63,744 nucleotides of DNA, taken from NCBI GenBank assembly GCA_003553905.1, contig PWEA01000035.1, positions 1 through 63,744 on the forward strand, in the 5' to 3' direction. The notes beneath the pieces were generated by a model. That model was not told where the DNA came from and searched no databases. It was given only the letters and a program-made list of their open reading frames with translations. The position numbers were made by a program, and so were the translations under genes. Numbering within the stretch: the stretch's first letter is position 1; each line of letters starts with the position of its first letter. Shown in pieces: positions 1 through 63,744 of the stretch. Source of the stretch: Candidatus Aenigmatarchaeota archaeon. Lineage in GTDB: Archaea > Aenigmatarchaeota > Aenigmatarchaeia > PWEA01.

Positions 1-156
1 GGAATAAAAAGAGCTGCTGAGAATATACCCGGAGTAGAAGTCAGGGAAGTAGACAGTCTAAATTCGGAGGTACTTTCACCCGGGGCACACGGAATAAGAC
101 TTACAGTCTATACCGAATCAGCTCTAAATAAGATAGAAGAGAGGTGGACTATTTGA
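1..156 (+). CDS. rpl4: 50S ribosomal protein uL4, C-terminal fragment (5' end outside window)
   Basis: Frame 1 is open from base 1 to TGA 154-156 (...[21 protein letters not shown]). It lies directly upstream of uL23, as in the conserved archaeal operon. Confidence 0.6.
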
Positions 157-425
157 AAGGTATGGAAAGTCCTATGGACATAATAAAATATCCCCATCTA
201 ACAGAGAAGTCTGTCAGTATGGTAGAAGAAGAAAACAAGCTCGTGTTTGTAGTTAGCGACAGTGCAAACAAAAACAAGATAAAATGGGCAGTTGAAAAGG
301 AGTTCGGCGTCGATGTAGTAAATGTAAATACTTTAAACACGATGAAAGGAAACAAAAAAGCTGTAGTCCAACTTTCAGAAGACGATAACGCAATCGATAT
401 AGCAACAAGGCTTGGTATGCTTTGA
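144..425 (+). CDS. rpl23: 50S ribosomal protein uL23
   Basis: The 93-aa ORF contains [11 protein letters not shown] and the typical uL23 core. The start is either GTG 144 or ATG 162. Operon position is L4-L23-L2. Confidence 0.9.
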
Positions 426-437
426 GGTTGATTTAAT

Positions 438-1130
438 ATGCCAAAAAGAACAAGAGCACAAAGGAAGGGAAGTAGCAGAAATATTAGAACGCCAAGTCAT
501 CGTTACGACAAGGAAGCCGACTTCGATGATGTAAAGGGTGAGGTAGTCGATATAGTGCACGACCCGGCACGGTCTGCACCACTGGCCAAAATTAAACTCA
601 AGGATGGGCAAGAAAGATATGTAATAGCACCACAAGGACTACAGACAGGAGACACTATAAGATGTGGCATATCGGCCCCTATAAAACCGGGCAACAGACT
701 AAAGCTTGCCGAAATTCCAGAAGGTATCCCCGTTCACTCAGTTGAAACAAGTCCAGGTGAAGGAGGAAAGCTTGTCAGATCATCAGGGACCTATGCAGTT
801 GTAAAGATGCATGACATGAATAAAACAGTAGTGAAGCTTCCATCGGGACAGACCAAGAATTTAAAACCTGAGTGCAAGGCAACTGTAGGCATTGTTGCAG
901 GAAGTGGAAGAAAAGAAAAGCCCTTTGTTAAGGCAGGTAACAAATATAAGGCAATGAAGGCACGCGGAAAACAGTATCCAACTGTTTCAGCCGTATCGAT
1001 GAATGCGGTGGATCATCCGTTTGGAGGGTCTACAAAACCAGGTAAGCCTAAAAATACCAAAAAAACCGCACCACCGGGCCAGAAAACTGGTTCATTTGGT
1101 GCAAGGTCTTCAGGAAAGAGGAAGCGTTAG
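438..1130 (+). CDS. rpl2: 50S ribosomal protein uL2
   Basis: The 230-aa ORF has the [13 protein letters not shown] and [10 protein letters not shown] motifs typical of uL2. Confidence 0.95.
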
Positions 1131-1132
1131 AT

Positions 1133-1513
1133 ATGCCAAAGGAATTCAAATTCAGAGGGAAAACCGTTGAAGAACTCAGAAAGATGGATCTTACCGAATT
1201 TGCAAAGTTACTGGATTCAAGAAAGAGGAGAAGTCTCATGAGAGGCCTAACGGATGCACAGAAAGATCTGTTAGAGGGCATCAGAAAAGGCAAGGAGTAT
1301 ATAAAAACACATGCAAGGGATATGGTAATCCTTCCTGAGATGGTGGGCTCAAAGATAGGGATACATAATGGCCAAGATTTTGTAGAGGTGGAGATAAAAC
1401 CAGAGATGATAGGCAAGTTCCTTGGTGAGTTTGCAGAAACCAGAAAGAGTGTAGATCATTCGGCACCTGGATTAGGAGCAACAAGAACTTCAAAGCACGT
1501 GCCTCTGAAGTAG
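1133..1513 (+). CDS. rps19: 30S ribosomal protein uS19
   Basis: The 126-aa ORF begins FRGKTVEEL...RRSLMRGL and has the uS19 core. It starts 3 nt after the uL2 stop. Confidence 0.93.
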
Positions 1514-1526
1514 TGAGTATGATAAA

Positions 1527-1916
1527 ATGACAGGATATCCGGTACAAGTAGAAGAAGAAGATGTGAAGGCAGCAGGCCTAAATCTAAGAATATCGAGGAA
1601 AAAGGCCAGTAAGATATGCAAGGTGATAAACAACAAAAAGATGAAGTTTGAGAGAGCTTTGAGTTTCGTAAAAAATCTCACAGAAGGAAATGAAAATATA
1701 GATGGAAAAACCTATGAAAAGGCCGCGGAAGGTATATTGGGTGTACTGGAAAATGCAGGAAACAATGCAGAGTCCGAGGGATTGAACACAGAAAAGCTCA
1801 GGGTTAAAACAATAAGCGCAGAGCCCGGAACAACACTTAGAAGGAGGCGGAGAAGAAGAGATTTTGGAAACAGAATTAAAACCGCAAACGTCAAAGTCGT
1901 ACTTCAGAGAGGATAA
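1527..1916 (+). CDS. rpl22: 50S ribosomal protein uL22
   Basis: The 129-aa ORF has a uL22-like sequence (LRISRKKASKICKVI...) and sits in the conserved S19-L22-S3 order. Confidence 0.9.
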   Translation: MTGYPVQVEEEDVKAAGLNLRISRKKASKICKVINNKKMKFERALSFVKNLTEGNENIDGKTYEKAAEGILGVLENAGNNAESEGLNTEKLRVKTISAEPGTTLRRRRRRRDFGNRIKTANVKVVLQRG

Positions 1917-1917
1917 T

Positions 1918-2736
1918 ATGACACTTGAAAAGGAGTTCATAAAAAAAGGAATAAACAAGAACCAGTTAGAAGACTTCTTTGAAAGAGAGTACCCAAGGGC
2001 AGGATACACAGGATGTGATATTCAGAGAACCCCAATGGGAGTTAAAATAACAATATATGCAGACAAACCAGGACTGATAATAGGACGAGGAGGAGGAAGA
2101 ATAAACGAAATCACACAGAAACTCGGGGAAGATTTTGGATTCGAAGATCCACAGATAGATGTCCAAGAGATAGAGAAACCTGAACTCGATGCAAGTATAA
2201 TGGCCAAAGAGATAAAGAACGCGATAGAGAACAACGCAAACTACAGAAGGGTCGCAAGTGGAGTTCTCAGAAGCATACTGAGAAGAGGTGCGGCAGGGGC
2301 CGAGATAAGTATATCTGGAAAGCTTTCGGGGTCCAGAGGAAGAACCGAAAGATTCCAAGATGGATATATGAAAAGTTGTGGTGAGCCCGCAAAGAGGCTA
2401 GTTGATAAGGCCGTTGAACATGCTAAGACGCGACCGGGAACCATAGGAGTAAAGGTCAAGATAATGAAGGAAAGGCCAGACGAAGGTCTGAAAAAAGAAG
2501 ATAAAAAGACTGAAGAAACAACCGAGGAAAGGAAGTTCGAACTCACAGAAGACAAGCTAAATGAAATACTGGACTCCTCTATATCAGAAGGCAAAGAAAA
2601 AATAAAGAAGCTCGAGGGAGACCTTCAGTTAGAAAACTACAAAAAGATACTCGACTACGAAACGGATTTCAAAAACAGAAAGGGTATGTTAAAGTTCCTT
2701 GAAAGCAAGATAAAAGAACTCGAAGAGGATGAATGA
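1918..2736 (+). CDS. rps3: 30S ribosomal protein uS3 with a roughly 70-aa K/E-rich C-terminal extension
   Basis: KH-domain core PGLIIGRGGGRINEI is present. I chose ATG 1918, just after the uL22 stop, rather than the 1864 start in the ORF track. Confidence 0.92.
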   Translation: MTLEKEFIKKGINKNQLEDFFEREYPRAGYTGCDIQRTPMGVKITIYADKPGLIIGRGGGRINEITQKLGEDFGFEDPQIDVQEIEKPELDASIMAKEIKNAIENNANYRRVASGVLRSILRRGAAGAEISISGKLSGSRGRTERFQDGYMKSCGEPAKRLVDKAVEHAKTRPGTIGVKVKIMKERPDEGLKKEDKKTEETTEERKFELTEDKLNEILDSSISEGKEKIKKLEGDLQLENYKKILDYETDFKNRKGMLKFLESKIKELEEDE

Positions 2737-2941
2737 CATGGCTATGTTGAGAACAGAAGAAATCGATGACATGAGCAAGGAGGACCTCGAAGAAAAACTG
2801 GAAGAAATAAGACTGGAACTCGCAAAGGAAAAAGCACAGGTTAAGATAGGAGGAGTTCCGGAAAATCCTGGTAATATGAACGAAATGAAAAGAACAGTAG
2901 CAAGAATAAAAACAAAGCTTCGCGAAAGAGAGGTGGAATGA
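2729..2941 (+). CDS. rpl29: 50S ribosomal protein uL29
   Basis: The 70-aa helical ORF (LRTEEIDDMSKEDLEEKLEEIRLEL) follows S3. Confidence 0.9.
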   Translation: MNDMAMLRTEEIDDMSKEDLEEKLEEIRLELAKEKAQVKIGGVPENPGNMNEMKRTVARIKTKLREREVE

Positions 2942-2942
2942 G

Positions 2943-3248
2943 ATCGCTAACTGCCCCGACTGTGGACTACCCGAAGAACTTTGTGTCTGTGACACGATAG
3001 CAAAGGAAGAGGAAAAGATAGAAGTTCGCAAAACAAGACGGAGCTACGGCAAGGAGCTAACAATCGTCGAGAATGTTTCCGATGACATGAATCCAAAGGA
3101 ACTTGCAAAAAAACTTAAAAAAGGTCTCGCGTGCGGTGGAACATATAAAAAGGGTAGGATAGAACTACAGGGAGACCACATGAGAAGGATAAAAGACCTT
3201 CTTGTACAAGAAGGGTTTCCAGAAAGCAAGATAAAGATAAAGAACTGA
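2943..3248 (+). CDS. sui1: Translation initiation factor aSUI1 (eIF1 homologue); start codon unresolved
   Basis: The ORF is not in the supplied track. The frame is open from 2910 to TGA 3246-3248 and reads ...CPDCGLPEELCVCDTIAKEEEKIEVRKTRRSYGKELTIVENV...LKKGLACGGTYKKGRIELQGDH. There is no in-frame ATG, GTG or TTG before the conserved Cys motif (see finding). Confidence 0.8.
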   Translation: MANCPDCGLPEELCVCDTIAKEEEKIEVRKTRRSYGKELTIVENVSDDMNPKELAKKLKKGLACGGTYKKGRIELQGDHMRRIKDLLVQEGFPESKIKIKN

Positions 3249-3249
3249 T

Positions 3250-3528
3250 ATGAGGAAGCTAGAAAACCTCCCAAGACACGAGCTAATAGGTCTAAAGACG
3301 GAGGTAGTTGAAAGCGAAAACACTATGGAGGAGGGCATAAGAGGAAGGGTGGTGGACGAAAGGAAAAACGTTTTAAAAGTCGAATGTAAAGGTGAAGAGA
3401 AAACAGTTAGAAAAAAAGGGCGGAAGTTTAAGTTCGAACTCCCATCGGAAGAACAGTGCAAGATCGATGGGGAGACAATCGAAGGACGTCCTGAAGACAG
3501 AATAAAGAAAAAAATGAGGAAATGGTGA
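3250..3528 (+). CDS. rnp1: RNase P protein component 1 (Rpp29/Pop4)
   Basis: The 92-aa ORF contains HELIGLKTEVVESENTMEEGIRGRVVDERKNVLKV. Its position between SUI1 and S17 is conserved in archaea. Confidence 0.85.
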   Translation: MRKLENLPRHELIGLKTEVVESENTMEEGIRGRVVDERKNVLKVECKGEEKTVRKKGRKFKFELPSEEQCKIDGETIEGRPEDRIKKKMRKW

Positions 3529-3851
3529 ACAAAATGGCATTAGGTCTTGGCGTAAAGACTCCAGAAAAGGAGTGTGAAGACGAAAACTGTCCGTTCCACG
3601 GAAAGTTGTCTGTTAGAGGTAGGACTTTCGAAGGAATAGTCACGTCGAAAAATGAAAAAACTGTAACAGTAAAGTGGCAATACCACCACTACGTCCCCAA
3701 ATATGAAAGATATATGAGAAAAAATACAAAGATAATGAGTCACTGCCCTCCTTGTATGGACATAAACAAAGGCGATAAGGTAAGGATAGGAGAAACAAGG
3801 CCCCTTTCAAAGGGCAAAAGTTCCGTTGTAATAGAAAAGGTGGTTGAGTAG
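3522..3851 (+). CDS. rps17: 30S ribosomal protein uS17
   Basis: The 109-aa ORF contains CEDENCPFHGKLSVRGRTFEGIV. Its start overlaps the rnp1 stop in an ATGGTGA arrangement. Confidence 0.92.
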   Translation: MVNKMALGLGVKTPEKECEDENCPFHGKLSVRGRTFEGIVTSKNEKTVTVKWQYHHYVPKYERYMRKNTKIMSHCPPCMDINKGDKVRIGETRPLSKGKSSVVIEKVVE

Positions 3852-3852
3852 T

Positions 3853-4251
3853 ATGAGAGCTGTAGGAAGTAACATAACAAAGGGGATAGGATCAGAAACT
3901 AAGCTCAAATGTATAGATAACACAGGAGCAAAGATGCTAAGAGTTACCTCCGTATTAAAGTACAAGGGTACCAGAAAAAGACAGCCAAAGGCTGGTGTTG
4001 GAGATATAGTCCGGTGTTCGGTACTGAAAGGATCCCCGGATATAAGAGATGAAACCCCGCTTGCTGTGATTGTTAGACAAAAAAAGGAATGGAAAAGACC
4101 GGATGGAAGAAGGATAAAGTTTTACGACAATGCAGCAGTACTCATAAACGACAGAAACGAACCCAGAGGAAATGAAATAAGAGGAGCCGTAGCAAAGGAA
4201 GCAGTTGAAAAGTTTCCCGAAATAGGAAAGGTTTCGAGGATTGTGGTATAA
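3853..4251 (+). CDS. rpl14: 50S ribosomal protein uL14
   Basis: KCIDNTGAK and the uL14 core are present. ATG 3853 follows the S17 stop; the track's TTG 3844 is a possible alternative start. Confidence 0.93.
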   Translation: MRAVGSNITKGIGSETKLKCIDNTGAKMLRVTSVLKYKGTRKRQPKAGVGDIVRCSVLKGSPDIRDETPLAVIVRQKKEWKRPDGRRIKFYDNAAVLINDRNEPRGNEIRGAVAKEAVEKFPEIGKVSRIVV

Positions 4252-4778
4252 TGAAAACCAAAAAACCAGGAAAACAAAGGAAGATGAGCTTGAATGCTCC
4301 TATGCACAAGAGGCAGAAGAAAATGAGAGCTGTACTTGAAAAGGACCTCAGGGAGGACTTCAACAAAAGAAGCCTTGGTCTGAAAAGCGGCGATGAGGTA
4401 AAGGTTATGAGAGGCGACTTCAAAGACAAAGAAAGTGAAGTCCGTGATATTGATTTAAAAAACCTAAAGGTTACTCTCGAAGACGTAAAAAAAGAAAAGG
4501 TCGATGGAACAGAGGTAAGACCAAAGATAGACCCATCCAATCTAATGATAATAGACCCTGATCTCTCGGACAAGAAGAGAGAAGATATAATAAAAAGATC
4601 CGGCGGAGAAGTCGCAGAAGAGTTCAAAGAAGTAAAGGAAGAGGAGGAAGGAGAAGACACAGAAACCAAAGAACATGCAGAAGGATTCAAATGTGAGATA
4701 TGTGGAGATGTCTTCGACTCAAAGAGAGGGTTAGGTGTGCACAAAGGAAAAGCACATCCAGACTATATGAAATCATGA
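4251..4778 (+). CDS. rpl24: 50S ribosomal protein uL24 fused to an acidic linker and a C-terminal C2H2 zinc finger
   Basis: The N-terminal 120 aa or so form a KOW-type uL24 (GDEVKVMRGDFKDKES). The C-terminus carries FKCEICGDVFDSKRGLGVHKGKAH, a C-x2-C-x12-H-x4-H pattern. Confidence 0.9.
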   Translation: MKTKKPGKQRKMSLNAPMHKRQKKMRAVLEKDLREDFNKRSLGLKSGDEVKVMRGDFKDKESEVRDIDLKNLKVTLEDVKKEKVDGTEVRPKIDPSNLMIIDPDLSDKKREDIIKRSGGEVAEEFKEVKEEEEGEDTETKEHAEGFKCEICGDVFDSKRGLGVHKGKAHPDYMKS

Positions 4779-4791
4779 AAAGGAGGATAAA

Positions 4792-5499
4792 ATGTCAAAA
4801 CATCAAAAATCACTGTCTTCACCAAAAACGTACCCCATAAAGAGAAAGGAAAGACCTTGGACAATAAAGCCAAGTCCTGGACCACACTCGGAAGAAAATT
4901 GCATACCACTGGGTATAATCATAAGGGACGTTTTGGAATATGCCGAAAATATCAGCGAGGTAAAAAAGGTACTCGAGGAAGGTAAATGCGAAATCGACGG
5001 TAAGGTAGTAAGGGACCATAGATTTCCCGTTGGGATTTTCGATTCGCTGAGACTAGGTGAAAAATACTTTAGAATTATTCCCCACAAGAAGGGATTCAAA
5101 CTCATAAATATAAACAAAAAGGATGCAGGCAAAAAACTATGCCGCATCGAAGACAAAAAAACCGTAGACGGTGGAAAACTACAGATAATCTTCAACGACG
5201 GTAAAAGTATAATGACACACGACGAAGAACTCATGAACCTACAGACAGGAACCTCTGTTATTCTATCGGTCCCAGAAAAGAAATGCACAGAGACTATAAA
5301 GTCAGAAAAGGGGAAGGAAGTTATGATAACAAATGGTAAAAACAGGGGAGCAGTTGCTAGCTTTGAGGAAAGAAAGGTTCTGAAAGGAAGCAGGGAAAAT
5401 AGGATAATAGTTTCACAGGAAGGAAAGAAAATTGACCTGCCTGAAGATATAGTATTTCCAATAGATACAGAAAAAATAAAAATAGAGGAGCAAAAGTGA
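4792..5499 (+). CDS. rps4e: 30S ribosomal protein eS4
   Basis: The 235-aa ORF begins KHQKSLSSPKTYPIKRKERPW and contains RFPVGIFDS. Confidence 0.93.
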   Translation: MSKHQKSLSSPKTYPIKRKERPWTIKPSPGPHSEENCIPLGIIIRDVLEYAENISEVKKVLEEGKCEIDGKVVRDHRFPVGIFDSLRLGEKYFRIIPHKKGFKLININKKDAGKKLCRIEDKKTVDGGKLQIIFNDGKSIMTHDEELMNLQTGTSVILSVPEKKCTETIKSEKGKEVMITNGKNRGAVASFEERKVLKGSRENRIIVSQEGKKIDLPEDIVFPIDTEKIKIEEQK

Positions 5500-5503
5500 T
5501 AAG

Positions 5504-6019
5504 ATGTCGGATAAAAACCCCATGAAAAAAATAGGGCTAGAGAAGATTGTCTTGAACATAGGAATAGGTAGCCCCGGTGAAGAACTTGAGAAGGCCAAGA
5601 ACCTACTAGAAGACCTAACAGGGAAAAATCCAAAGCTTACAAAGGCTAAGAGAAGAAGTGCCTTCGGGGTTTCAAAGGGAAGAGAGATAGGTGTAATGGT
5701 AACCTTGAGGAACGAAGAAGCAGAGAATTTTCTCAAGAAATTCCTCGATGCAAAGGACCACAAGATCAGGAAAAGCAGCTTCGATGACCAAGGTAACTTT
5801 TCAATGGGAATCGAAGAACACATAGACCTTCCGGGAACCGATTACAATCCGGACATAGGTATATTTGGGATGGATATAACGGCAACACTCGAAAGGCCTG
5901 GTTTTGGAATAAAGAGAAGGAATATATCAAGAAAAATAGGTGAAAAACATAAAATTTCAAAAAACGAAGCAATTGAGTTCATGGAAGAAAAATTTGAGGT
6001 CGAAATAACCGGTGAATAA
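5504..6019 (+). CDS. rpl5: 50S ribosomal protein uL5
   Basis: The 171-aa ORF contains [11 protein letters not shown] and FGMDI, typical of uL5. Confidence 0.93.
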
Positions 6020-6020
6020 A

Positions 6021-6152
6021 ATGACAAAAAAGGAAGTACCCAAATGCAGGAGATGTGGAAACAAATGGGGAGTCATAAGAAAGTACGATCTGTATATCTG
6101 CAGACAGTGCTTTAGAGAAATATCAGAGGAGATAGGCTTCGAAAAATACTAG
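6021..6152 (+). CDS. rps14: 30S ribosomal protein uS14 (Zn-ribbon type)
   Basis: This 43-aa ORF is not in the track. It reads [43 protein letters not shown] and lies between L5 and S8. Confidence 0.9.
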
Positions 6153-6160
6153 GTGTCAAT

Positions 6161-6547
6161 ATGAAACAATCAATACTTTCAGACTGTATGTCCACGTTGA
6201 AGAACGCAGAGAATGTAGGTAAGGATAGATGTACAGCTGAATCTTCAAAGGTAGTTATGGAAGTTCTCAAAACCATACAGAAAAAAGGTTACATCGGGGA
6301 GTTCGAAAAAATAGAAGACAACAGGGGTGGAAAGTTTAGAATCGAACTCATGGGAAAGATAAACGACTGTAATTCAATAAGGCCAAGATTTTCCGTAAAG
6401 AAAAATGAGTTTGAAAAATGGGAAAAGAGATACTTACCAGCAAAGGGCATGGGATTCCTTATAGTGAGCACTTCGCAGGGGATAATGACCCACGAAGAAG
6501 CAAAGTCTCAGGAAATAGGAGGAAAGCTAATAGCCTATGTTTACTAG
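6161..6547 (+). CDS. rps8: 30S ribosomal protein uS8
   Basis: The 128-aa ORF contains LSDCMSTLKNAE and GGKLIAYVY. Confidence 0.93.
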   Translation: MKQSILSDCMSTLKNAENVGKDRCTAESSKVVMEVLKTIQKKGYIGEFEKIEDNRGGKFRIELMGKINDCNSIRPRFSVKKNEFEKWEKRYLPAKGMGFLIVSTSQGIMTHEEAKSQEIGGKLIAYVY

Positions 6548-6558
6548 GGTGCTTTACA

Positions 6559-7092
6559 ATGAAGAAAAGCGTTCAACTTCCAGAAAATATTGAAGCAGAA
6601 GTATCAGATGGAGATGTAAAAATAAAGGGCAATGGAAATGAGGTTAAACTCAAGCTAAACCACCCACTGATAAATATAGAACTCGACGACGATATCATCA
6701 ATATAGAACCCAAGATCGAAAACAAAAAAACAAACAGCATATCACAAACATTCAGAACAAAGATAAAAAACGCGGTTACAGGAGTAACGGATGGTTTTGA
6801 ATACAGGCTAAAGGTAGTATACAAACATTTTCCGATGGAAGTTAAGGTAAATGGAGATAGGTTCGTTGTTTCCAACTTCCTCGGTGAAAAAAAGGACAGG
6901 GAAGCCAGTATACTTGAAAACGTGAGTGTCAAGGTAGATGATGAGAACATAACAGTATCGGGACCTGACAAAGAAAAGGTAGGTCAAACGGCGGCAAACA
7001 TAGAACGAAACATGCAAGCACCAAATACCAAAGACAGAAGGGTATTTGAGGATGGAATATACATAGTAAAAAAACCGAGTGTCGAGGACTGA
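6559..7092 (+). CDS. rpl6: 50S ribosomal protein uL6
   Basis: I chose ATG 6559, just after the S8 stop (the track ORF begins at 6418 inside S8). The two-domain uL6 sequence includes FEYRLKVVYKHFPMEV. Confidence 0.92.
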   Translation: MKKSVQLPENIEAEVSDGDVKIKGNGNEVKLKLNHPLINIELDDDIINIEPKIENKKTNSISQTFRTKIKNAVTGVTDGFEYRLKVVYKHFPMEVKVNGDRFVVSNFLGEKKDREASILENVSVKVDDENITVSGPDKEKVGQTAANIERNMQAPNTKDRRVFEDGIYIVKKPSVED

Positions 7093-7093
7093 T

Positions 7094-7411
7094 ATGATGT
7101 CTGACAAAAAATTTAAGAGACAAAATTCAAGCAGAAAGCTTGGTGATTCGTGGAGAAGGCCAAAAGGTCATCACTCTTCACTTAGAAAGGGGAAGAAGGG
7201 GAGAAGGAAAAAGCCCTCGCCCGGATTTGGTAGTGAAAACAAAGGCATGCATCCATCGGGCTACTATGAAGTAATTGTCAGAAATATCAAGGATCTTAAA
7301 GATATAGATAAAGAGGAGGAAGCAGCAAGAATAAGCTCAAAGATTGGAAAAAGGAAAAGAGAGGAAATTTTAGAAAAGGCTGAGGAAATGGAGATTAAGG
7401 TTTTAAATTGA
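7094..7411 (+). CDS. rpl32e: 50S ribosomal protein eL32
   Basis: FKRQNSSRKLGDSWRRPKGHHSSLR is an eL32 signature. ATG 7094 follows the L6 stop. Confidence 0.9.
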   Translation: MMSDKKFKRQNSSRKLGDSWRRPKGHHSSLRKGKKGRRKKPSPGFGSENKGMHPSGYYEVIVRNIKDLKDIDKEEEAARISSKIGKRKREEILEKAEEMEIKVLN

Positions 7412-7420
7412 GGTTATAAA

Positions 7421-7582
7421 ATGTTTTTGAGATTTGAAGAAACAAAATGCCCTCTATGTGGAACCTCAGGACAGGATTCACAGATAGAAGAACTGTCAAA
7501 CTGTCCGGGTTGCGGGGCAAAGTTCAACAAGTTCGGTGTAGTTCACGTACCAGAAAACGAAAGAGAAGTACAATGGACATGA
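7421..7582 (+). CDS. Small zinc-ribbon protein (53 aa), unknown function
   Basis: This ORF is not in the track. It reads MFLRFEETKCPLCGTSGQDSQIEELSNCPGCGAKFNKFGVVHVPENEREVQWT, has two CxxC pairs, and exactly fills the gap between eL32 and eL19. Confidence 0.5.
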   Translation: MFLRFEETKCPLCGTSGQDSQIEELSNCPGCGAKFNKFGVVHVPENEREVQWT

Positions 7583-7583
7583 G

Positions 7584-8048
7584 GTGCAAAAGATGGATCT
7601 GTCTACAAAAAGAAAGATGGCAGCAGATATATTAGACTGCGGGAGAAACAAGGTGTGGATAGACCCAGAAAGGCAGGGCGATGTGAACGAGGCAATAACC
7701 AAGTCCGATGTAAGAAGACTTATCCAAAAAGGGGTAATCAAGGAGAAGAAGAAAAACGGACAGTCACGTGGAAGAACAAGAAAAATAATGAAGCAGAAGA
7801 AAAAAGGAAGAAGGAAGGGACACGGTAAAAGAAAGGGGAGTAAAAAGAACAGGAAAGAAAAATGGATAACCAGGATAAGGGCACAGAGAAAGCTACTGAA
7901 AAGCCTCCGCGAAGAAGACAAAATAGATAGACCGAACTACAACAAGCTATATAGAAAGTGCAAGGGTGGAAGATTCAACTCAAAGAAACAGTTAAAAGAA
8001 TATATTAAAAAGGAAGATATGTTGATAAAGGGTGAAGAAATTGAGTAA
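7584..8048 (+). CDS. rpl19e: 50S ribosomal protein eL19
   Basis: LSTKRKMAADILDCGRNKVWIDP is an eL19 signature. The start is GTG 7584 or ATG 7593. Confidence 0.92.
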   Translation: MQKMDLSTKRKMAADILDCGRNKVWIDPERQGDVNEAITKSDVRRLIQKGVIKEKKKNGQSRGRTRKIMKQKKKGRRKGHGKRKGSKKNRKEKWITRIRAQRKLLKSLREEDKIDRPNYNKLYRKCKGGRFNSKKQLKEYIKKEDMLIKGEEIE

Positions 8049-8607
8049 AAAAATTCCAAAACGAAGAAGAAGAGAAAAGAAAACAGACTACAGTAAGAGA
8101 CTAAAGCTTCTCAAAAGCGGTGATCTAAGGCTTGTGGTAAGAAATAGTCTGAACAATATAAGAGCCCAGATAGTTAAGTGGGAGAAGGACGGGGACATGG
8201 TTCTAGAACAATCGGAATCAAAAGATCTAGAAGAATTTGGATGGAAGGGACACAGATCGAACATCCCGGCTGCTTATCTCACTGGATACCTCATAGGTAA
8301 AAGAGGAGTTTCTGAAGACATCAAAAGATGTATACTCGATATCGGACTACAAAAGAACACAAAGGAAAGTAAGTTATACGCAACCGTCAAAGGAGTGATC
8401 GATGCAGGAATCGAGGTTCCTGTAGGAGAAAAGATGTTACCATCAGAAGACAGATTAAAGGGGAAACACATAGAAGAGTACGCATCAAAAATGAAAGAGG
8501 GCGAAAAGAACGAACACTTTTCAAGCTTAATTGGTAAGGGATTAGACCCGGAAAACGTAACGAAAAACTTTGATGAAACAAAGGAAAAAATTGACGAGGT
8601 AGAATAA
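8032..8607 (+). CDS. rpl18: 50S ribosomal protein uL18
   Basis: RRRREKKTDYSKRLKLL...RLVVRNSLNNIRAQIV is present. The start is GTG. Confidence 0.92.
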   Translation: MKKLSKKIPKRRRREKKTDYSKRLKLLKSGDLRLVVRNSLNNIRAQIVKWEKDGDMVLEQSESKDLEEFGWKGHRSNIPAAYLTGYLIGKRGVSEDIKRCILDIGLQKNTKESKLYATVKGVIDAGIEVPVGEKMLPSEDRLKGKHIEEYASKMKEGEKNEHFSSLIGKGLDPENVTKNFDETKEKIDEVE

Positions 8608-8608
8608 A

Positions 8609-9316
8609 ATGGCTGAAGAACAAACAAAGGACTGGACACCACAGACAGAACTTGGAAAAGAAGTTGTAGATGGAAAGATAACATCGGTAGATGAGATATA
8701 CGAACAGGGAAGAAAGATAATGGAACCCGAGATAGTAGATATACTCTTACCTAATCTTGATCACGAGCTCATACTTATAGGTGGTTCTCCGGGTAAAGGT
8801 GGTGGTATAAGGAGGACACCTGCCAAAAGAACTGCAAAAATGCATAAGAGTGGCCGTAAATACAAAATGACCTCCTTTGCAGTTATAGGTAACAGAAACG
8901 GTTATGCTGGAATAGGAGAAGGACAGGCAACGGGATCCGGTGCCTTCAGAACTGCAATACAAAAGTCCATAAAGAATTCGAAGTTAAATATAATACCTGT
9001 TCGAAGAGGATGTGGATCGTGGGAATGTGAATGTGGTTCACACCATTCGATACCCACCGAAATAAAGGGAAAATCAGGAAGTGTAACTGTAGTACTGAAA
9101 CCAGCACCAAAGGGTGTTGGTCTCGTAGTTTCCGACGAGGTTAAAAAGTTCCTAGAACTTGCGGGGATAGAAGACTGCTGGGCAAAAACCTTCGGAAAGA
9201 CAAGAACACGGACCAATCTGATAAAAGCAGTCTACAACGCCCTAAAGAATCTAAACCAACTAAAGATAGAAGAAGACTTCAAGAAAAAATCAGGAACTAT
9301 CATAGGTGAAGCATGA
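8609..9316 (+). CDS. rps5: 30S ribosomal protein uS5
   Basis: The 235-aa ORF contains FAVIGNRNGYAGIGEG and VVLKPAPKGVGLV. Confidence 0.94.
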   Translation: MAEEQTKDWTPQTELGKEVVDGKITSVDEIYEQGRKIMEPEIVDILLPNLDHELILIGGSPGKGGGIRRTPAKRTAKMHKSGRKYKMTSFAVIGNRNGYAGIGEGQATGSGAFRTAIQKSIKNSKLNIIPVRRGCGSWECECGSHHSIPTEIKGKSGSVTVVLKPAPKGVGLVVSDEVKKFLELAGIEDCWAKTFGKTRTRTNLIKAVYNALKNLNQLKIEEDFKKKSGTIIGEA

Positions 9317-9717
9317 TGTATGCAGTTTTACGTATAAGAGGAAAGGTTGGGCTGAGTAAGGATATAGAAGATACCTTAAAAATGTTAAATCTCAAAAGGA
9401 AATTCAACTGTACCCTAGTTCCTGAAACAGATGATTACAGGGGAATGCTAAAAAAAGTACAGAACTACATAACATGGGGCAGTATCAACAAAGACACAGC
9501 AAAAAAAATTCTATCAAAGGAAGGCATAGAGGATGCGAGTAAAATCATAGAGGGATTGGAAGAAGGAAAGACCCTTGGAAAAATGGATGTCAAAAGGACC
9601 TTTTCCATGTCACCCCCATCAGGAGGATTCAAGAAAACTACAAAGAAAATATACCCAAAGGGGGAAGCAGGAAACAGAGGGGAAAATGCCGACGTGTTCT
9701 TCAAAAAAGTGGTGTAA
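9313..9717 (+). CDS. rpl30: 50S ribosomal protein uL30
   Basis: YAVLRIRGKVGLSKDIEDTLKMLNL is present. The start overlaps the S5 stop (ATGA). Confidence 0.9.
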   Translation: MMYAVLRIRGKVGLSKDIEDTLKMLNLKRKFNCTLVPETDDYRGMLKKVQNYITWGSINKDTAKKILSKEGIEDASKIIEGLEEGKTLGKMDVKRTFSMSPPSGGFKKTTKKIYPKGEAGNRGENADVFFKKVV

Positions 9718-9720
9718 ATA

Positions 9721-10137
9721 ATGTCAAAAAGAAAGAAGTATAGAGGATCTGGAACACACGGAAGTGGTTCTAAGAAAAAAAGGAGGGGCGCAGGATCACG
9801 AGTAGGCAGAGGAAAGGGTGGGCAGAAACACAGAAAGTTCAAGTACATGAAAGAAAAAGGGAAAAAGAAGGGTTTCAAAAGACCGGTTGCAGTTAGAAAA
9901 ACAAAAAAAGGAATAAACATAAAAGAACTAGAACAAAAGCTCGATGAACTTGTTGATATCGGAGCAGCAGAACAAAAAGATGACGGATTCAAAGTAAATC
10001 TAAAGCAAGCAGGCTATGACAAACTACTTGGTTCGGGTAAAATTACACAAAAATTGGAAGTAGAAGCCGAAGACTTCTCGGAAGAGGCCAAGGAAAAGCT
10101 AGAGGAAACAGGGGGAAGCGCCATTGAAATATCGTGA
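9721..10137 (+). CDS. rpl15: 50S ribosomal protein uL15
   Basis: The Gly/Lys-rich N-terminus (RGSGTHGSGSKKKRRGAGSRVGRG) and position upstream of secY fit uL15. Confidence 0.9.
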   Translation: MSKRKKYRGSGTHGSGSKKKRRGAGSRVGRGKGGQKHRKFKYMKEKGKKKGFKRPVAVRKTKKGINIKELEQKLDELVDIGAAEQKDDGFKVNLKQAGYDKLLGSGKITQKLEVEAEDFSEEAKEKLEETGGSAIEIS

Positions 10138-11530
10138 CCTACTTTCTATAGCTCCTGGTATCGAAGGACCAACCAAAAGACTCAACTTCAACAGCAAACT
10201 CAAATGGACAGGTATAATAGTTATAATATACTTTATAATGGGAAACATAACCGTGTGGGGAGTTTCCCCGGTGGGACTTGAAAGATTTGAATTCTTACAG
10301 ACTATAGTTGCTTCCGAGTTCGGTTCTCTTATAACCCTGGGAATTGTGCCTATTGTTAATGCTTCTATTATACTACAGCTTCTGACAGGAAGTGAAATAC
10401 TCCAATGGGACACAAGCACTGCAGAAGGTAAGAAGCTTTTCATGGGAACACAGAAACTCCTGGCCATGGCATTCTGTGTTATACAGGCAATAGCATTCGT
10501 TTCATTTGGTGCAATACCTGCACAAACAGGGATGACAGGTTTCGTAATAGCGCAGGTTGCAGCCGGTGGAATACTGATAGTTCTTATGGATGAAGTGATA
10601 TCAAAATGGGGATTCGGATCTGGTGTATCCCTTTTCATTGCATCGGGTGTATCGATGCAGATAGTACAGAGGCTTCTCAATCCACTTACTGCACAGGGAA
10701 CCCTACCTTCGGCTGCAGAGGGAGCAGTTGGATACATACCACAGGTATTCCAAACCCTAGCAGCAGGAAATCTTGTTGAAACTGCTGCATCGCTTATACC
10801 GATAATATTCACAGTACTGATATTTTTCCTTGTTATATACCTCAACGCAATGAAGGTAGAGATACCTCTTGCATTTGGACAGGTCAAGGGTTTTGGCCAG
10901 AGATACCCACTAAATCTACTTTACACCAGCGTAATTCCAATAATTTTTACCCATGCAATGCTCGCAAACTTAAATATAATGGGACAGATGCTCGCAGATA
11001 GAGGGATGCCTCTGCTTGGTACCTTCGGAGAAGGAGGTATACCAGAATCGGGTCTCCTCTACTGGATATACAGTCCACAAGCAGCCACACCCAGAGATGG
11101 ACTGCTAACAGAGATAGTTGTAAGTAGAATAACAGAAGCTCCACTTCCCGAAATTACAATCGCATGGATACCCTATGCAGCCACAGTTTGTGCTCTAACA
11201 ATACTTTTCTCTGTTTTCTGGGCCAAGACATCGGGTCAGGACTCTCAGACTGTCGCAGAGAGGATACATAACATGGGAATGTCTGTTCCGGGATACAGAA
11301 GAGACAAGAGGATAATAAAAAGAATACTGGATAGGTATATACCCTACCTTGCAATACTTTCGGGGCTGTTCATAGGTCTCCTATCAGTGTTCTCAGACTT
11401 TTTCGGCGCAGTTGGAGGAGGCATAGGAATACTGCTTGCAACCATGATAATATACAAACTATACGAAGAACTAGCACAGCAACACATGGAGGATATGCAC
11501 CCGGCGTTGAGAAAGTTTATGAACAAATAG
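10124..11530 (+). CDS. secY: Preprotein translocase subunit SecY
   Basis: The 468-aa polytopic ORF has a SecY-type sequence and the conserved position after uL15. The start is TTG. Confidence 0.95.
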   Translation: MKYRDLLSIAPGIEGPTKRLNFNSKLKWTGIIVIIYFIMGNITVWGVSPVGLERFEFLQTIVASEFGSLITLGIVPIVNASIILQLLTGSEILQWDTSTAEGKKLFMGTQKLLAMAFCVIQAIAFVSFGAIPAQTGMTGFVIAQVAAGGILIVLMDEVISKWGFGSGVSLFIASGVSMQIVQRLLNPLTAQGTLPSAAEGAVGYIPQVFQTLAAGNLVETAASLIPIIFTVLIFFLVIYLNAMKVEIPLAFGQVKGFGQRYPLNLLYTSVIPIIFTHAMLANLNIMGQMLADRGMPLLGTFGEGGIPESGLLYWIYSPQAATPRDGLLTEIVVSRITEAPLPEITIAWIPYAATVCALTILFSVFWAKTSGQDSQTVAERIHNMGMSVPGYRRDKRIIKRILDRYIPYLAILSGLFIGLLSVFSDFFGAVGGGIGILLATMIIYKLYEELAQQHMEDMHPALRKFMNK

Positions 11531-11575
11531 ATAGACTTTTATTCAACAAAACAAAGGATATTACGGTGAAAAAAC

Positions 11576-12208
11576 ATGATATTTGAAAACACTATGTTAG
11601 GTGTCTTTATCATAGCTGTTACTACGAGCTTTGTCATATCGGTTTTCTACAAAGTCCTTATGGACCAGGAAAAGCTCGAGAAGATAAAGGAGAAGATGAA
11701 CGAACTCAAAGAAAAGTCAAAAGAAGCAAGAGAAGATGGCAACGAAGAGAAGGCAATGGAATACACACAAGACGTAATGAAACAAAGCCAGAAACAGATG
11801 AAGATGCAGTTTAAACCTATGATAGCCACATTTATTCTAATAATACCTATATTCTGGTTTGTTCTTCCGGGACTCTACCCAAACGCCACAGTTTCTATAA
11901 ACGAAACTGGTACACTGGAATATGGAAACATGGAAAGAACTGTATCCATAGAAGACATAGAACCACTTGAAGTAAAAATAGGAGACAAAACCTACGCAGA
12001 AAACGATATAGTCGATATGAACAGCTACAAGCTAAAGATAAGCGAATACAGAGAAAACGACCAGGAACTCGAACTTTCAAGAGTCGCAGTTCACCTACCC
12101 GTATCACTACCTTTCTGGGGAAATGCACTCGGATGGCTAGGTTGGTACATACTCATATCTCTAGGGGTTTCTCAGGTCTTTAGAAAGCTTATGGGAGCAA
12201 CGCCATGA
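11576..12208 (+). CDS. DUF106 / EMC3-TMCO1-like (Oxa1-superfamily) membrane insertase homologue
   Basis: The protein has TM1, a K/E coiled coil, TM2 and TM3, with C-terminal LPFWGNALGWLGWYILISL. Its position downstream of secY is conserved, although the usual adk is absent here. Confidence 0.7.
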   Translation: MIFENTMLGVFIIAVTTSFVISVFYKVLMDQEKLEKIKEKMNELKEKSKEAREDGNEEKAMEYTQDVMKQSQKQMKMQFKPMIATFILIIPIFWFVLPGLYPNATVSINETGTLEYGNMERTVSIEDIEPLEVKIGDKTYAENDIVDMNSYKLKISEYRENDQELELSRVAVHLPVSLPFWGNALGWLGWYILISLGVSQVFRKLMGATP

Positions 12209-13164
12209 AACGAGAGTTTAAGTTCCGAGAAGCGGTGGTTTCTGATCTGCGGTTTGGGAACTATCCCGGATCAAGATCAACAAAAGAACTAATCGAAAGA
12301 GGAATAGTAGTACTAGACAAACCAAAGGGACCTACTTCTCACCAGGTAAGTAGATGGGTTAAAGAAATACTTGATATAGACAAAGCAGGTCACACAGGAA
12401 CACTGGATCCGAAGGTAACAGGGATCCTTGTCATCGCTCTTAACAAGTCTACCAAAGCAATGCCTCTACTAAAAAATCTCGACAAGGAGTATATATCGGT
12501 TGTAGTTCTCCATGGCCAGGTTACAGAGGAAGAGGTCGAAGAAGCATTGGAAAGCTTCAGGGGAAAGATAAAACAAGTTCCCCCTAAAAAATCTGCAGTC
12601 AAGAGAAAAGAAAGGACCAGAACTATAAAAAATCTTGAGTTACTGGAAAAGGATGGGAAGGATCTGCTTTTGAAGATAAACTGCGAGGCAGGAACATACA
12701 TAAGAAAACTAGCACACGACCTGGGACAGAAACTGGGTTGTGGAGGACACATGAAAGAGTTAAGAAGAACAGCAGTCGGCCCGTTCGAAGAAACAGATGC
12801 GGTCAAACTTCAGACACTGAAAGACGACTATGTGTTCCATAGACAAGGAAAAAATCAAAATATAAGAAGCGATATACTTCCCGTGGAGGTTTCAGCGGAT
12901 GTATCAAAATGTATCGTAGTGAAGGATACTGCTATAGAGGCTATTTGCAACGGAGCAGATCTCGGTGTGGGTGGGATATCAGCCTTCGAAACTGGTATAA
13001 AACAAGACGAAAAGCTCTCGATTCTCTCTGGAAAGGGAGAACTTGTTGCGGTCGGAGAAGCGGAGATGAATTCAAACGAACTGCTAGAAAAGAAAAAAGG
13101 GAAGGCTGCATCACTTGTAAATGTTATAATGGCAAGGGAAACATATCCCAAGGGCTGGAGCTAA
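12205..13164 (+). CDS. cbf5: H/ACA RNP pseudouridine synthase Cbf5 (TruB family, with PUA domain)
   Basis: The GHTGTLDPKVTGILVIAL catalytic motif and a C-terminal PUA-like region are present. Confidence 0.93.
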   Translation: MKREFKFREAVVSDLRFGNYPGSRSTKELIERGIVVLDKPKGPTSHQVSRWVKEILDIDKAGHTGTLDPKVTGILVIALNKSTKAMPLLKNLDKEYISVVVLHGQVTEEEVEEALESFRGKIKQVPPKKSAVKRKERTRTIKNLELLEKDGKDLLLKINCEAGTYIRKLAHDLGQKLGCGGHMKELRRTAVGPFEETDAVKLQTLKDDYVFHRQGKNQNIRSDILPVEVSADVSKCIVVKDTAIEAICNGADLGVGGISAFETGIKQDEKLSILSGKGELVAVGEAEMNSNELLEKKKGKAASLVNVIMARETYPKGWS

Positions 13165-13177
13165 GACATACTGGAAA

Positions 13178-13194
13178 GATTTAAAAAGGTTTGG
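13178..13194 (+). promoter_or_regulatory. Candidate BRE/TATA promoter (GATTTAAAAAGGTTTGG)
   Basis: The TATA-like box is centred about 27 nt upstream of ATG 13211, which would make the transcript leaderless. The same motif precedes the 5S rRNA and tRNA-Asp genes. Confidence 0.4.
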
Positions 13195-13210
13195 ATTCAT
13201 AAGAGTTGTG

Positions 13211-13387
13211 ATGTCTGCCCCGGATAGCATGGATGGACTTATGGAAGTATTGGCCTGTCCAAAATGTAAGGGAAACGTAAAGCTTAATAAAAAGGAAAAC
13301 AAGATAGTTTGCCACGACTGCCGACTTAAGTTTTCCGTCGACGAAGGCATACCAAACATGCTTTTGGAGGACGCGGAGGGATTTTAA
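13211..13387 (+). CDS. trm112: Trm112-like zinc-ribbon protein (methyltransferase activator family)
   Basis: This 58-aa ORF is not in the track. It reads ...LACPKCKGNVKLNKKENKIVCHDCRLKFSVDEGIPNMLLED, which fits the Trm112/UPF0434 pattern. Confidence 0.75.
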   Translation: MSAPDSMDGLMEVLACPKCKGNVKLNKKENKIVCHDCRLKFSVDEGIPNMLLEDAEGF

Positions 13388-13396
13388 CGGCAATAT

Positions 13397-13572
13397 GCCG
13401 GGGTAGCGAAGCCAGGTTCAACGCGCCGGACTTGAGACCGGATCTGTTGACGAAAGGATGATAAACAGGTTTTCGAGAGATCCGGTGGGTCGCGTAAGAC
13501 CTGTTGTCTGCGGAAGCCCGCGTGGGTTCAAAAGAAGCCAAAAGGTTTCAGGAAATCCCACCCCCGGCGCCA
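13397..13572 (+). tRNA. tRNA-Ser(UGA), 176 nt, multiple introns, CCA encoded
   Basis: The acceptor stem is GCCGGGG/CCCCGGC. The anticodon arm is CCGGA-CUUGAG|43-nt intron|A-UCCGG. The T arm GTGGG-TTCAAA...T-CCCAC is interrupted by about 23 nt, and the variable region is about 20 nt too long. Confidence 0.8.
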
Positions 13573-13592
13573 AATAAAGGAAAAATGGTAAT

Positions 13593-14054
13593 ATGACCGA
13601 AGGTAGACGAAACATACTGAGAATATTTGGGACAGACGTCCCGGGAGACGTAGGAATAGGTGAAGGTCTAAGAAATATAAAGGGTATAAGCTTTTCAACA
13701 AGTAAACCTATACTCAAGGAAGCCGGAATAGACCCGGACAAATATGCTGGAGATATAAGCAAGGAAGAAAAAGAGAGCATAGAAAAGGTAATAAAAAGCA
13801 GTAACATACCATCACATCTTGTTAATAGAAGGAAGGACCCCGAAACAGGTAAAGACATGATGTTAACATCAAACGATCTGGATATGCAGAACAGACAGGA
13901 TATAGAAGATATGAAGAAACTCGGCAGCTACAAGGGACTTAGACACAGGCGTGGACTTCCTGTTAGAGGGCAGAAAACCAAGTCAAGTTTCAGAGGCGAC
14001 TCCTCGGTCGGGGTTGCAACTGCAAAGATAAAGAAGAAGTCGGAAAGTGATTAA
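13593..14054 (+). CDS. rps13: 30S ribosomal protein uS13
   Basis: The 153-aa ORF contains ILRIFGTDVPGD and YKGLRHRRGLPVRGQKTK. Confidence 0.93.
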   Translation: MTEGRRNILRIFGTDVPGDVGIGEGLRNIKGISFSTSKPILKEAGIDPDKYAGDISKEEKESIEKVIKSSNIPSHLVNRRKDPETGKDMMLTSNDLDMQNRQDIEDMKKLGSYKGLRHRRGLPVRGQKTKSSFRGDSSVGVATAKIKKKSESD

Positions 14055-14056
14055 AT

Positions 14057-14536
14057 ATGGGAGATCCAAAAAAGCAGAGAAAGAAATACGAAAAACCCTT
14101 TATACCATGGGACGAGCGAAGAATAGAAAACGACAAAAGTATAATGGAAGACTACGGTATGAAAAGGAAGGAAGAGATACTGAAGATGGAGAGTTTTCTG
14201 AGAGAGCTCAGAAGAAGAGCAAGAGACGCAGCAGCAGGCACCACAGAAAAGGAAAAGGAAGAGCTTCTTAAAAAATGTAGAAAGATAGGACTTATCGGGG
14301 AAGACGATGATATAGGTCAGATACTTAGAATCCAGCTAAGGGATGTGCTCGAAAAGAGGCTACAGACTATTGTATCAAAAATAGACGGCGTCGGAAGTGT
14401 GGACCAAGCAAGACAGCTAGTAGTACATGGTCACGTCAAGGTAGGGAATAGAACAATGCACTCGCCCTCCTTTCTGGTACCAAAAAAACTTGAAGATAAA
14501 ATATCAGTAGATGAAAAAACAGTTTTAAGTGAATAA
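14057..14536 (+). CDS. rps4: 30S ribosomal protein uS4
   Basis: [14 protein letters not shown] and the S4 RNA-binding domain ([29 protein letters not shown]) are present. Confidence 0.93.
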
Positions 14537-14537
14537 T

Positions 14538-14924
14538 ATGACTAAGAAAAAAGGATTGGCACATATATACTCATCGGACAACAACACTATAATACATATA
14601 ACCGACATGAGTGGCGCAGAATCAATAAGTAGATACACCGGCGGTATGGTAACTGAACAGGATAGAAACAAAGGAGCCCCCTTCGCAGCAATGCAAGCGG
14701 CCAAAAAAGCAGCAAAGGACGCAAAGGAAAAGGGGATTAAGAAGGTCGACATAAAGGTAAGGGCACCAGGAGGCCATGGATCAAAGAGTCCAGGATCCGG
14801 TGCACAACCAGCAATACGTGCAATAGCAAGAGCCGGTATGAAAATCGGGAAGATAGAAGATATAACTCCAATACCTCATGACTCGACAAGAAGACCAGGA
14901 GGCAAAAGGGGGAAGAGGGTATAA
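14538..14924 (+). CDS. rps11: 30S ribosomal protein uS11
   Basis: [18 protein letters not shown] and [22 protein letters not shown] are present. ATG 14538 follows the S4 stop; GTG 14529 is an alternative start. Confidence 0.93.
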
Positions 14925-14925
14925 A

Positions 14926-15708
14926 ATGAAAATCGAAAAAATCGACGGCGAAGATAAAAAGGTTAAGTTTATTGTAGAAGACACCAGTCCTTCTATGATG
15001 AATGCTGTGAGGAGGATTTCAATGAACCACATCCCTGTACTCGCGATAGAAGATGTCGGGATAATTCAAAACAGCTCGCCCGTGTTCGACGAGACCATAG
15101 CACAGAGACTGGGTCAAGTACCGCTGGTATTTGATTCTGAAAAGTTTGACGTGAAGGAAAACTGCGACTGTGAGGAGGGCTGTTCAAACTGTGAGGCCAA
15201 ATTTACACTGAAGGGACAAGGACCCGGTAAGATATACTCCGGTGATCTGACATGCGAAACAGGAGATGTAGAGATTCTCTACGATAAAATTCCCATAGCA
15301 GAACTTGATGATGATCAGGAAGTTGAACTGGAAGCAACCGCTATAATTTCAACAGGCAAGGACCACTCAAAACACCAGGCAGCCATATCATCCTATCAAT
15401 ACTACCCTATAATAGACATAGACAACGAAGAGCTTACAAAAAAACAAAAGAAGAAGTGTGTGGAAGTCTGTCCGAGAGAGGTTTTAGAAATAAAAAACGA
15501 TAAGTTGAAGGTCAAGGACGAAATGAAGTGTACGCTTTGTAAGGAATGTACCGAGGAAGTTGGTTCAGGAATAGTTGTTGCCGGAGACGAAGAAAAGTTT
15601 ATATTCAAAGTAGAATCTATATGTTCCCTTGATCCAAAGGAAGTACTTGAAAAGACCGCTGAAATACTTGAGGAGAAGGTAGAAAGAGTAATTGAAAAAC
15701 TAAGTTAG
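14926..15708 (+). CDS. rpoD: DNA-directed RNA polymerase subunit D (Rpo3)
   Basis: I chose ATG 14926. The sequence includes VKFIVEDTSPSMMNAVRRISMNHIPVLAIE and a Cys-rich insert (CVEVCP...CTLCKEC). It follows S11. Confidence 0.9.
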   Translation: MKIEKIDGEDKKVKFIVEDTSPSMMNAVRRISMNHIPVLAIEDVGIIQNSSPVFDETIAQRLGQVPLVFDSEKFDVKENCDCEEGCSNCEAKFTLKGQGPGKIYSGDLTCETGDVEILYDKIPIAELDDDQEVELEATAIISTGKDHSKHQAAISSYQYYPIIDIDNEELTKKQKKKCVEVCPREVLEIKNDKLKVKDEMKCTLCKECTEEVGSGIVVAGDEEKFIFKVESICSLDPKEVLEKTAEILEEKVERVIEKLS

Positions 15709-15862
15709 CGGGGGTAACCAAGCGGTCAAAGGTAAAGATACGACTAAAGGTGCAGGACTTAAGTTTACAGCTTAAGTATTGAGTCCCGAACCACAAACCG
15801 GGCACAATGATAAGAAATCCTGTGGCTTAGTGCCTTCGTCGGTTCGAATCCGGCCCCCCGCA
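15708..15862 (+). tRNA. tRNA-Leu(UAA), 155 nt, two introns, no encoded CCA
   Basis: The acceptor stem is GCGGGGG/CCCCCGC. The anticodon arm is CAGGA-CUUAAG|53-nt intron|A-UCCUG. An extra 18 nt (AAAGATACGACTAAAGGT, flanked by a repeated AAAGGT) lies at the D-arm/position-26 junction. The first base overlaps the rpoD stop codon. Confidence 0.75.
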
Positions 15863-15882
15863 TCACGAACAAAGGTGTTGAC

Positions 15883-16236
15883 ATGAACAAAACGAACCCT
15901 GTTTTGAAAAAAACCATAAACAAGGTAGAAGAGAAGGGCAGAAAGGAAGATATAGATATCTGGAATGATGTTGCAGATAGACTGAGAAAAAGCCGGAGAA
16001 AGAAAGACGCTGTAAATATTGCAAAGATAAACAGACATTCCGAAGATGGAAAAACCGTGCTTGTACCTGGTAAAGTAACAGGATACGGTACACTTGATAA
16101 AAATGTCCGGGTTGCAGCATTTGATTTCTCAAGGAACGCAAGGAAAAAGATAAACGACAAGGGAACTGCTTTAAGTATAATTGAGCTACTTAAAGAAAAT
16201 CCATCGGGTAAAAATGTGAGGATAATGGAGGGTTAA
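15883..16236 (+). CDS. rpl18e: 50S ribosomal protein eL18
   Basis: The 117-aa ORF contains WNDVADRL and VLVPGKVTGYG, an eL18 pattern. It lies upstream of L13 and S9. Confidence 0.88.
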   Translation: MNKTNPVLKKTINKVEEKGRKEDIDIWNDVADRLRKSRRKKDAVNIAKINRHSEDGKTVLVPGKVTGYGTLDKNVRVAAFDFSRNARKKINDKGTALSIIELLKENPSGKNVRIMEG

Positions 16237-16237
16237 A

Positions 16238-16639
16238 ATGATTATAGATGCAAAAAATCAGGTTCTTGGACGGATGTCATCGGAAGTAGCACCCCTTCTG
16301 CTGGATGGAGAAGAAATAAAAATAATAAACTCCGAGAAGGCTGTTATAACCGGAAGGCCTGAAAACACCATAAAGAAATATCTCAAAAAGAAGAGCATAG
16401 GAGATCCCAAACACGGCCCAAAATCCTCACTCCGATCAGAAAATATCGTAAGAGATTCTGTAAAGGGCATGCTTCCCATAAAGAAAAGCAGAGGAAAACA
16501 GGCACTCAAAAGACTTAGAGTTATTAGAGGAAACAATGAAGAAGAAAAGGGTAAAAAGTTAGGCAAGGGTACGAAAAACCTGACAACAAATTATATAACT
16601 ATAGAAGAGTTATCAGAAAGAATAGGTGGTAAAAAATGA
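16238..16639 (+). CDS. rpl13: 50S ribosomal protein uL13
   Basis: MIIDAKNQVLGRMSSEVA is a typical uL13 N-terminus. Confidence 0.92.
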   Translation: MIIDAKNQVLGRMSSEVAPLLLDGEEIKIINSEKAVITGRPENTIKKYLKKKSIGDPKHGPKSSLRSENIVRDSVKGMLPIKKSRGKQALKRLRVIRGNNEEEKGKKLGKGTKNLTTNYITIEELSERIGGKK

Positions 16640-17037
16640 CCGTCAACACCACAGGAAAAAGGAAGGAAGCTAAGGCCAGAGTAAAAGTAGAAGAGGGCAA
16701 TGGTAATATAAGAATAAACTCACGTCCTCTTCAAAGCTTTAGCGATGAGATGGTAAGACTAATGATAAGAGAACCCATCGAGTTAGCCGGAGAAATATCG
16801 GATGAAGTCGATATCGATATCAATGTCTCGGGTGGAGGTAAGGTAGGACAGGCCGATGCAGTAAGACAGGCAATTGCCAAGGGACTTGTAAAGTTTACCG
16901 GAGACGAAAAACTTGAAAAGAAGTTCGAGGACTACGACAGATATCTACTTGTCGCAGATGATAGAACCACAGAACCACACAAACCCTCTGTATCTTCAAA
17001 GGGTGCAAGAAAACACAAACAGAGGAGTAAGAGGTGA
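16636..17037 (+). CDS. rps9: 30S ribosomal protein uS9
   Basis: GKRKEAKARV and the C-terminal GARKHKQRSKR are present. Confidence 0.93.
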   Translation: MTVNTTGKRKEAKARVKVEEGNGNIRINSRPLQSFSDEMVRLMIREPIELAGEISDEVDIDINVSGGGKVGQADAVRQAIAKGLVKFTGDEKLEKKFEDYDRYLLVADDRTTEPHKPSVSSKGARKHKQRSKR

Positions 17038-17041
17038 CAAA

Positions 17042-17233
17042 ATGATAATACCTGTAAGATGTATAAGTTGTGGTAAGCCGGTTGGTCATCTATGGGAAGA
17101 CTTCCAGGAAAGAAGGGAAGACGGAGATCCAAAAGAGATATTGGATGATCTTGGCATTGAAAGATACTGCTGCAGAAGTCTGTTTTTAACCCACGCAGAT
17201 CTTGCCGCAAAGGCAGCCAAGTTCAAGAAGTAG
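17042..17233 (+). CDS. rpoN: DNA-directed RNA polymerase subunit N (Rpo10)
   Basis: MIIPVRCISCGKPVGHLWEDF...RYCCR is present. I chose ATG 17042 (the track ORF starts at 16913 inside S9). Confidence 0.92.
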   Translation: MIIPVRCISCGKPVGHLWEDFQERREDGDPKEILDDLGIERYCCRSLFLTHADLAAKAAKFKK

Positions 17234-17242
17234 TGCCCAATC

Positions 17243-17257
17243 TTTATTTATAATAAA
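17243..17257 (+). promoter_or_regulatory. Candidate TATA box (TTTATTTATAATAAA)
   Basis: The AT-rich box is centred about 24 nt upstream of the GTG 17274 start of the surface-protein gene. Confidence 0.35.
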
Positions 17258-17273
17258 CACAAACCTATTACTG

Positions 17274-18674
17274 GTGAATAGATTGAAGAAGGCACTCTTG
17301 ATACTATCAACATTTCTTTTATTTGTTGCTATAACACCCACATCTCTGGCACATATAGAAATAGACTACAGAGAAACAGATTCCTGTAATATTCTGCCCT
17401 ACACATACGAGATAAACATAACAAATACACACGAAAGCCGGGATATATTCCGTGTTAGAAAACCACGCAAGTTCTCCACATGGATGTCGGTCACCAACAG
17501 TTTCATGCGAATCGAACCAAATGAAACAAAGTCCACAGAGATAACTGTCAAAGCCCCGAGGAATATCGAGCTCGGTGAATACAATACACAGTTCTCCGTG
17601 ATCTCAGAAAACTATAAAAACGTTTCTGCAAGCTCAGAGCTTTGTTTTATAGTACTAAGGGACTACTCAATGGTCTTCGAAAGCTTAGTTCTTGAAAAGG
17701 TTGATTATGGGCCAGGCGAAGAGGTAAGAGCCTTCGTTACAGTAGAAAACGATGGTACAAAAGACTTCGAAGACGGAGAGTTCCATATAGAGGTTATGAA
17801 AGGAGAAGAAACTATAGGAAGATCTGAAAAGGGATTTGTACTGGAAACGGGTAAGAGTAAAACTATAAACACACATGTACAGATGGAAGAATACCAGCCA
17901 CCAGGAGAGTATATCTTACATTACAAGATAAGGGGGGCAGGCCATACTATAAAAAGTGGTGAAGAATCCTTCGATGTATTAGAGGTCGTGGATTATAAGA
18001 CCAATGAGACAACCGATGGAATGTACATAGTAAGAACAAACACAATACATGCCCAAAACAAAGGAAACGTGGTAGAAGAAAAAAATATAGAAAAAAATAT
18101 AAGACTTCCTCTTTCTCTTTTAGCGACTGCAGAAGGAGCTGAACAGAGAAGGGAGGGTTTCTCAAATGTCTATACATGGAACATAGAACTAGAGCCAGGA
18201 GAAACAACCCAGATGAGTTACGAAATAAACTACTGGCCAATATACATCCTAATAATACTGGTCGCCCTTATACTATATAGAACCTATCTTTACATGAAGG
18301 CACCCGTAGTAAAGAAAGAAGTAGTTAAGAGTGAGATATCCGAGGACAAAAGAATATTAACAGTTTCCTTGCATGTAAAGAACCGGTTCTTCGGTAAAGC
18401 CAAAAACGTAATACTCGAAGATACTGTTCCTTCAATGGCCAGGGTACTGGATGAGTTCGATACATTAGAACCAAGTATAAAAAGAGGTGACGAGACCACA
18501 CTCCACTGGAAACTGGGAGATATGAACTCCGGGGACGATAGAGTAATACACTATAAAGCAAAGGTATTGGTTGAATCTGTAGACGAGCTCATATTCCCAG
18601 AAGCGAGGGTAAGGGGATCCACAGATGGAAGAACTTTTGAAAGATCTTCATCTAAAGTAAGACTGGGAATATGA
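17274..18674 (+). CDS. Secreted/membrane-anchored protein with CARDB/DUF11-like beta-sandwich domains
   Basis: Starting at GTG 17274 gives an N-terminal signal-like helix (NRLKKALLILSTFLLFVAITPTSLA). A CARDB-like segment (VRAFVTVENDGTKDF) and a TM helix (YWPIYILIILVALILY) are followed by a C-terminal DUF11-like domain (TTLHWKLGDMNSGDDRVIHYKAKV). Confidence 0.7.
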   Translation: MNRLKKALLILSTFLLFVAITPTSLAHIEIDYRETDSCNILPYTYEINITNTHESRDIFRVRKPRKFSTWMSVTNSFMRIEPNETKSTEITVKAPRNIELGEYNTQFSVISENYKNVSASSELCFIVLRDYSMVFESLVLEKVDYGPGEEVRAFVTVENDGTKDFEDGEFHIEVMKGEETIGRSEKGFVLETGKSKTINTHVQMEEYQPPGEYILHYKIRGAGHTIKSGEESFDVLEVVDYKTNETTDGMYIVRTNTIHAQNKGNVVEEKNIEKNIRLPLSLLATAEGAEQRREGFSNVYTWNIELEPGETTQMSYEINYWPIYILIILVALILYRTYLYMKAPVVKKEVVKSEISEDKRILTVSLHVKNRFFGKAKNVILEDTVPSMARVLDEFDTLEPSIKRGDETTLHWKLGDMNSGDDRVIHYKAKVLVESVDELIFPEARVRGSTDGRTFERSSSKVRLGI

Positions 18675-18696
18675 CCCGAAACATCTGATAAAGAAA

Positions 18697-18712
18697 AGAT
18701 TTAAAAAGTTTA
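18697..18712 (+). promoter_or_regulatory. Candidate BRE/TATA promoter (AGATTTAAAAAGTTTA)
   Basis: The box is centred about 27 nt upstream of the 5S rRNA 5' end and shares its motif with sites 13178 and 18885. Confidence 0.45.
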
Positions 18713-18730
18713 GATTCAATAGTTAGTAAG

Positions 18731-18845
18731 GCTGACGGCCAAAGCGGAGGGGCAACTCCCGTACCCATCCGAACACGGAAGAAAAGTCCTCCAGCGAATT
18801 GACCTGTATCCTCGAAAAGAGGTGAAAGTCAGGACGCTGTCAGCC
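18731..18845 (+). rRNA. rrf: 5S ribosomal RNA (stand-alone)
   Basis: The terminal helix is GCTGACGGCC.../...GCTGTCAGCC. The conserved core CCCGUACCCAUCCGAACACGGAAG...CCAGCG is present. No 16S or 23S gene lies in the window. Confidence 0.88.
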
Positions 18846-18884
18846 ACTATTTATTCTCCTTCGAGGGCACTTGGACGCATAAAT

Positions 18885-18897
18885 ACTTAAAAGGTTT
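18885..18897 (+). promoter_or_regulatory. Candidate TATA promoter (ACTTAAAAGGTTT)
   Basis: The box is centred about 30 nt upstream of tRNA-Asp. Confidence 0.4.
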
Positions 18898-18920
18898 CTC
18901 ACAACAATGTTATGTCATCA

Positions 18921-18996
18921 GCCGCGATGGTGTAGTGGCTTAGCATAGAGCCCTGTCGAGGCTCTGACCCGGGTTCAAATCCCGGTCGCGGCGCCA
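18921..18996 (+). tRNA. tRNA-Asp(GUC), intron-less, CCA encoded
   Basis: The cloverleaf has acceptor GCCGCGA/TCGCGGC, anticodon arm GAGCC-CTGTCGA-GGCTC and T arm CCGGG-TTCAAAT-CCCGG. Confidence 0.92.
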
Positions 18997-19015
18997 TTAA
19001 ACGAGGTATTTAGAA

Positions 19016-19234
19016 ATGTCCAGGAAAGTATGCCCGAACGAATATATGAACAAAGAACAATGTACCTGCACATACCCTGGATGTCCACGTAAAGGAATCT
19101 GTTGTGAATGTATCGAACACCACAGAAAAAACAATGAGATTCCGGGGTGTCTTTTCACAGAACAAGGAGAAGAAACCCACGATAGATCGATGGAAAACCT
19201 TATCGAAGATAGAAAAATAAACAAGGGCTCGTAG
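19016..19234 (+). CDS. Small Cys-rich protein (DUF6485-like CTCTYPGC...CCEC motif)
   Basis: The 72-aa ORF contains CTCTYPGCPRKGICCECIEHHRKNNEIPGCLF. Its last 10 nt overlap the 5' end of tRNA-Lys(UUU). Confidence 0.55.
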   Translation: MSRKVCPNEYMNKEQCTCTYPGCPRKGICCECIEHHRKNNEIPGCLFTEQGEETHDRSMENLIEDRKINKGS

Positions 19235-19409
19235 CTCAGTCTGGCAGAGCACTGGGCTTTTAACTATTTGCAAACGGAGTTTCGCAAAACTGAAACTCTG
19301 TTCCATAAATGAGGTTAAAAGCTCCGACGTAGACCGGTTAATATCAGTATCAAGGTCACGGATGAAGAAAGAAACCCAGTAGTCGCGGGTTCAAATCCCG
19401 TCGAGCCCA
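19225..19409 (+). tRNA. tRNA-Lys(UUU), 185 nt, with a 111-nt anticodon-loop intron
   Basis: The acceptor stem is GGGCTCG/CGAGCCC. The anticodon arm is CTGGG-CUUUUA|intron 19263-19373|A-CCCAG, and the T arm is GCGGG-TTCAAAT-CCCGT. No CCA is encoded. Confidence 0.85.
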
Positions 19410-19541
19410 TCAACGGTTCGTCAATAGTCTATTAAAAAAGACCAAAACCTTTATAAACGTTAACCTACAAAGGAAATTACCAGTTCATGAGCTTTCTATA
19501 AAGGTAAGGCAAGATATCTTGTATAAAGGGTATGGGAAAAT

Positions 19542-19787
19542 ATGGGCAAAAAATACGATGTAACAGATCATGTGAGGGTACCAGAACACAAAGTTCTATC
19601 TTCTGAGGAAAAGGAAGAGCTTTTGGAAAGGTTCAACGTAAAGGAACAACAGCTTCCGAAGATATACCACAACGATCCTGTAGTAAAGGAGTTGGATGCT
19701 TCGGTAGGCGATGTCCTTAAAATCGAAAGAAATAGCCCTACTGCAGGAAAGGCTGTCTACTACAGGCTCATAGTCGAAAGAAAGTAA
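19542..19787 (+). CDS. rpoH: DNA-directed RNA polymerase subunit H (Rpo5)
   Basis: The 81-aa ORF contains HVRVPEHKVLSSEEKEELLERFNV and SPTAGKAVYYRLIV. It lies upstream of rpoB. Confidence 0.92.
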   Translation: MGKKYDVTDHVRVPEHKVLSSEEKEELLERFNVKEQQLPKIYHNDPVVKELDASVGDVLKIERNSPTAGKAVYYRLIVERK

Positions 19788-19799
19788 CCGTGGTTAAAA

Positions 19800-21290
19800 A
19801 TGAAAAAAACTAAACTCCAATCTCTGCTGAAGGCATTTAAATCCGAAAAGGGCTTTGCAAGGTATCAAATAGATGCATATAACAGATTTATAGATGAAAG
19901 ACTACAGGAAATAATAGACGGTATAGGAGATATAGAGCCCGAATCAGAAAAGTTAGGTGACTTTACAATAGAACTGGGGGAAGTACGCGTTGGTGAACCT
20001 TCTGTTAAGGAAGCAGATGGAAGCCTAAGAAAAATACTACCCAAGGAAGCCAGGCTGAGAGATATAACATATTCAGCTCCAATATTTCTTCAAATGACAA
20101 CGAAGGCCGACGGAGAGGTCCATGAACAAAAGGAAGTAAAGATAGGTGAACTTCCTATAATGGTAAGATCAAAGAAATGTCCCCTATCGGAGATGGACGA
20201 AGAAGAGCTCATAGACGCAGGTGAAGATCCGGAGGATCTAGGAGGATACTTTATCGTAAACGGAACAGAAAGAGTTCTTATGCTTCTTGAAGAGGTAGCC
20301 CCAAACAGGGTCATAGTTGAAAAGAGAAGTAAGAAAAAGATTGAATACGCAGCAAGGATAAACTCCGAAAGGAGTGGATGGGGTCAAAGACATACGATAA
20401 ACAAAAAGAAGGACGGTTTACTGACAATATCATTTGCAAATGCACGTAAGGTTCCTTTAGTAGTTGTTATGAGAGCACTTGGTCTGGAAACAGATAAAGA
20501 GATAGTCCAATCAATAACAGGGGAAGAAAGGTACCAAGAGGAAATATACGCCAATCTATACGAAACAGACGTCTCGGACACAGAAGAAGCTCTAAGCTAT
20601 ATAGGGAAGGGGATGAATGTTTCAGAAGAGGAGTACAGAAAACAGAGGGCCGGAGAAGTAATAGATAAATATCTACTTCCGCATATAAGCCAGGAGGAGG
20701 AGGGAAGAATGGACAAAGCAAAATATCTTGGAAGGTGCGCTAAAAAGATACTTTATGTCTCAAACGGCGATCTTGAGCCCGATGACATAGACCATTACAG
20801 AAACAAACGCATAAGAACAAGTTCCGAGTTGCTTGAGATACTGATAAGGAGTAAGCTACTGGGTAGGGTTGGTCTTATTTCCAGGATAAAATACAACTAC
20901 AAAAAAATAGCTAGGAGAGGAAAGGTCCCTACTATAAATACAGTTGTAGAGTCTGATATGCTCACAGGTCAGATACAGTCGGCCTTTGCAACTGGTCTCT
21001 GGGTAGGAGGAAGAAGCGGTGTTTCACAGAGACTAGAAAGAACAAACTTCATAAAGACACTTTCCCACCTGAGAAATGTTACCTCACCGCTGTCCACACA
21101 ACAGGAACATTTTGATGCAAGACAACTACATGCAACACATTGGGGCAGGTTGGGCGCAACACAAACACCGGAGGGACCTACAATAGGTCTAAGGAAGTAT
21201 CTCGCACTTATGGCATCCATATCCACAGGACTACCGGAGTTCGAGGCAGAAGAAGCACTTAAAAATCTAAAGGTTGAGATAAAGAGGTAG
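19800..21290 (+). CDS. rpoB2: DNA-directed RNA polymerase subunit B'' (Rpo2, N-terminal half of split B)
   Basis: The 496-aa ORF has the N-terminal RpoB domains (GGYFIVNGTERVLM) and ends where B' begins. Confidence 0.95.
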   Translation: MKKTKLQSLLKAFKSEKGFARYQIDAYNRFIDERLQEIIDGIGDIEPESEKLGDFTIELGEVRVGEPSVKEADGSLRKILPKEARLRDITYSAPIFLQMTTKADGEVHEQKEVKIGELPIMVRSKKCPLSEMDEEELIDAGEDPEDLGGYFIVNGTERVLMLLEEVAPNRVIVEKRSKKKIEYAARINSERSGWGQRHTINKKKDGLLTISFANARKVPLVVVMRALGLETDKEIVQSITGEERYQEEIYANLYETDVSDTEEALSYIGKGMNVSEEEYRKQRAGEVIDKYLLPHISQEEEGRMDKAKYLGRCAKKILYVSNGDLEPDDIDHYRNKRIRTSSELLEILIRSKLLGRVGLISRIKYNYKKIARRGKVPTINTVVESDMLTGQIQSAFATGLWVGGRSGVSQRLERTNFIKTLSHLRNVTSPLSTQQEHFDARQLHATHWGRLGATQTPEGPTIGLRKYLALMASISTGLPEFEAEEALKNLKVEIKR

Positions 21291-21295
21291 ATAAA

Positions 21296-23095
21296 TTGAC
21301 AGATTTATTTTTAAACGGCAAGTTCATAGGCACAACAGAAGAACCAAAGGAACTAGTCAGAGAAGTAAGAGAAGGAAGAAGGGAAGGTAAGTTCCCCCAT
21401 GATTTTAACATCAGATATAACGAAGAGGAAGAAAATATAAGGATAAACACAGACTCAGGTAGGGTGAGAAGACCTCTTGTGAGGGTTGAAGACGGAGAAC
21501 CTCTTCTGACAGAAGATCATATAGAGGACATAGAAGATGGGGAAATCAGGTGGAGTGATCTGATTGAAGAGGGTGTAATCGAATGGATAGATGCTTCAGA
21601 GGAAGAAGATCTCCTAGTAGCATCAAAGGAGGAAGATATAACCGATAAACATACTCATGTTGAGATTCACCCAGCAAACATACTGGGTATAAATGCTTCT
21701 CTTGTGCCCTTCCCCGAATACAACAGAGGAGACAGGGTAAGCTACGGAGCAAAGATGATAGGTCAAACCCTTGGTTTTTATAGTGCAAACTATCCCCTAA
21801 GGGCGGACACGAAGAGCAACATATTAGCATACCCTCAAACGCCGCTGGTAACCACACAAACAGAAGAAGCAGTTGAGCTGGAAAAACATCCTGCAGGGCA
21901 GAACGTAGTCGTAGCTTTGTTATCATACAAAGGTTTCAATATAGAAGACGCACTAATAGTTAACAAAAGCAGCGTTGAGAGAGGATTTGCAAGGAGCTAT
22001 TTCTTTAGAACATACGATGCTGAAAAACAGAGATACTCTGGTGGACAGGAAGATGAAATAAGTATACCGGACAAGGATGTGAGAGGTTACAGATCAGAAG
22101 AAGCATACTCTCATCTATCGGAGGATGGTATAGTACCACCCGAAGTAGGAGTAGAAAGTGGGAGTGTAATTATAGGTAAGACCTCACCGCTACGTTTTAT
22201 GGGAACAGGTGAGTTTGTTACAGGAATACAAAACAGGAGGGAAACTTCGGTCACAGTTAGACATGGTGAAGGTGGCGTTGCCGACAAAGTTCTTCTTTCG
22301 GAGACCGAAAACGGTAACAAGCTTGTTAAAGTTACTGTGAGAGAACAGAGAATACCAGAACTTGGTGACAAGTTCGCTACACGACATGGACAAAAGGGTG
22401 TTATAGGACTTATGGAACCCGAAGAAAACATGCCGTTTACAAAGGATGGAGTAACACCTGATATTATATTGAACCCACATGGGATCCCGTCAAGACAAAC
22501 AGTTGGACAGATACTTGAAATACTTGCAGGTAAAACAGGAGCCCTCGAAGGAACGAAAATCGATGGGACAGCTTTCTCATCCGAGGAAGAAGACAGTATA
22601 AGAGAAAGGCTGAGAGACTGCGGGTTTAGATCGGACGGAAAGGAGGTTTTATATAACGGAACTACGGGTGAAATTATGGAAGCAGAGATATTCCAAGGTG
22701 TTGTTTACTATGAAAAACTGGAACATATGGTATCCAACAAGATACACGCAAGATCCAGAGGACCCGTTACGCTGCTCACAAAACAGCCCACAGAAGGAAG
22801 AGCAAAGGAAGGAGGACTAAGACTGGGTGAAATGGAAAAGGACTGCTTCATCGGCCACGGTGCATCGATGACATTAAAAGAAAGGTTCTCATCGGACAAG
22901 GTTACGTTACCTATATGTAAAAAGTGCGGTGTTGTGGCCATCGAAGATGAAAGTAAGGATGAAACGAGATGTCCGATGTGTAAAAAGAGCGATGAAGTAG
23001 AAGAAGTTCCAATGAGCTATGGCTTCAAGCTGCTACTTGATGAACTAAAATCAATGACAATATATCCAAAACTTGATATAGGGGAGTCGGTCTAG
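21296..23095 (+). CDS. rpoB1: DNA-directed RNA polymerase subunit B' (Rpo2, C-terminal half)
   Basis: The 599-aa ORF contains GDKFATRHGQKGV, NPHGIPSRQTVGQ and a C-terminal Zn ribbon (CKKCG...CPMC). The start is TTG, 5 nt after the B'' stop. Confidence 0.95.
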   Translation: MTDLFLNGKFIGTTEEPKELVREVREGRREGKFPHDFNIRYNEEEENIRINTDSGRVRRPLVRVEDGEPLLTEDHIEDIEDGEIRWSDLIEEGVIEWIDASEEEDLLVASKEEDITDKHTHVEIHPANILGINASLVPFPEYNRGDRVSYGAKMIGQTLGFYSANYPLRADTKSNILAYPQTPLVTTQTEEAVELEKHPAGQNVVVALLSYKGFNIEDALIVNKSSVERGFARSYFFRTYDAEKQRYSGGQEDEISIPDKDVRGYRSEEAYSHLSEDGIVPPEVGVESGSVIIGKTSPLRFMGTGEFVTGIQNRRETSVTVRHGEGGVADKVLLSETENGNKLVKVTVREQRIPELGDKFATRHGQKGVIGLMEPEENMPFTKDGVTPDIILNPHGIPSRQTVGQILEILAGKTGALEGTKIDGTAFSSEEEDSIRERLRDCGFRSDGKEVLYNGTTGEIMEAEIFQGVVYYEKLEHMVSNKIHARSRGPVTLLTKQPTEGRAKEGGLRLGEMEKDCFIGHGASMTLKERFSSDKVTLPICKKCGVVAIEDESKDETRCPMCKKSDEVEEVPMSYGFKLLLDELKSMTIYPKLDIGESV

Positions 23096-25570
23096 ATGCC
23101 ACACAAAATAAATAAGATAGAGTTCAAGATACTGTCTCCACAACAGATTAAGGAGATGGCTGTAGGAGAAATCACAGATCCAACACTGTACGACAAAAGT
23201 GGTTATCCGGCGGAGAACGGGGTTATGGACCCAAGAATGGGCGTTATAGATCCCGGTATGAAATGTAGAACATGTGGCAAGAGCATAGGGTCATGTCCAG
23301 GTCATTTCGGATACATCGACCTATCCAGACCCGTGGTACATGTAAGATATGTAAAAACTGTGTACAAGTTCCTGAGAGCTACATGTCAAGAATGTCATAA
23401 ACCGCTCGGAGATGACGAAGAAATAGAAGAGATGGAAGATCCTCTCTACGAACTGTATTTGAAGAAAAGGAAAAAATGTCCACACTGTGATGCTGAACAG
23501 GACAAAGTAAAGAGAAAGAGGCCCCACAATTTTACTCTCGGTGGAAGACAACTAAACCCAAGGGAAATAAGAGAATGGTTTGAAAATATATCAGATGAAA
23601 CAATAAAAAAGTTTGGAATAAACGGCGGTAGACCCGAGTGGCTCATACTTACACTACTACCCGTCCCTCCTGTAACGATGAGACCTTCCATAACTCTACA
23701 GTCAAGCCAAAGATCAGAAGACGACCTAACACATAAGCTCGTTGATCTCATAAGGATAAATCAAAGGCTTGCCGACAATATAGAGATAGGGGCACCTGAT
23801 TTCATAATAGACGATCTATGGGAGCTTCTACAGTACCATGTTTCGACGTTCTTTGACAACAACTTATCAAGTGTACCACAGGCAAGACATAGAAGTGGTA
23901 GGGCACTCAAAACATTGGCTCAGAGGCTGAAAAGCAAACAGGGAAGATTCAGAGGAAACCTGGCCGGTAAGCGTGTTGACTTTTCCTCAAGAACAGTCAT
24001 ATCACCGGATCCCGACATTTCAATAAACGATGTCGGCGTACCGGAACAGATTGCAAAGGAAATTACAATACCGGAAAAGGTCAGAGAAGATAATCTCAAA
24101 GAATTAAAATCCCTTGTTAAGAACGGTCCAGAAAACCATCCGGGTGCCAACTACTTAAAGAGACCAGATGGAGGAAAGAAAAAAATAACAGAAGATAACT
24201 GTGAAAAAATATCCGAAGAGTTGGAGGTTGGGTTTATTGTCGAAAGACATCTACAGAACGGAGATGTTGCACTGTTTAATCGACAACCATCTCTGCATAG
24301 GATGAGTCTTATGGCACACAGAGTTAGGATTATGCCTGGCAAAACATTCAGACTCAACCTGTGTGTTTGTGACCCGTACAACGCTGACTTCGACGGTGAC
24401 GAAATGAATCTCCATGTCCCACAGACCGCCGAGGCAAGGGCAGAAGCAGAAGAACTAATGCTTGTGCAGGAAAATATAAGAAGCCCTAGATTCGGAGGAC
24501 CTATAATAGGATGTACTCAGGACCATATATCTGGACTCTATCTTCTAACGGGAGACGATGTAGAGTTTGACAGAAAGACCGCACAGGAGATTGTAACCCA
24601 AGCAGGAGATGAAGATGTCGTTTTCGAATCTGAAACAGTCACTGGAAAAGAGGTATTTTCAAAGTTTATCCCTGATTTAACTGTTGTATTCGATTCAGAA
24701 TCGGGAGATGAAAAAGTAATAATAGAAAACGGCGAACTAAAGCAAGGAAGGATAGATGAAGCTGCAGTAGGTTCATTTGCTGGTAAATTAACAGAAAAGA
24801 TCGAAAGGAAACACGGCACGGAGGTAACAAAGGACTTCCTTGACTCAATAAGTAGACTTTCTCTTGAATATCTTAACAGAAGAGGATTTTCTATGAGCAT
24901 ATCCGATTTGGATATAACGGAGGAATCAAAGGATGAAATAACTAATATGATCAACGATGCTGAAGAGGATTCACATAGACTCATACAGAACTTTGAAGAA
25001 GGTGATATAGATCAGATACCAGGACAAACTAAAAAAGAATCACTCGAATCCCATATAAATAGAAGACTCGGGCAGGTCCAGAATTCTGCGAACGATGTAG
25101 TAGGAAACGACCTTCCGCAGAAAAGCTCGGCAGTAAATATGGCAAAGTCCGGTGCAAGAGGAGGTATGGTACAGTTATCTCAGATAGCGGGTGTCGTAGG
25201 ACAACAGACACTAGAAGGCAACAGAATACACAGAGGTTATAAAGACAGAACCCTTTCTCTGTTTGAAAGAGGGGAATTATCACCAAAGGCACACGGATTC
25301 GTAAGCTCCTCGTTCAAAAGTGGTTTATCCCCAGAAGAGTTTTATTTCCTAGTTATGAATGGAAGAGAAGGTTTGATGGATACAAGTCTGAGGACAAGGA
25401 AAAGTGGGTATATGGAAAGAAGGCTTGTAAATGCATTACAGGATCTCAAGGTGGAGACAGATGGAACAGTAAGGGACAACAGAAAGACGATAATACAGTT
25501 CACACCAGGAGAAGACGGGGTTGATCCAGCAAAGAGCAAGGAAGGAGATGTACCAATAGAAATTGAGTGA
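23096..25570 (+). CDS. rpoA1: DNA-directed RNA polymerase subunit A' (Rpo1N)
   Basis: The 824-aa ORF has the [12 protein letters not shown] catalytic motif and N-terminal Zn motifs. Confidence 0.96.
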
Positions 25571-25574
25571 TATT

Positions 25575-26726
25575 ATGAACTATGAAAAAAAGGTGAATAA
25601 ACTAGAAGGGAAGCTTCCTGAAAGGGTAAAAAATAGACTAATCGAAAAGATGGAAGAAGAAGAACTCAAAGGCCAGGAAGCAGATGAGCTCATAGAGAAT
25701 ACAAAGAAGGAGTATAAAAGGTGTAGATTCGAGGCAGGAGAAGCTATAGGCGTTATAGCAGCACAGTCTATCTCGGAACCGGCAACACAGATGACAATGC
25801 GTACTTACCATGTAGCCGGTTCAGCACAGGGTGTAGAGATTACACAAGGTCTTCCTAGACTAATAGAAGTCGTTGATGCCAGGAAAACCATAAAAACGCC
25901 TTCAATGGATGTCTATCTGGAAGAAGAATATCAAAATGAGGAAGAAGCAAGAAATGTTGCAAACGAAATAAGAGAAACAAAGCTTGTTGATATTATAACA
26001 GAGGACAGGATAGATCTTCTAAATCTGGTCGTTGAATTCGATATAGACAAGGAGGCACTGAAAGGAGTAAATATGGATAAGGAAGAGGCAATAGGCAGTC
26101 TCAATAAAGGAAGAAGAAAGTACGAGGCGGAGTTGGATGGAAATGTAATAAAGATAGTACCCAAGGACGACGATGTATCTGTAAGAGATCTTCAAAAAAT
26201 AAAGAATAAAGTTATGGATAAACACATGAAAGGTATAAAGGGAATCTCTCAGGCAGTTGTAACAGAGACACAAGGGATGTGGACAATCCAAACTCTTGGA
26301 ACAAACCTAAAAAAAGTTCTCAAGGTAGAAGGCGTGAATCCCAAAAAGACTGTATCAAGCGACCCAAGGGAAATGGAAAAGGTATTCGGTATAGAAGCCT
26401 GCAGAAATACCGTGCTCAAAGAAGGACATAAAACCATAAAAGATCAGGGACTAGACGTAGATATAAGACATATGATGCTTGTTGCAGACACCATGACGGT
26501 AGACGGAGAGCTCAAGGCCATAGGAAGATATGGAATAGCAGGTGAAAAGGGTTCAGTTCTTGCAAGAGCAAGCTTCGAAGTTACAGTAAGACATCTGACA
26601 GACGCAGCCATCGAAGGAGAGGTCGATGACCTAAACTCCACAGTAGAAAATGTTATAATAAATCAGACTGTTCCGGTTGGCACAGGTATGTACGATGTAG
26701 TTTACAAACCAGAAAGGTCCGAGTGA
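25575..26726 (+). CDS. rpoA2: DNA-directed RNA polymerase subunit A'' (Rpo1C)
   Basis: [25 protein letters not shown] (trigger-loop region) is present. ATG 25575 follows the A' stop; TTG 25563 is an alternative start. Confidence 0.95.
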
Positions 26727-26733
26727 TTTTGTT

Positions 26734-27138
26734 ATGAAGAAAAAGTTTGATAAAGAACCAATACAGTCGATTAATCTCTTCGAAGAAAAAACTAACGTCG
26801 AGGTAAAGGATTTTATAGAGGACGAAGATTCTGCATATTTTCTTGTTGAAGAAGGAAAAGCAGGCCTTGCTATAGGAAAAAACGGGAAAAATATAAAGAA
26901 TATAGGAAACATGCTTGGTAAGAGGATTAAGGTCTTTGAATACGAAGAAAATGAAGAAAAGCTTGTAAAAAATATGGTGCTCGAATGCAATTCGGTCGAT
27001 ATAAAAAATAATGTTGCATTTGTAGACGTCGATGAAAGCGATAGAGGCAGGGTAATAGGAGCAAATGGAAGTAACATAGAAAAAGTTCGAACCCTGCTCA
27101 GAAGAAACAGTGATTTAGAAGACCTAAAGCTCAAGTAA
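26734..27138 (+). CDS. nusA: Archaeal NusA-like transcription termination factor (two KH domains)
   Basis: GLAIGKNGKNIKNI and GRVIGANGSNIEKV are GXXG KH motifs. The gene lies downstream of rpoA''. Confidence 0.85.
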   Translation: MKKKFDKEPIQSINLFEEKTNVEVKDFIEDEDSAYFLVEEGKAGLAIGKNGKNIKNIGNMLGKRIKVFEYEENEEKLVKNMVLECNSVDIKNNVAFVDVDESDRGRVIGANGSNIEKVRTLLRRNSDLEDLKLK

Positions 27139-27145
27139 CCGTACA

Positions 27146-27160
27146 AAGCTTTATAATTTT
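27146..27160 (+). promoter_or_regulatory. Candidate TATA promoter (AAGCTTTATAATTTT)
   Basis: The box is centred about 30 nt upstream of tRNA-Lys(CUU). Confidence 0.4.
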
Positions 27161-27183
27161 ACTCGAATAAAATATCCTCCTAT

Positions 27184-27278
27184 GGGCCCGTAGCTCAGTC
27201 TGGCAGAGCACTAGGCTCTTATGGTCTGTAAAGGTCTGAGAAACCTAGGAGTCGCGGGTTCAAATCCCGTCGGGCCCA
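27184..27278 (+). tRNA. tRNA-Lys(CUU), 95 nt, with a 21-nt anticodon-loop intron
   Basis: The acceptor stem is GGGCCCG/CGGGCCC. The anticodon arm is CTAGG-CUCUUA|intron 27222-27242|A-CCTAG. The D and T arms are identical to those of tRNA-Lys(UUU). Confidence 0.88.
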
Positions 27279-27291
27279 TGACCAGACGTAA

Positions 27292-27645
27292 CTAATTTCT
27301 TTTATACTCTTTAAGACAGCACTCTATATCAACCTTGCTCTCAAAAATCTGCTCATATGTATCCATGAGATAGAATATCTCCTCATCGGATATCTCTCCC
27401 ATAAGAAGACGATCGAAACAATCCCTTACTCCATCAATGGAATCCTCCATTTCACCCATGAACTGATTTACATACACAAGCAGACCATCGTATCTATCAT
27501 CTGAAATGTCATCTATTTCTTTATCTAAAGAAAGAAGATATCTATCCACTACATCAAGAAGATCCAACATACTGACACAGTAGTCTTTGAAAAACTTCTG
27601 TTTATCTTCGGTCTCAAATAGTTCAGGTTTAAACGCATCGGACAT
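27292..27645 (-). CDS. Hypothetical acidic helical protein (117 aa)
   Basis: The ORF is clean and has no competing frame, but I recognise no motif. Confidence 0.5.
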   Translation of the reverse strand: MSDAFKPELFETEDKQKFFKDYCVSMLDLLDVVDRYLLSLDKEIDDISDDRYDGLLVYVNQFMGEMEDSIDGVRDCFDRLLMGEISDEEIFYLMDTYEQIFESKVDIECCLKEYKRN

Positions 27646-27681
27646 AGAATTATACTGTTTTAAACCTACTTATATAAGAAA

Positions 27682-27936
27682 TCATAGTAACGAAACGTTT
27701 TCCACAACAACTGATGCCACATCTTCTATTTCTTCTACCCGGTTCTCTATGTCATCAGTGCCTCCCTTTTCTTCGTCTCTTACTATAAGAATCTTCAGAG
27801 CAGTCAGACCAAATCCTATTTTCTCGGTCTGAGAATCCTCAACTGGAAAAACCTTATCTATCCTGTCTTTCAGATCTTCTAGATTAACCTCAGTACCTTC
27901 TGGGGTAACCTTTAAAGAAATTGCAACGTCTCCCAT
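27682..27936 (-). CDS. ef1b: Elongation factor aEF-1 beta
   Basis: The 84-aa ORF begins MGDVAISLKVTPEGTEVNLEDLKDRI and contains FGLTALKILIV, typical of aEF-1beta. Confidence 0.88.
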   Translation of the reverse strand: MGDVAISLKVTPEGTEVNLEDLKDRIDKVFPVEDSQTEKIGFGLTALKILIVRDEEKGGTDDIENRVEEIEDVASVVVENVSLL

Positions 27937-27940
27937 GTTA

Positions 27941-28126
27941 TCAATCCTTTCGGTCGCCTGTTATAGTTTTATTTTTCCAGTTTTCGTTTTTCAGTTTTTT
28001 TGTCTTACCAAAACCACAGGCTGAGCACTTACCCTTAGAGCGGTTAAAGGATTTCCTACCACACCTTCTACAGACTCCGTGTGTCTGCTTCTTCATTTTA
28101 CCTGCAGATGGCGTACCCTTTGACAT
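27941..28126 (-). CDS. rpl37e: 50S ribosomal protein eL37
   Basis: [37 protein letters not shown] is present. Confidence 0.93.
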
Positions 28127-28154
28127 CTAAAATCACATCGAAAGATGTTGGTAT

Positions 28155-28385
28155 CTACTCGGGCGAGGCAAAGATTACGTTGTCTCCTCGCACGACTATT
28201 GTACCAAGCCTAGTTTTGTTGCCTTCTTCGCCTACCTTTTCAGCGTTTTCAAGCCAAAGGTTAAGATGTAAATCAAAAGCTACTAACTTACCTGCTATCT
28301 TCTCGCCGTTTTTCAGGTTAGCAATAACTCTATTTCCTCTGGCTTTCTCAAGCGCATCAAGTGGCCTTTTACCGTTTTCACCCAT
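28155..28385 (-). CDS. lsm: Sm-like archaeal protein (LSm/SmAP)
   Basis: Sm1/Sm2 motifs are present (VIANLKNGEKIAGKLVAFDLHLNLWLENAE...IVVRGDNVIF). The LSm-eL37 gene pair is conserved in archaea. Confidence 0.9.
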   Translation of the reverse strand: MGENGKRPLDALEKARGNRVIANLKNGEKIAGKLVAFDLHLNLWLENAEKVGEEGNKTRLGTIVVRGDNVIFASPE

Positions 28386-28468
28386 GCTATCACGTTTTCT
28401 TTTATTAAAAGAGTATTTAAAGGTATGGGTTGAAAATATTTAAGTGACAAAGGAAAAGGTATGTTGTT

Positions 28469-28846
28469 ATGTTAAGAGGCAAATCAAAGAGAAAAATCAC
28501 TGGCGGTAAAAAGAGTACCAACAGAAAGGGAAGAAAGCATGAACTAACAAGAGAAAGTATACTGTGTAAGGTCGCAAAAGATGACAGACAGAAAGAAATA
28601 GGTGTCAGAGGAAACTGCAAGAAAACACGCCTGAGAACTGCCAAGAAGGCAAATGTAGCAGACAGAAAAGAAGGCAAGGTAGTCACAGAAGATATAGTCG
28701 ATGTAGTGGAAAACAAAGCAAACCCACATTTCGTTAGGAGAGGCGCACTCACAAAGGGAACAGTAATAGAAACAGAATCTGGTAAGGCAAGGATAACCTC
28801 AAGACCTGGTCAGGACGGTCACGCAAATGCTGTAAGAATAGAATAG
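28469..28846 (+). CDS. rps8e: 30S ribosomal protein eS8
   Basis: GKSKRKITGGKK and NPHFVRRGALTKGTVIETESGKARITSRPGQDG are present. Confidence 0.92.
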   Translation: MLRGKSKRKITGGKKSTNRKGRKHELTRESILCKVAKDDRQKEIGVRGNCKKTRLRTAKKANVADRKEGKVVTEDIVDVVENKANPHFVRRGALTKGTVIETESGKARITSRPGQDGHANAVRIE

Positions 28847-29446
28847 TTATTTTCTTTCAAATCTATAAAAAACTACTTCTACGCTTTCTATATCTTTATC
28901 GTGCCAGGGCATTGTTCTTTCCAATGGAAAGTTTATGGTTTGGCTTGATGTAACTACACCACCACAGTTGTCTACATACCTTCTGACGAACCTATCTGTT
29001 CCTCCCATATGGAACGAATATACAACAGGAGCAATCTTAAGGGACTTTTTGATGAAAGGCCTGTCGCTTCCTGGTACCTGAGAACCAAAAGGAGGATTCT
29101 GTATCACAATATCAGCACTTCCCGAAGCCTCCATTACGTCTATAGCCAAAAACTCTATATCTACACCGGCTTTTTTTGCGTTCTTTTTTGCTATTTCGAT
29201 TGCTTTCTCATCTACATCTACACACACGACCTCCTCGGCACCGAGAATTTTTGCACCTATTCCCAACGTACCTGTTCCACATCCTAAATCATATATTTTC
29301 TTGCCTTCGATCTCTCCTTTCATATATACACTCCAGAGAACTGAAGAAGCCAGTTCGGGGGGTGTTCTATACTGCTCGAGTTTTGAATCGGGATCCTGGA
29401 AGCCCTCCAGCTTCTCTAACTCCAGTTCGAGCTCCTTCTTGTCCAT
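28847..29446 (-). CDS. METTL5-like N6-adenine RNA methyltransferase (COG2263 type)
   Basis: LEQYRTPPELAS, the SAM motif DLGCGTGTLG and the catalytic NPPFG motif are present. The stop codon abuts the eS8 stop with no spacer. Confidence 0.8.
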   Translation of the reverse strand: MDKKELELELEKLEGFQDPDSKLEQYRTPPELASSVLWSVYMKGEIEGKKIYDLGCGTGTLGIGAKILGAEEVVCVDVDEKAIEIAKKNAKKAGVDIEFLAIDVMEASGSADIVIQNPPFGSQVPGSDRPFIKKSLKIAPVVYSFHMGGTDRFVRRYVDNCGGVVTSSQTINFPLERTMPWHDKDIESVEVVFYRFERK

Positions 29447-29507
29447 ACCTGGTCATTGCCATGCCATTTTTATATAATACCGGGCCCAATATCCATGCTG
29501 GGGTTAT

Positions 29508-29651
29508 ATGTCAGCCAGGTTACTCGGTGGTATAGATATAATAGGGGGACTGCTCCTTATTTTATCCAGAAACTACTATCCAAGACTCACGTACGTTTTT
29601 TTGATTATAGGCATAGCCTTGGTAGCAAAAGGACTTTATTCGATGGTATAA
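29508..29651 (+). CDS. Possible 47-aa two-helix membrane miniprotein
   Basis: This ORF is not in the track. It reads MSARLLGGIDIIGGLLLILSRNYYPRLTYVFLIIGIALVAKGLYSMV. Its TAA overlaps the ATG of the downstream glycosylase (ATAATG), and a TATA-like box lies at about 29465-29480. Confidence 0.35.
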   Translation: MSARLLGGIDIIGGLLLILSRNYYPRLTYVFLIIGIALVAKGLYSMV

Positions 29652-30208
29652 TGCTCAAAAAAGATTTTTACCGACGGGATCCAAAAAGGGTTGCCAGAGA
29701 ACTCCTCGGAAAAGAAATCGTAAGGAATGGACTGAGGGGTATAATAGTCGAAACCGAGGCATACTATGGAGAAAACGACCCGGCATCACATGCCTGTAAC
29801 GGTATAACCGAAAGGAATAAACCGATGTTTGGTGAACCGGGAAGAACCTACGTGTACCTTTGTTATGGTGTATACAACCTACTTAACTTCACGGTGAGGA
29901 AGAAGGGGAAACCCGGGGCAGTTCTTATAAGAGCGCTCGAACCTCTCGAAGGGATAGAAAAGATGCAAGAAAATAGAGGGGATGTAGATAAGAAAAACAT
30001 AGCATCGGGGCCAGGAAAACTGACGCAGGCACTCGAAATAACAACAAACGACAGTAATCTGGATGTATCAACAGATGAACATGGTATATATGTTGAAGAA
30101 GGAAGGAAATGTAAAAACGTAGCCAAGAGCAAAAGAATAGGAGTCAGTGAAACCCATAGTCAAAATCTAAGGTTTTTCTGTAAAAAATCTAATTTTATAA
30201 GTGGATAA
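29651..30208 (+). CDS. mpg: 3-methyladenine DNA glycosylase (MPG/AAG family)
   Basis: The sequence from ATG 29651 includes FYRRDPKRVARELLGK...VETEAYYGENDPASH...GRTYVYLCYGVYNLLN...ALEP...GPGKLTQAL. Confidence 0.88.
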   Translation: MLKKDFYRRDPKRVARELLGKEIVRNGLRGIIVETEAYYGENDPASHACNGITERNKPMFGEPGRTYVYLCYGVYNLLNFTVRKKGKPGAVLIRALEPLEGIEKMQENRGDVDKKNIASGPGKLTQALEITTNDSNLDVSTDEHGIYVEEGRKCKNVAKSKRIGVSETHSQNLRFFCKKSNFISG

Positions 30209-30242
30209 ATAATTTTTTAAACAAAGATGTACTATTTATAAT

Positions 30243-31844
30243 ATGCCGGGAACGAAGTGGGTGTTTATAACAGGAGGAGTACTTTCTGGTCTAGGTAAGG
30301 GTCTCGTTTCTGCTTCTGTTGGTAAATTTTTACAGACGAGGGGTTACAGCACTGTTCCCATTAAATGTGATGGATATCTGAACGTTGACCCCGGAACAAT
30401 GAACCCAATAGAACACGGTGAAGTATTTGTATTGGACGACGGTGGGGAAGTAGACATGGATTTTGGACATTATGAAAGGTTTCTTGGGATCAAATCTAAG
30501 TTCGACTGGAATCTAACATCGGGAAAGATATTCCAGTCCGTTATAGAAAAGGAGCGCTCCGGGGAATATCTAGGTAAAACCGTCCAAATGATACCCCATG
30601 TAACAGATGAAATAAGATCAAGGCTTGAAAATGTGGCAAACGAAGAGGATGCGGACGTTGTTCTAATAGAAATAGGAGGAACTGTAGGCGACATGGAAAA
30701 TATGATATTTCTGGAGGCCGCAAGACAGATGCAGTCAGATCTACCCGACGAGGATACGTGCCTGGTTCATGTCACGCTTATACCGTGGCTTGATGCAGTC
30801 GGTGAACAGAAAACAAAGCCAACGCAGCATTCTGTGAAGGAATTAGAGGCTCTTGGCCTGGAAGCAAATATAATAGTAGGACGGGCAGAAAATGAGTTGG
30901 AGGAGAAAACAAAGGATAAGATATCCCTGTTCTGTGATGTACCAAAGGACCATGTAATATCAAATCCGGATGTAGAAGAGGTATATAAGATACCACTAAA
31001 CCTCAAAGAGGACGGGATGGACAGTATAATATCAGATGAACTTAATCTAAAAGATGGATCGGCAGACATGGAAAAATGGAAAAGACTTGTAGAAAATCTG
31101 GAAAACCCACGGGAAACCGTAGACATCGCAATATGTGGAAAGTATACTAAACTTGAAGACTCTTATGTATCGATAAGAGAAGCACTAAAACACTGCTCGG
31201 CCCATCTTAACTGTAAGGTAAAGCAGAGATTCATCGAAACAACAGATCTCGAAGAAGATGTAGGCAAGGTCCTGGGAAGTCCCGATGGAGTTATAATACC
31301 CGGCGGTTTTGGAAAAAGAGGCGCCGAAGGTAAAATAGAAATAGCAAAATACTGCAGAGAAAACAAAATTCCAATACTGGGTCTTTGTTACGGTCTTCAA
31401 CTCATGGTAACCGAGTTCGCAAGAAACAAATGCAACTTGGAAGAAGCCAATTCTACAGAGATAGATGAGGAAACATTACACCCAATTATAGATCTGATTC
31501 CGGAACAAAAGAACGTGGATGCAAAAGGAGGTACAATGAGACTCGGTGGCGGGATAACAAAAATAGAGAAGGATTCTATGGCCAAAGATATATACGGAAA
31601 AAAGGAAGTAAAGGAAAGGTTTAGACATAGGTATGAGGTAAACCCAGAATACCATGAAAAACTCGAAGACGAGGGGCTCAGGTTGTCAGGTGTTTCAAAA
31701 AACGAAGAAAATATAGTCCAGGTTGTCGAAATAAAAGACCATCCTTTTTATTTTGCAACGCAGTTCCACCCCGAATTTACTTCAACATTTGAAGATCCCA
31801 GTCCTGTATTCATGGATTTCGTAAAATCCTGTCTAAATAGGTGA
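30243..31844 (+). CDS. pyrG: CTP synthase
   Basis: The 533-aa ORF contains FITGGVLSGLGKG and the glutaminase domain motif GLCYGLQ. Confidence 0.96.
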   Translation: MPGTKWVFITGGVLSGLGKGLVSASVGKFLQTRGYSTVPIKCDGYLNVDPGTMNPIEHGEVFVLDDGGEVDMDFGHYERFLGIKSKFDWNLTSGKIFQSVIEKERSGEYLGKTVQMIPHVTDEIRSRLENVANEEDADVVLIEIGGTVGDMENMIFLEAARQMQSDLPDEDTCLVHVTLIPWLDAVGEQKTKPTQHSVKELEALGLEANIIVGRAENELEEKTKDKISLFCDVPKDHVISNPDVEEVYKIPLNLKEDGMDSIISDELNLKDGSADMEKWKRLVENLENPRETVDIAICGKYTKLEDSYVSIREALKHCSAHLNCKVKQRFIETTDLEEDVGKVLGSPDGVIIPGGFGKRGAEGKIEIAKYCRENKIPILGLCYGLQLMVTEFARNKCNLEEANSTEIDEETLHPIIDLIPEQKNVDAKGGTMRLGGGITKIEKDSMAKDIYGKKEVKERFRHRYEVNPEYHEKLEDEGLRLSGVSKNEENIVQVVEIKDHPFYFATQFHPEFTSTFEDPSPVFMDFVKSCLNR

Positions 31845-32971
31845 TTTCTTTGCAAAACAACTGGATACTCATAAGGTATGGAGAAATAGGTCTCAAAAGC
31901 GACTATGTGAGAAGAAGCTTTGAGGACAGACTGATCAACAATATAATTAAAGGTATGGAATCAAACGGGATCGAAGGAAAAGTTAAAAGAGGGTATGGAA
32001 GGATCTTTGTAAAGACAGAAGAAACGAAAAAGGCTTCTGCGGTCTTGGAAAGGATGTTTGGTGTCGTAAGCTTGTCTCCCTGTAGAAAAATAGGCTCAGA
32101 CCTTGAAGAAGTAGTTAATGAACTTTCGGAGCTGGGAAAGGAAAAGGTGGATGAAAACGACTCGTTTGCAGTAAGAGTAAGAAGAACAGGTGATCATGGC
32201 TTTTCTTCGAAAGACGTAGAAGAAAAAGCAGGTGCAAAAATTCTGAACAGCACGGGTGCTTCTGTTGATCTGGACAATCCCGACAAAAGGATAATGGCCG
32301 ATATAAGGCAGGGCCAATGTTATGTTTTCACCGAAAAAATAGAAAGCCCCGGCGGACTTCCACTGGGTACACAGGGCAAGGTATTATCACTTTTCAAGGG
32401 AGGATGTGGATCATTTCTTTCAACATGGATGATGATGAAGAGAGGGTGTTCTGTTGTAATACTACATGGAAAGATGGAGCCATATGCATCAGATGAAAAG
32501 TTCGAAAAATCGCTTGAAGAGCTTAAAAAATGGGGTCATGGTTCTTCGATTGATGTACTCGAATTCGATCTGGGAAGTATAATATTCAAACTTTCCGAGA
32601 ATGGTGAAACTGGATACACATGCACGTTATGTAGGAGGTTTATCCACAGACTTGCCTCGGAAGTCGCCAAAAAAATAGGAGCAGAGGCCATTATAGCCGG
32701 CGACTATCTGGACAATAGTTTTGGTGATATGAAAATCCATGATTCGGTCACAGATATCCCTGTAATAAGACCACTTGTTGGCATGGATAAAAGTACAATT
32801 ATGGAAAGATGCGATGATATAGCAGGAAGGTTCCTACTCAAACAAAACGAATGTAAGGCAAAGGAAAAATGCGAATCCGATGTACAAAGGGAAACAGTAG
32901 AAGAACTGGAAAATGAAATTGGGGTGGAAAACCTCATGGATGACTTCCTTGAAGAGGTTTTTGGAAAATGA
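31841..32971 (+). CDS. thiI: ThiI-like tRNA thiolation protein (THUMP + PP-loop fold) with a degenerate PP-loop
   Basis: The THUMP N-terminus (IRYGEIGLKS...FAVRVRRTG) is followed by the ATP-PPase fold. KGGCGS replaces SGGxDS, while a CTLC motif is retained. The GTG start overlaps the pyrG stop. Confidence 0.75.
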   Translation: MISLQNNWILIRYGEIGLKSDYVRRSFEDRLINNIIKGMESNGIEGKVKRGYGRIFVKTEETKKASAVLERMFGVVSLSPCRKIGSDLEEVVNELSELGKEKVDENDSFAVRVRRTGDHGFSSKDVEEKAGAKILNSTGASVDLDNPDKRIMADIRQGQCYVFTEKIESPGGLPLGTQGKVLSLFKGGCGSFLSTWMMMKRGCSVVILHGKMEPYASDEKFEKSLEELKKWGHGSSIDVLEFDLGSIIFKLSENGETGYTCTLCRRFIHRLASEVAKKIGAEAIIAGDYLDNSFGDMKIHDSVTDIPVIRPLVGMDKSTIMERCDDIAGRFLLKQNECKAKEKCESDVQRETVEELENEIGVENLMDDFLEEVFGK

Positions 32972-33354
32972 AAATTCCAAACTCCGAACTTGTAGGCAGA
33001 ATTATAAGAGAAAAACTGAAGGAAGTGGGCGTCGTAAGAAGTCAGCAGGAACTGGGAAGGATAGTTGAAGGTGAACTGAAGGATATAGACAGTTCATTTC
33101 ACATATCACCGGAAAGAGCCAGAAGAATTGCACTGGAGGTGCAGGATATAGATGTTACAGTAGAAACAAAAAAGTCCGCTTCAGATAAACCAAACAACTG
33201 TCCTGTGTGCAACTACGACCTAGAAGGTCTATACGCTGAAAATCTGGAGGGTGAAAAAACACGTGTCGGGTTTAGATGTAATAACTGTGGGTACCGTGGC
33301 GACGTCGATGAGTTTATGCCTATGAGATACGAATTTAAGATAAGGAAGGATTAA
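32968..33354 (+). CDS. Hypothetical protein with a C-terminal zinc ribbon (128 aa)
   Basis: CPVCN...x22...CNNCG is present. The start overlaps the thiI stop (ATGA). Confidence 0.55.
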   Translation: MKIPNSELVGRIIREKLKEVGVVRSQQELGRIVEGELKDIDSSFHISPERARRIALEVQDIDVTVETKKSASDKPNNCPVCNYDLEGLYAENLEGEKTRVGFRCNNCGYRGDVDEFMPMRYEFKIRKD

Positions 33355-33368
33355 ATTCTTATAATTTG
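33354..33368 (+). promoter_or_regulatory. Candidate TATA promoter (AATTCTTATAATTTG)
   Basis: The box is centred about 27 nt upstream of tRNA-Ser(CGA). Confidence 0.4.
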
Positions 33369-33387
33369 AAACTACTCCTTTAAACGC

Positions 33388-33605
33388 GCCGGTGTGGCCG
33401 AGTCTGGCTAAAGGCGGTGGATTCGAGTCCGCGGATGTGTTGACTCACCCGAGGATGAAAGCGAAACATCCACTGGGCGTCAAACCAATATGGTTAAATA
33501 CCATATCCACTGGAGACGAGGCCCGCGCAGGTTCAAAACAGGTCAGGTATTTCGGGAAACAACTTTATTTCCTCCCGGACTGTGGAAGTCCTGCCGCCGG
33601 CGCCA
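33388..33605 (+). tRNA. tRNA-Ser(CGA), 218 nt, at least two large introns, CCA encoded
   Basis: The acceptor stem is GCCGGTG/CGCCGGC. The anticodon arm is GTGGA-UUCGAG|intron|A-TCCAC. The intron is 77 nt if the second copy of a duplicated ATCCACTGG is used, or 40 nt plus an extra insert if the first is used. The T arm GCAGG-TTCAAA|about 51 nt|T-CCTGC is also interrupted. Confidence 0.75.
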
Positions 33606-33644
33606 TTATTCAGTTTTTTAAACACAAAGAAACAAGGATTTGCT

Positions 33645-34304
33645 ATGAAAGAAATAGAAGGTATTGTTTTCGATATGGACGGTGTTCTTATAGATTCCAT
33701 GTACTACCACGCCATATCATTTGAAGAAGCCTTGGGTGACATGGGCATAGATATAGACAAGGATGAAATCTATATGCTTGAGGGAAAGGGTGCAGAAACA
33801 GCAATCAAGAACATACTTGAAGACAGAGGAATTGAGCCCAATGAATATATAATAGAGGAACTCGTCGAAAGAAAAAGAAAGATATTCAATGATATGAACG
33901 AAGCCACTGTCTTCGAGGGAATGGAAAAAACAGTAGAAAGTCTAAAGAAAGAGTTCAGATTAGGTCTTGTAACGGGAAGTAACAGGGACACTGTGGAAGA
34001 GTTTGTAAACAAATATTTCAAAGACATTTTTGATATCATAATAACCGAAGAAGACACCGAAAACAAAAAACCCAATCCTGACCCCTTTGAAAAAAGCATT
34101 CAAAAACTCGGACTAAACAAAGAAAACGTCTTGGTTGTAGAAAACGCTCCACTGGGTGTCTTATCGGCAAAGGAAGCAGGAATAAAATGTTGGGCAGTTG
34201 CAACATATGTAGAAAAAAATGATCTCAAGGAAGCGGGGGCAGATAAAGTTTTCAATAACCACGAGGACCTGATAAAGTCCCTGGAAAACCTGACTAAACC
34301 CTAA
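33645..34304 (+). CDS. HAD-superfamily hydrolase (beta-phosphoglucomutase/phosphatase-like)
   Basis: ATG 33645 gives MKEIEGIVFDMDGVLIDS (motif I DxDG), plus GLVTGS and VENAPLGVLSAKEAG. The upstream part of the track ORF is tRNA sequence. Confidence 0.85.
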   Translation: MKEIEGIVFDMDGVLIDSMYYHAISFEEALGDMGIDIDKDEIYMLEGKGAETAIKNILEDRGIEPNEYIIEELVERKRKIFNDMNEATVFEGMEKTVESLKKEFRLGLVTGSNRDTVEEFVNKYFKDIFDIIITEEDTENKKPNPDPFEKSIQKLGLNKENVLVVENAPLGVLSAKEAGIKCWAVATYVEKNDLKEAGADKVFNNHEDLIKSLENLTKP

Positions 34305-34317
34305 AACCATATCACAA

Positions 34318-34330
34318 AAGTTTTATATTG
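34318..34330 (+). promoter_or_regulatory. Candidate TATA promoter (AAGTTTTATATTG)
   Basis: The box is centred about 29 nt upstream of tRNA-Gly. Confidence 0.4.
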
Positions 34331-34353
34331 TTTAACAATAAAAATCATAGCGT

Positions 34354-34428
34354 GCGGTCGTGGTCTAGTGGCTAGGACACGACCCTGCCACGGTCGTAGC
34401 CCGGGTTCAAATCCCGGCGACCGCACCA
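34354..34428 (+). tRNA. tRNA-Gly(GCC), intron-less, CCA encoded
   Basis: The cloverleaf has acceptor GCGGTCG/CGACCGC and anticodon arm CGACC-CTGCCAC-GGTCG. Confidence 0.92.
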
Positions 34429-34459
34429 ATTTTTATTTCTTAGGAGTTAATTATAATAC

Positions 34460-35128
34460 ATGACCTGGAAGGATGTTCTCCACAAAAAGAGAAAAGAAGT
34501 TCCCTTCCTTATTTTAATAGCTTTCCTCCTATCCTTCATTGTAGCAAGAATCTACGTATATCTGCTTGTTCCGGGGTGGGCAGGTGCCGATATATTCCCA
34601 TTTGAAGACTATATAATACACCACTTTTACTATGGCATAGCCCTTGTAATGATAGCAGGCTGGCTATCTATAGTCCATAGGGATAGAAACATAGAAAGAT
34701 TGTCTGCAATCCTATACGGACTTGGACTTGGTATATTCTTTGACGAAATAGGCCTTTTGCTAACGGAGTTCACAGACTACTGGACGGGCATAACCTATAC
34801 CTTTGTCGTGATACTATCCCTTCTTATGTTTAACTTCATATTTTTCAAGGATTTCTGGGAAGAGGTAGGCTCAGAAATAACTAAGGTTGTTAAAAAGCAC
34901 AAACTTGATCACGGGCCATTGAATATAATGGGCCTGATAGATTTATTAGACGAGGTGGAAAGAAAGATGCCAAAAACCGGAAAGGTAACGGCTGCTGCAA
35001 CGGGTATTATTCTACTGTCTGCAGGGATACTTGTAGTACGTTATCCTGCTTTGATACGTTATTGGGTCGGAGGAGCATTTCTGATTAGCGGAATAGCTCA
35101 GATAACACAGGCTCTCAAAAAAGGTTAG
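34460..35128 (+). CDS. Hypothetical polytopic membrane protein (222 aa)
   Basis: The ORF has about 5-6 hydrophobic helices. I recognise no family. Confidence 0.6.
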   Translation: MTWKDVLHKKRKEVPFLILIAFLLSFIVARIYVYLLVPGWAGADIFPFEDYIIHHFYYGIALVMIAGWLSIVHRDRNIERLSAILYGLGLGIFFDEIGLLLTEFTDYWTGITYTFVVILSLLMFNFIFFKDFWEEVGSEITKVVKKHKLDHGPLNIMGLIDLLDEVERKMPKTGKVTAAATGIILLSAGILVVRYPALIRYWVGGAFLISGIAQITQALKKG

Positions 35129-35163
35129 AAAGAAATTTAAGGTTCAAGGAAAGAAGGTAGTTC

Positions 35164-35700
35164 ATGACCCAAGAATTTACCAGGGAGATATACTCAGACT
35201 GGATGAGATCCACACAGGAAAAGAAGTACAAGGAGATACTTCTGGACTTCATACTACCAATGAAGGATAAAATTAACCTTGACAGAGACAAAATACTCGA
35301 TGTGGGGATTGGGAAAGGCTGGTTTGAGAAAAAACTCAGGGATCGTGGGATTGAGAACAGTATAATAGGCCTCGATGTCGAAAAGATGGGTTTAGCATCA
35401 AAGGATATTGAATTTATAGTAGGGTCTGGTGACTATATGCCATTTAGAAACAATAGCTTCGATATAGTCCTCTCTTTTGATACAATACATCTACTTAAGA
35501 GGCCCCAGGAAATAGAAAGAGTTTTGTCAGATGATGGATACGCCATTATTTCAACGCACTGCAACGAAAGAAATTTTAAAAAGAGGGGAGACAAAATTAA
35601 ATCATTATTCGACATGGAGGTATTGAAGGAGGGAATCGTCGGAGATCCAAACGATGAAATGAGTTACGTTGTACTTTTCAGGAACGGGTCCGTGGTCTAG
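35164..35700 (+). CDS. Class I SAM-dependent methyltransferase
   Basis: Motif I ILDVGIGKGWF and a Methyltransf_11-like region (FDIVLSFDTIHLL) are present. The last 15 nt overlap tRNA-Val. Confidence 0.75.
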   Translation: MTQEFTREIYSDWMRSTQEKKYKEILLDFILPMKDKINLDRDKILDVGIGKGWFEKKLRDRGIENSIIGLDVEKMGLASKDIEFIVGSGDYMPFRNNSFDIVLSFDTIHLLKRPQEIERVLSDDGYAIISTHCNERNFKKRGDKIKSLFDMEVLKEGIVGDPNDEMSYVVLFRNGSVV

Positions 35701-35761
35701 TGGCTATGACGTCGCCTTGACATGGCGAAGGTCCCCCGTTCAAATCGGGGCGGACCCACCA
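35686..35761 (+). tRNA. tRNA-Val(GAC), intron-less, CCA encoded
   Basis: The cloverleaf has acceptor GGGTCCG/CGGACCC and anticodon arm TCGCC-TTGACAT-GGCGA. Confidence 0.92.
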
Positions 35762-35797
35762 CTATCTCACTTATATAAGCAGAAAAGAATTTCTGTT

Positions 35798-36694
35798 TCA
35801 AATGCTTTCTTTAACTGTGAGGCTGGTCTCTTGGTCTATGTAGTAACCGTAGTCTAGGTTCACATCAATAGGAACTTCCAGGAAGTTTACATCCTCATCT
35901 ATTTCGCCTCTGCAGATTATCTGGAAATCACCGCCGTATACCCTTACATTATCATCACTACAATCTTCGTCCTCCCAACTTACAGGAGTATCTTCAGGGA
36001 AGCTTACATCTACACTTATCCTGTTTCTCTGCTCCCGTCCCGGAATCTCACCTTCGCCGTGGGCATCTTCAAGGTATGGAACTCCACCACCTATATTCTG
36101 TCCCTGTATGTAGAACCTGAATGTTGTGTCGTCTTCATCTATAAGAACAGGTGAAGGACCGTCTATTCCGACGGATAATGGTCCACGGGACATTCTTGAA
36201 ACGCCCATATCAGGAATAGGATCTCCTACCTCTAGTCTCATTGCGTACTCGTCTTTTTCTATTACTGGTAGTAAGACCCTTGCATCCGTTTCGTATTTAT
36301 AATAAACTCTCGACCTTATACCAACGTTCTCGGGACCAACAGATATCTGAGGAGCGGTCATGCTGGCAGTAAATGTATGCATCTCACCTTCAAAGTCCTC
36401 CGTTGGGGGATCCAGAAGTACTTGATCCTGAAATCCATCAACCTCAATAGACCCGCCGGCTCTTTCGACATTGGCCCATACATCCTCGGCTGTCCTGTCG
36501 CCCATGTTCTGGACATCTAACAATAGGTCGAAAGAATCACCAGAAAAAACTTCGGGTGGAATTGCGTCAAAAGAAGTTATCTCAACTCCATATCCAACTT
36601 CCTCGTCGTCCTCACCGAATTCAATACATCCAGAAATAAATACCAAGGATGCTGCAAGTAAAACAATAAACATCTCTTTTCTTCTTGTTACCAT
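35798..36694 (-). CDS. Envelope paralogue A: lipobox protein with two beta-sandwich domains (298 aa)
   Basis: The signal/lipobox is LVFISGC. Domain 1 is CARDB-like (FDLLLDVQNMGDRTAEDV, RVYYKYETDA). Domain 2 contains RGPLSVGIDGPSP...FYIQGQNIGGG and a conserved Cys pair. Confidence 0.75.
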   Translation of the reverse strand: MVTRRKEMFIVLLAASLVFISGCIEFGEDDEEVGYGVEITSFDAIPPEVFSGDSFDLLLDVQNMGDRTAEDVWANVERAGGSIEVDGFQDQVLLDPPTEDFEGEMHTFTASMTAPQISVGPENVGIRSRVYYKYETDARVLLPVIEKDEYAMRLEVGDPIPDMGVSRMSRGPLSVGIDGPSPVLIDEDDTTFRFYIQGQNIGGGVPYLEDAHGEGEIPGREQRNRISVDVSFPEDTPVSWEDEDCSDDNVRVYGGDFQIICRGEIDEDVNFLEVPIDVNLDYGYYIDQETSLTVKESI

Positions 36695-36750
36695 ACTACC
36701 TACAACAATCTTTTACTCAGGTATTTATAAACTTTACCCTAATAACTCCG

Positions 36751-37632
36751 TTATGGCTCTATATTAACAAAAAACGATCCATCCCTAACATAGGTGTAAT
36801 CGGCGTCCATGTGGAAAGTAGCCGTTTCTACTGAATCGACACTGTCTGTGGAAAATCTGCAAGAAACTCTCGCTGTTCTTCCGTTTCTAAACCTTATATC
36901 CTCAAAGACTATAGGTTTGTCGCCTGTATCCATGTCCTGACAGCCTCCAAACTCTAATATATCATCCTGATAATACATCTCTACATCACCGCCTTGTATT
37001 ATATTATCCCTAACAAATCCATCGCCTTTGTTTTCAAAATGGAAGTGAACCAAAAAATCATCGCCTTCTAAAAGAGGCTGTTCCTTGGAAATTTCGGCTA
37101 TTATTTCAACAGGTGTACGTGTTTTTTCGTAGCGTACGTCAGATTCTTCGCCCAGATTCCCCATCCTCTCCCTTGTTATATACTCCTCTTCGTCCATTAT
37201 ATTCACACTAAAAGTGGCGTGCGCACTCGACTCATATGAAACCCTGTATTTCATATCGCATCTCTCTTCCATGCTAACCTCAGGTGCCCGATATTCTATC
37301 TCAAGCATGGTTTTATGACCGGGCTCCAGTTCGTCATCAGCAATGTCATGCTCTGTTTTTTCTTCAAACAAACAGCTATCCACCATTCTAAGCTCTATGT
37401 TTTCGGGTGTAGTATTCCCGCTGTTTACCACGTCAAAAACAACATCCATGTCCCTACCCGAGCGTACATTCATAGGAAAAGCTTCAGCACTCACGGAAAT
37501 CTCTTCATGTTCTGTGTATTCGGGTTCACCAAACCCAAGAAATCCTGTTCCTGCACGATCGGCACCAGGAAAGCCTGTGCAACCAGAAACCATTACTATC
37601 AAGAAAATGCTTATAATTATAGTCTTTTTCAT
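36751..37632 (-). CDS. Envelope paralogue B: lipobox protein with two beta-sandwich domains (293 aa)
   Basis: The signal/lipobox is LIVMVSGC. Motifs include MDVVFDVVNSGNTTPENI, KYRVSYESSA and RTPVEIIAEISKEQP...HFHFENKGDG, plus a Cys pair. Confidence 0.75.
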   Translation of the reverse strand: MKKTIIISIFLIVMVSGCTGFPGADRAGTGFLGFGEPEYTEHEEISVSAEAFPMNVRSGRDMDVVFDVVNSGNTTPENIELRMVDSCLFEEKTEHDIADDELEPGHKTMLEIEYRAPEVSMEERCDMKYRVSYESSAHATFSVNIMDEEEYITRERMGNLGEESDVRYEKTRTPVEIIAEISKEQPLLEGDDFLVHFHFENKGDGFVRDNIIQGGDVEMYYQDDILEFGGCQDMDTGDKPIVFEDIRFRNGRTARVSCRFSTDSVDSVETATFHMDADYTYVRDGSFFVNIEP

Positions 37633-37641
37633 CCTATACCC

Positions 37642-38598
37642 CTACAACGTTGGTTGGATAGAAACAGAACCCTCTCCTTCCAACGTATATTCATAGTCCT
37701 CAACATTCACCCTAATCTGGAAGCTGGACAATGGCTCCTCGAAATATTCACTATAACCATCCGGATAAAGTCTGCAGCTTATCGGCGGCGTCCTGCCGTC
37801 TATAAACTGTAATTCTTCGGAATCACCAACAGGACTTCTACATCCTGTCTTCCAGTCCGTTTCTTCGTCCAAATATTCATCGTAACCAAGCTCTTTTTCG
37901 GTTTCACCGTAGTCCAGTGTGATACTAACATCACGCGGTGTAAGATCATCCAAACTACCATCACCTGCATTCCTCAGTCTAACCTGGAACGGAATGGCAC
38001 TTCCGCTTCTAAAGGGTTGCTGACCACTGAAATCAATATCTACCTTTACAGGTCCTCTGGCCTTGCCCGTCGTAGGTGATACGCTGGCCACTTCAGAATC
38101 ACGAGAAACATCCTCGTCCATAACATAGACATCAGAACGACTGTAAGCATCAAACTCATATTTTACATAGTATTTCAGGGGACAAGAACCTGCCATATGC
38201 CCAAGCTCCTGATCAGTGGGAGCATCCATTCCCCATTCGATTACCCTTGTGGCACCCTCAAAAATACTATCTCCATCTATTGCTTGGGGATCATGACCAG
38301 GCCTTAGATCACACATACCAGAATCGTACAACCTTACTTCGACGTTTCTGGCACTCTCTGCATCGAAAAGATTCGTCAGCTCAAATGAAAACTCAAACTG
38401 TCCTTCGGCATTAACTGTAGATGGGTCTACCCTCTGGTTTCTAATAACGAGAACGTCATCGGGTTCTTCGACCTCCTCTGTACCTACACCCATAAGGCCT
38501 CCCAGACCCCCGCCTTCAACACATCCGGATATAAATAAAACCAGAGGGATCAAAAATACAAAAACCGCAAGCTTTTTCATACAATCACTATCAATCAT
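37642..38598 (-). CDS. Envelope paralogue C: lipobox protein with two beta-sandwich domains (318 aa)
   Basis: The signal/lipobox is LVLFISGC (the start may be the internal ATG 38580). Motifs include FEFSFELTNLFDAES, KYYVKYEFDA and RGPVKVDIDFSGQQP...QVRLRNAGDG, plus a Cys pair. Confidence 0.75.
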   Translation of the reverse strand: MIDSDCMKKLAVFVFLIPLVLFISGCVEGGGLGGLMGVGTEEVEEPDDVLVIRNQRVDPSTVNAEGQFEFSFELTNLFDAESARNVEVRLYDSGMCDLRPGHDPQAIDGDSIFEGATRVIEWGMDAPTDQELGHMAGSCPLKYYVKYEFDAYSRSDVYVMDEDVSRDSEVASVSPTTGKARGPVKVDIDFSGQQPFRSGSAIPFQVRLRNAGDGSLDDLTPRDVSITLDYGETEKELGYDEYLDEETDWKTGCRSPVGDSEELQFIDGRTPPISCRLYPDGYSEYFEEPLSSFQIRVNVEDYEYTLEGEGSVSIQPTL

Positions 38599-38638
38599 TG
38601 AGTTTTATTGTAATATAAATGTTTGGGGTTTCTTTACA

Positions 38639-40408
38639 CTATGAATATAAAACCTCTATAACGTCTGTCGTCTCCATCTTGTATATATAGCTCATATCCA
38701 CCCTCAGATCCCTGGTCTCTGTTATTTCAGTTGGCTCATTTACATCAATCGTACAGCTCATTGTAAGGCTATCGTACTCACTTCCCCGGGGCTGAAGTCC
38801 GAACCACCCGAGATCATCAAACTTATCATCATATTTCTTGGCAAAATCACATTCATCAAGTCCTTCAAGCCATTCATCATCGGACGTAGTTATGCTTATA
38901 TCCTCCAACGACTTCATCTGTCCGTCGTCCTGGTTCCTGAGCGTAAGAATCAACGGTATCGACTCGCCTCCTCTTATCGGCTGCTGCCGCGAGGCCGCCA
39001 TTCCTATCTCAACGGGACCCCATTCAAATCTTGATATAGGCTGATGGAACTCAAGATCACCTCTCTCTGATAGTTCCATAAACCTAGAGCTATCTATGAT
39101 CTCTACTTCAAGTAGAGAGCTTGTATTAACCACATAGTTCGCGTCTATGCCGTACCTCAACTGATCGCCTGGCTGGACCTGGCCCCTCCACAACAAATCA
39201 AGGACATCCAGGTCGTCTGCAAGGTCATCGAGATCTTCTCTTCTCAACAGCCTTCTCATCGAATTCTCTGCTACATCTATCGAAACTCTTGGAATTTCTC
39301 TTTCATCCAGATCATCGATTATATCATCAAGGGCTCCCCCGGTCTCGGATGCAACGGAATCAGCCAAGCCGGAATCTACTTCACCTATTACTTCTTTGAT
39401 CGTGTCAGTAACAACATCAATTTTATCCTTTTTATCCTCAGCTTCGTCAATCCTATCATCGATCTCGTTCTCCATTCTCCTCACGCGATCACTTCCTATA
39501 ATACTACTCAAAACATCTTCGGCCTCATCCAACCAGAGAGGCACTAGATGGTACGGATCGTTGAAGTGTTCTCTCGAAAACTCAACCTGATACTGATGCA
39601 TAACACCAGGATTGAGACTTTCTATATGACAAGGGTAGTCGTCAGTGACGTCGTCAGTGTCGTCACAGTGGGGACCAACTATGTTTCCTCCCGTGGCAGC
39701 GATGTCTGCATCGGGCCTACCTATGAACTCCACATCCTTTGGCTTCATTCTTAGTTCACGGATAACAGGAGGATTGATATAATCGTCGTGTGACAGTCTA
39801 TTTTCTATTTCAAACGTCGAGCTAAACACAGTACTGTCCTCATCCATTTCTGCTACATTACCGACACGACCCAATCCTATAGGATCTGGCCTAGAAAGTC
39901 TAAGGGCCTGATATTCCTTCTCAACTTCGCCCCTGGCGTCAAACATATCATAACATTCCATAGGAGAAGAAAGACATGTCCATCCTCTACCGAGGCTCTC
40001 CTGCATACTGGTAAAGCCTTCCATGGCAGGACTTGCCGCCTGTCCTATCTCCTCTGCTCTGGCTCTGACAGTAGGCCACCATTCACCGAAAACTGCTGTG
40101 CCCATTATATCAGGATAACTTGCAGTAAGTGACATTAGAGCAATGGCCACAACAAAAACACCGAAAACGCCCTTTGCCTGTGGAACCAGAATAGCAATCA
40201 TCAAACCTGTTGTAATAATCGAAACAAAAAGTATCATTGCTATAGGATTATCCCAGAGAGCAACAATACCCAAAATCATCGCTATAGTTCCAAAAAGAGC
40301 GGGTACAATAGACCGAATACTTGTGTGCTTACCGACCTTCCATAGAGCATATCCAGATATAGAAAGAAGGACGACTACTATTATCGCTCTCATAACTGTA
40401 CCTAACAT
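38639..40408 (-). CDS. Envelope paralogue D: 4-TM N-terminal anchor, acidic helical region and the shared C-terminal beta-sandwich domain (589 aa)
   Basis: The first 110 aa or so form four hydrophobic helices. The C-terminus (WGPVEIGMAASRQQPIRGGESIPLILTLRNQDDG...C...SC) is homologous to domain 2 of A-C. The start lies 3 nt after the upstream stop. Confidence 0.75.
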   Translation of the reverse strand: MLGTVMRAIIVVVLLSISGYALWKVGKHTSIRSIVPALFGTIAMILGIVALWDNPIAMILFVSIITTGLMIAILVPQAKGVFGVFVVAIALMSLTASYPDIMGTAVFGEWWPTVRARAEEIGQAASPAMEGFTSMQESLGRGWTCLSSPMECYDMFDARGEVEKEYQALRLSRPDPIGLGRVGNVAEMDEDSTVFSSTFEIENRLSHDDYINPPVIRELRMKPKDVEFIGRPDADIAATGGNIVGPHCDDTDDVTDDYPCHIESLNPGVMHQYQVEFSREHFNDPYHLVPLWLDEAEDVLSSIIGSDRVRRMENEIDDRIDEAEDKKDKIDVVTDTIKEVIGEVDSGLADSVASETGGALDDIIDDLDEREIPRVSIDVAENSMRRLLRREDLDDLADDLDVLDLLWRGQVQPGDQLRYGIDANYVVNTSSLLEVEIIDSSRFMELSERGDLEFHQPISRFEWGPVEIGMAASRQQPIRGGESIPLILTLRNQDDGQMKSLEDISITTSDDEWLEGLDECDFAKKYDDKFDDLGWFGLQPRGSEYDSLTMSCTIDVNEPTEITETRDLRVDMSYIYKMETTDVIEVLYS

Positions 40409-40411
40409 CTT

Positions 40412-43400
40412 CTAATCACCATCACCTTTATCATCACCCTGCGATGCCTGCGATGCAGCAACATTTGCTGCCATACCTGCTTCTGAAGCACCACCAGTAG
40501 CATAAGCCATTGCAGCTCGTTGAGCCATCTGTTTAGTTTGTTCTTTTTTATCCGATTTTTCATCTTTTTCTTCTTCCTTACTTTCCTCCTCTTCAAATTC
40601 TTCTATAAGAAAATCAGGAACTACCAGGAAGAATGCAAGTACAAGGCAGACTGTAATAGCACCAAGCATAGGCTCCGAAAATACGGACCTGAATGTCCAA
40701 AGAAACATCACTCCAACGGACAATGAAAAAAACATCCTTATAGTTTCACTAACTCTTCTAAATTCTGCATCCTTCTTACCAGAAGAAAGTGTCCCTGTAA
40801 AAGAGATTATTCCAAAGGAACCAATCAAAAGAGGTATTAGGTTAAAAATAGGCCTATTACCCACGAACAGCTGAACACCTATCATAAGAAAGATAAATCC
40901 CATGGCTCTAAATATAGGACGTACATTTCTATATGGCTCCTTCATCGGTAAAAACTTTCTTGTTGTTAGCAAAATCAGTGCAACGATTATAAAACCTGTT
41001 GCGTATGGACTAAAACCAAGGAATGGTAAAATTATAGCTGCTAAAACAGGAATAAATACGGAAGTAGCCAATGTAGTTGCACTTCCAGGAAGCATTTCAC
41101 TACCAACAAGGCCTTCCTTTTCCTGATCAGTCCTACACTCATCGCAGATGTAGCCGCCCGTTGGAAGAGGCTTCCAGTCATCGTTATATTCTTTTAGAGG
41201 CTTTCCACACTTTACACATCCGGCTTCGCCTTCTTCGTCCTCATCGTCATCTTCTGGAGGACCGGGATCGGGTGGTGGTGGATCAGGATAATCATGATCC
41301 TCATCGCCGGGTTCGTTATCGTCGGGGATTTCTTTGTCGGTTGACTGTTCATCGTCGGGGTCGGGATAATCAATACCCTCTTCGGGTTCGTTATCGTCGG
41401 GGATTTCGTCGTCAGTAGTATTCTCCCAGTCTGGCTTTTCGTCATCGTCGTCGCGATCTTTCTTCTTTTTGATCATTTCTAACTCAATATCCGTGTTACC
41501 GGTCAATCTAACCTGTATACCTCTTTTATTTTTTATTTCGTATGTGAAACCCGATTCCGCAGCATAAGAAGACTTATCTTTATCAATCAAGAGGATGCCC
41601 TCACCAAAGCCCACTGCCTCGGATTTTGGAATCTCTATCCAGAAGGTTCCATTTGGACCTGTGGGTTCCGAAAAATAATTCTTTTTGCCTGCGTCCAATC
41701 TTACAACTGCGCCTTCGACATACTCCACGGGTTCACCGCCACTCAAAGCCACGACACTACCTGTGAGGTTGATAAATTGATCAGAGTCTGAATTCCCTCC
41801 CTCGCCAACCCATACCAATTTTAGTTGATAATCACTTGCATGGGCTTCATGAAGCATTATTCTTCTCTCCTTGGGATACCTTCTCCAGTGTCCTTTTCCT
41901 GAACTACTGTAAGAATTCTTCTTGACTTTTATTGTACCTTCTGTCACGCCTCCGTCTGCCTTAGGAACCTCAATCCAAAAAGCTCCATTTGGACCTGTGG
42001 GTTCTGACTCATACTTTTCTCCATCGACTTCTGCAACAACAACTGCACCCTCAAAGGGTTCATCAAGTTCACCTTCCACTGATGAAAAAACGTTACCCGT
42101 GATGTTCACTATATCGTCATCAACTCTCTCAGAACCAGAAGATCGGTGGGTTGATTCTGTATCCGTTCCCTCGGAACCAGAAGGGGACTGAGTCTGTCTC
42201 ACAGTGTCCTGGTTTTTATTACCTTTGTTCTGTTCAGAGCTTGGGCCGTGGCCTCTCTTCTTCTTTTTGATCATTTCTAACTGAACATCTGTATCGCCAG
42301 TCAGTTTAACAGGTATGCCCCTTGTATCTGTTCTTGCATATGTAAAACCCGGATCCGTGACATAAGAAGACTCGTCTTTATCAATCAAGAGGATGCCCTC
42401 ACTAAGACCTTCTACTTCAGACTTTGGAATCTGGATCCAGAAGGCTCCATTTGGACCTGTTGGTTCCGAAATATAATCCATCTTAGTTGTTTCCAATCTT
42501 ACAACTGCGCCTTCGACCATTTCCTCAGTGTCACCGCCACTTAGCGCAACAACATTACCCGTGAGGTTTATGAATTCATCAGAATTCGAACCAGCATCGC
42601 CATCTGCATCTACACCGGGTCCGGAACCTTCCAAACTATCTACATAATCATCCTCACCCTGTTCTCTCAACATTTCTTTAAGAAGTTCGGGTTGCTCGGC
42701 CGGTGACTTCAACTTTCCTTCGGATTTATACTTTTCGGGAATCTCTTCGCCCCTTTGGTGCATCTTCAATAGTCTTTTTATTTCATCGGGACTGGTGCTC
42801 TGATCAATGGCTTGATGAGCTGTCTCCTTTGCCTCTTCGACTTCCTCCAAAACTTTATCCCTATCCTCTTCAGCATCACTAACAACACCGCCTTCTAGTT
42901 TTCCTTCCGTTTTCTCTAGAACCTCATTTTTTATTTTTTCCTTTTCTTCTGGGTCCGTAATTTCCTTTCCATTCCTTACATAAGTAGCCGAATCACTGCT
43001 TAGAACATTGTCCGTTATTTTCTTCGCTTTCTTGGACGCTTTCTTCTGAGCAAACTTATTAAGATAGAACTCTACTTCTTCTACTGTTTTCATATCCGTT
43101 GTATCAATACCAAGCTTTTCCTCGAACTTTCTCCTCTTCTCCTTGGGATCATTAATTTTATTGCCTTCCTTGTCCCATGCTTCGAGTCTGTCGCTTTCAA
43201 ACGGATCAGAACCCCTGTCACTGGCTTCCATCATCTCCGGATCCTTGAGGTTGTCTCTGGCCCTGGATATACCTACATCTTTATTCCTCTGAACCCTACT
43301 ATTCGTTTCCTGGCTGTATATCTTATCCGCCGCGTATTCCACATATTCTGGGTTAGCTTCTTGGAACAACTTCACGGTTTTGTTTACAGCTACTTCCTTG

Positions 43401-43474
43401 GTGTGACCCATCTTCATGTGGTTAGAAATGGCCTGCTTTATTCTCCTTTTGAGCTCATCGGTCAAAGTTTTCAC
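40412..43474 (-). CDS. 1,020-aa multidomain protein: K/E-rich N-terminus, three CarboxypepD_reg-like repeats, acidic Pro-rich tandem, zinc ribbon and a C-terminal polytopic membrane domain
   Basis: The ORF is long and clean, with no N-terminal signal. Three copies of FINLTGNV...EGAVV...EPTGPNGAFWI..PK are followed by CVKCG...x19...CDEC and then about 6 hydrophobic helices (aa about 800-955). Confidence 0.8.
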   Translation of the reverse strand: MKTLTDELKRRIKQAISNHMKMGHTKEVAVNKTVKLFQEANPEYVEYAADKIYSQETNSRVQRNKDVGISRARDNLKDPEMMEASDRGSDPFESDRLEAWDKEGNKINDPKEKRRKFEEKLGIDTTDMKTVEEVEFYLNKFAQKKASKKAKKITDNVLSSDSATYVRNGKEITDPEEKEKIKNEVLEKTEGKLEGGVVSDAEEDRDKVLEEVEEAKETAHQAIDQSTSPDEIKRLLKMHQRGEEIPEKYKSEGKLKSPAEQPELLKEMLREQGEDDYVDSLEGSGPGVDADGDAGSNSDEFINLTGNVVALSGGDTEEMVEGAVVRLETTKMDYISEPTGPNGAFWIQIPKSEVEGLSEGILLIDKDESSYVTDPGFTYARTDTRGIPVKLTGDTDVQLEMIKKKKRGHGPSSEQNKGNKNQDTVRQTQSPSGSEGTDTESTHRSSGSERVDDDIVNITGNVFSSVEGELDEPFEGAVVVAEVDGEKYESEPTGPNGAFWIEVPKADGGVTEGTIKVKKNSYSSSGKGHWRRYPKERRIMLHEAHASDYQLKLVWVGEGGNSDSDQFINLTGSVVALSGGEPVEYVEGAVVRLDAGKKNYFSEPTGPNGTFWIEIPKSEAVGFGEGILLIDKDKSSYAAESGFTYEIKNKRGIQVRLTGNTDIELEMIKKKKDRDDDDEKPDWENTTDDEIPDDNEPEEGIDYPDPDDEQSTDKEIPDDNEPGDEDHDYPDPPPPDPGPPEDDDEDEEGEAGCVKCGKPLKEYNDDWKPLPTGGYICDECRTDQEKEGLVGSEMLPGSATTLATSVFIPVLAAIILPFLGFSPYATGFIIVALILLTTRKFLPMKEPYRNVRPIFRAMGFIFLMIGVQLFVGNRPIFNLIPLLIGSFGIISFTGTLSSGKKDAEFRRVSETIRMFFSLSVGVMFLWTFRSVFSEPMLGAITVCLVLAFFLVVPDFLIEEFEEEESKEEEKDEKSDKKEQTKQMAQRAAMAYATGGASEAGMAANVAASQASQGDDKGDGD
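41240..41413 (-). repeat. Tandem acidic/Pro-rich repeat (EIPDDNEP..DYPDP twice, then PPPPDPGPPEDDDEDEEGE)
   Basis: The DNA repeat GGGTTCGTTATCGTCGGGGATTTC occurs at about 41311 and about 41385 on the plus strand. Confidence 0.8.
41459..42586 (-). repeat. Three tandem repeats of about 105-110 codons (carboxypeptidase-regulatory-like fold) inside the 1,020-aa ORF
   Basis: The copies span aa 297-406, 452-556 and 562-672. Copies 1 and 3 are still similar at the DNA level (for example CTTTATCAATCAAGAGGATGCCCTCAC at about 41577 and about 42378). Confidence 0.8.
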
Positions 43475-43636
43475 CTTAGTTCCATGGAATCTCGATAAGA
43501 GCGTTAAATATGCTCTTCCAACTAAGAAACATTTTGTAGCCCTTATTAAAATAATTTGCCCCGGTCCTCTTTTTTCTGATGTGTTTCTTTGATTTTACTA
43601 TAATAATTTTTTATAACTGATAAATCCATTATTAAC

Positions 43637-45622
43637 ATGCCAAACCGCGTCAAAGTATCTTCAGAGAAGGATATGAGTAAATTAAAAGAAAGGTGCGGCG
43701 CAAAGTTCGAGAATGTTCTAAAGCTTCTAGGGAGTAAAGACAAGCAAAAAATAAAGGACGGGAAGGTGGACTTCTATTATGATTTCAGGTCGCTTGTGCC
43801 TCCTTCGCCCGAGGAAGTCATAGGTTTTCTTTATAATCAGAAGGAAAAACTGATCGTTGCAACCCCCAAAAGACTCTACACCATAAAACCGAAGGATTTA
43901 AAGAGCCCGAAGCTCTTCGCTGGGTCACTTGCAAAGGAAATAAGGAAAAGGAATATGCACGAAGGCGTGAAACAGTACGGAAGCTTTGATGATATGATGG
44001 GTGGGTGGCTCGGTGAAATAGAGAGATCGAATTCTCTTATGTTGTTCATGAGGGAAATACCGGACATCGGAAGAACCAGACCCAGAAGAACAGAGGCGAG
44101 GCCTTCAGAACCGTCTGACAAGGAAGAGCTCAAGAAGTATGAGGGGAAAACCTCTAAGAAGAGGCCGTTGGTAGATCTTCAAAAAACAAGTTCAAAAACT
44201 GCGTCAGAGGTTTATTACCATGGAGACCAGGAAAGGGGCTTAAGGATTGTTGGAGAAGGTAAAAGGCTTGAACATAAAAAAGAGCTTCAACCAGGATTTG
44301 AAAAAAGAAATCTAGATGGAATCTGGTTCAATATTTCCCCGGAAGTGAACGAAGTTCTCTATCATGTGTATGGCAAAGACGGTACAGAACCTCTTTTCAG
44401 AATTTTAAAGGAAACAGAAGTTTGGGAAAACTTTGCACAACTTGCGAAAAAAAGAGGACTTGAAGAAATAAATGTCGAACCAACATATAAATCACCAGGA
44501 ACATCTTCTACGGGTGGTGGACAGGGCTCACATATACTCACAAAACAGGCAAAGGAAATTTCTCAAGGTCAAAGACGCGAGGCGGATTTGTTCTATAATA
44601 CAACCAATCAAGAAATCATTGAATCGGATGAAAAGAGCTTGGCTGGTAAAGCAGGAGAGCCAGCAGAAATAATAATACATGAAATATCACATCTTGTAAC
44701 AAAAATCGAGGAGTTTGAAAAGGACAGGACTGCAACAAGAACAGCATCAAGATTCGGAGATGCCTATAGATGCTACTACTGCGGCGAGGAATTTGCATTT
44801 TATAATGATTTTATAGAACACGCAGAAAATGAACATGAAGGTATAGAAGCTGAGAGCATACTGAAAAACGACAGCAGAAGAAGAAACATGATGAACAATG
44901 CCGAAGAATACATTGCAGATATGGGATACCTAATTAAGAATCTTCGTTATTCGTACACAAGGTTTTGGGAAAATGCATACGAAGAAGGGATATCAGTACT
45001 ACAGGAAAAGGGTATAGAAAATTTGGATATGTCCAAAGCATCGCGATTAATGAACAAAGATCTAAGAAGGGGCTTTGAAAAAGATGTAGAATCACTAAAC
45101 ACTGCATTATCTAACACAGAAGAAGTAATCGATATGCTGTTAGAAGAAGTTGACGATGGGATGACACCAGATAGGCTCAATGAATACAATCAAATACTTA
45201 AAAAGTTCATAGATATTTTAGTTGGCACAAAAGAAAAGCGAGGAAGATTCCAAAGCAGAGCTATTTACACTATAGGTTTTGTAGCCATGACAGCTTATAT
45301 TGCTATCACGAATGCCAATCTCAGAGATGTAATGGACATGGGGGCACGTACCTTTTGGAAAGATTTTAGAATAAAATGGGAAAGAATGGAGAATAGCTCT
45401 GAAATGGATTTAGGTCGTTTTCTCAGTAAAGAACGGAGTCACGATGTGTTCTATAGAGTCGATGAAATTTACAAAGTTTATCTCACAGGTGTCGAAACCA
45501 TAAGAAAGGCAGAGAAAGTACGTAAAAAATACCAAAGAAAGATGCCATGTCCTAAATGCAATAGACTTTGTGATGAAAACTGGAAAGTATGTGTGTATTG
45601 TGGTGAAAAGATAATAAGATAA
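43637..45622 (+). CDS. 661-aa protein with a HEXXH motif, C2H2 zinc finger and C-terminal zinc ribbon; unknown function
   Basis: IIIHEISHLV lies at 44678-44692, YRCYYCGEEFAFYNDFIEHAENEH at 44771-44836, and CPKCNRLCDENWKVCVYCG at the C-terminus. The gene is divergent from the island operon. Confidence 0.75.
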   Translation: MPNRVKVSSEKDMSKLKERCGAKFENVLKLLGSKDKQKIKDGKVDFYYDFRSLVPPSPEEVIGFLYNQKEKLIVATPKRLYTIKPKDLKSPKLFAGSLAKEIRKRNMHEGVKQYGSFDDMMGGWLGEIERSNSLMLFMREIPDIGRTRPRRTEARPSEPSDKEELKKYEGKTSKKRPLVDLQKTSSKTASEVYYHGDQERGLRIVGEGKRLEHKKELQPGFEKRNLDGIWFNISPEVNEVLYHVYGKDGTEPLFRILKETEVWENFAQLAKKRGLEEINVEPTYKSPGTSSTGGGQGSHILTKQAKEISQGQRREADLFYNTTNQEIIESDEKSLAGKAGEPAEIIIHEISHLVTKIEEFEKDRTATRTASRFGDAYRCYYCGEEFAFYNDFIEHAENEHEGIEAESILKNDSRRRNMMNNAEEYIADMGYLIKNLRYSYTRFWENAYEEGISVLQEKGIENLDMSKASRLMNKDLRRGFEKDVESLNTALSNTEEVIDMLLEEVDDGMTPDRLNEYNQILKKFIDILVGTKEKRGRFQSRAIYTIGFVAMTAYIAITNANLRDVMDMGARTFWKDFRIKWERMENSSEMDLGRFLSKERSHDVFYRVDEIYKVYLTGVETIRKAEKVRKKYQRKMPCPKCNRLCDENWKVCVYCGEKIIR

Positions 45623-45674
45623 TCATCCCCGTGAACACAGCATATTGAACATTGCACAGGCTACCTGCTAATAG

Positions 45675-45680
45675 TTTTTT
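45675..45680 (+). terminator. Oligo-T tract (possible archaeal terminator)
   Basis: A TTTTTT run lies about 50 nt downstream of the stop at 45622, in the convergent intergenic region. Confidence 0.3.
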
Positions 45681-45692
45681 CAACCTTTGTTT

Positions 45693-46217
45693 CTAAGGCT
45701 TGTACTCGTCCTTTCTCTTGAGCTTAGCACTGTTAATGCCGCTAAAGTACTCGTCCACGGCCCTATCGTCCTTGTTTTCTATTGATTCAATCTTTCCTTC
45801 CAATCTCTCGTCCAGCTTCTTTTCAATTATTGAATCGCCACCTGACATTTCATCCCTGAGCTCAGCCTTCCTTCTTTCGGCCCATTCTCCATAATCCTCG
45901 CGCCGGACCTGATCTTCCATTGGTTTGTTAGGGTCGTATCCCCTGTTCTTCTTCTCTTCCTTCAGATCGTCTTCCACAGGAATAAAACCAAGAATCTTAC
46001 TTGTTATACTTGATCTTGGTTTGTTGATACCCGCCTGATTTTTGTCACTATAAAGAGATTTCTCGGCGTCTATTATATCTTCTTCGTTTGCTAGCGGTCC
46101 AGTCCCGTTGGTTACAGCATCAATGGTTTCTCCTGCATCCATGGCGTCCCAGTAACCAATCTTCTTTTTTATCTTATCGAAACCAAGTTCCACAAGAGGA
46201 CCTTTTTTATTAGACAT
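45693..46217 (-). CDS. Hypothetical acidic soluble protein (174 aa)
   Basis: The ORF is clean. A TATA-like GTTTAAATACC lies about 39 nt upstream on the minus strand (plus-strand 46248-46265). I recognise no motif. Confidence 0.6.
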   Translation of the reverse strand: MSNKKGPLVELGFDKIKKKIGYWDAMDAGETIDAVTNGTGPLANEEDIIDAEKSLYSDKNQAGINKPRSSITSKILGFIPVEDDLKEEKKNRGYDPNKPMEDQVRREDYGEWAERRKAELRDEMSGGDSIIEKKLDERLEGKIESIENKDDRAVDEYFSGINSAKLKRKDEYKP

Positions 46218-46326
46218 TTATTTCACCCCAAAGTAAACTTTGTTCTAGAGGTATTTAAACTTTTGCTTTTTTAACTACGATTTAGTAAAAACAAAATAAA
46301 CTTAGTCAACTGTACATCCGAAACCA

Positions 46327-47523
46327 TCAAAAGGCTACGTTGAAATCAGAAAGATAAAATCCTCCTTCGCCGACAACAACAAATTCCAGTTTGTTTTCAC
46401 CGATTGCGACATCTTCCTCTTCTAGGGATACCACCACAGTTTTACCTTCCTTCAAAACCTCTTGTATAAGTACCCTATTCTTTTCTCCTTCGGCCGTTGT
46501 GATATCCATGTGAAGGTACTCGGGGGTTCCTTCTATCCTATCTATATGGAAGCTTATCTCCCCTGGTAACCTGTTATAATCAACCGAACTGACCTCTATA
46601 GTCTTTATTGGTCTCCTGATGTCTTCTGTCTCCCAGAAGTACACCATTTTAGCCGAGTTGAAGCTATATAACGAATCGACTTCGGTGAACAAAGTCAAAG
46701 TATTTTCCCCTTCGTACATAGGGATATCCTCGAAGTCTATCCACATAGATCTTCTGTCCGGCACAGCCGAAGTCTGTCTATAGACATCCCTCCCATTGGC
46801 CTGGATAACAAGCGGGCTTTGAGCATCGAACTCCCTGGGATCTAGAACAAGTCTACCCATCAAAAAGTTGTCTGCCTGGTCTCTGTCCAGAGAAAATGAG
46901 AATGTTCTGTCCTTCCTTTCAAGAATATCTGCCTTTATTCGGAAATCCTCCAGTATGTACACAGTCGGAGCCCAGAATCTCCAGCCGGAGGATCCTGCAG
47001 AAATCTCCATCATGTTGTTTTGCTCAAGCAAAGACTGGTTTATATCAAAGCTGTAGGATCTTCCACCGTCGGGGTAGCCAGAATATATCTCCTCGTCGTT
47101 TAGAACTATATACATCTCATCAAGATGGTTTGTATCGTGCACGTAGAAATCCATCTCCATGGATGTCATCTTATCCAGCTGGTCTTTGGTTAGATCAAAC
47201 TCTATATACTGTGGCTCGTTGGAGAAGATGCCGCGTTTTATCTCGGTTCTATTAATATCGCCTATAATCCTCTCTTCGTCACGAAACGTGATATCGAACT
47301 GTTTATCCGTAAGACCCACGTGCTTGTAGTCTGTGCCTTCTATCCACCCAACGAAGAACTGATCATCAGGATACTCGACCGCGGGGGGTTCATCCGGATC
47401 CTCGTCATCAACAGGAAACCTGTCTCTATCCGGTCTTGTATCAAAGTCTACCTCACCGCCGAAGATAGCAAGTAGAACTCCGAATAGAACAATAGCAACA
47501 ATCAAAACCTTTGCGAACTCCAT
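46327..47523 (-). CDS. Single-pass (N-terminal anchor) envelope protein, 398 aa, beta-rich acidic ectodomain
   Basis: The N-terminal helix is MEFAKVLIVAIVLFGVLLAIFGG, followed by an acidic Pro-rich linker and a beta-rich domain. I recognise no family. Confidence 0.7.
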   Translation of the reverse strand: MEFAKVLIVAIVLFGVLLAIFGGEVDFDTRPDRDRFPVDDEDPDEPPAVEYPDDQFFVGWIEGTDYKHVGLTDKQFDITFRDEERIIGDINRTEIKRGIFSNEPQYIEFDLTKDQLDKMTSMEMDFYVHDTNHLDEMYIVLNDEEIYSGYPDGGRSYSFDINQSLLEQNNMMEISAGSSGWRFWAPTVYILEDFRIKADILERKDRTFSFSLDRDQADNFLMGRLVLDPREFDAQSPLVIQANGRDVYRQTSAVPDRRSMWIDFEDIPMYEGENTLTLFTEVDSLYSFNSAKMVYFWETEDIRRPIKTIEVSSVDYNRLPGEISFHIDRIEGTPEYLHMDITTAEGEKNRVLIQEVLKEGKTVVVSLEEEDVAIGENKLEFVVVGEGGFYLSDFNVAF

Positions 47524-47579
47524 CTTATCACTTATATTAATTAACCGACTATTAAAATATTTATATGTAGGTGTAACCT

Positions 47580-48605
47580 TTGAAAATTCTCCATAGAGAC
47601 AAGAAAGATGGTGTGCTTAAGCTTAAACTGGAGAATCCCAACGATATATGGGAACTAGAGAATGTACTGAAGGAAGGTGATTTTATAGGCGCGAAGACTC
47701 TCCGAAGGAAGATGATCCAAAGAAAGGATGGCCAGGAAAAGGGTGAAAAGAGGCCAGTATACTTGACGATAGAACTTGAAAAAATAAAGTTCCACGAACA
47801 CACGGGGAACCTACGTCTTACAGGACCAATCGTAGGCGGGCCTGATGATGTAGACATGGACAGCTATCATACTATAAAGGCGGAGCCGGGCAAGGTTCTT
47901 TCGGTTACAAAAAAGGACGGATGGAAACAATGGGAACTGGAAACCATAAAAAGAGCCTACAGAAAGCCTCCAAAGGTTCTCGTTTGTGTACTTGACAGAA
48001 ACAGCGCAACAATAGCAAAGGTGGAAAGTAGTGTTGAAATCATATCGAAAATAGATTCGGGAATATCAGGAAAACAGTACGAAGCGGAGTACAAAGACAG
48101 ATACATTGGAGATATACTTTCCACAATGAAGAGGAAGGCAGATGATTATGAAAAAATAATAATTGCAGGTCCTGGTTTCATGAAGGAAGAGCTCATGTCC
48201 AGAATAGAGGATGGGGATCTGGAAGATAAGGTGGTCAAAGACAGTATTTCCCAAACAGGTGAAACAGGAATACAGGAAGTCATAAAAAGAGGTACCGTAG
48301 AAAGGATTGCAAGGAATTCAAGGATCTCGGAGGAGACAGGTAAGATAGAAGAGGTTTTTGAGGAACTTTCGAAAAACACGGGCAAGGTAGCATATGGTAA
48401 GGACGAGGTGAAAAGGGCAGTGGAACTGGGAGCAGTAAAAAGGGCAGTGGTTTCTAAAAAATTCATAAAGAGCAATCAGGAGCTAATAGAAAAAATCGAG
48501 GAAAGGGGAGGAGAGGTAACAATATGTTCAGAAAGACACGAATCAGGTGAAAAGCTCGGTGGCATTGGTGGCATAGCAGCGATATTAAGATATAAAATAG
48601 ACTAG
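47580..48605 (+). CDS. pelA: Pelota (aDom34) ribosome-rescue factor
   Basis: The N-terminus is MKILHRDKKDGVLKLKLENPNDIWELENVL, followed by central and eRF1-like C-terminal domains. The start is TTG. Confidence 0.9.
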   Translation: MKILHRDKKDGVLKLKLENPNDIWELENVLKEGDFIGAKTLRRKMIQRKDGQEKGEKRPVYLTIELEKIKFHEHTGNLRLTGPIVGGPDDVDMDSYHTIKAEPGKVLSVTKKDGWKQWELETIKRAYRKPPKVLVCVLDRNSATIAKVESSVEIISKIDSGISGKQYEAEYKDRYIGDILSTMKRKADDYEKIIIAGPGFMKEELMSRIEDGDLEDKVVKDSISQTGETGIQEVIKRGTVERIARNSRISEETGKIEEVFEELSKNTGKVAYGKDEVKRAVELGAVKRAVVSKKFIKSNQELIEKIEERGGEVTICSERHESGEKLGGIGGIAAILRYKID

Positions 48606-51600
48606 AAATAGATATAAGGCTCTCCGTTCTTCAGTCTCACCACACCTTCAATAGTACCCGTGCCCCTGTGATCACCGCTTGATGTAACACCATTGACTGT
48701 TCCTGTGCCGTCTGAAATCTTGTACTTGACAACACCGTTCATCTCTTTAACCGGACGGACCCTTCCGGAAACAGTTACTCTTCTGTTTGCAAATCTATTC
48801 GGATTCTTTTTTATTGTCCGTATCGGAGCTTTACCGTTCATCAAAGAAGATTTTTTGCTTTTGTTCCTGCTCCTGTTGGTACTGTCTGTTTTATTGTCAA
48901 AGCTGTATGGGCTTTTACTCTTCTTCCCTCCGATGAAAAGCCAGGCAAGGGAGATTAAAATAGGTATCGCTATTATTACAGCAAGGATCCACCACAGTGG
49001 TGTAAACATCCTGTCATCCTCTTTTTCCAGGGTGAAATCTACGCCGTACGTTTCACCAGACATCACAAACTGTGTTTTTTCCATCACGGAATGGCCATCG
49101 ACATCATCAACAACTATCCAATATTCATAGTCCGGTTCAACCGAATGGAACCTGTAATATCCATCGGTTATCCTTACCGATTCGACCGGCTCCTCTGTAA
49201 AGTCATCCGACCTGTAAAGATCGACTGTACCCTCGTCAACAGGACTACCCATGTGGTCGTAGACGTTCCCCTCTACAGTTCCCATAACTTCTCTATCAAC
49301 TACTCTGTCTTCCTTCATACCGGATACAGAGAAATGGGAGAAGTCAAAAACAGAGGCTTTGTATCTATTGAAGTTGTCCACTCCTTCGATTTCGGTGGTC
49401 CGTAGCTCTTCCCATCTATCCATCTCTCTCCACAGGCCTATATCCTCTTCATCTTCTATCCTTCCTCTGTCTAGCTCAAAGAAGAAGGTCACGTATTCGA
49501 CATCATCCTTGATGTTTGTGTCCACATCCCATCTTTCCTTCTCATCAAGCTCGTGGCCCTCCTTTGATGGATACGTATCAAAGGGACCCTCTAAATCGTC
49601 TATTCCAATCCATCCGTCTGAAATACTGTTTTTTGCTTTTATCTCTATCTTATACAGTGCGATGGACGAATCGTCTATCTCTATTGTTCTTGTATCGCCA
49701 TCGTCGATACGGATCTCTTCAATGCGTACAGTTTCGTCTGCCTCATCACCGTCTATGACTATATATTTTCCATCATCATCATCGCTTGGACCAGCATATC
49801 CACCCCCGCCTCCACCACCAGTACCTGTATCATCCTCTTCCTCTGCTGTTGTAAATTCCCATTGCTCAGAGGTCGTAGTTGCCACTCCGTCGCTGACCTC
49901 AACGTACCATCCATAGGTCTCGTCATGATCAAGTCCCGTCCATTCGATACCGGCTCTTTCTCCGGACCCAACGTTGACGTCTTCCGCAATAATATCATCC
50001 GTTTCTTTGTCGTAAAACACAACATCTAGGGTTTCATCATCGTGATTGTTCTCTACTGTGACTGAAAGTCCCGGAGATGTTGAAACTCCAGTTGCACCGT
50101 CCTCCGGTGAAGGATCAGAATAACCTGGCGGTATCCTTGGCATTTCTATAGCTGCGGAACTTTCAAGACCCGTTATCTCATAACTATCGCCGTTGACTTC
50201 ACAACCAATACCGTCCACTGGACCTTCGCCACATGTTATGAGATGCTCGGCATCGCCACTACAGTCATCGGTAATTTCACCTATGTCATCTATCTCGGCA
50301 TCCTTAACACAGAGAGAAGAGCTGCTATCAAATATCCACTCGTTGCGGTCCATGTACAAGGTCTTGTTTTCGTTATCCAGACCACCGTCCTCTAAATTAA
50401 CACCGGAGACTCTAACCCAGTTCCTTGGATCATCGTTGTAGTCCTTTTCCCCTGTATAAACTTCGATTCTATCCCCATAGTTGTCAGATGACTGATCGAC
50501 ATTGATAACCTGGAACTGGTGATCAAGCGTAAGATTCCAGTTGAACTCCACAATCGTGTCAGATCCATCACCTATTTCTATTGGAACTTTTCCTTCTTCT
50601 GCATTCTCTTCAGCCTCATCCAGGTCGGTAAAGGAATCTACAGTAATGTTAGGTACATCAAGATTTCCTCCTAGCCATGTGCTGTCTCCTATTATCCTCA
50701 GGCTTTCGTTGTAACTTTCGCTTATAGGAAGACCATCGTTCTCCGGATCTAAAATCCTGTTCTGTATAAATACCGGTGTATTCTTGTCCAGAGTTAAATT
50801 TCTGAAATTAAGTCCCTCGACCATAAGTTCTACTAAACCATCGGGTTTGCTGAAGGTCTCATTCAAATCTATAGGATTCGAATAATCGATGTGCGGAACG
50901 CCATTTATATCCACAAACTCTAACTCATCGCCTGCTTTGTTTAGTATGTGAACGGGATAAAACCTTGTTATCTCACCCTTAACTTCATCGACGCTACCTA
51001 TGGTAATGTTACCCTTGATTGAAGGACTGCCGTGTTCATCGGAAGCCACAAGTACACCAATCTCCGAAGAATCTCCGTAGGACATCAGTTCAGCAGAACC
51101 TCTCAAGTCCAATAGCTCAACATAAGATTCATTTAGATCAACATTACCCGAAGTTCTTAATCTTCCACGGACTTCAGAATCCGTGCTGTTGATATAATTC
51201 GCATATCTTCCGTCCAGCTCGTCTACCAGAGAACCCACCATATCCACAGTAGAATCACTGCCCATGGTAAGGTTTATTTCATTGATAGAAGTGCTTATTA
51301 AATCAAGAGTGCCGCTGTCTGTATCAAACACTCCATCCACACTGCTACCCTGGCCGAGGTCGATATAAGAATCCTCGTTTTCACCAACGTGGATAATAGC
51401 TCCGTCGATGATGTATGAATTCTCTATAGTACCCTGGCCCTTTATGAATTCAACAGTTTTCACAACAGAGTTGACAACATCAACAGTCGTTCCGTTTATA
51501 ATCAGATTTTCAACTGTATTAGGACTGTCTTCGATTCTGAACTCTGAGTTATCCTCAACCACCACATCGTCGAATGAAGAGTTCCAGGCAGTTACAGAAC

Positions 51601-54600
51601 TCTCGTCCTGTATGTAAACTGTCTCAGTGAAGCTACTGTCTTTGATATATCCTGTACTCTGATCAGTAAAGTATACAGGCATATCCAAATCGAGGCCTGT
51701 CATATTTATTGTGGTGTCACCGAGGACCTTTATCTCATCCAAGTCTTCAATCAACTCATTGTTCGGGGCTCCACATATCGCCGTCTCTTCCTGATCAATC
51801 TCCCACGTACCTGATTCAGGTGGATTACAGTAGTCATCCGTGACGGTCAAGGTAAACTCGTTGGTTGGTTGCTCTACACCATAGGTATCATTGGCAAAGA
51901 ATGTGATGTTTCTGGCTCCACTCCAGTGGTCATCTGGTATGAATGTGACCCGGGGTTCTTCGTAATACTCAAAGAGTGTTATATCCTTCCATTCTGAAAG
52001 TGAGCTGACGTTATGTGCAAGGTCACCGGCCTGTGGATTCTGCTCGAGAACTACCTCCATTATATCTGCATCCTCTTCAGTTGTATACGTGTATTCCAAC
52101 TCGCTCCAGTTCTCCGTGGCATCTACACTATATTTCTGGGATCCAACTATATTGTCGGAACTATCGTATGTTCTGAACATAACACCGTAGTCAAACTCGG
52201 CTGGATCTGTGTTGTTTGCTCTATGACTTAGTCCTAACTCATACTCTGTACTACCGTCAACCGTAAAGTTCTGGGAAAGTGTTATGTTTTCTGAGACACC
52301 TGAATCAACATATACCTCGGCGTTGTCCTTGTTTCTATCAAACACAACCGAACTATTAACGTCTTCTGTTATATTCCACACAGAAAGTTCTTTGAAACGT
52401 CCATCCACTAGACTTACGTCTATATTTTCTGGATCCGTATGTCTGTAGGTTGTAGAGTCGACTGTATTTACAAAATGTTCGGCCAGATGCACTGCTTCTT
52501 CGTTTTTAGTATTCTCTATCCATTCCTGGTCTTCTATTGGATTACTGCTGTTGAACCATGAGTGCCTGTTGACAAAAAACCTTGTACTGTTTAAAGCAAT
52601 ATTTCCAACTGAATCATATGCAGCGTACGTTACGGTATACTCACCGTCGGAAAGTTCTGAAATATTTACAAAGGCCTCCCAGCTTTCCGTATCTCCGTAC
52701 CCTTCGGCCGTTATATTCTTATTCAAAGACGGGAAGTGAGTAGATCCGTTAGAGACTCCCATCCCTGCATACACAAAGTCTTCTATATCAGTGGTTATGT
52801 TGAAACTGTCCTGGAAGTAACTACCGTTAACATGTCCTTCTGTATCTACTGTAATATTAGGTGGTATCTTATCGAGCTCGAAGGTCCTTGTTTTAGTCGA
52901 GGTGTGTCCGTATGCATCTTCTGCTTCCACAGTAAAGTTATACTCTCCTGAATCAATGTCTTCCGTATCCCAGTCGTATGTATAGTTACCTGAATGCTCG
53001 TCTCCAATCGTCATTTCCAAACTTCCGCTTTCAACAACCTCCTCATTACTATCGGTTATATTGAAAGCTTGTGTATCCACTCCTCCGGGATAGTCTGTTA
53101 TATTAACACTGAATCTATCATTTGGTCCGAACTTACCCTGTCTTTCGCTGTAGTCGAGTTCTTCTGGATGATAGATCTTTATTGTGGGTGCGCTGTGGTC
53201 AACTACAAGGTCTACCTCCATGTTTTTATCCGGCGAATCGTGCTCATAATACGGACCTCTGCAAGCAATGTAGTATGTGTAGATACTCTCATCTAGATCC
53301 GGAATCCTACAGGTTTGGTTGTACCCACTGTCACCGGTAGCATTACACTTGCCCCCTGCCTCCACGTTGGTTTCGTCATATTCCTCTTCAAAATCCTCCT
53401 TCATATTTGCAAATGTGGTGTCGTAATCTCTAGAATAATAACACGTGATTTCCCTATTCCCTTCTACAGTTATATTGGTATAACCATCATCAATGTCGTC
53501 AAGCCATCCGTCCTCTGTATAGGTATCGTTCTCTACGGACACTACCTCGGTCTCGAGCTTAGTTTGATTGTAGTATGTTATAGGTTGGCTTGAAGTTACA
53601 TTGCTTTGGTAACCATGTTTGTCTATGGCCTTTACGCTGAAATAATACTCTTCTTGATCTTCTAGCTCAAACGATTCTTCAACATATGTGTCAAGCCCAC
53701 TACTGACCCAGCCATCTGTGAGATTATCCCACCCTTCTTCTCCGTAGATATCAACACCAGCGGCATATTCATACCTTTCAATACCCACGGAAGAGTAGCT
53801 ATCCGTCCAGTTTGCCCACAGCACAGGATCCGTGTGCACTGAACCGGGCACAGTGATATTAACAGATGTAGGTGGTTCGGAAGGCTCATCTTGTTCGACA
53901 AACTTCATCGATCCGCTTACTCCAATCTCACTCCAACGGTCCCATTTGTATCTCTTGTATCTGACCTCGAATACGTAACTGGTGTGGTTTATCAGATCTA
54001 GCTTATCTGTTGTCAAATTGGTATCAGTTCTTTCTTGTAGATTAGCTCCAATCCAGTCGGTTATATAGTCACTACTTTCTTCTTCCTTGACCCTGTACTC
54101 TAGGCTCCATATATCGTCGTACTCCACACTCCAGTTAAGGAAAAGGTTTCTGTCATAAACTACGCTACCTTCGCGATACACTTCTGGAGGCTCCAACCTA
54201 CCTGTCCAGACTTCAAAACCTGTACGACTAGAAGTACCTTTGTTTCCTATGATGTCCTCAGCAGAGAAAGTTATATTGTACTCCCCTTCTTCCATGTATA
54301 CATCTACTTCGCAGCTGTACTTTTCACCAGAAACACACTCAACGGTTTCATTAACGTTCTGCAGATAATCAAACTGGCTACTGTTGTATGAATAATACTC
54401 GCTATTACCCGCGGAGTCCGTAATATTTACAAGGATACTGTTAGGATCTGTTCCTATGTCATCGCTTACAGTGAAATTCCATTTGTTTTGTTTATCACTT
54501 GAACCGTCCGGAACCTGCGATATATCTATATAAGGACCGTAGGCATCATAGTATACATCTCCTTCGAAGATCACGCCGTTACCTGCCGTGTTGTTTCCTC

Positions 54601-57600
54601 TGATCCTTACCGTATTATCTCCCTCATGAAGACCCAGAGAGAGGTTGAACCAGTTGTTCGGGTAACTTTCGTTGTATGCAAAAAGTCTATCTCCGATTTC
54701 AACATCCCTAACGAGACTTTCATTCAAGTGAAGCTTGTACATGTCACCATCTTCATGCATGACGTGTTCTCTTCCTGTGATGTTGTAATACTTGAAGTAA
54801 TCCAGGCTCTGTCCCTGTATCTTGATGTAATTTGATCTGTTGAAGCCCTCCGAGGAGTCTACACTCACCTTAACGTGGTCTTTGCCTGAACTAACAAATG
54901 TCTCGGATATAGACTCACCAGCTTTCGAAGTATCCTGAAGTTCGGATTGGAATGCCTCTTTTACGTTGTTGTCAGGGTCCAGTGCCTGAGCATGTACGGT
55001 GTCAACCTCTTCTTCCTCTATGTAACCTATAATGTCAATGGTATCATTACTAACGACTTCGGGGAAGTCCCATATTATTGGTTTGGTTGGGATGGATCTT
55101 ATCTCTGCTTTGTCCGAATACCTGAACTCTTGGTCCATGAGACCAAACTCATCATATACTCTTACAGCACATTGAACCTCGTCATCGGTTGTAAACTCTC
55201 CCGAAAAGGTCCTTCCATCACTCTTGAATTCATCACTAACATACCATCTGAACTCTGTGGAAGATTCATCCTCCTCTACCTCAAACTCTTCGTTTATTGG
55301 ATCGAAGTTGTAAACACACTCAAGCTCAGATCCCTCCGGAGCAGGATCCGGTGTAACGTTAACATCGGTAGCCGTTGGAGGAAGATTCATATAGAACGTT
55401 CCATCAACAACATTGGAACATCCTCCTGTGTCATCACAAACCTGCATCTCGTAGCTATTTACTTCATCGAACGTTCCGTCCTCGGTCGAGTAGGAACACG
55501 AATATTCTCCGTAGTCTTCTTGCTCCGAAACTTCGGAAACACAGTAGGTGTTTCCATAACAGTCTTCGCCGGAGGACCTATAGTTAAGATTTATATCGGG
55601 ATTGTAGACATTATCGCTCGAAGCATTCCTGGCGATATGTTCTCCTGAACTGTTTGCTCTGACCGAAGCCCACCTATCCATCCCTTCATCACAATCACCG
55701 TCTCCTTCCTCATCAACACATATCTCAAATCCTAGAACATCATCCGCCATTGCCTGTGCATTGCTGAAACCGATGTGCACATACTCGTCGTTTTTCAAGG
55801 AAATGCCCTTTTCGACGGCGACGGGTGATTCGTCGTCGGTATCGTTTGCTTCATCAAGATTGTAGGCGGATATAGTGTAAATGTGATCAGTTCTTTCGCC
55901 TGATTCGTTTACTAAGTCGGTTCCATTGTAGAACTCCTCCAGTCTGATGGACACCGTCTCAACTCTTTCTCCTGTTCTGCTTGTGTAGAACCAGGCCGGA
56001 TCGCCACCAAAAACAAGACTTGTATCAGACTCTTCCATTCCCTGTTCTTCCGTAGAGGAAACCTCCTCACATATGAAAACATCGAACTCATCTGAGTCCT
56101 CATCCAACCACTCAAGACCGAAAGTTATGTTTCCTCCCTTGTGGACAGGAGAATCCTCTGTAGCATCGTTGAAGTAATCTACTATTGTGGGTGGTGATAT
56201 TCCTTCAACGACAACAGATGGTGAAACTTCGAATCCCGTCGAGACTCCCACTTCGTTTGTCGCATTGACAGAACATCTTATTTCATCGTCCCTCGTAAGC
56301 CAACTCTCGTCCAAAGTCTGATCGGTTTCGTCGTCTATCTCGACCCATTCATTTATGCCATCTCTGTTTCTCTCCCACTTGAACTCGGTAAGTGATTTGT
56401 CTTCTGAAAAGCCATCCGGGTCTGTGAAATTGTATTTACATGTTAGCTCGGATGAAGTTTCTGGCTCCTCGGGCTCTATACTTACATTTGTTATAGAAGG
56501 TCCCGTGTGTTCCACATAGAAATGATGGCTTCTTACCGTAGATGTGTGACCCTCTGAATCATACACTCTCATATCATAAGAGTGATTGCCCTGACCGAGA
56601 TCCTCAACAACATAGGAACAGTTTATCGGATTTTCTGATGTTGAATCGACTTCGCAGTACTTTTCACCAACACAATCATACCCATCCTTCTGATAACTTA
56701 CCATGACTTCGGGGTCATAGTAATTAACACTATCTCCGTTTTCTTCTATAGCTAGATTGCTACCTCCTGTCTCATTGGCTCTAACGTAAACTTCTTCACC
56801 TTCTTCACCCGAAACTCTAAAGGCTATGTGTTTATCCGACTCGGAGCTCACGGAAACCTTGAAGGTGTTCCACTCGCCTATCGTAAATGCTAGGTTGCTT
56901 ATCTTTTCTATAAACTCTCCATCGGTATCGCCCTGTTCATCGACCTCATATAATTCTATAGAATAACTGAAGTCAGTGTGATCCTGGCCACTTTCTGAAT
57001 CGAAGGGCTTCACCGAAAGTTCATCCGAAACGAGGCCCTTTTCACCTGTGTAGAACCAGGCTTCGGTTCCATTACCGAATGTTATGTTATCCTGGCCACC
57101 TTCATATTGGTTCTCGTCGTTTCCTATCCTATCACATATTCTTAGGTCGATCTCTTCGTCCTCCTCGTGCATCCATTCCACACCGAAATGTATTACATCA
57201 TCTACACTAACTGCGTCTACCTCTCTCTCGGCTGTGTTCCAATAGTCTCTTATCCCGGGTCTGTGGACTGTATCGATATAAACAGGCGAAGACTCTCTGA
57301 ACTGTGTATCGCTTTTAGATTCGGTTCTGGTCGCCCAGTTGTTTTCGTCTATATCACTGACCTTGACTTCACACATTATTCCATCGCTTCCCTCGAAGTT
57401 ACTGCTGTCTAAGGTGCTGGTGTTCTCACCCTGTATTTCAATCCACTGTCCCGTGCCGTCTATATCCCTGTACCATCTGAACTCGGCAGCAGATTCGTTT
57501 TCAGGATCGTCGTCAGGATCTACAAAGGTATATTCACAGGTTAGATCTGTATCTTCATCGGGTTCATCCGGTGTTATACTTACATCCTCTGCCCTTGGTG

Positions 57601-60600
57601 GAGCATTTTCAATAACCGTGTGGTTCTCTGTCTCTATCGGATCGCCTTTCTCGACACCGTCGTCCGGAGTCATCTCAAAGAGATATTTGCTTGCCTTTCT
57701 GTAGTTGTTTACTCTGTCACCGTAACTGACTATACATTCGTGCGTAGCGTTTCCCTGTGGATCCTCCCACTGATCTCCGAAGTAAGTACATCCCACTGTT
57801 CCTGTATAGGTGTTGACCTCGCCTTCGTATGTTGTCTCCTGTATGCTCCAATGGACTTCTATGTCACCCGAGCCGGCGTCTTCGTCTTCTACGAAACCTA
57901 TGAATTTAGCTTCATCTCTGTCTTCTATGGTCTGGTTCTCAGGTTCCACCGTTATATTAACCATCAGAGGTACCGCATTAGGCGAGGCACAGTTCTTCGC
58001 CGTCGGATAGGACGTTTCACCGTCTTCCATGACCGCCCTTATCTGGTAGCAGTAGGTCTCTGTATTGGACAGATTGTTGTCTTCGCCCATGTTCCATCCA
58101 TCGTCCACCGCCTTGTATTCGCCCTGGTAATCTGTAGTTATATCATCATCCAAACTGAGGTTCTTGACGTTCACCTTGTCGTGGTCACCTTCTTCCCATC
58201 GATATACAGAGAAGTTTCCAAGCTCGTCCTCGTCGCCTATCCAGTCCCATGTCAAGCTGAGGTTTCCGCCCCGGTTTCCGGGTATGTTCGTTACGTTGAG
58301 GTTGGACGGATCTATCTCTCTGTCGACTATTTCCACGGTCGCATTTCTCCAAACCTCATCCCTCTTGGGGTTCTGCCAGGCTTCCCAAGTATCGTCCACG
58401 TCCTTCACACGAACGCCGACCTTTATGAAATCATCACGGACAAATACTTCGTCAAGGGTTGTTTCGTTATCGGATTCGTTTAGGTGTATCCAATCCTCTT
58501 CCTCCGCAGTGTCGTTGTACTTCCACCATCTGACCATCCTCGCCGACTCGTTCTCTTCGTCCATCTCATTGACGTCCACGAAGTCGTACGTTAGTTCGAG
58601 CGTCGATGATGCATTAGGATGTTCGGGGATTATTTCCACGTTCTCGGCCGTGGGTGCTGTGTTGTTCACGTACGCCTGTTGGAACTCGGACCACTGACCG
58701 TATACCAAACCATTATACGGTCTAAACTCTGCGGTGTATTTATCTCCTTTGAGCGTTTGATCGCTGCTTATGGTTTTTATACACTCAAAATCTGCAGTTA
58801 TGTTAGGATCAAGCTGTGAGTTGTTTATAGCCGTACATCCCACTGTTCCTTCCAATACCTCAGGATCACTCTTATACTCTTCATTGTGATAAGACAATCT
58901 TTCTATGTAATATTCCGCCGTCATGTCTGAAAAGCTTGAGGAGCTGTCGTTCACGTATATGTAGAATCTTATATCGTCCTCTGTTTCTGGGTACTCCGGT
59001 TTTCTGTGTGCACTGACTATCTCCGGTTCTACTCTTGTGCTGAACGAGTACTCATCTTCAACAGAGCCCCCGAACGAATCGGTGACGTTTAAAGTCCAGT
59101 TGTAATCTGTGCTGGTTTCAAGTTCAAGACCAGAGGTTTCAAACTCTTCGGTTCCGTCGGACTCCATAGTATATACAAAGCTATCTACCTCATCACCACC
59201 TTCTTCATCTACGGTGATCTCGATATCTGTAGGCGTTCCATATGATTCCACTGTTACCGAAATATTTGTATACGATGGTACATTGGCCTCTCCGTCCTCC
59301 GGTGAGATATCAACAATCACAGGCTCGTCCGGTTTTTCTGTAGTAAAGGTACGAGGTCCCTCAATGGTACCAAGACCCTCGTCATCGATTGCCTGTACCC
59401 TCCAGCTATAGTCTCTGTCGTATTCAAGATCAAAGCCCTCGTTATCAGAAGCCAAAGTCTCCAAAGAGTCTGTGACGAATGTTACATCATCGTACTCGAC
59501 CTGCTCTTCGGTATAGACCACAGTCGAGCCTATAATAAACCTAACTTCGTATGGTTTATATGAAACGTTTTCGACCCGTGCCTCAAGTACGTCTTGGAAT
59601 GAAACAGTTGCACCGTCATTGGGCTCCTGTAGCTCTATATCAGGTGCATCTTCCTCGCGAACCGTGAAGGATGCACTATCACTGTCACTTCCACCAAAGT
59701 AGTCCTCCGCAAAAACCGCCCAATCATATGTTTCATCGAACTCGAGTTTTTCTCCTGTCTGATCCTCAAGATCCACGCAGAGATTATCTCTATCGTAGGA
59801 TACTTCTGTACTATATATTATATCATCTTCAAAGTGGAAGTCTACACTGACTCTTCTGTCCTCGTCGCTGGTAGGAAGGGTTTCGGACGAAACATTAATA
59901 CAAAGGTTTGGTGTTCTGCTGACCTCATCCTGCCCATCACTTGGATATTTGATATTGATATCCGGGTCGTCTGGTTCAGCTGTGATAAACTCAAACTCCT
60001 CCGCTGTCTCTCCTCCGACGTCGTTAACGGCCTCCACAGTCCATGTGTACTTCGTTCCAAACTCAAGCTCCCCGCCGAGCTGTTCCTCAAGATCAACAAC
60101 AACCCTTTCGTCATCGTTCTCGTCCACGCTACCGTGATCAACCCATGCTTCTTCCTCTCCGTCATCCAAGTAAACTACGTATTCGATTGGATATGTACTA
60201 TTTCCATCCCCCGCTGTTGTTAGATTGAAGGTTAGATTTGTATCTACGTCTACGTTATGGTGTCCATGCGAAGGATCTGGATCATAGACCTGTGGAAGTG
60301 GCGGATCAACTGTCGTAAAGGTGTATTCAGCCTCGGTTTGACCTCCGACCTGGTTCCAGGCCACGACATCCCATGTATACTCCGTCCCGTATTCTAACTC
60401 GGGTTCTCCAAACGCGTCTTCAAACTCACCCTCACCGACAATAAGCTCTTCTTCAACGTATTCCCCCTCTTCGGTTTCGCCATCCTTTACTCTAACCCCA
60501 TCTAAATAAATCTCATAGTTTATAGGTCCTATGTCGTCGGAGGCGTCACCGGAGACATTGACTGTAAGGTTTTCTGTGACATCCACTCCGATGGATCCAT

Positions 60601-63600
60601 CGGACGGAGTTTCACTATCTATCATCGGAACAGGTGGTTCCATGGTACTGAAGGTATATTCCTTCACCTCCATAACACCGATATCGTTCACTGCAGTCAC
60701 TGTCCATGTATATTCGCTATCATACTCTAAGTCGTATGCTGCAGTAACCTTGCTGTCATCATCTTCGTACAGGGTACTACCATTTATATTATTGCCATTG
60801 AGGTATATCGTCCAGTTTATTGGATATTCGATACCCGATATCCGGGCCGAAAGATCAGTATCTGGATCTATGCTCTCGGAATTATCCAACGGAACCGGGT
60901 TCGATATCTCAGGGACCGGAACATCCGCCGTCGTGAACTCCATCATGTCCGAAATTACTACCTGTCCGGTTTCGTCCTCGACCTCTACCTGCCACTCAAA
61001 GGTTTTCTCGTATTCACCATATCCCATATCCTCGAGGGAGTTTGTATGTACTAAACCATCACTGTCCACGGTATAGCCATCTTCCAAAACGTTCTCGCCT
61101 TCCAGGTATATCCTAACCGAGGTATCCTCCGTTTCCGTTTCCACGAACAATGAAAGATTTGCGGAAAGCGGTACACTGTCGTCGCCGTCCTGTGGATAGA
61201 ACTGGCTCATCTCGGGTGGATCGGGGTATTCAGCAGTAAACGAATACGTACTGCTACTGTAGTCATTGAATCCATCATCAACTGTTACGTTCCACTCGTA
61301 TTCCTCTGCGTATTCAAGGGCAAGGCTTCCTGTTTCCACCCTACCATCGCTGCTCACGGTAGTCGAATAAACCTCGCCATCATGCTGCCCCCCATAAAGT
61401 TCGAAGGACACATCCAAGGGATAGTAGTCCGACTCGAGTTCCGCGGAAAGAGATGTCCCGATAGAAACATCGTTCTCGTTGTCTGCAGGTTCCGGGTTGA
61501 TTATATTTGGCTCGGGTGGTTCGGTCGTCGTAAAGTCCTCGCTCTTCACGCTCTCCAGTCCTTCGCTGTCCACGACCTTGACATGCCACTGGTAGTCGGT
61601 TCCGTACTCCACATCGAAGTCCGAAATATCTTGCAGGGACGGGCTCTTGAAAGTTCCATTGACCTCTCTGTCGTTAAGCGTGTGGACCTCATCGCCATCG
61701 ATGAAAAACATTACGTCGAAGGGCTGGTGATAAACGCTTATATTGGCCGAAAGCTTTTCGTCAAATCCAACATCCGTTCCATTCGGACTTAGGTCGGTTA
61801 TATTCCCGGATAGCTCGTCCCTGACGGTAAACCAGCTCTGGTTACTGCTTTTCTGTCCCATTACATCCTTGGCAGAAACCGACCAGTCGTAGGTCTCTCC
61901 AAACTCCAGCGGATCAAAACCATGGTCCTCTATATTCCTACAGACAGTCTGGTTATAACTGATGTCAAACCCATCCACCTGGCTGTCAGCCAAAAAGATC
62001 TCGACTTCTACTGTGTTGTCCTCGCTACCAGACATTGTCTCGGAAGATACGTTGGCACATAGGTTTGGCGTACTGCTTACACCCTCATCCCCTACAGGGT
62101 ATGTTAGATCAACTTCTGGTTTATTTACATCTTCACCCACAGTGAACGTGAACACCTCGGTTTTATCTTCATTCAGATCGTTTGATGCCTCGACAGTCCA
62201 AGTATAGGTCACCCCGACGAGAAGTTCATTCTCTATCTCATCGCCATCATCGCCTATACTAGCTGAAAAGGTGGTTCCGCTGCCGTCATGATCTTCTTTT
62301 TTACCAACAAAGACCTGGTCGCTGAAACGGTCGTCTTCCTGGCTCTCCAGGTACATGTACATATCGTTTGCTCTCTCGACCTCCACGCTCAAAGTAGGTG
62401 TAGTGTTCACAAAACCGGACTTATCGGGTGGATTGGGATTGCTTATCCTCGGTGAGTTACTATACCGACATCCCACAAGGTAACCATCGGCATCACCACT
62501 GTAAACGGCTTCATCAGCCACAGAGTCTATTGCCTGTATATCCGCACCATGATGATCATGATGCCAAATCTTGGACCCGTACTTGGCATCTATAGCACTT
62601 AAATATCCGTCATCATCGATAAAAAGCTCTCCATATTCCCCTCCGTCTGTCACAGACAAGGCATACTCCCCTTCCACATCGGGATCGAATCCCAGAACAT
62701 CCTCTCCTGTCTTGGCATCAACTGCCTTAACCCCCTCATGTCTGGAAACACTATAAAGCACAGGCCCACCGTTTTCCCCGTGCCAACCCTGCTCTTCCAA
62801 ATCTATTGACCACACTACACCGTCATGAATGTCCTCTCTTTTCCACTGAAGAGAACCGTCACCTGCGTCCACAGCAACTAAATCGCCTGCATTACCGCCA
62901 CTGTAGACCATTCCATCATAATAAAAGACAGAAGCTACGTTTCCGTGGTGCTCGTGGTCCCATTCTATGAGATCTTCTTCCTCTAAGACATCACCCTCAT
63001 ACTCATTAACAAGTTTGCTGTGGTCAACTGCAATCACCCTCTTCGAAAGGCCAGCATCACCACTGTAGACCATGTTCCCATCCGAAGTGACCGACATGAC
63101 ATCAGAATCATGTAGACTGTGCTGCCATTCTATCTCGTGGTTCTCAATGTCGTAGGCTAAAACCGTGCCGTCCTGCGAAGCACTATAGACCGTGCCGCCG
63201 GACACATGAACTGAACGTACGCTACCTTCATGGAAACCGTGACGCCACTGCACATATCCATCCAAATTCTCCGCTACGACTTTACCTCCGTCGTTGCCAG
63301 TATATACTAGGTCACCGTGTTTGTAGACAGAATTAATTTCATCTAAGTGTTCTCGTTTCCAACAGTCATCATTCTCATCTTCGGGTTCTTCGGGCTCCTC
63401 CATGAAGTACGCGTCAACGTCCTTTCCAACATGATCCACGTTTATGGTTATCTGATTGTTCCTGCCGTCGTAATCATCCTTATCCTCAAAATCTATATCT
63501 CCGCCCCAGTGCTCGAAGGTGTAGCCACTGCCGGGACCGGGGTCGGCCTCCAGAGTAACCTCAGTATCACTGAAGAAAGGTCTTTCGAAAGTATCACTAA

Positions 63601-63724
63601 CTATTTCCTCCCCGCCGTCCCACTCCACAGTCACATTTGAATCTTCTGATCCCTTCACTTCTACAGAAAGTCTGCGTGCCGGACATCCTAAAAGTCTGTC
63701 ATCCACACCACCACTGAAAATCAT
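48602..63724 (-). CDS. Giant modular surface protein (at least 5,040 aa), C-terminal TM anchor; N-terminus possibly beyond the window
   Basis: The 15.1-kb ORF is uninterrupted, and the frame stays open from the first Met (63724) to the window end (63744). Domains read by eye are a beta-propeller, many Ig/Fn3-like repeats, a CBM-like domain, a beta-helix, a PGF-pre-PGF-like domain, a CarboxypepD_reg-like domain, a TM helix (48926-49006) and a 107-aa basic tail. Confidence 0.9.
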   Translation of the reverse strand: MIFSGGVDDRLLGCPARRLSVEVKGSEDSNVTVEWDGGEEIVSDTFERPFFSDTEVTLEADPGPGSGYTFEHWGGDIDFEDKDDYDGRNNQITINVDHVGKDVDAYFMEEPEEPEDENDDCWKREHLDEINSVYKHGDLVYTGNDGGKVVAENLDGYVQWRHGFHEGSVRSVHVSGGTVYSASQDGTVLAYDIENHEIEWQHSLHDSDVMSVTSDGNMVYSGDAGLSKRVIAVDHSKLVNEYEGDVLEEEDLIEWDHEHHGNVASVFYYDGMVYSGGNAGDLVAVDAGDGSLQWKREDIHDGVVWSIDLEEQGWHGENGGPVLYSVSRHEGVKAVDAKTGEDVLGFDPDVEGEYALSVTDGGEYGELFIDDDGYLSAIDAKYGSKIWHHDHHGADIQAIDSVADEAVYSGDADGYLVGCRYSNSPRISNPNPPDKSGFVNTTPTLSVEVERANDMYMYLESQEDDRFSDQVFVGKKEDHDGSGTTFSASIGDDGDEIENELLVGVTYTWTVEASNDLNEDKTEVFTFTVGEDVNKPEVDLTYPVGDEGVSSTPNLCANVSSETMSGSEDNTVEVEIFLADSQVDGFDISYNQTVCRNIEDHGFDPLEFGETYDWSVSAKDVMGQKSSNQSWFTVRDELSGNITDLSPNGTDVGFDEKLSANISVYHQPFDVMFFIDGDEVHTLNDREVNGTFKSPSLQDISDFDVEYGTDYQWHVKVVDSEGLESVKSEDFTTTEPPEPNIINPEPADNENDVSIGTSLSAELESDYYPLDVSFELYGGQHDGEVYSTTVSSDGRVETGSLALEYAEEYEWNVTVDDGFNDYSSSTYSFTAEYPDPPEMSQFYPQDGDDSVPLSANLSLFVETETEDTSVRIYLEGENVLEDGYTVDSDGLVHTNSLEDMGYGEYEKTFEWQVEVEDETGQVVISDMMEFTTADVPVPEISNPVPLDNSESIDPDTDLSARISGIEYPINWTIYLNGNNINGSTLYEDDDSKVTAAYDLEYDSEYTWTVTAVNDIGVMEVKEYTFSTMEPPVPMIDSETPSDGSIGVDVTENLTVNVSGDASDDIGPINYEIYLDGVRVKDGETEEGEYVEEELIVGEGEFEDAFGEPELEYGTEYTWDVVAWNQVGGQTEAEYTFTTVDPPLPQVYDPDPSHGHHNVDVDTNLTFNLTTAGDGNSTYPIEYVVYLDDGEEEAWVDHGSVDENDDERVVVDLEEQLGGELEFGTKYTWTVEAVNDVGGETAEEFEFITAEPDDPDINIKYPSDGQDEVSRTPNLCINVSSETLPTSDEDRRVSVDFHFEDDIIYSTEVSYDRDNLCVDLEDQTGEKLEFDETYDWAVFAEDYFGGSDSDSASFTVREEDAPDIELQEPNDGATVSFQDVLEARVENVSYKPYEVRFIIGSTVVYTEEQVEYDDVTFVTDSLETLASDNEGFDLEYDRDYSWRVQAIDDEGLGTIEGPRTFTTEKPDEPVIVDISPEDGEANVPSYTNISVTVESYGTPTDIEITVDEEGGDEVDSFVYTMESDGTEEFETSGLELETSTDYNWTLNVTDSFGGSVEDEYSFSTRVEPEIVSAHRKPEYPETEDDIRFYIYVNDSSSSFSDMTAEYYIERLSYHNEEYKSDPEVLEGTVGCTAINNSQLDPNITADFECIKTISSDQTLKGDKYTAEFRPYNGLVYGQWSEFQQAYVNNTAPTAENVEIIPEHPNASSTLELTYDFVDVNEMDEENESARMVRWWKYNDTAEEEDWIHLNESDNETTLDEVFVRDDFIKVGVRVKDVDDTWEAWQNPKRDEVWRNATVEIVDREIDPSNLNVTNIPGNRGGNLSLTWDWIGDEDELGNFSVYRWEEGDHDKVNVKNLSLDDDITTDYQGEYKAVDDGWNMGEDNNLSNTETYCYQIRAVMEDGETSYPTAKNCASPNAVPLMVNITVEPENQTIEDRDEAKFIGFVEDEDAGSGDIEVHWSIQETTYEGEVNTYTGTVGCTYFGDQWEDPQGNATHECIVSYGDRVNNYRKASKYLFEMTPDDGVEKGDPIETENHTVIENAPPRAEDVSITPDEPDEDTDLTCEYTFVDPDDDPENESAAEFRWYRDIDGTGQWIEIQGENTSTLDSSNFEGSDGIMCEVKVSDIDENNWATRTESKSDTQFRESSPVYIDTVHRPGIRDYWNTAEREVDAVSVDDVIHFGVEWMHEEDEEIDLRICDRIGNDENQYEGGQDNITFGNGTEAWFYTGEKGLVSDELSVKPFDSESGQDHTDFSYSIELYEVDEQGDTDGEFIEKISNLAFTIGEWNTFKVSVSSESDKHIAFRVSGEEGEEVYVRANETGGSNLAIEENGDSVNYYDPEVMVSYQKDGYDCVGEKYCEVDSTSENPINCSYVVEDLGQGNHSYDMRVYDSEGHTSTVRSHHFYVEHTGPSITNVSIEPEEPETSSELTCKYNFTDPDGFSEDKSLTEFKWERNRDGINEWVEIDDETDQTLDESWLTRDDEIRCSVNATNEVGVSTGFEVSPSVVVEGISPPTIVDYFNDATEDSPVHKGGNITFGLEWLDEDSDEFDVFICEEVSSTEEQGMEESDTSLVFGGDPAWFYTSRTGERVETVSIRLEEFYNGTDLVNESGERTDHIYTISAYNLDEANDTDDESPVAVEKGISLKNDEYVHIGFSNAQAMADDVLGFEICVDEEGDGDCDEGMDRWASVRANSSGEHIARNASSDNVYNPDINLNYRSSGEDCYGNTYCVSEVSEQEDYGEYSCSYSTEDGTFDEVNSYEMQVCDDTGGCSNVVDGTFYMNLPPTATDVNVTPDPAPEGSELECVYNFDPINEEFEVEEDESSTEFRWYVSDEFKSDGRTFSGEFTTDDEVQCAVRVYDEFGLMDQEFRYSDKAEIRSIPTKPIIWDFPEVVSNDTIDIIGYIEEEEVDTVHAQALDPDNNVKEAFQSELQDTSKAGESISETFVSSGKDHVKVSVDSSEGFNRSNYIKIQGQSLDYFKYYNITGREHVMHEDGDMYKLHLNESLVRDVEIGDRLFAYNESYPNNWFNLSLGLHEGDNTVRIRGNNTAGNGVIFEGDVYYDAYGPYIDISQVPDGSSDKQNKWNFTVSDDIGTDPNSILVNITDSAGNSEYYSYNSSQFDYLQNVNETVECVSGEKYSCEVDVYMEEGEYNITFSAEDIIGNKGTSSRTGFEVWTGRLEPPEVYREGSVVYDRNLFLNWSVEYDDIWSLEYRVKEEESSDYITDWIGANLQERTDTNLTTDKLDLINHTSYVFEVRYKRYKWDRWSEIGVSGSMKFVEQDEPSEPPTSVNITVPGSVHTDPVLWANWTDSYSSVGIERYEYAAGVDIYGEEGWDNLTDGWVSSGLDTYVEESFELEDQEEYYFSVKAIDKHGYQSNVTSSQPITYYNQTKLETEVVSVENDTYTEDGWLDDIDDGYTNITVEGNREITCYYSRDYDTTFANMKEDFEEEYDETNVEAGGKCNATGDSGYNQTCRIPDLDESIYTYYIACRGPYYEHDSPDKNMEVDLVVDHSAPTIKIYHPEELDYSERQGKFGPNDRFSVNITDYPGGVDTQAFNITDSNEEVVESGSLEMTIGDEHSGNYTYDWDTEDIDSGEYNFTVEAEDAYGHTSTKTRTFELDKIPPNITVDTEGHVNGSYFQDSFNITTDIEDFVYAGMGVSNGSTHFPSLNKNITAEGYGDTESWEAFVNISELSDGEYTVTYAAYDSVGNIALNSTRFFVNRHSWFNSSNPIEDQEWIENTKNEEAVHLAEHFVNTVDSTTYRHTDPENIDVSLVDGRFKELSVWNITEDVNSSVVFDRNKDNAEVYVDSGVSENITLSQNFTVDGSTEYELGLSHRANNTDPAEFDYGVMFRTYDSSDNIVGSQKYSVDATENWSELEYTYTTEEDADIMEVVLEQNPQAGDLAHNVSSLSEWKDITLFEYYEEPRVTFIPDDHWSGARNITFFANDTYGVEQPTNEFTLTVTDDYCNPPESGTWEIDQEETAICGAPNNELIEDLDEIKVLGDTTINMTGLDLDMPVYFTDQSTGYIKDSSFTETVYIQDESSVTAWNSSFDDVVVEDNSEFRIEDSPNTVENLIINGTTVDVVNSVVKTVEFIKGQGTIENSYIIDGAIIHVGENEDSYIDLGQGSSVDGVFDTDSGTLDLISTSINEINLTMGSDSTVDMVGSLVDELDGRYANYINSTDSEVRGRLRTSGNVDLNESYVELLDLRGSAELMSYGDSSEIGVLVASDEHGSPSIKGNITIGSVDEVKGEITRFYPVHILNKAGDELEFVDINGVPHIDYSNPIDLNETFSKPDGLVELMVEGLNFRNLTLDKNTPVFIQNRILDPENDGLPISESYNESLRIIGDSTWLGGNLDVPNITVDSFTDLDEAEENAEEGKVPIEIGDGSDTIVEFNWNLTLDHQFQVINVDQSSDNYGDRIEVYTGEKDYNDDPRNWVRVSGVNLEDGGLDNENKTLYMDRNEWIFDSSSSLCVKDAEIDDIGEITDDCSGDAEHLITCGEGPVDGIGCEVNGDSYEITGLESSAAIEMPRIPPGYSDPSPEDGATGVSTSPGLSVTVENNHDDETLDVVFYDKETDDIIAEDVNVGSGERAGIEWTGLDHDETYGWYVEVSDGVATTTSEQWEFTTAEEEDDTGTGGGGGGGYAGPSDDDDGKYIVIDGDEADETVRIEEIRIDDGDTRTIEIDDSSIALYKIEIKAKNSISDGWIGIDDLEGPFDTYPSKEGHELDEKERWDVDTNIKDDVEYVTFFFELDRGRIEDEEDIGLWREMDRWEELRTTEIEGVDNFNRYKASVFDFSHFSVSGMKEDRVVDREVMGTVEGNVYDHMGSPVDEGTVDLYRSDDFTEEPVESVRITDGYYRFHSVEPDYEYWIVVDDVDGHSVMEKTQFVMSGETYGVDFTLEKEDDRMFTPLWWILAVIIAIPILISLAWLFIGGKKSKSPYSFDNKTDSTNRSRNKSKKSSLMNGKAPIRTIKKNPNRFANRRVTVSGRVRPVKEMNGVVKYKISDGTGTVNGVTSSGDHRGTGTIEGVVRLKNGEPYIYF
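55085..59017 (-). repeat. P-Q-Fn3-P-Q-R-Q-R-Q super-repeat region of the giant ORF (aa about 1570-2880)
   Basis: Four Q modules (nt about 58325-58657, 57290-57607, 56210-56497 and 55100-55387) share P..P....L.C.Y.F.D.D..E..S..(F)(R/K)W......W.EI....TLD.....D.I.C.V. Two R modules of about 270 aa share ...DY(W/F)N.A(E)...F(G).EW...(D)(E)(F/I)D..IC... Confidence 0.75.
59030..62452 (-). repeat. Array of 11 Ig/Fn3-like repeats of about 100 aa in the giant ORF (aa about 425-1565), including a duplicated three-repeat block
   Basis: Each unit recurs with P-(D/E)-P...LS(A/V)x(V/I)...(E/D)Y(G/D)x(E/D)Y(T/x)W(T/x)V...(F/Y)(T/S)F(T/S)T. The block at aa 533-833 parallels the block at aa 1250-1565 repeat for repeat. 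Confidence 0.8.
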
Positions 63725-63744
63725 CTGCCTTAGATTATCATCAA

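Follow-up and report, generated by a model that had tools for sequence, protein, structure and literature searches.

An uncharacterised gene cluster in tiny symbionts of the DPANN type, coding for a polytopic membrane protein and three paralogous surface proteins with predicted lipid anchors

Five closely spaced ORFs (A to E) on the minus strand of a 63,744-nt stretch of DNA from Candidatus Aenigmatarchaeota archaeon (the window) raise the question of whether their products act together at the cell envelope and, if so, in what role. The ORFs lie exactly where the first-pass annotation had placed them, with the inter-gene gaps of 3, 40, 9, and 56 nt that it had given, and all of the sequence motifs cited there were found. 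They belong to an uncharacterised cluster found in very small, symbiotic, DPANN-type archaea; its products include a polytopic membrane protein and three paralogous surface proteins with predicted lipid anchors. Several of the relatives that carry the cluster are labelled as DPANN-type archaea.

Extent, conservation, and transcription of the cluster

The region is part of a conserved envelope gene cluster of archaea, arranged as w398-E-D-C-B-A. This order, with orthologous C, B, and A, was found again in distant relatives, of which two carry the label Aenigmatarchaeota. The window and loci L004, L012, L015, and L016 share both the order of the cassette and the positions of the C, B, and A orthologues, and the reading of the genes as one conserved functional module was supported. 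Paralogue triplets are also present in a distant group (L007–L009). The unit originally delimited (35798–43474) was too narrow, because the 398-aa gene w398 (46327–47523, minus strand) also belongs to the cluster. Its product starts with a hydrophobic anchor, followed by an ectodomain that is acidic and probably rich in beta strands; Pfam returned no family for it. With tblastn, w398 homologues were detected immediately ahead of the E-D gene in L016 (49% identity, 1.5e-128), L013 (1e-54), L012 (2e-38), and L022/L023 (3e-10), and this upstream position is kept in four lineages.

The 174-aa charged orphan ORF w174 (45693–46217, minus strand), located between w398 and E, is a doubtful member of the cluster: no homologue was found in any locus examined, and an unrelated 171-aa ORF occupies its position in L012. 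A unique gene, w661, is inserted upstream of E in the opposite orientation and gave a weak endolysin match in PHROG (E 0.0012). The earlier argument built on the nearness of a giant adhesin-like ORF of 5,040 aa (48602–63724) did not hold, as no homologue of this ORF occurs within the loci examined of L016, L013, L022, and L012, the relatives with upstream sequence; at the corresponding position, L016 has no giant ORF.

ATPase, protease, and glycosyltransferase genes were not detected in the cassette, as noted before, and neither were phage or defence families. PHROG returned no match for A to E, w398, or w174, and PADLOC none for any cluster protein; searches of PDB, Foldseek, phage, and defence resources gave no specific match either. 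The cassette is flanked by conserved housekeeping genes (a pelota-like gene, a methyltransferase, HAD, ThiI, and CTP synthase) that retain the same order in several genomes, and the GC content shows no anomaly.

The cassette had been described as a five-gene operon. This view did not hold, because promoter-like TATA boxes are conserved in the D-C gap, in the B-A gap, and upstream of E in three genomes. Upstream of E, the promoter-like element CAAATTATTTTAATAAGGGCTACAAA (43533–43558, minus strand) recurs as an identical 26-mer upstream of the L004 E orthologue. The D-C gap contains the BRE/TATA-like box CAAACATTTATATT (38612–38625, minus strand), a putative promoter that is conserved in L004 and takes the form CAAAGATTTATATT in L016. 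A further putative promoter, the BRE/TATA-like box TAAAGTTTATAAATA (36722–36736, minus strand), lies 27 nt upstream of the ATG of A, with the same 15-mer in L004 and L016. These boxes ahead of E, C, and A point to three probable transcription units (E-D, C-B, and A) rather than one operon, with transcription probably driven by the three similar promoters. In addition, the TATA-like box AAATATTTTAAT (47551–47562, minus strand), located 27 nt upstream of the w398 ATG, shares its motif and position with L016 and is a putative promoter of that gene.

Lipoproteins A to C and the split membrane protein E-D

Proteins A (35798–36694), B (36751–37632, 9 nt after C), and C (37642–38598), all encoded on the minus strand, are Sec-type lipobox proteins with predicted lipidation. 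Their signal peptides, recognised already in the first reading, consist of a K/R-rich N-terminus and a hydrophobic stretch followed by ISGC, VSGC, and ISGC, respectively. The ORF of C was confirmed at its coordinates, whereas its start is more likely ATG 38580 (312 aa) than ATG 38598, because it is the start called in the database and because the other ATG lies just 13 nt from the conserved TATA-like box. All three proteins share the same two-domain architecture, with A the most divergent paralogue. In the AF2 model of C (pLDDT 75.6, pTM 0.68), beta-sandwiches span residues 50–160 and 184–315. Homology between domains 1 and 2 is supported by hhalign (probability 93%, E 2.9e-7); each lipoprotein is one Ig-like beta-sandwich duplicated in tandem.

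The proposal that A to D are paralogous, envelope-exposed proteins was supported, with BLASTP similarities beyond chance (B-C 2e-15 to 5e-19, A-B 8e-8, C-D 7e-8). The family HMM matched all four at 4e-20 to 4e-91; as it was built with A to C inside, the match to D (4e-20) is the sole independent one. No named family accounted for the shared domain in Pfam, NCBIfam, a PDB sequence search, or Foldseek, where only generic tandem Ig folds with TM-scores < 0.25 were retrieved, and the earlier label "CARDB-like" describes a resemblance only. The family is far from a narrow orphan group. It comprises at least 1,807 clusters at 50% identity, with no Pfam model, and its acidic-residue fraction of 8 to 24% indicates that it is not confined to halophiles. 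A lipobox-like Cys motif was present in 124 of 150 sampled representatives. The lipoprotein assignment is also favoured by the DUF63 (AliA/AliB-family) genes that lie next to or near the module in several relatives. Characteristic features are two paired Cys residues, a Y-x-Y strand at the end, and, at the start of domain 2, a motif of the form RGP-x-K/E-hydrophobic (e.g., RGPVKV in C). Orthologues of C sit at the same cassette position in L004, L012, L015, and L016; a C-like protein can also occur alone, outside any cassette (P0007 in L001). A to C are under purifying selection, with 53–62% identity to their L016 orthologues, compared with 55–60% for the neighbouring HAD and ThiI enzymes.

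Protein D (38639–40408, minus strand; 589 aa) is the fourth paralogue. The four-TM anchor and domain 2 previously assigned to it were found, but it does not carry domain 2 alone, since both domains of the tandem Ig-like ectodomain are present. Domain 1 is degenerate and is interrupted by a highly acidic, helical insertion of about 125 aa (aa about 285–410; 39179–39556, minus strand) that is specific to this genome and missing in a 465-aa orthologue and in the fused relatives compared. The AF2 model of D (mean pLDDT 64.5) has four TM helices and two regions of beta-sandwich, and its insertion is predicted as all-helical at low confidence. The membrane helices contain conserved intramembrane Pro/Gly/Arg positions and no conserved charged residues. 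The juxtamembrane FGEWWP motif at the outer membrane face is invariant.

Protein E (40412–43474, minus strand; 1,020 aa) represents the N-terminal part of a split gene. From its N-terminus, it comprises a conserved helical motif (aa 1–95), a charged region, three CarboxypepD_reg-like repeats (aa about 296–690), an acidic linker, a Zn ribbon (aa 753–780), six TM helices (aa about 797–961), and a charged tail. This agrees with its first description as a Zn-ribbon/polytopic protein, with a CxxC...CxxC ribbon followed by about six hydrophobic helices. The Zn ribbon (41105–41224) and the six-helix membrane domain (40580–41104) make up the conserved core (40580–41224, minus strand), and the E6TM HMM matched L004, L012, L013, L015, and L016 (1e-52 to 4e-73). 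Compared with L004, the N- and C-terminal parts are kept and the middle is replaced. Repeats 1 and 3 are 70% identical, and repeats 1 and 2 39%; the Pfam CarboxypepD_reg match is weak (23.6 bits vs a cut-off of 32.3). Hydropathy and the positive-inside rule suggest an N-in/C-in topology. Domains of the CarboxypepD_reg-like type are found more often on the outside of cells, which counts against a cytoplasmic placing of the N-terminal region.

E and D are halves of one gene that encodes a single polypeptide in most relatives. D is in frame with E, with TAG plus one codon between them, and the counterpart in eight relatives is one chain of 834–1,333 aa (fusions in P0038, P0058, P0116, L012, L013, L015, and L016). 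The fused forms have one helix more than D at this place (five vs four), which fits a split that would leave the E tail inside and the D N-terminus outside. A fused protein would thus consist of a variable cytoplasmic N-terminal region ending in the Zn ribbon, six TM helices, five further TM helices, the FGEWWP motif, and an extracellular tandem-Ig ectodomain. The E/D homologues were recovered in only a handful of loci.

Possible roles of the module

We tentatively favour, at somewhat less than even probability, a membrane-anchored hetero-oligomeric surface platform for cell-envelope contact; such a complex is a plausible candidate. The E/D membrane core would project its ectodomain from the outer membrane face, where it may join the three paralogous lipid-anchored proteins, one per conserved subfamily, and probably also the signal-anchored w398. 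The resulting platform would touch, or act upon, the envelope of a host or partner cell, and the variable cytoplasmic half of E could couple it to something intracellular. Indirect support for a contact role comes from three distant D-like proteins that carry murein-hydrolase domains at their outer end, namely SLT in L017 (46.5 bits) and L018 (28.5 bits), and Glucosaminidase in L019 (55 bits), all above the Pfam cut-offs. These clades are only 23–33% identical to D. Large extracellular SLT proteins of DPANN archaea were earlier proposed to bind bacterial walls (PMC8204110). In such lineages, the hydrolase would sit covalently at the distal end of the platform; nanohaloarchaeal-type proteins have no enzymatic domain, and the haloarchaeon-associated type found here would offer binding or scaffold modules only.

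It is somewhat unlikely that the lipoproteins and the E/D anchor are instead a housekeeping structural layer or spacer, with no specific role in host contact, that keeps the envelope architecture by organising a pseudo-periplasm, anchoring an S-layer, or forming the lattice. A to C are conserved to a degree similar to that of the neighbouring HAD and ThiI enzymes. Because they evolve no faster than these housekeeping neighbours, a structural role fits better than arms-race host recognition. The scaffold reading also gains from the very large family extending beyond halophiles, the fixed subfamily composition and gene order, the tandem Ig-like fold common in surface-layer proteins, and the L007 triplets near S-layer-like giant glycoproteins. 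However, no similarity to S_layer_N/C or any S-layer family was found, and a scaffold explains neither the variable cytoplasmic half of E, roughly 800 aa long and with a Zn ribbon, nor murein-hydrolase fusions in archaea that have no murein of their own.

An uptake machine is distinctly unlikely. Here the E/D core, with its 10–11 helices, would act as a channel or carrier, and the lipoproteins and w398 would capture or guide a scavenged substrate (e.g., lipids, nucleic acids, or pieces of cell wall) of host or environmental origin. The many TM helices, their conserved Pro/Gly/Arg positions, and the invariant FGEWWP motif are compatible with transport, and hydrolase fusions could free wall fragments for uptake. 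DPANN archaea also have small genomes and rely on scavenging (PMC8204110). On the other hand, an ATPase or known transporter family is absent in and near the cassette, the lipoprotein fold is Ig-like and unlike that of a substrate-binding protein, the D helices contain no conserved charged residues, and Foldseek with the D model retrieved no transporter.

Transmembrane signalling, in which the Ig-like assembly would detect a ligand or contact and relay the signal to a cytoplasmic region of E that would bind nucleic acid or a regulator, appears very unlikely. The cytoplasmic half is modular and variable, with Zn ribbons and C2H2-like fingers in relatives and weak matches of L013 to transcription-related Zn-ribbon families. 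All of these Zn-ribbon and finger matches are nevertheless under the Pfam cut-offs, and no DNA-binding or kinase domain is recognisable. CxxC motifs are absent from P0058 and L017–L020, the only CxxC pairs of L021 lie far N-terminal of the membrane domain, and ten to eleven helices are unusual in a one-component sensor.

There is little to recommend E/D as a factor of lipoprotein biogenesis, e.g., the archaeal signal peptidase for lipoproteins that is still missing, or a sorter of its own kind, with A to C as substrates. An archaeal Lsp is not known (PMC12462473), the acidic/aromatic motif at the outer membrane face is conserved, and D-like genes occur repeatedly beside genes of the DUF63 (AliA/AliB) family: adjoining or nearly adjoining the module in L012, L017, L020, and L021, and ≤7 kb away in L001 and L022. 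AliA/AliB are archaeal lipoprotein lipidation enzymes found in DPANN (PMC12462473), and dependence of the module on lipidation explains this adjacency equally well. Moreover, the membrane/juxtamembrane region of D has no Asp, His, Ser, or Cys that is invariant across clades, and the YPD motif is lost in distant members; E/D homologues were recovered in a few loci only, whereas both lipoproteins and AliA occur widely among archaea.

Finally, an integrated virus or mobile element encoding virion or envelope proteins, which the orphan proteins throughout the cassette, the inserted w661, and the variable middle of E might suggest, is essentially refuted by the conserved housekeeping flanks, the PHROG and PADLOC results, the unremarkable GC content, and the lack of a specific viral structure match.

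Comparison with known systems

Like CARDB/COG1361-type Ig-like domains (Pfam PF07705), the domains of A to D are extracellular beta-sandwiches of about 110–130 aa, and both have the strand motif type x-N-x-G-x-G. However, the Pfam CARDB model matches none of A to D even at E = 1, and the family's Cys pair, Y-x-Y strand, and RGP motif are its own. The best Foldseek matches were other stalks of two consecutive beta-sandwiches (integrin alpha thigh/calf, Cna-type adhesin, complement MG, and transglutaminase C-terminal barrels). With TM-scores of at most 0.24 and 7–15% identity, this is a generic fold likeness that carries no functional inference. The giant SPEARE-type adhesins of Nanohaloarchaeota, represented here by the 5,040-aa ORF, are likewise surface-exposed and Ig-rich and occur in the neighbourhood of the cassette in the window, but they are not homologous to the cassette proteins, and the adjacency is not shared by L016, L013, L022, or L012 within the loci examined.

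VirB1/PrgK-type SLT proteins and the FlgJ glucosaminidase are membrane-anchored wall hydrolases of trans-envelope machines. The distant clades alone resemble them, in that a membrane-tethered stalk would present SLT or glucosaminidase for local wall opening. The homology does not extend beyond the hydrolase domain, the enzyme is missing in the window's version, and the surroundings contain no secretion ATPase, pilin, or channel component. The D-like homologues of L017 and L018 are archaeal membrane proteins of 900–1,100 aa with SLT outside, and in this they resemble the large extracellular murein lytic-transglycosylase proteins of Woese- and Pacearchaeota (fam00969; Castelle et al. 2021, PMC8204110), to which they may or may not belong; for such proteins a role in cell-cell interaction was proposed. 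In contrast, D in the window has no hydrolase domain and has separate lipoprotein partners instead.

A to C share the signal peptide and the [LVI][ASTVI][GAS]C lipobox with archaeal lipoproteins matured by AliA/AliB (arCOG02177, Pfam PF01889/DUF63), and lipoproteins and AliA are reported to be prevalent in DPANN (PMC12462473). Relatives of the module adjoin DUF63 genes, whereas the 63.7-kb window contains none. The characterised Haloferax lipoproteins are mostly Tat-dependent solute-binding proteins. Unlike these, A to C are Sec-type tandem-Ig proteins, predicted to be lipidated, that come in fixed sets of three paralogues alongside a polytopic partner.

Composition of the cassette and its protein family

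The five minus-strand ORFs of the first-pass annotation, with intergenic gaps of 3, 40, 9 and 56 nt, were reproduced by ORF calling. E (40412-43474, 1,020 aa) encodes a Zn-ribbon protein with about six hydrophobic helices, D (38639-40408, 589 aa) opens with four helices, and C (37642-38598, 318 aa), B (36751-37632, 293 aa) and A (35798-36694, 298 aa) encode lipobox proteins. The cassette proteins were strongly acidic (19-22% Asp plus Glu). The window also contains 5S rRNA, probably intron-containing tRNAs and an archaeal-type eRF1/pelota-like gene, which identify it as a chromosomal piece of a salt-adapted archaeon. In agreement with the annotation, no ATPase, protease or glycosyltransferase family was matched anywhere in the cassette, nor was any phage or defence family. 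Across all cluster proteins, Pfam, NCBIfam, PHROGs and PADLOC yielded no match above threshold. The proposed paralogy among A-D was statistically sound at BLASTP E-values of 8e-8 or better (B-C, 2e-15 to 5e-19; A-B, 8e-8; C-D, 7e-8).

Several tRNA genes were mapped on the plus strand. A tRNA-Val gene (35686-35761) lies 37 nt past the gene A stop, on the opposite strand, and overlaps the final 15 nt of a methyltransferase ORF (35164-35700). The gene at 27183-27279 (97 nt), labelled "tRNA-Stop (tta)" by ARAGORN, probably contains an intron, as does that at 19225-19409, where the Rfam tRNA model spans 185 nt and which was missed by ARAGORN.

The N-termini of A, B and C consist of a basic and hydrophobic signal peptide followed by ISGC, VSGC and ISGC, respectively (FISGC with Cys23 in A; MVSGC with Cys17 in B; FISGC with Cys26 in C, or Cys20 from ATG 38580). 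All three conform to the pattern [L/V/I][A/S/T/V/I][G/A/S]C, as expected from the lipobox-ended signal peptides first noted. The AlphaFold2 model of C (pLDDT 75.6, pTM 0.68) showed beta-sandwiches at residues 50-160 and 184-315. When the two domains were aligned profile to profile, the match probability was 93% (E 2.9e-7), which indicates that the two-domain unit is an internal tandem duplication. When the C model was compared with PDB and viral structures by Foldseek, only generic tandem-Ig matches were obtained (TM-score <= 0.25), the best of them to integrin alpha legs, Cna-type adhesins, complement MG domains and transglutaminase barrels, and no specific viral structure was matched. The lower-confidence D model gave no Foldseek match at E < 1e-3, and sequence searches of the PDB with single proteins and with the family profile gave no useful match. 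The shared domain had been called CARDB-like. This stands as a resemblance but not as membership, because Pfam CARDB (PF07705) did not match A-D even at E <= 1; the one match for A-D in the Pfam scan was a weak one, of B to N_BRCA1_IG (18 bits vs a cut-off of 28). The domain thus remains without a named family, with no specific match in Pfam or Foldseek.

An exhaustive search with a HMMER profile built from A, B, C, a D orthologue and three C homologues retrieved 1,807 representatives (50%-identity clusters) at E <= 1e-3, 638 of them at E <= 1e-10, with a median length of 317 aa. The family size had been badly understated by a word-indexed homologue search, which returned 7-17 proteins (six homologues of C). 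The lipoprotein family is therefore large rather than a narrow orphan. Its acidic-residue content ranges from 8 to 24%, so that it extends beyond halophiles. A lipobox-like Cys motif was present in 124 of 150 sampled representatives, in strict form in 95; those that lacked it were mostly truncated gene calls or helix-anchored fusions. A Pfam scan of 19 representatives and two window proteins gave no family-defining match, and no description of the lipoprotein family was found in the literature searched. These results support the view that the cassette is a previously undescribed envelope module of paralogues.

The split E/D gene

Upstream of its six helices, E carries a CxxC...CxxC ribbon at residues 753-780. 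In three family representatives, P0038 (855 aa), P0058 (1,333 aa) and P0116 (1,113 aa), the N-terminal part matched E and the C-terminal part D; fused E-D proteins were also found in the related loci L012, L013, L015 and L016. The window copy of D continues the reading frame of E after TAG plus one codon. On sequence grounds, E and D are a single gene split in two. Stop-codon read-through or recoding at this junction was rejected as unlikely: the close relative L004 has TAA in place of TAG, the three stop codons are evenly used in the window, and a read-through product would carry the wrong helix parity. Between the E-type six-helix domain and the ectodomain there are five helices in the fused proteins and four in window D. 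By the positive-inside rule, the 790 N-terminal residues of E and its C-terminal tail would be cytoplasmic and the start of D and its Ig domains outside, so that the split appears compatible with a consistent topology. A 275-aa ORF in L022 (6286-7110, plus strand) opens with a CxxC...CxxC ribbon directly upstream of a 659-aa D-like gene, which suggests an independent E/D-type split in another clade.

D was said to carry domain 2 on a four-helix anchor. Domain 2 is indeed present, but D holds both domains; its domain 1 is degenerate and broken by an acidic insertion of ~125 aa (residues ~285-410). This insertion was modelled as all-helical (AF2) and is absent from a 465-aa orthologue and from all fused relatives compared. 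In the membrane and juxtamembrane region of D, Gly, Arg, Pro, Phe and Trp occupy invariant positions and an FGEWWP motif is present; no Asp, His, Ser or Cys is invariant there. An Lsp-like peptidase was rejected as an identity for D, since it lacks invariant catalytic-type residues.

Only the first ~85 residues, the Zn ribbon and the six helices of E are conserved between genomes, and the middle region is replaced wholesale. In the window, this region (residues ~296-690; 41405-42589, minus strand) contains three CarboxypepD_reg-like repeats. The first shares 70% identity with the third and 39% with the second, which suggests that repeats 1 and 3 result from a recent internal duplication. Assignment of these repeats to CarboxypepD_reg (PF13620) is probable at a sub-threshold score (23.6 bits, below the gathering score of 32.3); homologous N-terminal regions of D-like proteins score above it, at 32.9 bits in L018 and 35.0 bits in L020. 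The L004 orthologue of E has a wholly different middle region with a C2H2-like finger.

Conserved gene order, probable transcription units and neighbours

Position-by-position BLAST showed that the first, second and third lipoprotein genes of L004, L012, L015 and L016 are orthologous to C, B and A, so that the cassette order is conserved in related genomes. The limits 35798-43474 initially set for the module were too narrow, because the upstream gene w398 (46327-47523, 398 aa) is also part of the conserved unit. Its product combines a hydrophobic anchor at the N-terminus with an acidic ectodomain. Homologues of w398 immediately precede the E-D gene in L016 (49% identity), L013, L012 and L022/L023. 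The more distant L016 has the canonical layout pelota-like gene (divergent), w398, fused E-D, C, B, A, followed by the methyltransferase and membrane-protein genes that also flank the window cassette. Between w398 and E, the window has two ORFs that L016 lacks, namely w174 (174 aa) and the oppositely oriented w661 (661 aa). The w661 ORF (43637-45622, plus strand), located between w174 and E, encodes a protein with a C2H2-like finger (YRCYYCGEEF...HAENEH) and, at its C-terminus, a double Zn ribbon (Pfam DZR, weak). No homologue of w661 was found in any related locus, which makes it look like an insertion specific to this lineage. The eRF1/pelota-like gene (47580-48605, plus strand) is divergent from w398, an adjacency repeated in L016, L013 and L022/L023 that would reflect either old conserved synteny or shared regulation.

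The records of loci L012 and L013, and of the genome that encodes both P0007 and P0038, carry the label Candidatus Aenigmatarchaeota; a genome-collection search with a narrow alignment returned two genomes (L012 and L013). A distant group (L007-L009) has tandem triplets of one B/C-like and two A-like genes, with no E/D gene nearby, and L010/L011 show two such genes (contig start). In L007 (1-5669, minus strand), ~3 kb upstream of the triplet, two genes encode proteins of >1,000 aa that start with a signal peptide, are rich in N-x-S/T sequons and have an anchor at the C-terminus. MJ0043_C and DUF1512 genes lie downstream of the triplet, an arrangement kept in L008-L010.

Short A/T-rich boxes are conserved among the window, L004 and/or the much more distant L016. 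The CAAACATTTATATT box (38612-38625) in the D-C gap and the TAAAGTTTATAAATA box (36722-36736), 27 nt before the start of A, are conserved in all three; a 26-mer upstream of E (43533-43558) is common to L004, and the AAATATTTTAAT box (47551-47562), 27 nt before w398, is common to L016 (all minus strand). We take these boxes to be putative promoters, since their form and distance match archaeal BRE/TATA promoters of leaderless or short-leader mRNAs. A single five-gene operon had been proposed. All five genes share one orientation and are separated by 3-56 nt, yet in three genomes the D-C and B-A gaps hold conserved TATA-like boxes, spaced from the start codons as promoters would be. The cluster is thus probably not one operon, and the likely units are w398, E-D, C-B and A, with predicted transcription starts near 47523, ~43520, ~38589 and ~36697. 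In addition, the D-C box points to ATG 38580 as the probable start of C (312 aa), in agreement with the database gene call.

A giant ORF (48602-63724, minus strand; 5,040 aa) has a PQQ-like beta-propeller near its N-terminus and many Big_10/Big_5/Big_13 domains (bacterial Ig-like/Fn3), and it looks like an adhesin. Its proximity had been used to argue for the role of the module. This argument fails because the neighbour is not conserved: no homologue was found within the compared loci of L016, L013, L022 and L012, and the corresponding position in L016 has no giant ORF. A functional tie of the cluster to this ORF was therefore rejected.

The window contains no DUF63 ORF. In L012, the E-D gene and C are separated by a DUF63 gene (Pfam PF01889, E 2e-69); in L017, L020 and L021, DUF63 genes lie convergently after, or <= ~1 kb from, the distant D-like genes, and in L001 and L022/L023 they are 4-7 kb away. 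The DUF63 family includes AliA and AliB, for which lipidation of archaeal lipoproteins has been demonstrated, and it is reported in DPANN (PMC12462473). Its adjacency in relatives supports the predicted lipoprotein status of A-C type proteins. As a large and clean collection of predicted Sec-type archaeal lipoproteins, these could serve in work on the newly discovered lipidation pathway. In L001, the C-type two-domain protein P0007 (9983-11401) has an N-terminal multi-helix anchor in place of the lipobox; its gene is solitary, beside SRP54 and 4 kb from the DUF63 gene, and the same genome encodes the fused E-D protein P0038 at a separate site.

Possible role and comparison with known systems

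DPANN archaea rely on physical contact with host cells, and to our knowledge the proteins that build this contact are largely unknown. Our leading interpretation, held at somewhat less than an even chance, is that w398, E-D and A-C form a membrane-anchored hetero-oligomeric surface platform. The E/D core would display a tandem-Ig ectodomain as the partner of the three lipid-anchored paralogues and, probably, of w398, and the platform would mediate contact with, or action on, the envelope of a partner cell. Distant lineages would attach wall hydrolases covalently to the same platform. Distant D-like proteins, which form the clades L017 + L018 + L020 + L021 and L019 + L022, share the four-helix/FGEWWP region and one family domain. 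Polytopic members from other metagenomic lineages end in murein-hydrolase domains above the Pfam cut-offs, namely SLT in L017 (2-2692; 46.5 bits) and L018 (2425-5757; 28.5 bits) and Glucosaminidase in L019 (1-2685; 55 bits). The D-like proteins of L018 and L020 also have an N-terminal CarboxypepD_reg domain above its cut-off. We know of no archaea with murein, so these enzymes should act on the wall of another cell. Binding to bacterial walls has been proposed for large extracellular SLT proteins of DPANN (PMC8204110).

A purely structural envelope scaffold is a less likely alternative, favoured by housekeeping-like conservation. A-C are 53-62% identical to their L016 orthologues and are conserved like the neighbouring HAD and ThiI genes (55-60%); D (45%) and E (34%) evolve faster. 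No Pfam, NCBIfam or PDB match linked the proteins to S-layer families (S_layer_N/S_layer_C, SlaA/SlaB types), and Foldseek returned generic Ig folds only. Even as a structural envelope component only, the proteins would be a major unannotated family worth naming.

That w398-E/D-C-B-A is the core of a genuinely new, DPANN-wide cell-cell interface machine has a low probability. In such a machine, four paralogous tandem-Ig units, of which one is held by helices and the others by lipid anchors, would be arranged as a pseudo-symmetric ring on top of an 11-helix membrane core. This ring would dock on the host envelope and, in bacteria-associated lineages, open it via the fused murein hydrolases, or alternatively gate material exchange at the site of contact. 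Cargo would be selected or received by the variable, Zn-ribbon-bearing cytoplasmic half of E.

An uptake machine is improbable: transporters with lipoprotein binding components would be expected to have an SBP-fold lipoprotein, whereas A-C are tandem beta-sandwiches, judged from the C model, and no ATPase or known permease family of ABC/TRAP transporters was found in the cassette or flanks. A signalling device is very doubtful. We give only slight credence to a lipoprotein-processing factor, a role that the DUF63 genes near D-like genes in relatives would suit and that the D residue pattern does not favour. A mobile or viral origin is scarcely credible and was rejected, as it is contradicted by the conserved housekeeping flanks; PHROGs had no match for A-E, w398 or w174 (w661 had a weak match to an endolysin family, E 0.0012), and PADLOC had none among the eight proteins (A-E, w398, w174 and w661).

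The cluster provides a defined candidate: a conserved surface set without a Pfam model, comprising at least 1,807 clusters, with a fixed three-paralogue composition, a polytopic core (split or fused) and an anchored upstream partner. Genomic context links it to lipoprotein lipidation (AliA family) and, in distant lineages, to enzymes that cut bacterial walls. It is a tractable candidate for a host-contact or envelope apparatus in cultivated nanohaloarchaeon-haloarchaeon pairs.

The cluster also differs from type IV filaments and archaeal pili. No secretion ATPase or platform families were found, the N-termini of A-C are lipoboxes in place of the class III signals of archaeal pili, and the w398 N-terminus (MEFAKVLIV), by inspection, has no K/R-G/A cleavage motif. 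The parts are of familiar kinds, namely lipobox lipoproteins, Ig-like surface domains and a polytopic anchor; what is new, as far as checked, is the fixed three-paralogue composition, the split or fused 10-11-helix core, and the links to the AliA family and to murein hydrolases.

Follow-up and report, generated by a model that had tools for sequence, protein, structure and literature searches.

A minus-strand open reading frame of 5,040 codons lies at the end of the stretch of DNA analyzed here (63,744 nucleotides in full, hereafter the window), and it is a real gene. We consider it reasonably probable that this frame supplies the last 5,040 residues of a type I membrane-anchored, acidic and, by prediction, heavily N-glycosylated surface fiber or adhesin of at least 5,773 residues, made by a genome-reduced DPANN episymbiont. 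The ectodomain is built from ~45 to 50 beta-sandwich-sized modules, and a C-terminal transmembrane (TM) helix is followed by a basic cytoplasmic side. Judging from this architecture, the giant protein probably serves attachment, either in adhesion generally or in contact with a host.

The source organism is a DPANN archaeon of the GTDB clade PWEA01 (Haloaenigmatarchaeaceae, Aenigmatarchaeota). Its DPANN affiliation, already proposed in a preliminary description made from the sequence, is borne out, and the genome size given for this clade is 0.61–0.70 Mb (Table S1, PMC9765267). Members of the clade occupy hypersaline habitats (PMC9765267), and the family Haloaenigmatarchaeaceae has been described as a likely symbiont. 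Given a genome of ~0.6–0.7 Mb, the giant gene therefore takes up at least 2.5% of it. Nanohaloarchaeota was considered as the lineage and rejected in favor of PWEA01/Haloaenigmatarchaeaceae within Aenigmatarchaeota.

Extent and continuity of the reading frame

The listed frame (48602..63724, minus strand) begins with a first Met at 63724, and its sole stop is at 48602-48604. When 48602-63742 is translated (..DDNLRQ-M), there is no stop upstream of that Met, and the frame is open up to the window edge at 63744. No signal peptide was found after the first Met of the window. The earlier suggestion that the true N-terminus lies farther out proved correct when the contig was extended: on two ENA contigs, the same gene is called at lengths of 5,170 and 5,773 aa, and in both cases it runs off the contig before any start. 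The window portion (48602..63744) is thus a C-terminal fragment, the length of at least 5,773 aa (>5,770 codons) is a lower bound with the start beyond the available contigs, and at least 733 N-terminal residues lie beyond the sequence read here. An ortholog (L017) continues for seven further in-frame residues upstream.

Eight further copies of the gene, recovered from NCBI, ENA, JGI, and Logan assemblies, have an intact frame and are at least 99.8% identical, with a single in-frame indel of 3 aa among them. A search for frameshifts or stops that would split the gene found none in the nine copies, which upholds the original reading of one long frame. The repeats of the protein are mutually only 25–43% identical.

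Distal modules

All module coordinates below refer to the minus strand. The first module (aa 1-115; 63380..63724) is a beta domain with a GYTFEHWGG motif that resembles the InlB B-repeat/Listeria-Bacteroides repeat below threshold (Pfam Flg_new_2, E=1.4e-3, 19 bits against a cutoff of 23.6) and shares 64% identity with L017. Next is a PQQ_2/BamB-type beta-propeller (aa ~116-424; 62453..63379), as had been recognized by eye. It passes the gathering score of 27.6 for Pfam PF13360 (E=1.3e-19, 71.2 bits), partially matches TIGR03300, and has distant PQQ homologs. At the sequence level, this match shows membership in a fold family and does not imply PQQ binding or catalysis.

The propeller leads into a tandem array of Big_10-type Ig-like domains of ~105 aa each (aa ~425-1560; 59045..62452; Pfam Big_10, E=5.5e-28, with matches also to Big_5 and fn3). 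The preliminary description had counted 11 Ig/Fn3-like units; the array stands, but an HMM built from the protein's own repeats finds 12. Units 3 to 12 are missing in L017, and the entire array is missing in orthologous protein P0026 and in P0041. A Cys-containing super-repeat follows (aa 1560-2882; 55079..59047), for which no Pfam or PDB match was found. To the P, Q, and R units originally described must be added a Fn3-like S unit, giving the order P1-Q1-S-P2-Q2-R1-Q3-R2-Q4, with sizes of ~130 aa (P), ~115 aa (Q), ~120 aa (S), and ~265 aa (R). The fold assignment covers ~60% of the sequence, and the other ~40% consists of the P, Q, and R modules together with the beta-rich region and module X described below.

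Middle modules

More beta-sandwich modules occupy aa 2883-3770 (52415..55078), in agreement with the earlier expectation of additional Ig/Fn3 modules. Pfam (Big_13, Big_3_3) and reading of the sequence distinguish a Big_13-like Ig domain (~3076-3172), two Fn3-like domains (~3171-3370), a Cys-rich segment, and Big_13/Big_3_3 Ig domains (~3530-3730).

Structural evidence for several of the remaining modules comes from two AF2 models, each computed from a 6-sequence alignment (mean pLDDT 61-67). The proposed carbohydrate-binding module (CBM)-like beta-jelly roll (CBM4/9/16/22 type; aa ~3771-3925; 51950..52414) is supported at the level of fold by its model (pLDDT 72-91), which Foldseek matches with probability 1.0 and TMt 0.5-0.63 to CBM16, CBM4, and CBM61 as well as to a hyaluronan-binding module, although its sequence match to Pfam CBM_4_9 is below threshold (E=1.8e-3, 19.1 bits; cutoff 25.9).

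A repetitive all-beta region follows (aa ~3926-4250; 50975..51949). The preliminary description had likened it to a right-handed beta-helix, and this was not confirmed. Neither Pfam (including Beta_helix) nor PDB sequence matches were found; the AF2 model, which is confident for aa ~3969-4109, has long strands of 10-17 residues; and a parallel beta-helix is absent from the top 50 Foldseek matches (PDB, BFVD) of a multi-domain query that is dominated by the CBM. Module X (aa 4251-4528; 50141..50974) is kept in all homologs and in the orthologs carries a Ca-binding-like motif, DPDGDxxPxxNDTDDDNDG, with four conserved Cys residues. A final Ig-like domain of Big_10 type (aa 4529-4633; 49826..50140) completes this portion.

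Membrane-proximal cassette and cytoplasmic domain

The C-terminal anchor cassette is common to all orthologs, and its parts were largely anticipated by the preliminary description. It begins with a Gly7 hinge and acidic linker (aa 4634-4655; 49760..49825), a G/S/T-rich hinge being present in all homologs. The next element is a PGF-pre-PGF beta-sandwich (aa 4656-4805; 49310..49759; AF2 pLDDT 76-87). Its profile, TIGR04213, scores under the 28-bit cutoff in the window copy (E=6.4e-5, 23 bits) and is matched by all six cassette homologs (best E=2e-16). A transthyretin-like CarboxypepD_reg domain (aa 4806-4904; 49013..49309) spans the full Pfam profile (E=3.7e-4), exceeds the cutoff in P0026, and by Foldseek resembles the regulatory domains of carboxypeptidases D/N (rmsd ~3 A). 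In the alignment, a CGNGxCExGE..CPxDC mini-domain takes its place in P0041, P0155, P0167, and P0169.

The only hydrophobic helix in the 5,040-aa protein is the TM helix at aa 4905-4935 (48920..49012). The cytoplasmic tail (aa 4936-5040; 48605..48919) is basic as had been noted (K+R 21%, D+E 6.7%), but it is not solely a basic stretch: a Lys/Arg/Ser-rich linker gives way to a conserved ~75-aa domain (aa 4966-5040; 48605-48829) that may be OB-fold-like and ends in ..Y[IL][YE]F. In the AF2 model, this domain comprises a five-stranded beta-barrel plus one short helix (pLDDT ~85-88). Its matches to PF01336 tRNA_anti-codon (E=1.9e-4, 21.8 bits, under 27, in two of seven members) and to AIM2 HIN (E=0.019) are below threshold, and an HMM of the domain detects L017, an independent ortholog, at E=4e-22.

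Composition and glycosylation potential

Asp and Glu make up 22.6% of the giant protein, versus 5.9% for Lys and Arg, and N-x-S/T sequons number 120, where shuffled sequences give 45.6 +/- 6.0 (z = 12). Both the acidic excess and the frequent sequons reported earlier therefore hold. Because strong acidity is also found in this organism's other secreted proteins, it is not specific to the giant protein, but the sequon excess is. Sequons are densest in aa 2883-3770, and there are none in the propeller or in the ~375 membrane-proximal residues of the ectodomain.

Orthologs and gene neighborhood

A search for orthologs and conserved neighbors yielded three syntenic orthologs: complete proteins of 3,063 and 4,291 aa, and a partial one that spans at least 3,875 aa. 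Both complete proteins have N-terminal signal/anchor segments. All three genes lie tail-to-tail with the gene for Pelota (eRF1-like), which in the window (47580..48605, plus strand) converges on the giant gene with a 4-nt overlap and is the synteny anchor of the family. Adjoining Pelota in all orthologous loci is the gene for an N-terminally anchored acidic protein, of 398 aa in the window (46327..47523, minus strand). Hypothetical proteins complete the downstream neighbors.

Conservation relative to L017, the nearest ortholog, is uneven, at 88% for the CBM-like module, 67% for the cytoplasmic barrel, and 33% for the first Ig units. Pfam and NCBIfam cover scattered domains only, and a search for a confident, named full-length match returned none, in keeping with the earlier statement that the domain combination could be assigned to no described family. 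With the C-terminal region as query, a word-indexed search found no relatives; beyond the small PWEA01-type family, an exhaustive search with aa 3841-5040 gave nothing other than matches to Ig repeats.

Proposed function and alternative explanations

If the giant protein is a surface fiber, it would be exported by Sec and remain attached to the cell through its C-terminal helix. The cassette, which lacks sequons, would sit next to the membrane, possibly beneath the S-layer, and the glycosylated stalk of Ig, Fn3, and P-Q-R modules would push the lectin-like CBM, the glycan-free propeller, and the N-terminal head outward. If an Ig-size domain is taken as ~4 nm long, the extended reach would be on the order of 150–200 nm. 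Such a fiber would recognize glycans or proteins, either on a host cell or on some other surface. Expansion and contraction of the repeat array, possibly along with exchange of the distal head, may tune reach and specificity between species, and the conserved cytoplasmic barrel may tie the fiber to an intracellular partner. CBM-like and propeller domains are also found in nutrient-capture and envelope proteins, and "adhesin" is therefore an inference of class. Of the original proposal of a host-contact or adhesion protein, the membrane-anchored glycosylated-fiber topology and the modules are borne out, and the adhesion role itself is what we infer. The N-terminal residues beyond the window could bring an enzymatic or toxin head, which would alter this picture.

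An unlikely alternative, though one with several points in its favor, is a structural part of the envelope, such as an S-layer-associated spacer, a sheath, or a halomucin-like glycocalyx, that protects or shapes the cell in brine without specific attachment. PGF-pre-PGF domains are characteristic of envelope glycoproteins in archaea, the glycosylation potential and acidity are extreme, the S-layer stalk protein SlaB is among the Foldseek matches, and there is one conserved copy at a housekeeping locus. However, the protein varies about two-fold in length among sister species, and its distal Ig units are weakly conserved (33%), a pattern more in line with a contact or specificity protein than with a lattice component. 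The lectin-like and propeller modules toward the distal end also argue against a purely structural role, as does the presence of one TM helix plus a cytoplasmic domain, an arrangement that sets the protein apart from known S-layer lattice proteins.

That the CBM-like module is the best conserved of all, and that its closest structures are phage and bacterial CenC-type carbohydrate binders, could instead indicate a scaffold for capturing polysaccharides or nutrients, whose CBM-like and propeller modules bind environmental polymers rather than a host. We judge this improbable, since searches of the 5,040 aa turned up neither a glycoside hydrolase nor any other catalytic domain, and no transporter or hydrolase genes adjoin the giant gene.

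Very improbable, and already disfavored, is the reading that the protein belongs to the SPEARE/nanohaloarchaeal giant family and helps to form a conduit into the host that resembles type IV secretion. The ectodomain logic is shared (a propeller close to the N-terminus, arrays of Ig/Fn3 domains, and a TM helix toward the C-terminus), and so are the DPANN affiliation and hypersaline habitats. Against this, the 105 aa past the helix hold just a small beta-barrel, and neither Pfam nor NCBIfam detects an ATPase or helicase domain (VirB4/TraG or type III-restriction) in the giant protein. No VirB4/TraG-family AAA+ ATPase gene, nor any other Pfam ATPase, is among the downstream neighbors in the window, and the orthologous loci are alike. 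Pfam matches laminin-G in no tile of the 5,040 aa, a CBM4/16-type jelly roll being present instead; among the homologs, only a distant one (P0068) carries Laminin_G_3. The C-terminal region, which is conserved in SPEARE proteins, matches only its own small family in exhaustive HMMER searches.

The notion of an assembly artifact or a decaying pseudogene that stays open by accident can practically be dismissed, for although every short-read assembly breaks inside the gene and the final 121 nt of the window recur on a divergent contig, nine copies agree over up to 3,333 aa without a stop, the gene in the window is free of DNA repeats, tandem or direct, of at least 30 nt, orthologs at 31–61% identity retain frame and module order, and a 15-kb open frame at 44% GC is beyond chance.

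Comparison with known giant surface proteins

The nanohaloarchaeal giants, with a signal peptide, Ig domains, PQQ-like propellers, Ig arrays, and a TM helix, have been proposed to bind host cells (PMC6642349, PMC10266531). Those considered here, by their published descriptions, are NAR1_1133 (5,998 aa), the protein of Ca. Nanopetramus SG9 (8,553 aa), SVXNc_0300 (9,409 aa), and BNXNv_0298 (8,880 aa). Like them, the present protein is multi-thousand-residue, acidic, mostly extracytoplasmic, and from a halophilic DPANN symbiont (PMC6642349, PMC10266531); it has a PQQ-like propeller near the N-terminus, long Ig/Fn3-like arrays, and a cytoplasmic C-terminus after one TM helix, and its gene likewise makes up several percent of a tiny genome. 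Their descriptions nevertheless set it apart. The lineage differs at the phylum level, and a ~75-aa beta-barrel stands where the most conserved SPEARE region is located, a domain read as a type III restriction helicase (Hamm 2019) or a VirB4/TraG-like ATPase (La Cono 2023). The Gly hinge/PGF-pre-PGF/transthyretin-like cassette and the P/Q/R super-repeat are undescribed in SPEARE proteins. No serine protease or BC-toxin-like region was found in the 5,040 aa covered; the N-terminal part farther out may hold one. Thus, the likeness drawn in the preliminary description is sound for a giant DPANN surface protein, but not for the SPEARE type or the nanohaloarchaeal lineage.

PGF-pre-PGF/PGF-CTERM (archaeosortase A) surface glycoproteins share the TIGR04213 domain just outside the membrane, the acidity, and the richness in sequons. 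In contrast to these proteins, the PGF tripeptide is missing before the helix (..EDDRMFTPLWWILAV..), and beyond the helix lies a cytoplasmic tail of 105 aa that includes a folded domain. Anchoring is therefore most likely via the protein's own TM helix and not via a lipid anchor after archaeosortase cleavage.

Bacterial fibrillar adhesins (SiiE, MpIBP/LapA-type RTX proteins, and a 7,651-aa Mobiluncus protein) also have tens of tandem Ig-like extender domains, lectin-like or propeller binding modules interspersed or distal, and repeat numbers that differ among relatives. The present protein differs in being archaeal and in its mode of anchoring, through a TM helix at the C-terminus that leads into a cytoplasmic domain; Pfam and NCBIfam detect no RTX repeats, T1SS signal, sortase motif, or autotransporter barrel in it. 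The Q module is a widespread repeat without a Pfam model (~95-115 aa; ..P.tP..ddL.c.Y.F.D.D.D.E....W.kng....gd.w.c.V.p.D..) and links the protein to a T9SS repeat protein (P0023-type; JGI 3300034152, 2,484 aa). That protein is bacterial and non-orthologous; its repeats are ~20 Q-like units and no others, it carries a C-terminal sorting domain of the Por/T9SS type, and PorV is encoded next to it. Overall, the giant protein resembles the known giants of related symbionts but is differently anchored.

Continuity of the reading frame and its missing 5' end

The ORF listing of the window contains a single minus-strand ORF at 48602..63724 that encodes 5,040 amino acids, and in-frame translation of 48602-63742 (..DDNLRQ-MIFSGG..) meets no stop up to the window edge, the sole stop being that at 48602-48604. 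The preliminary description had proposed one uninterrupted giant frame whose N-terminus lies outside the window, and both parts of this proposal are borne out. No hydrophobic segment follows the Met at 63724, from which residues are numbered here, and on two ENA contigs the gene is called at 5,170 and 5,773 amino acids, in each case still reaching the contig end; these contigs are ERZ27265998:k141_534341 (83,349 bp, extending about 2.2 kb past the window) and ERZ27266011:k141_728581. The gene is at least 17.3 kb long, which corresponds to at least 2.5% of the genome.

Continuity across the internal repeats was also checked. A search of the giant gene for tandem or dispersed DNA repeats of at least 30 nt found none, and because the protein repeats are only 25-43% identical to one another, repeat collapse within the window is of no concern. 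Furthermore, eight other copies of the locus, taken from NCBI, ENA, JGI and Logan and from different samples, keep the frame intact and are at least 99.8% identical over the 522-3,333 C-terminal residues that the comparison covers. They differ by a few substitutions and one in-frame indel of three residues. This indel (aa 2989-2991, nt ~54752-54760), together with 3-5 substitutions, sets the two ENA assemblies apart from the copies in the window, JGI and Logan, and is a natural length polymorphism that keeps the frame. With the frame intact in all of these copies, it is scarcely credible that the giant ORF is an artefact.

Scanning for exact matches to the gene's last 40 nt led to a JGI contig (L017) that reaches 19 nt further (..HYAEVEV-DDNLRQM..). 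The last 121 nt of the window (63624-63744) match the end of this contig (14465-14604, its last 140 nt) at 100%, and identity falls abruptly to ~50% just downstream of the shared 121-nt segment. Outside the 121-140 nt of perfect identity, the two genes are between ~50% (directly downstream of this point) and 79% identical at the DNA level. Such identity followed by collapse points to an assembly-graph fork, located where two co-occurring variants have a segment in common, and a fork of this kind would explain why the breaks in all NCBI and JGI assemblies fall within ~40 nt of one place. Perfect identity at the fork in otherwise divergent genes also suggests that two co-occurring species could have the 5' head of the gene in common or could have exchanged it recently.

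Organism and genomic setting

The Pelota gene that converges on the 3' end of the giant gene has an identical counterpart in GCA_022257665.1. This assembly is MAG NHA-8 (0.61-0.70 Mb, 41.5% GC), a 'DPANN group archaeon' placed by GTDB in p__PWEA01, species PWEA01 sp003553905, and it belongs to the same species as T1Sed10_94, which comes from soda-lake sediment (PMC9765267 Table S1). PWEA01 is now Haloaenigmatarchaeaceae, an independently halophilic clade within the Aenigmatarchaeota with intermediate proteome acidity and genomes of 0.6-1.5 Mb. The proposed DPANN origin holds. Giant proteins are not mentioned in any of the papers found on PWEA01 or Haloaenigmatarchaeaceae.

The remainder of the window, which is a complete NCBI contig of 63,744 bp, is core archaeal chromosome with a ribosomal-protein cluster, SecY, split RpoB, RpoA'/A'', CTP synthase, ThiI, 5S rRNA and intron-bearing tRNAs. 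One RNA at 27183-27279 (+) is called 'tRNA-Stop (tta)' by ARAGORN and a 95-nt tRNA by Rfam, and another at 19225-19409 (+) is a 185-nt tRNA by Rfam that ARAGORN missed. Each is probably an archaeal tRNA with an intron, and the first is probably no true suppressor.

Cytoplasmic proteins encoded in the window are mildly acidic (D+E 16-18%, K+R 12-17%), whereas secreted and lipoprotein-like proteins are strongly so (D+E ~20-22%, K+R 6-9%), a pattern that fits the 'intermediate' halophily reported for PWEA01. The giant protein has 22.6% D+E, 5.9% K+R and a pI of about 4.05. Because the other secreted proteins are likewise strongly acidic, this composition reflects the extracellular style of the organism.

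Additional envelope genes are encoded in the window. A run of them without Pfam matches occupies 35798-43474 (-) and includes three consecutive acidic proteins of ~300 amino acids, all of which combine a signal peptide with a lipobox-like motif (..SGC..), a 589-aa protein with four hydrophobic helices, and a 1,020-aa protein with a weak CarboxypepD_reg match and five C-terminal helices. Between the ribosomal cluster and the 5S rRNA, a 490-aa protein (17202-18674, +) with NPCBM_assoc and DUF11 matches and two hydrophobic segments may be another envelope protein.

Orthologues and conserved neighbours

Word-indexed searches returned no close relatives, and the C-terminal 401 residues matched nothing in a set of 5.8 billion proteins. 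Searches of genome contigs with the N-terminal 450 residues and with Pelota gave no matches, nor did a first metagenome search, and a concatenated query (two segments of the giant protein plus Pelota) recovered no Pelota relatives, only the bacterial protein P0023 and one weak match. Exhaustive HMMER searching with aa 3841-5040 yielded 1,054 matches, most of them to the Ig unit alone and a few of them colinear. Two candidates were rejected as orthologues: P0025 (5,366 aa), which has a bacterial context and matches via its Ig repeats alone, and P0023, which is a bacterial T9SS protein.

Orthologues with conserved neighbours were nonetheless found, tail-to-tail with Pelota. The complete 4,291-aa protein P0026 is encoded by MAG NHA-7, the sister species PWEA01 sp003554235 (PMC9765267 Table S1), and its gene lies tail-to-tail with Pelota and adjoins the same ~395-aa gene. 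A second complete orthologue, P0041 (3,063 aa), is found on a 270-kb contig of GCA_964584335.1 in the same arrangement, including a 4-nt overlap with Pelota. The partial protein of L017 (at least 3,875 aa) is also a syntenic orthologue. Overall, the position of the giant gene is conserved in at least four species, and its length varies about two-fold.

Two neighbours accompany these loci. The gene adjoining Pelota in the window, 46327-47523 (-), encodes an acidic protein of 398 residues that has an N-terminal anchor and the motif SSGWR.WAPTVY. Counterparts of 393-398 amino acids, without a Pfam match, lie beside Pelota in every orthologous locus, and the function of this protein may be tied to that of the giant gene. 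In both complete orthologues, a conserved ORF of 69-74 amino acids (L012 9814-10023, +; L014 9799-10023, +) overlaps the start codon of the giant gene by 23 nt; the equivalent position of the window gene lies beyond the window. Judged by eye from its motif (..LMSVS.LA.RL..RRDFLAGYLEC...KLE.MEVGKA.VY.V), the product resembles a small winged-helix protein and might be a co-translated regulator.

Modular architecture of the ectodomain

The window protein begins with a B-repeat-like beta domain (aa 1-115; Flg_new_2 at E=1.4e-3, below threshold), which is followed by a PQQ_2/BamB-type propeller (aa ~116-424; E=1.3e-19). When used as a query, the N-terminal 500 residues matched only distant BamB-like PQQ proteins. 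Next is a tandem array of Big_10-type Ig units (aa ~425-1560), which had been recognized previously with a count of 11; the array stands, and its units number 12.

The Cys-containing super-repeat of P, Q and R units described earlier was confirmed in the order P1-Q1-S-P2-Q2-R1-Q3-R2-Q4 (aa 1560-2882), with conserved Cys pairs and no match in Pfam, NCBIfam or PDB. About 20 copies of the ~95-aa Q unit make up P0023 (L011 8851-16305; 2,484 aa). Since Q also builds this bacterial T9SS protein, it is a widespread adhesin repeat without a Pfam model. The further Ig/Fn3 modules that had been predicted are present at aa 2883-3770 as an Ig domain (Big_13/Big_3_3), two Fn3-like domains and a Cys-rich segment.

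A proposed CBM-like jelly roll (aa ~3771-3925) is supported by an AlphaFold2 model (pLDDT 72-91) that matches CBM16, CBM4, CBM61, CBM22, a hyaluronan-binding module and the Fbs1 sugar-binding domain (probability 1.0, TMt 0.5-0.63). A weak CBM_4_9 sequence match agrees with this predicted fold. The adjacent all-beta region (aa ~3926-4250), previously read as a right-handed beta-helix, gave a partly confident model with strands of 10-17 residues, and no beta-helix proteins were among the best 50 fold matches of the multi-domain query in either library. Conserved module X (aa 4251-4528) comes next, and then one more Ig domain and the Gly7 hinge. In homologues (P0041 ~2490-2520; P0155, P0167 and P0068), module X carries a thrombospondin-type-3-like acidic motif, LDPDGDxNPxxNDTDDDNDGIxD, whose sequence suggests Ca2+ binding; the window copy is degenerate (RILDPENDGLPISESYNESL, aa ~4323-4342).

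PDB sequence searches with the super-repeat, aa 2850-4540, the C-terminus and an R-module profile gave nothing meaningful, and short beta-trefoil and aerolysin matches were rejected as chance. Comparison of the R module with the CBM region by hhalign revealed no relation.

N-glycosylation sequons number 120, compared to 45.6 +/- 6.0 in shuffled sequences (2.6-fold enrichment; highest of 2,000 shuffles, 69), and no such excess was found among the other window proteins examined. There are zero sequons in the propeller and zero in the ~375 membrane-proximal residues of the ectodomain.

The membrane anchor and cytoplasmic tail

The membrane-proximal modules form an anchor cassette common to the window protein, P0026, P0041 and three shorter homologues (P0155, P0167 and P0169). 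Its order is a G/S/T hinge, a PGF-pre-PGF domain, a transthyretin-like domain or, alternatively, a CGNGxCExGE..CPxDC mini-domain, a TM helix, a K/P-rich linker and a ~75-aa domain (..Y[IL][YE]F). The shorter homologues (471-655 aa) lie on contigs of 3.5-7.1 kb and may be fragments of longer genes rather than genuinely small members. The more distant P0068 matches window aa 3806-4520 and has the tail domain, but its intervening region did not align to the cassette.

The C-terminal features of the preliminary description fared well. TIGR04213 matched the PGF-pre-PGF domain in six of six homologues (best E=2e-16), with the window copy below threshold. The transthyretin-like CarboxypepD_reg domain exceeds the Pfam cutoff in P0026 and is linked by Foldseek to the regulatory domains of carboxypeptidases D/N. 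The sole TM helix is indeed followed by a basic tail, of 105 residues. AlphaFold2 models this tail as a short helix and five strands (pLDDT ~85-88), and hints of an OB fold (PF01336, E=1.9e-4; AIM2 HIN, E=0.019) are all below threshold. A tail profile built without L017 detects the L017 tail at E=4e-22. Within the DNA examined, the tail and PGF-pre-PGF domains are confined to these giant-family genes, once per locus.

Variation in length among orthologues

From aa ~1797 through to its C-terminus, the window protein aligns colinearly with P0026 190-4291 at 32-39% identity. P0026 and P0041 open with a charged N-region, then a hydrophobic segment, and proceed directly to S-P-Q-R. L017 retains the B-repeat, the propeller and two Ig units and lacks window aa 649-1802. 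These differences indicate that the family varies in length because repeat arrays and the distal head are gained and lost. Relative to L017, the CBM-like module is best conserved (88%); identity is 67% in the cytoplasmic barrel and only 33% in the first Ig units.

Proposed function and alternatives

The topology, modules, conservation and synteny of the giant protein are directly observed. The architecture remains that of a surface fibre, as its earlier description as a surface protein implied, and we consider it reasonably probable that the protein is such a fibre with a putative attachment role. It would be exported by Sec and retained at the membrane by its C-terminal helix, with the glycan-free cassette beside the membrane, a flexible Gly hinge, and a long glycosylated stalk above. 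Distal or interspersed modules (the CBM-like lectin, the propeller and the unseen head) might then touch glycans or proteins on another cell or surface, while the cytoplasmic barrel would engage an intracellular partner. An Ig domain is ~4 nm long, and the approximately 45-50 modules of beta-sandwich size make an extended length of about 150-200 nm plausible.

The same modules might instead belong to an envelope or glycocalyx protein, although this is unlikely, and a scaffold for nutrient capture is a doubtful alternative. A speculative elaboration of the attachment fibre is a new transmembrane coupling device of halophilic Aenigmatarchaeota that combines partner binding by the OB-like barrel with a distal head exchanged by recombination. 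In this view, the ligand of the barrel would be nucleic acid or a cytoplasmic partner, its binding would link contact at ~150-200 nm to an intracellular response or uptake, and the head would be a cassette swapped between co-occurring species. If head exchange is true, the distal head would set host range.

Haloaenigmatarchaeaceae have no cultures, no known host and no described cell-contact mechanism. A gene that takes up at least 2.5% of a genome of ~0.6-0.7 Mb, keeps its position and varies two-fold in length is an obvious candidate for the cell-contact apparatus, and its product offers a way to trace the host through pull-downs, labelling or glycan binding. To specialists, a protein of this kind in a DPANN symbiont would come as no surprise. 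What is added here is the conserved synteny, the approximately two-fold length plasticity, a distinct anchor with a cytoplasmic barrel, and a fork that hints at a shared or exchanged head. Pfam models are missing for the Q, P and R modules and for the anchor cassette.

Comparison with known giant proteins

The closest described proteins are the giants of nanohaloarchaea, whose ectodomain logic is like that of the window protein. SPEARE proteins were defined by three kinds of region, namely serine-protease, adhesion (laminin-G) and 'restriction endonuclease', and conservation is highest in their cytoplasmic part (PMC6642349). SVXNc_0300 has a signal peptide, Ig, two PQQ-like propellers, Ig arrays, a TM helix and a cytoplasmic VirB4/TraG-like ATPase, and its gene is adjoined by an ATPase gene (PMC10266531). 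The SPEARE comparison made in the preliminary description does not hold. Judged by the published descriptions, the window protein is set apart by the absence of the defining cytoplasmic domain; no ATPase gene is among the downstream neighbours of its gene, and no laminin-G domain is detectable in its 5,040 residues. A SPEARE-type secretion device is therefore very improbable. Similarly, the protein shares the PGF-pre-PGF domain with PGF-CTERM surface proteins but is without the PGF-CTERM signal.

On the basis of its SPEARE-like ectodomain logic, its missing SPEARE cytoplasmic domain and its PGF-pre-PGF domain without PGF-CTERM, the protein is therefore placed among the giant Ig-array surface proteins of episymbiotic DPANN archaea, in a lineage where none had previously been described. 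Giant Ig-array proteins with distal propellers recur across separate DPANN lineages with differing cytoplasmic ends, as a convergent architecture, and this recurrence helps to tell the essential part (the fibre) from the lineage-specific part (ATPase versus small barrel).
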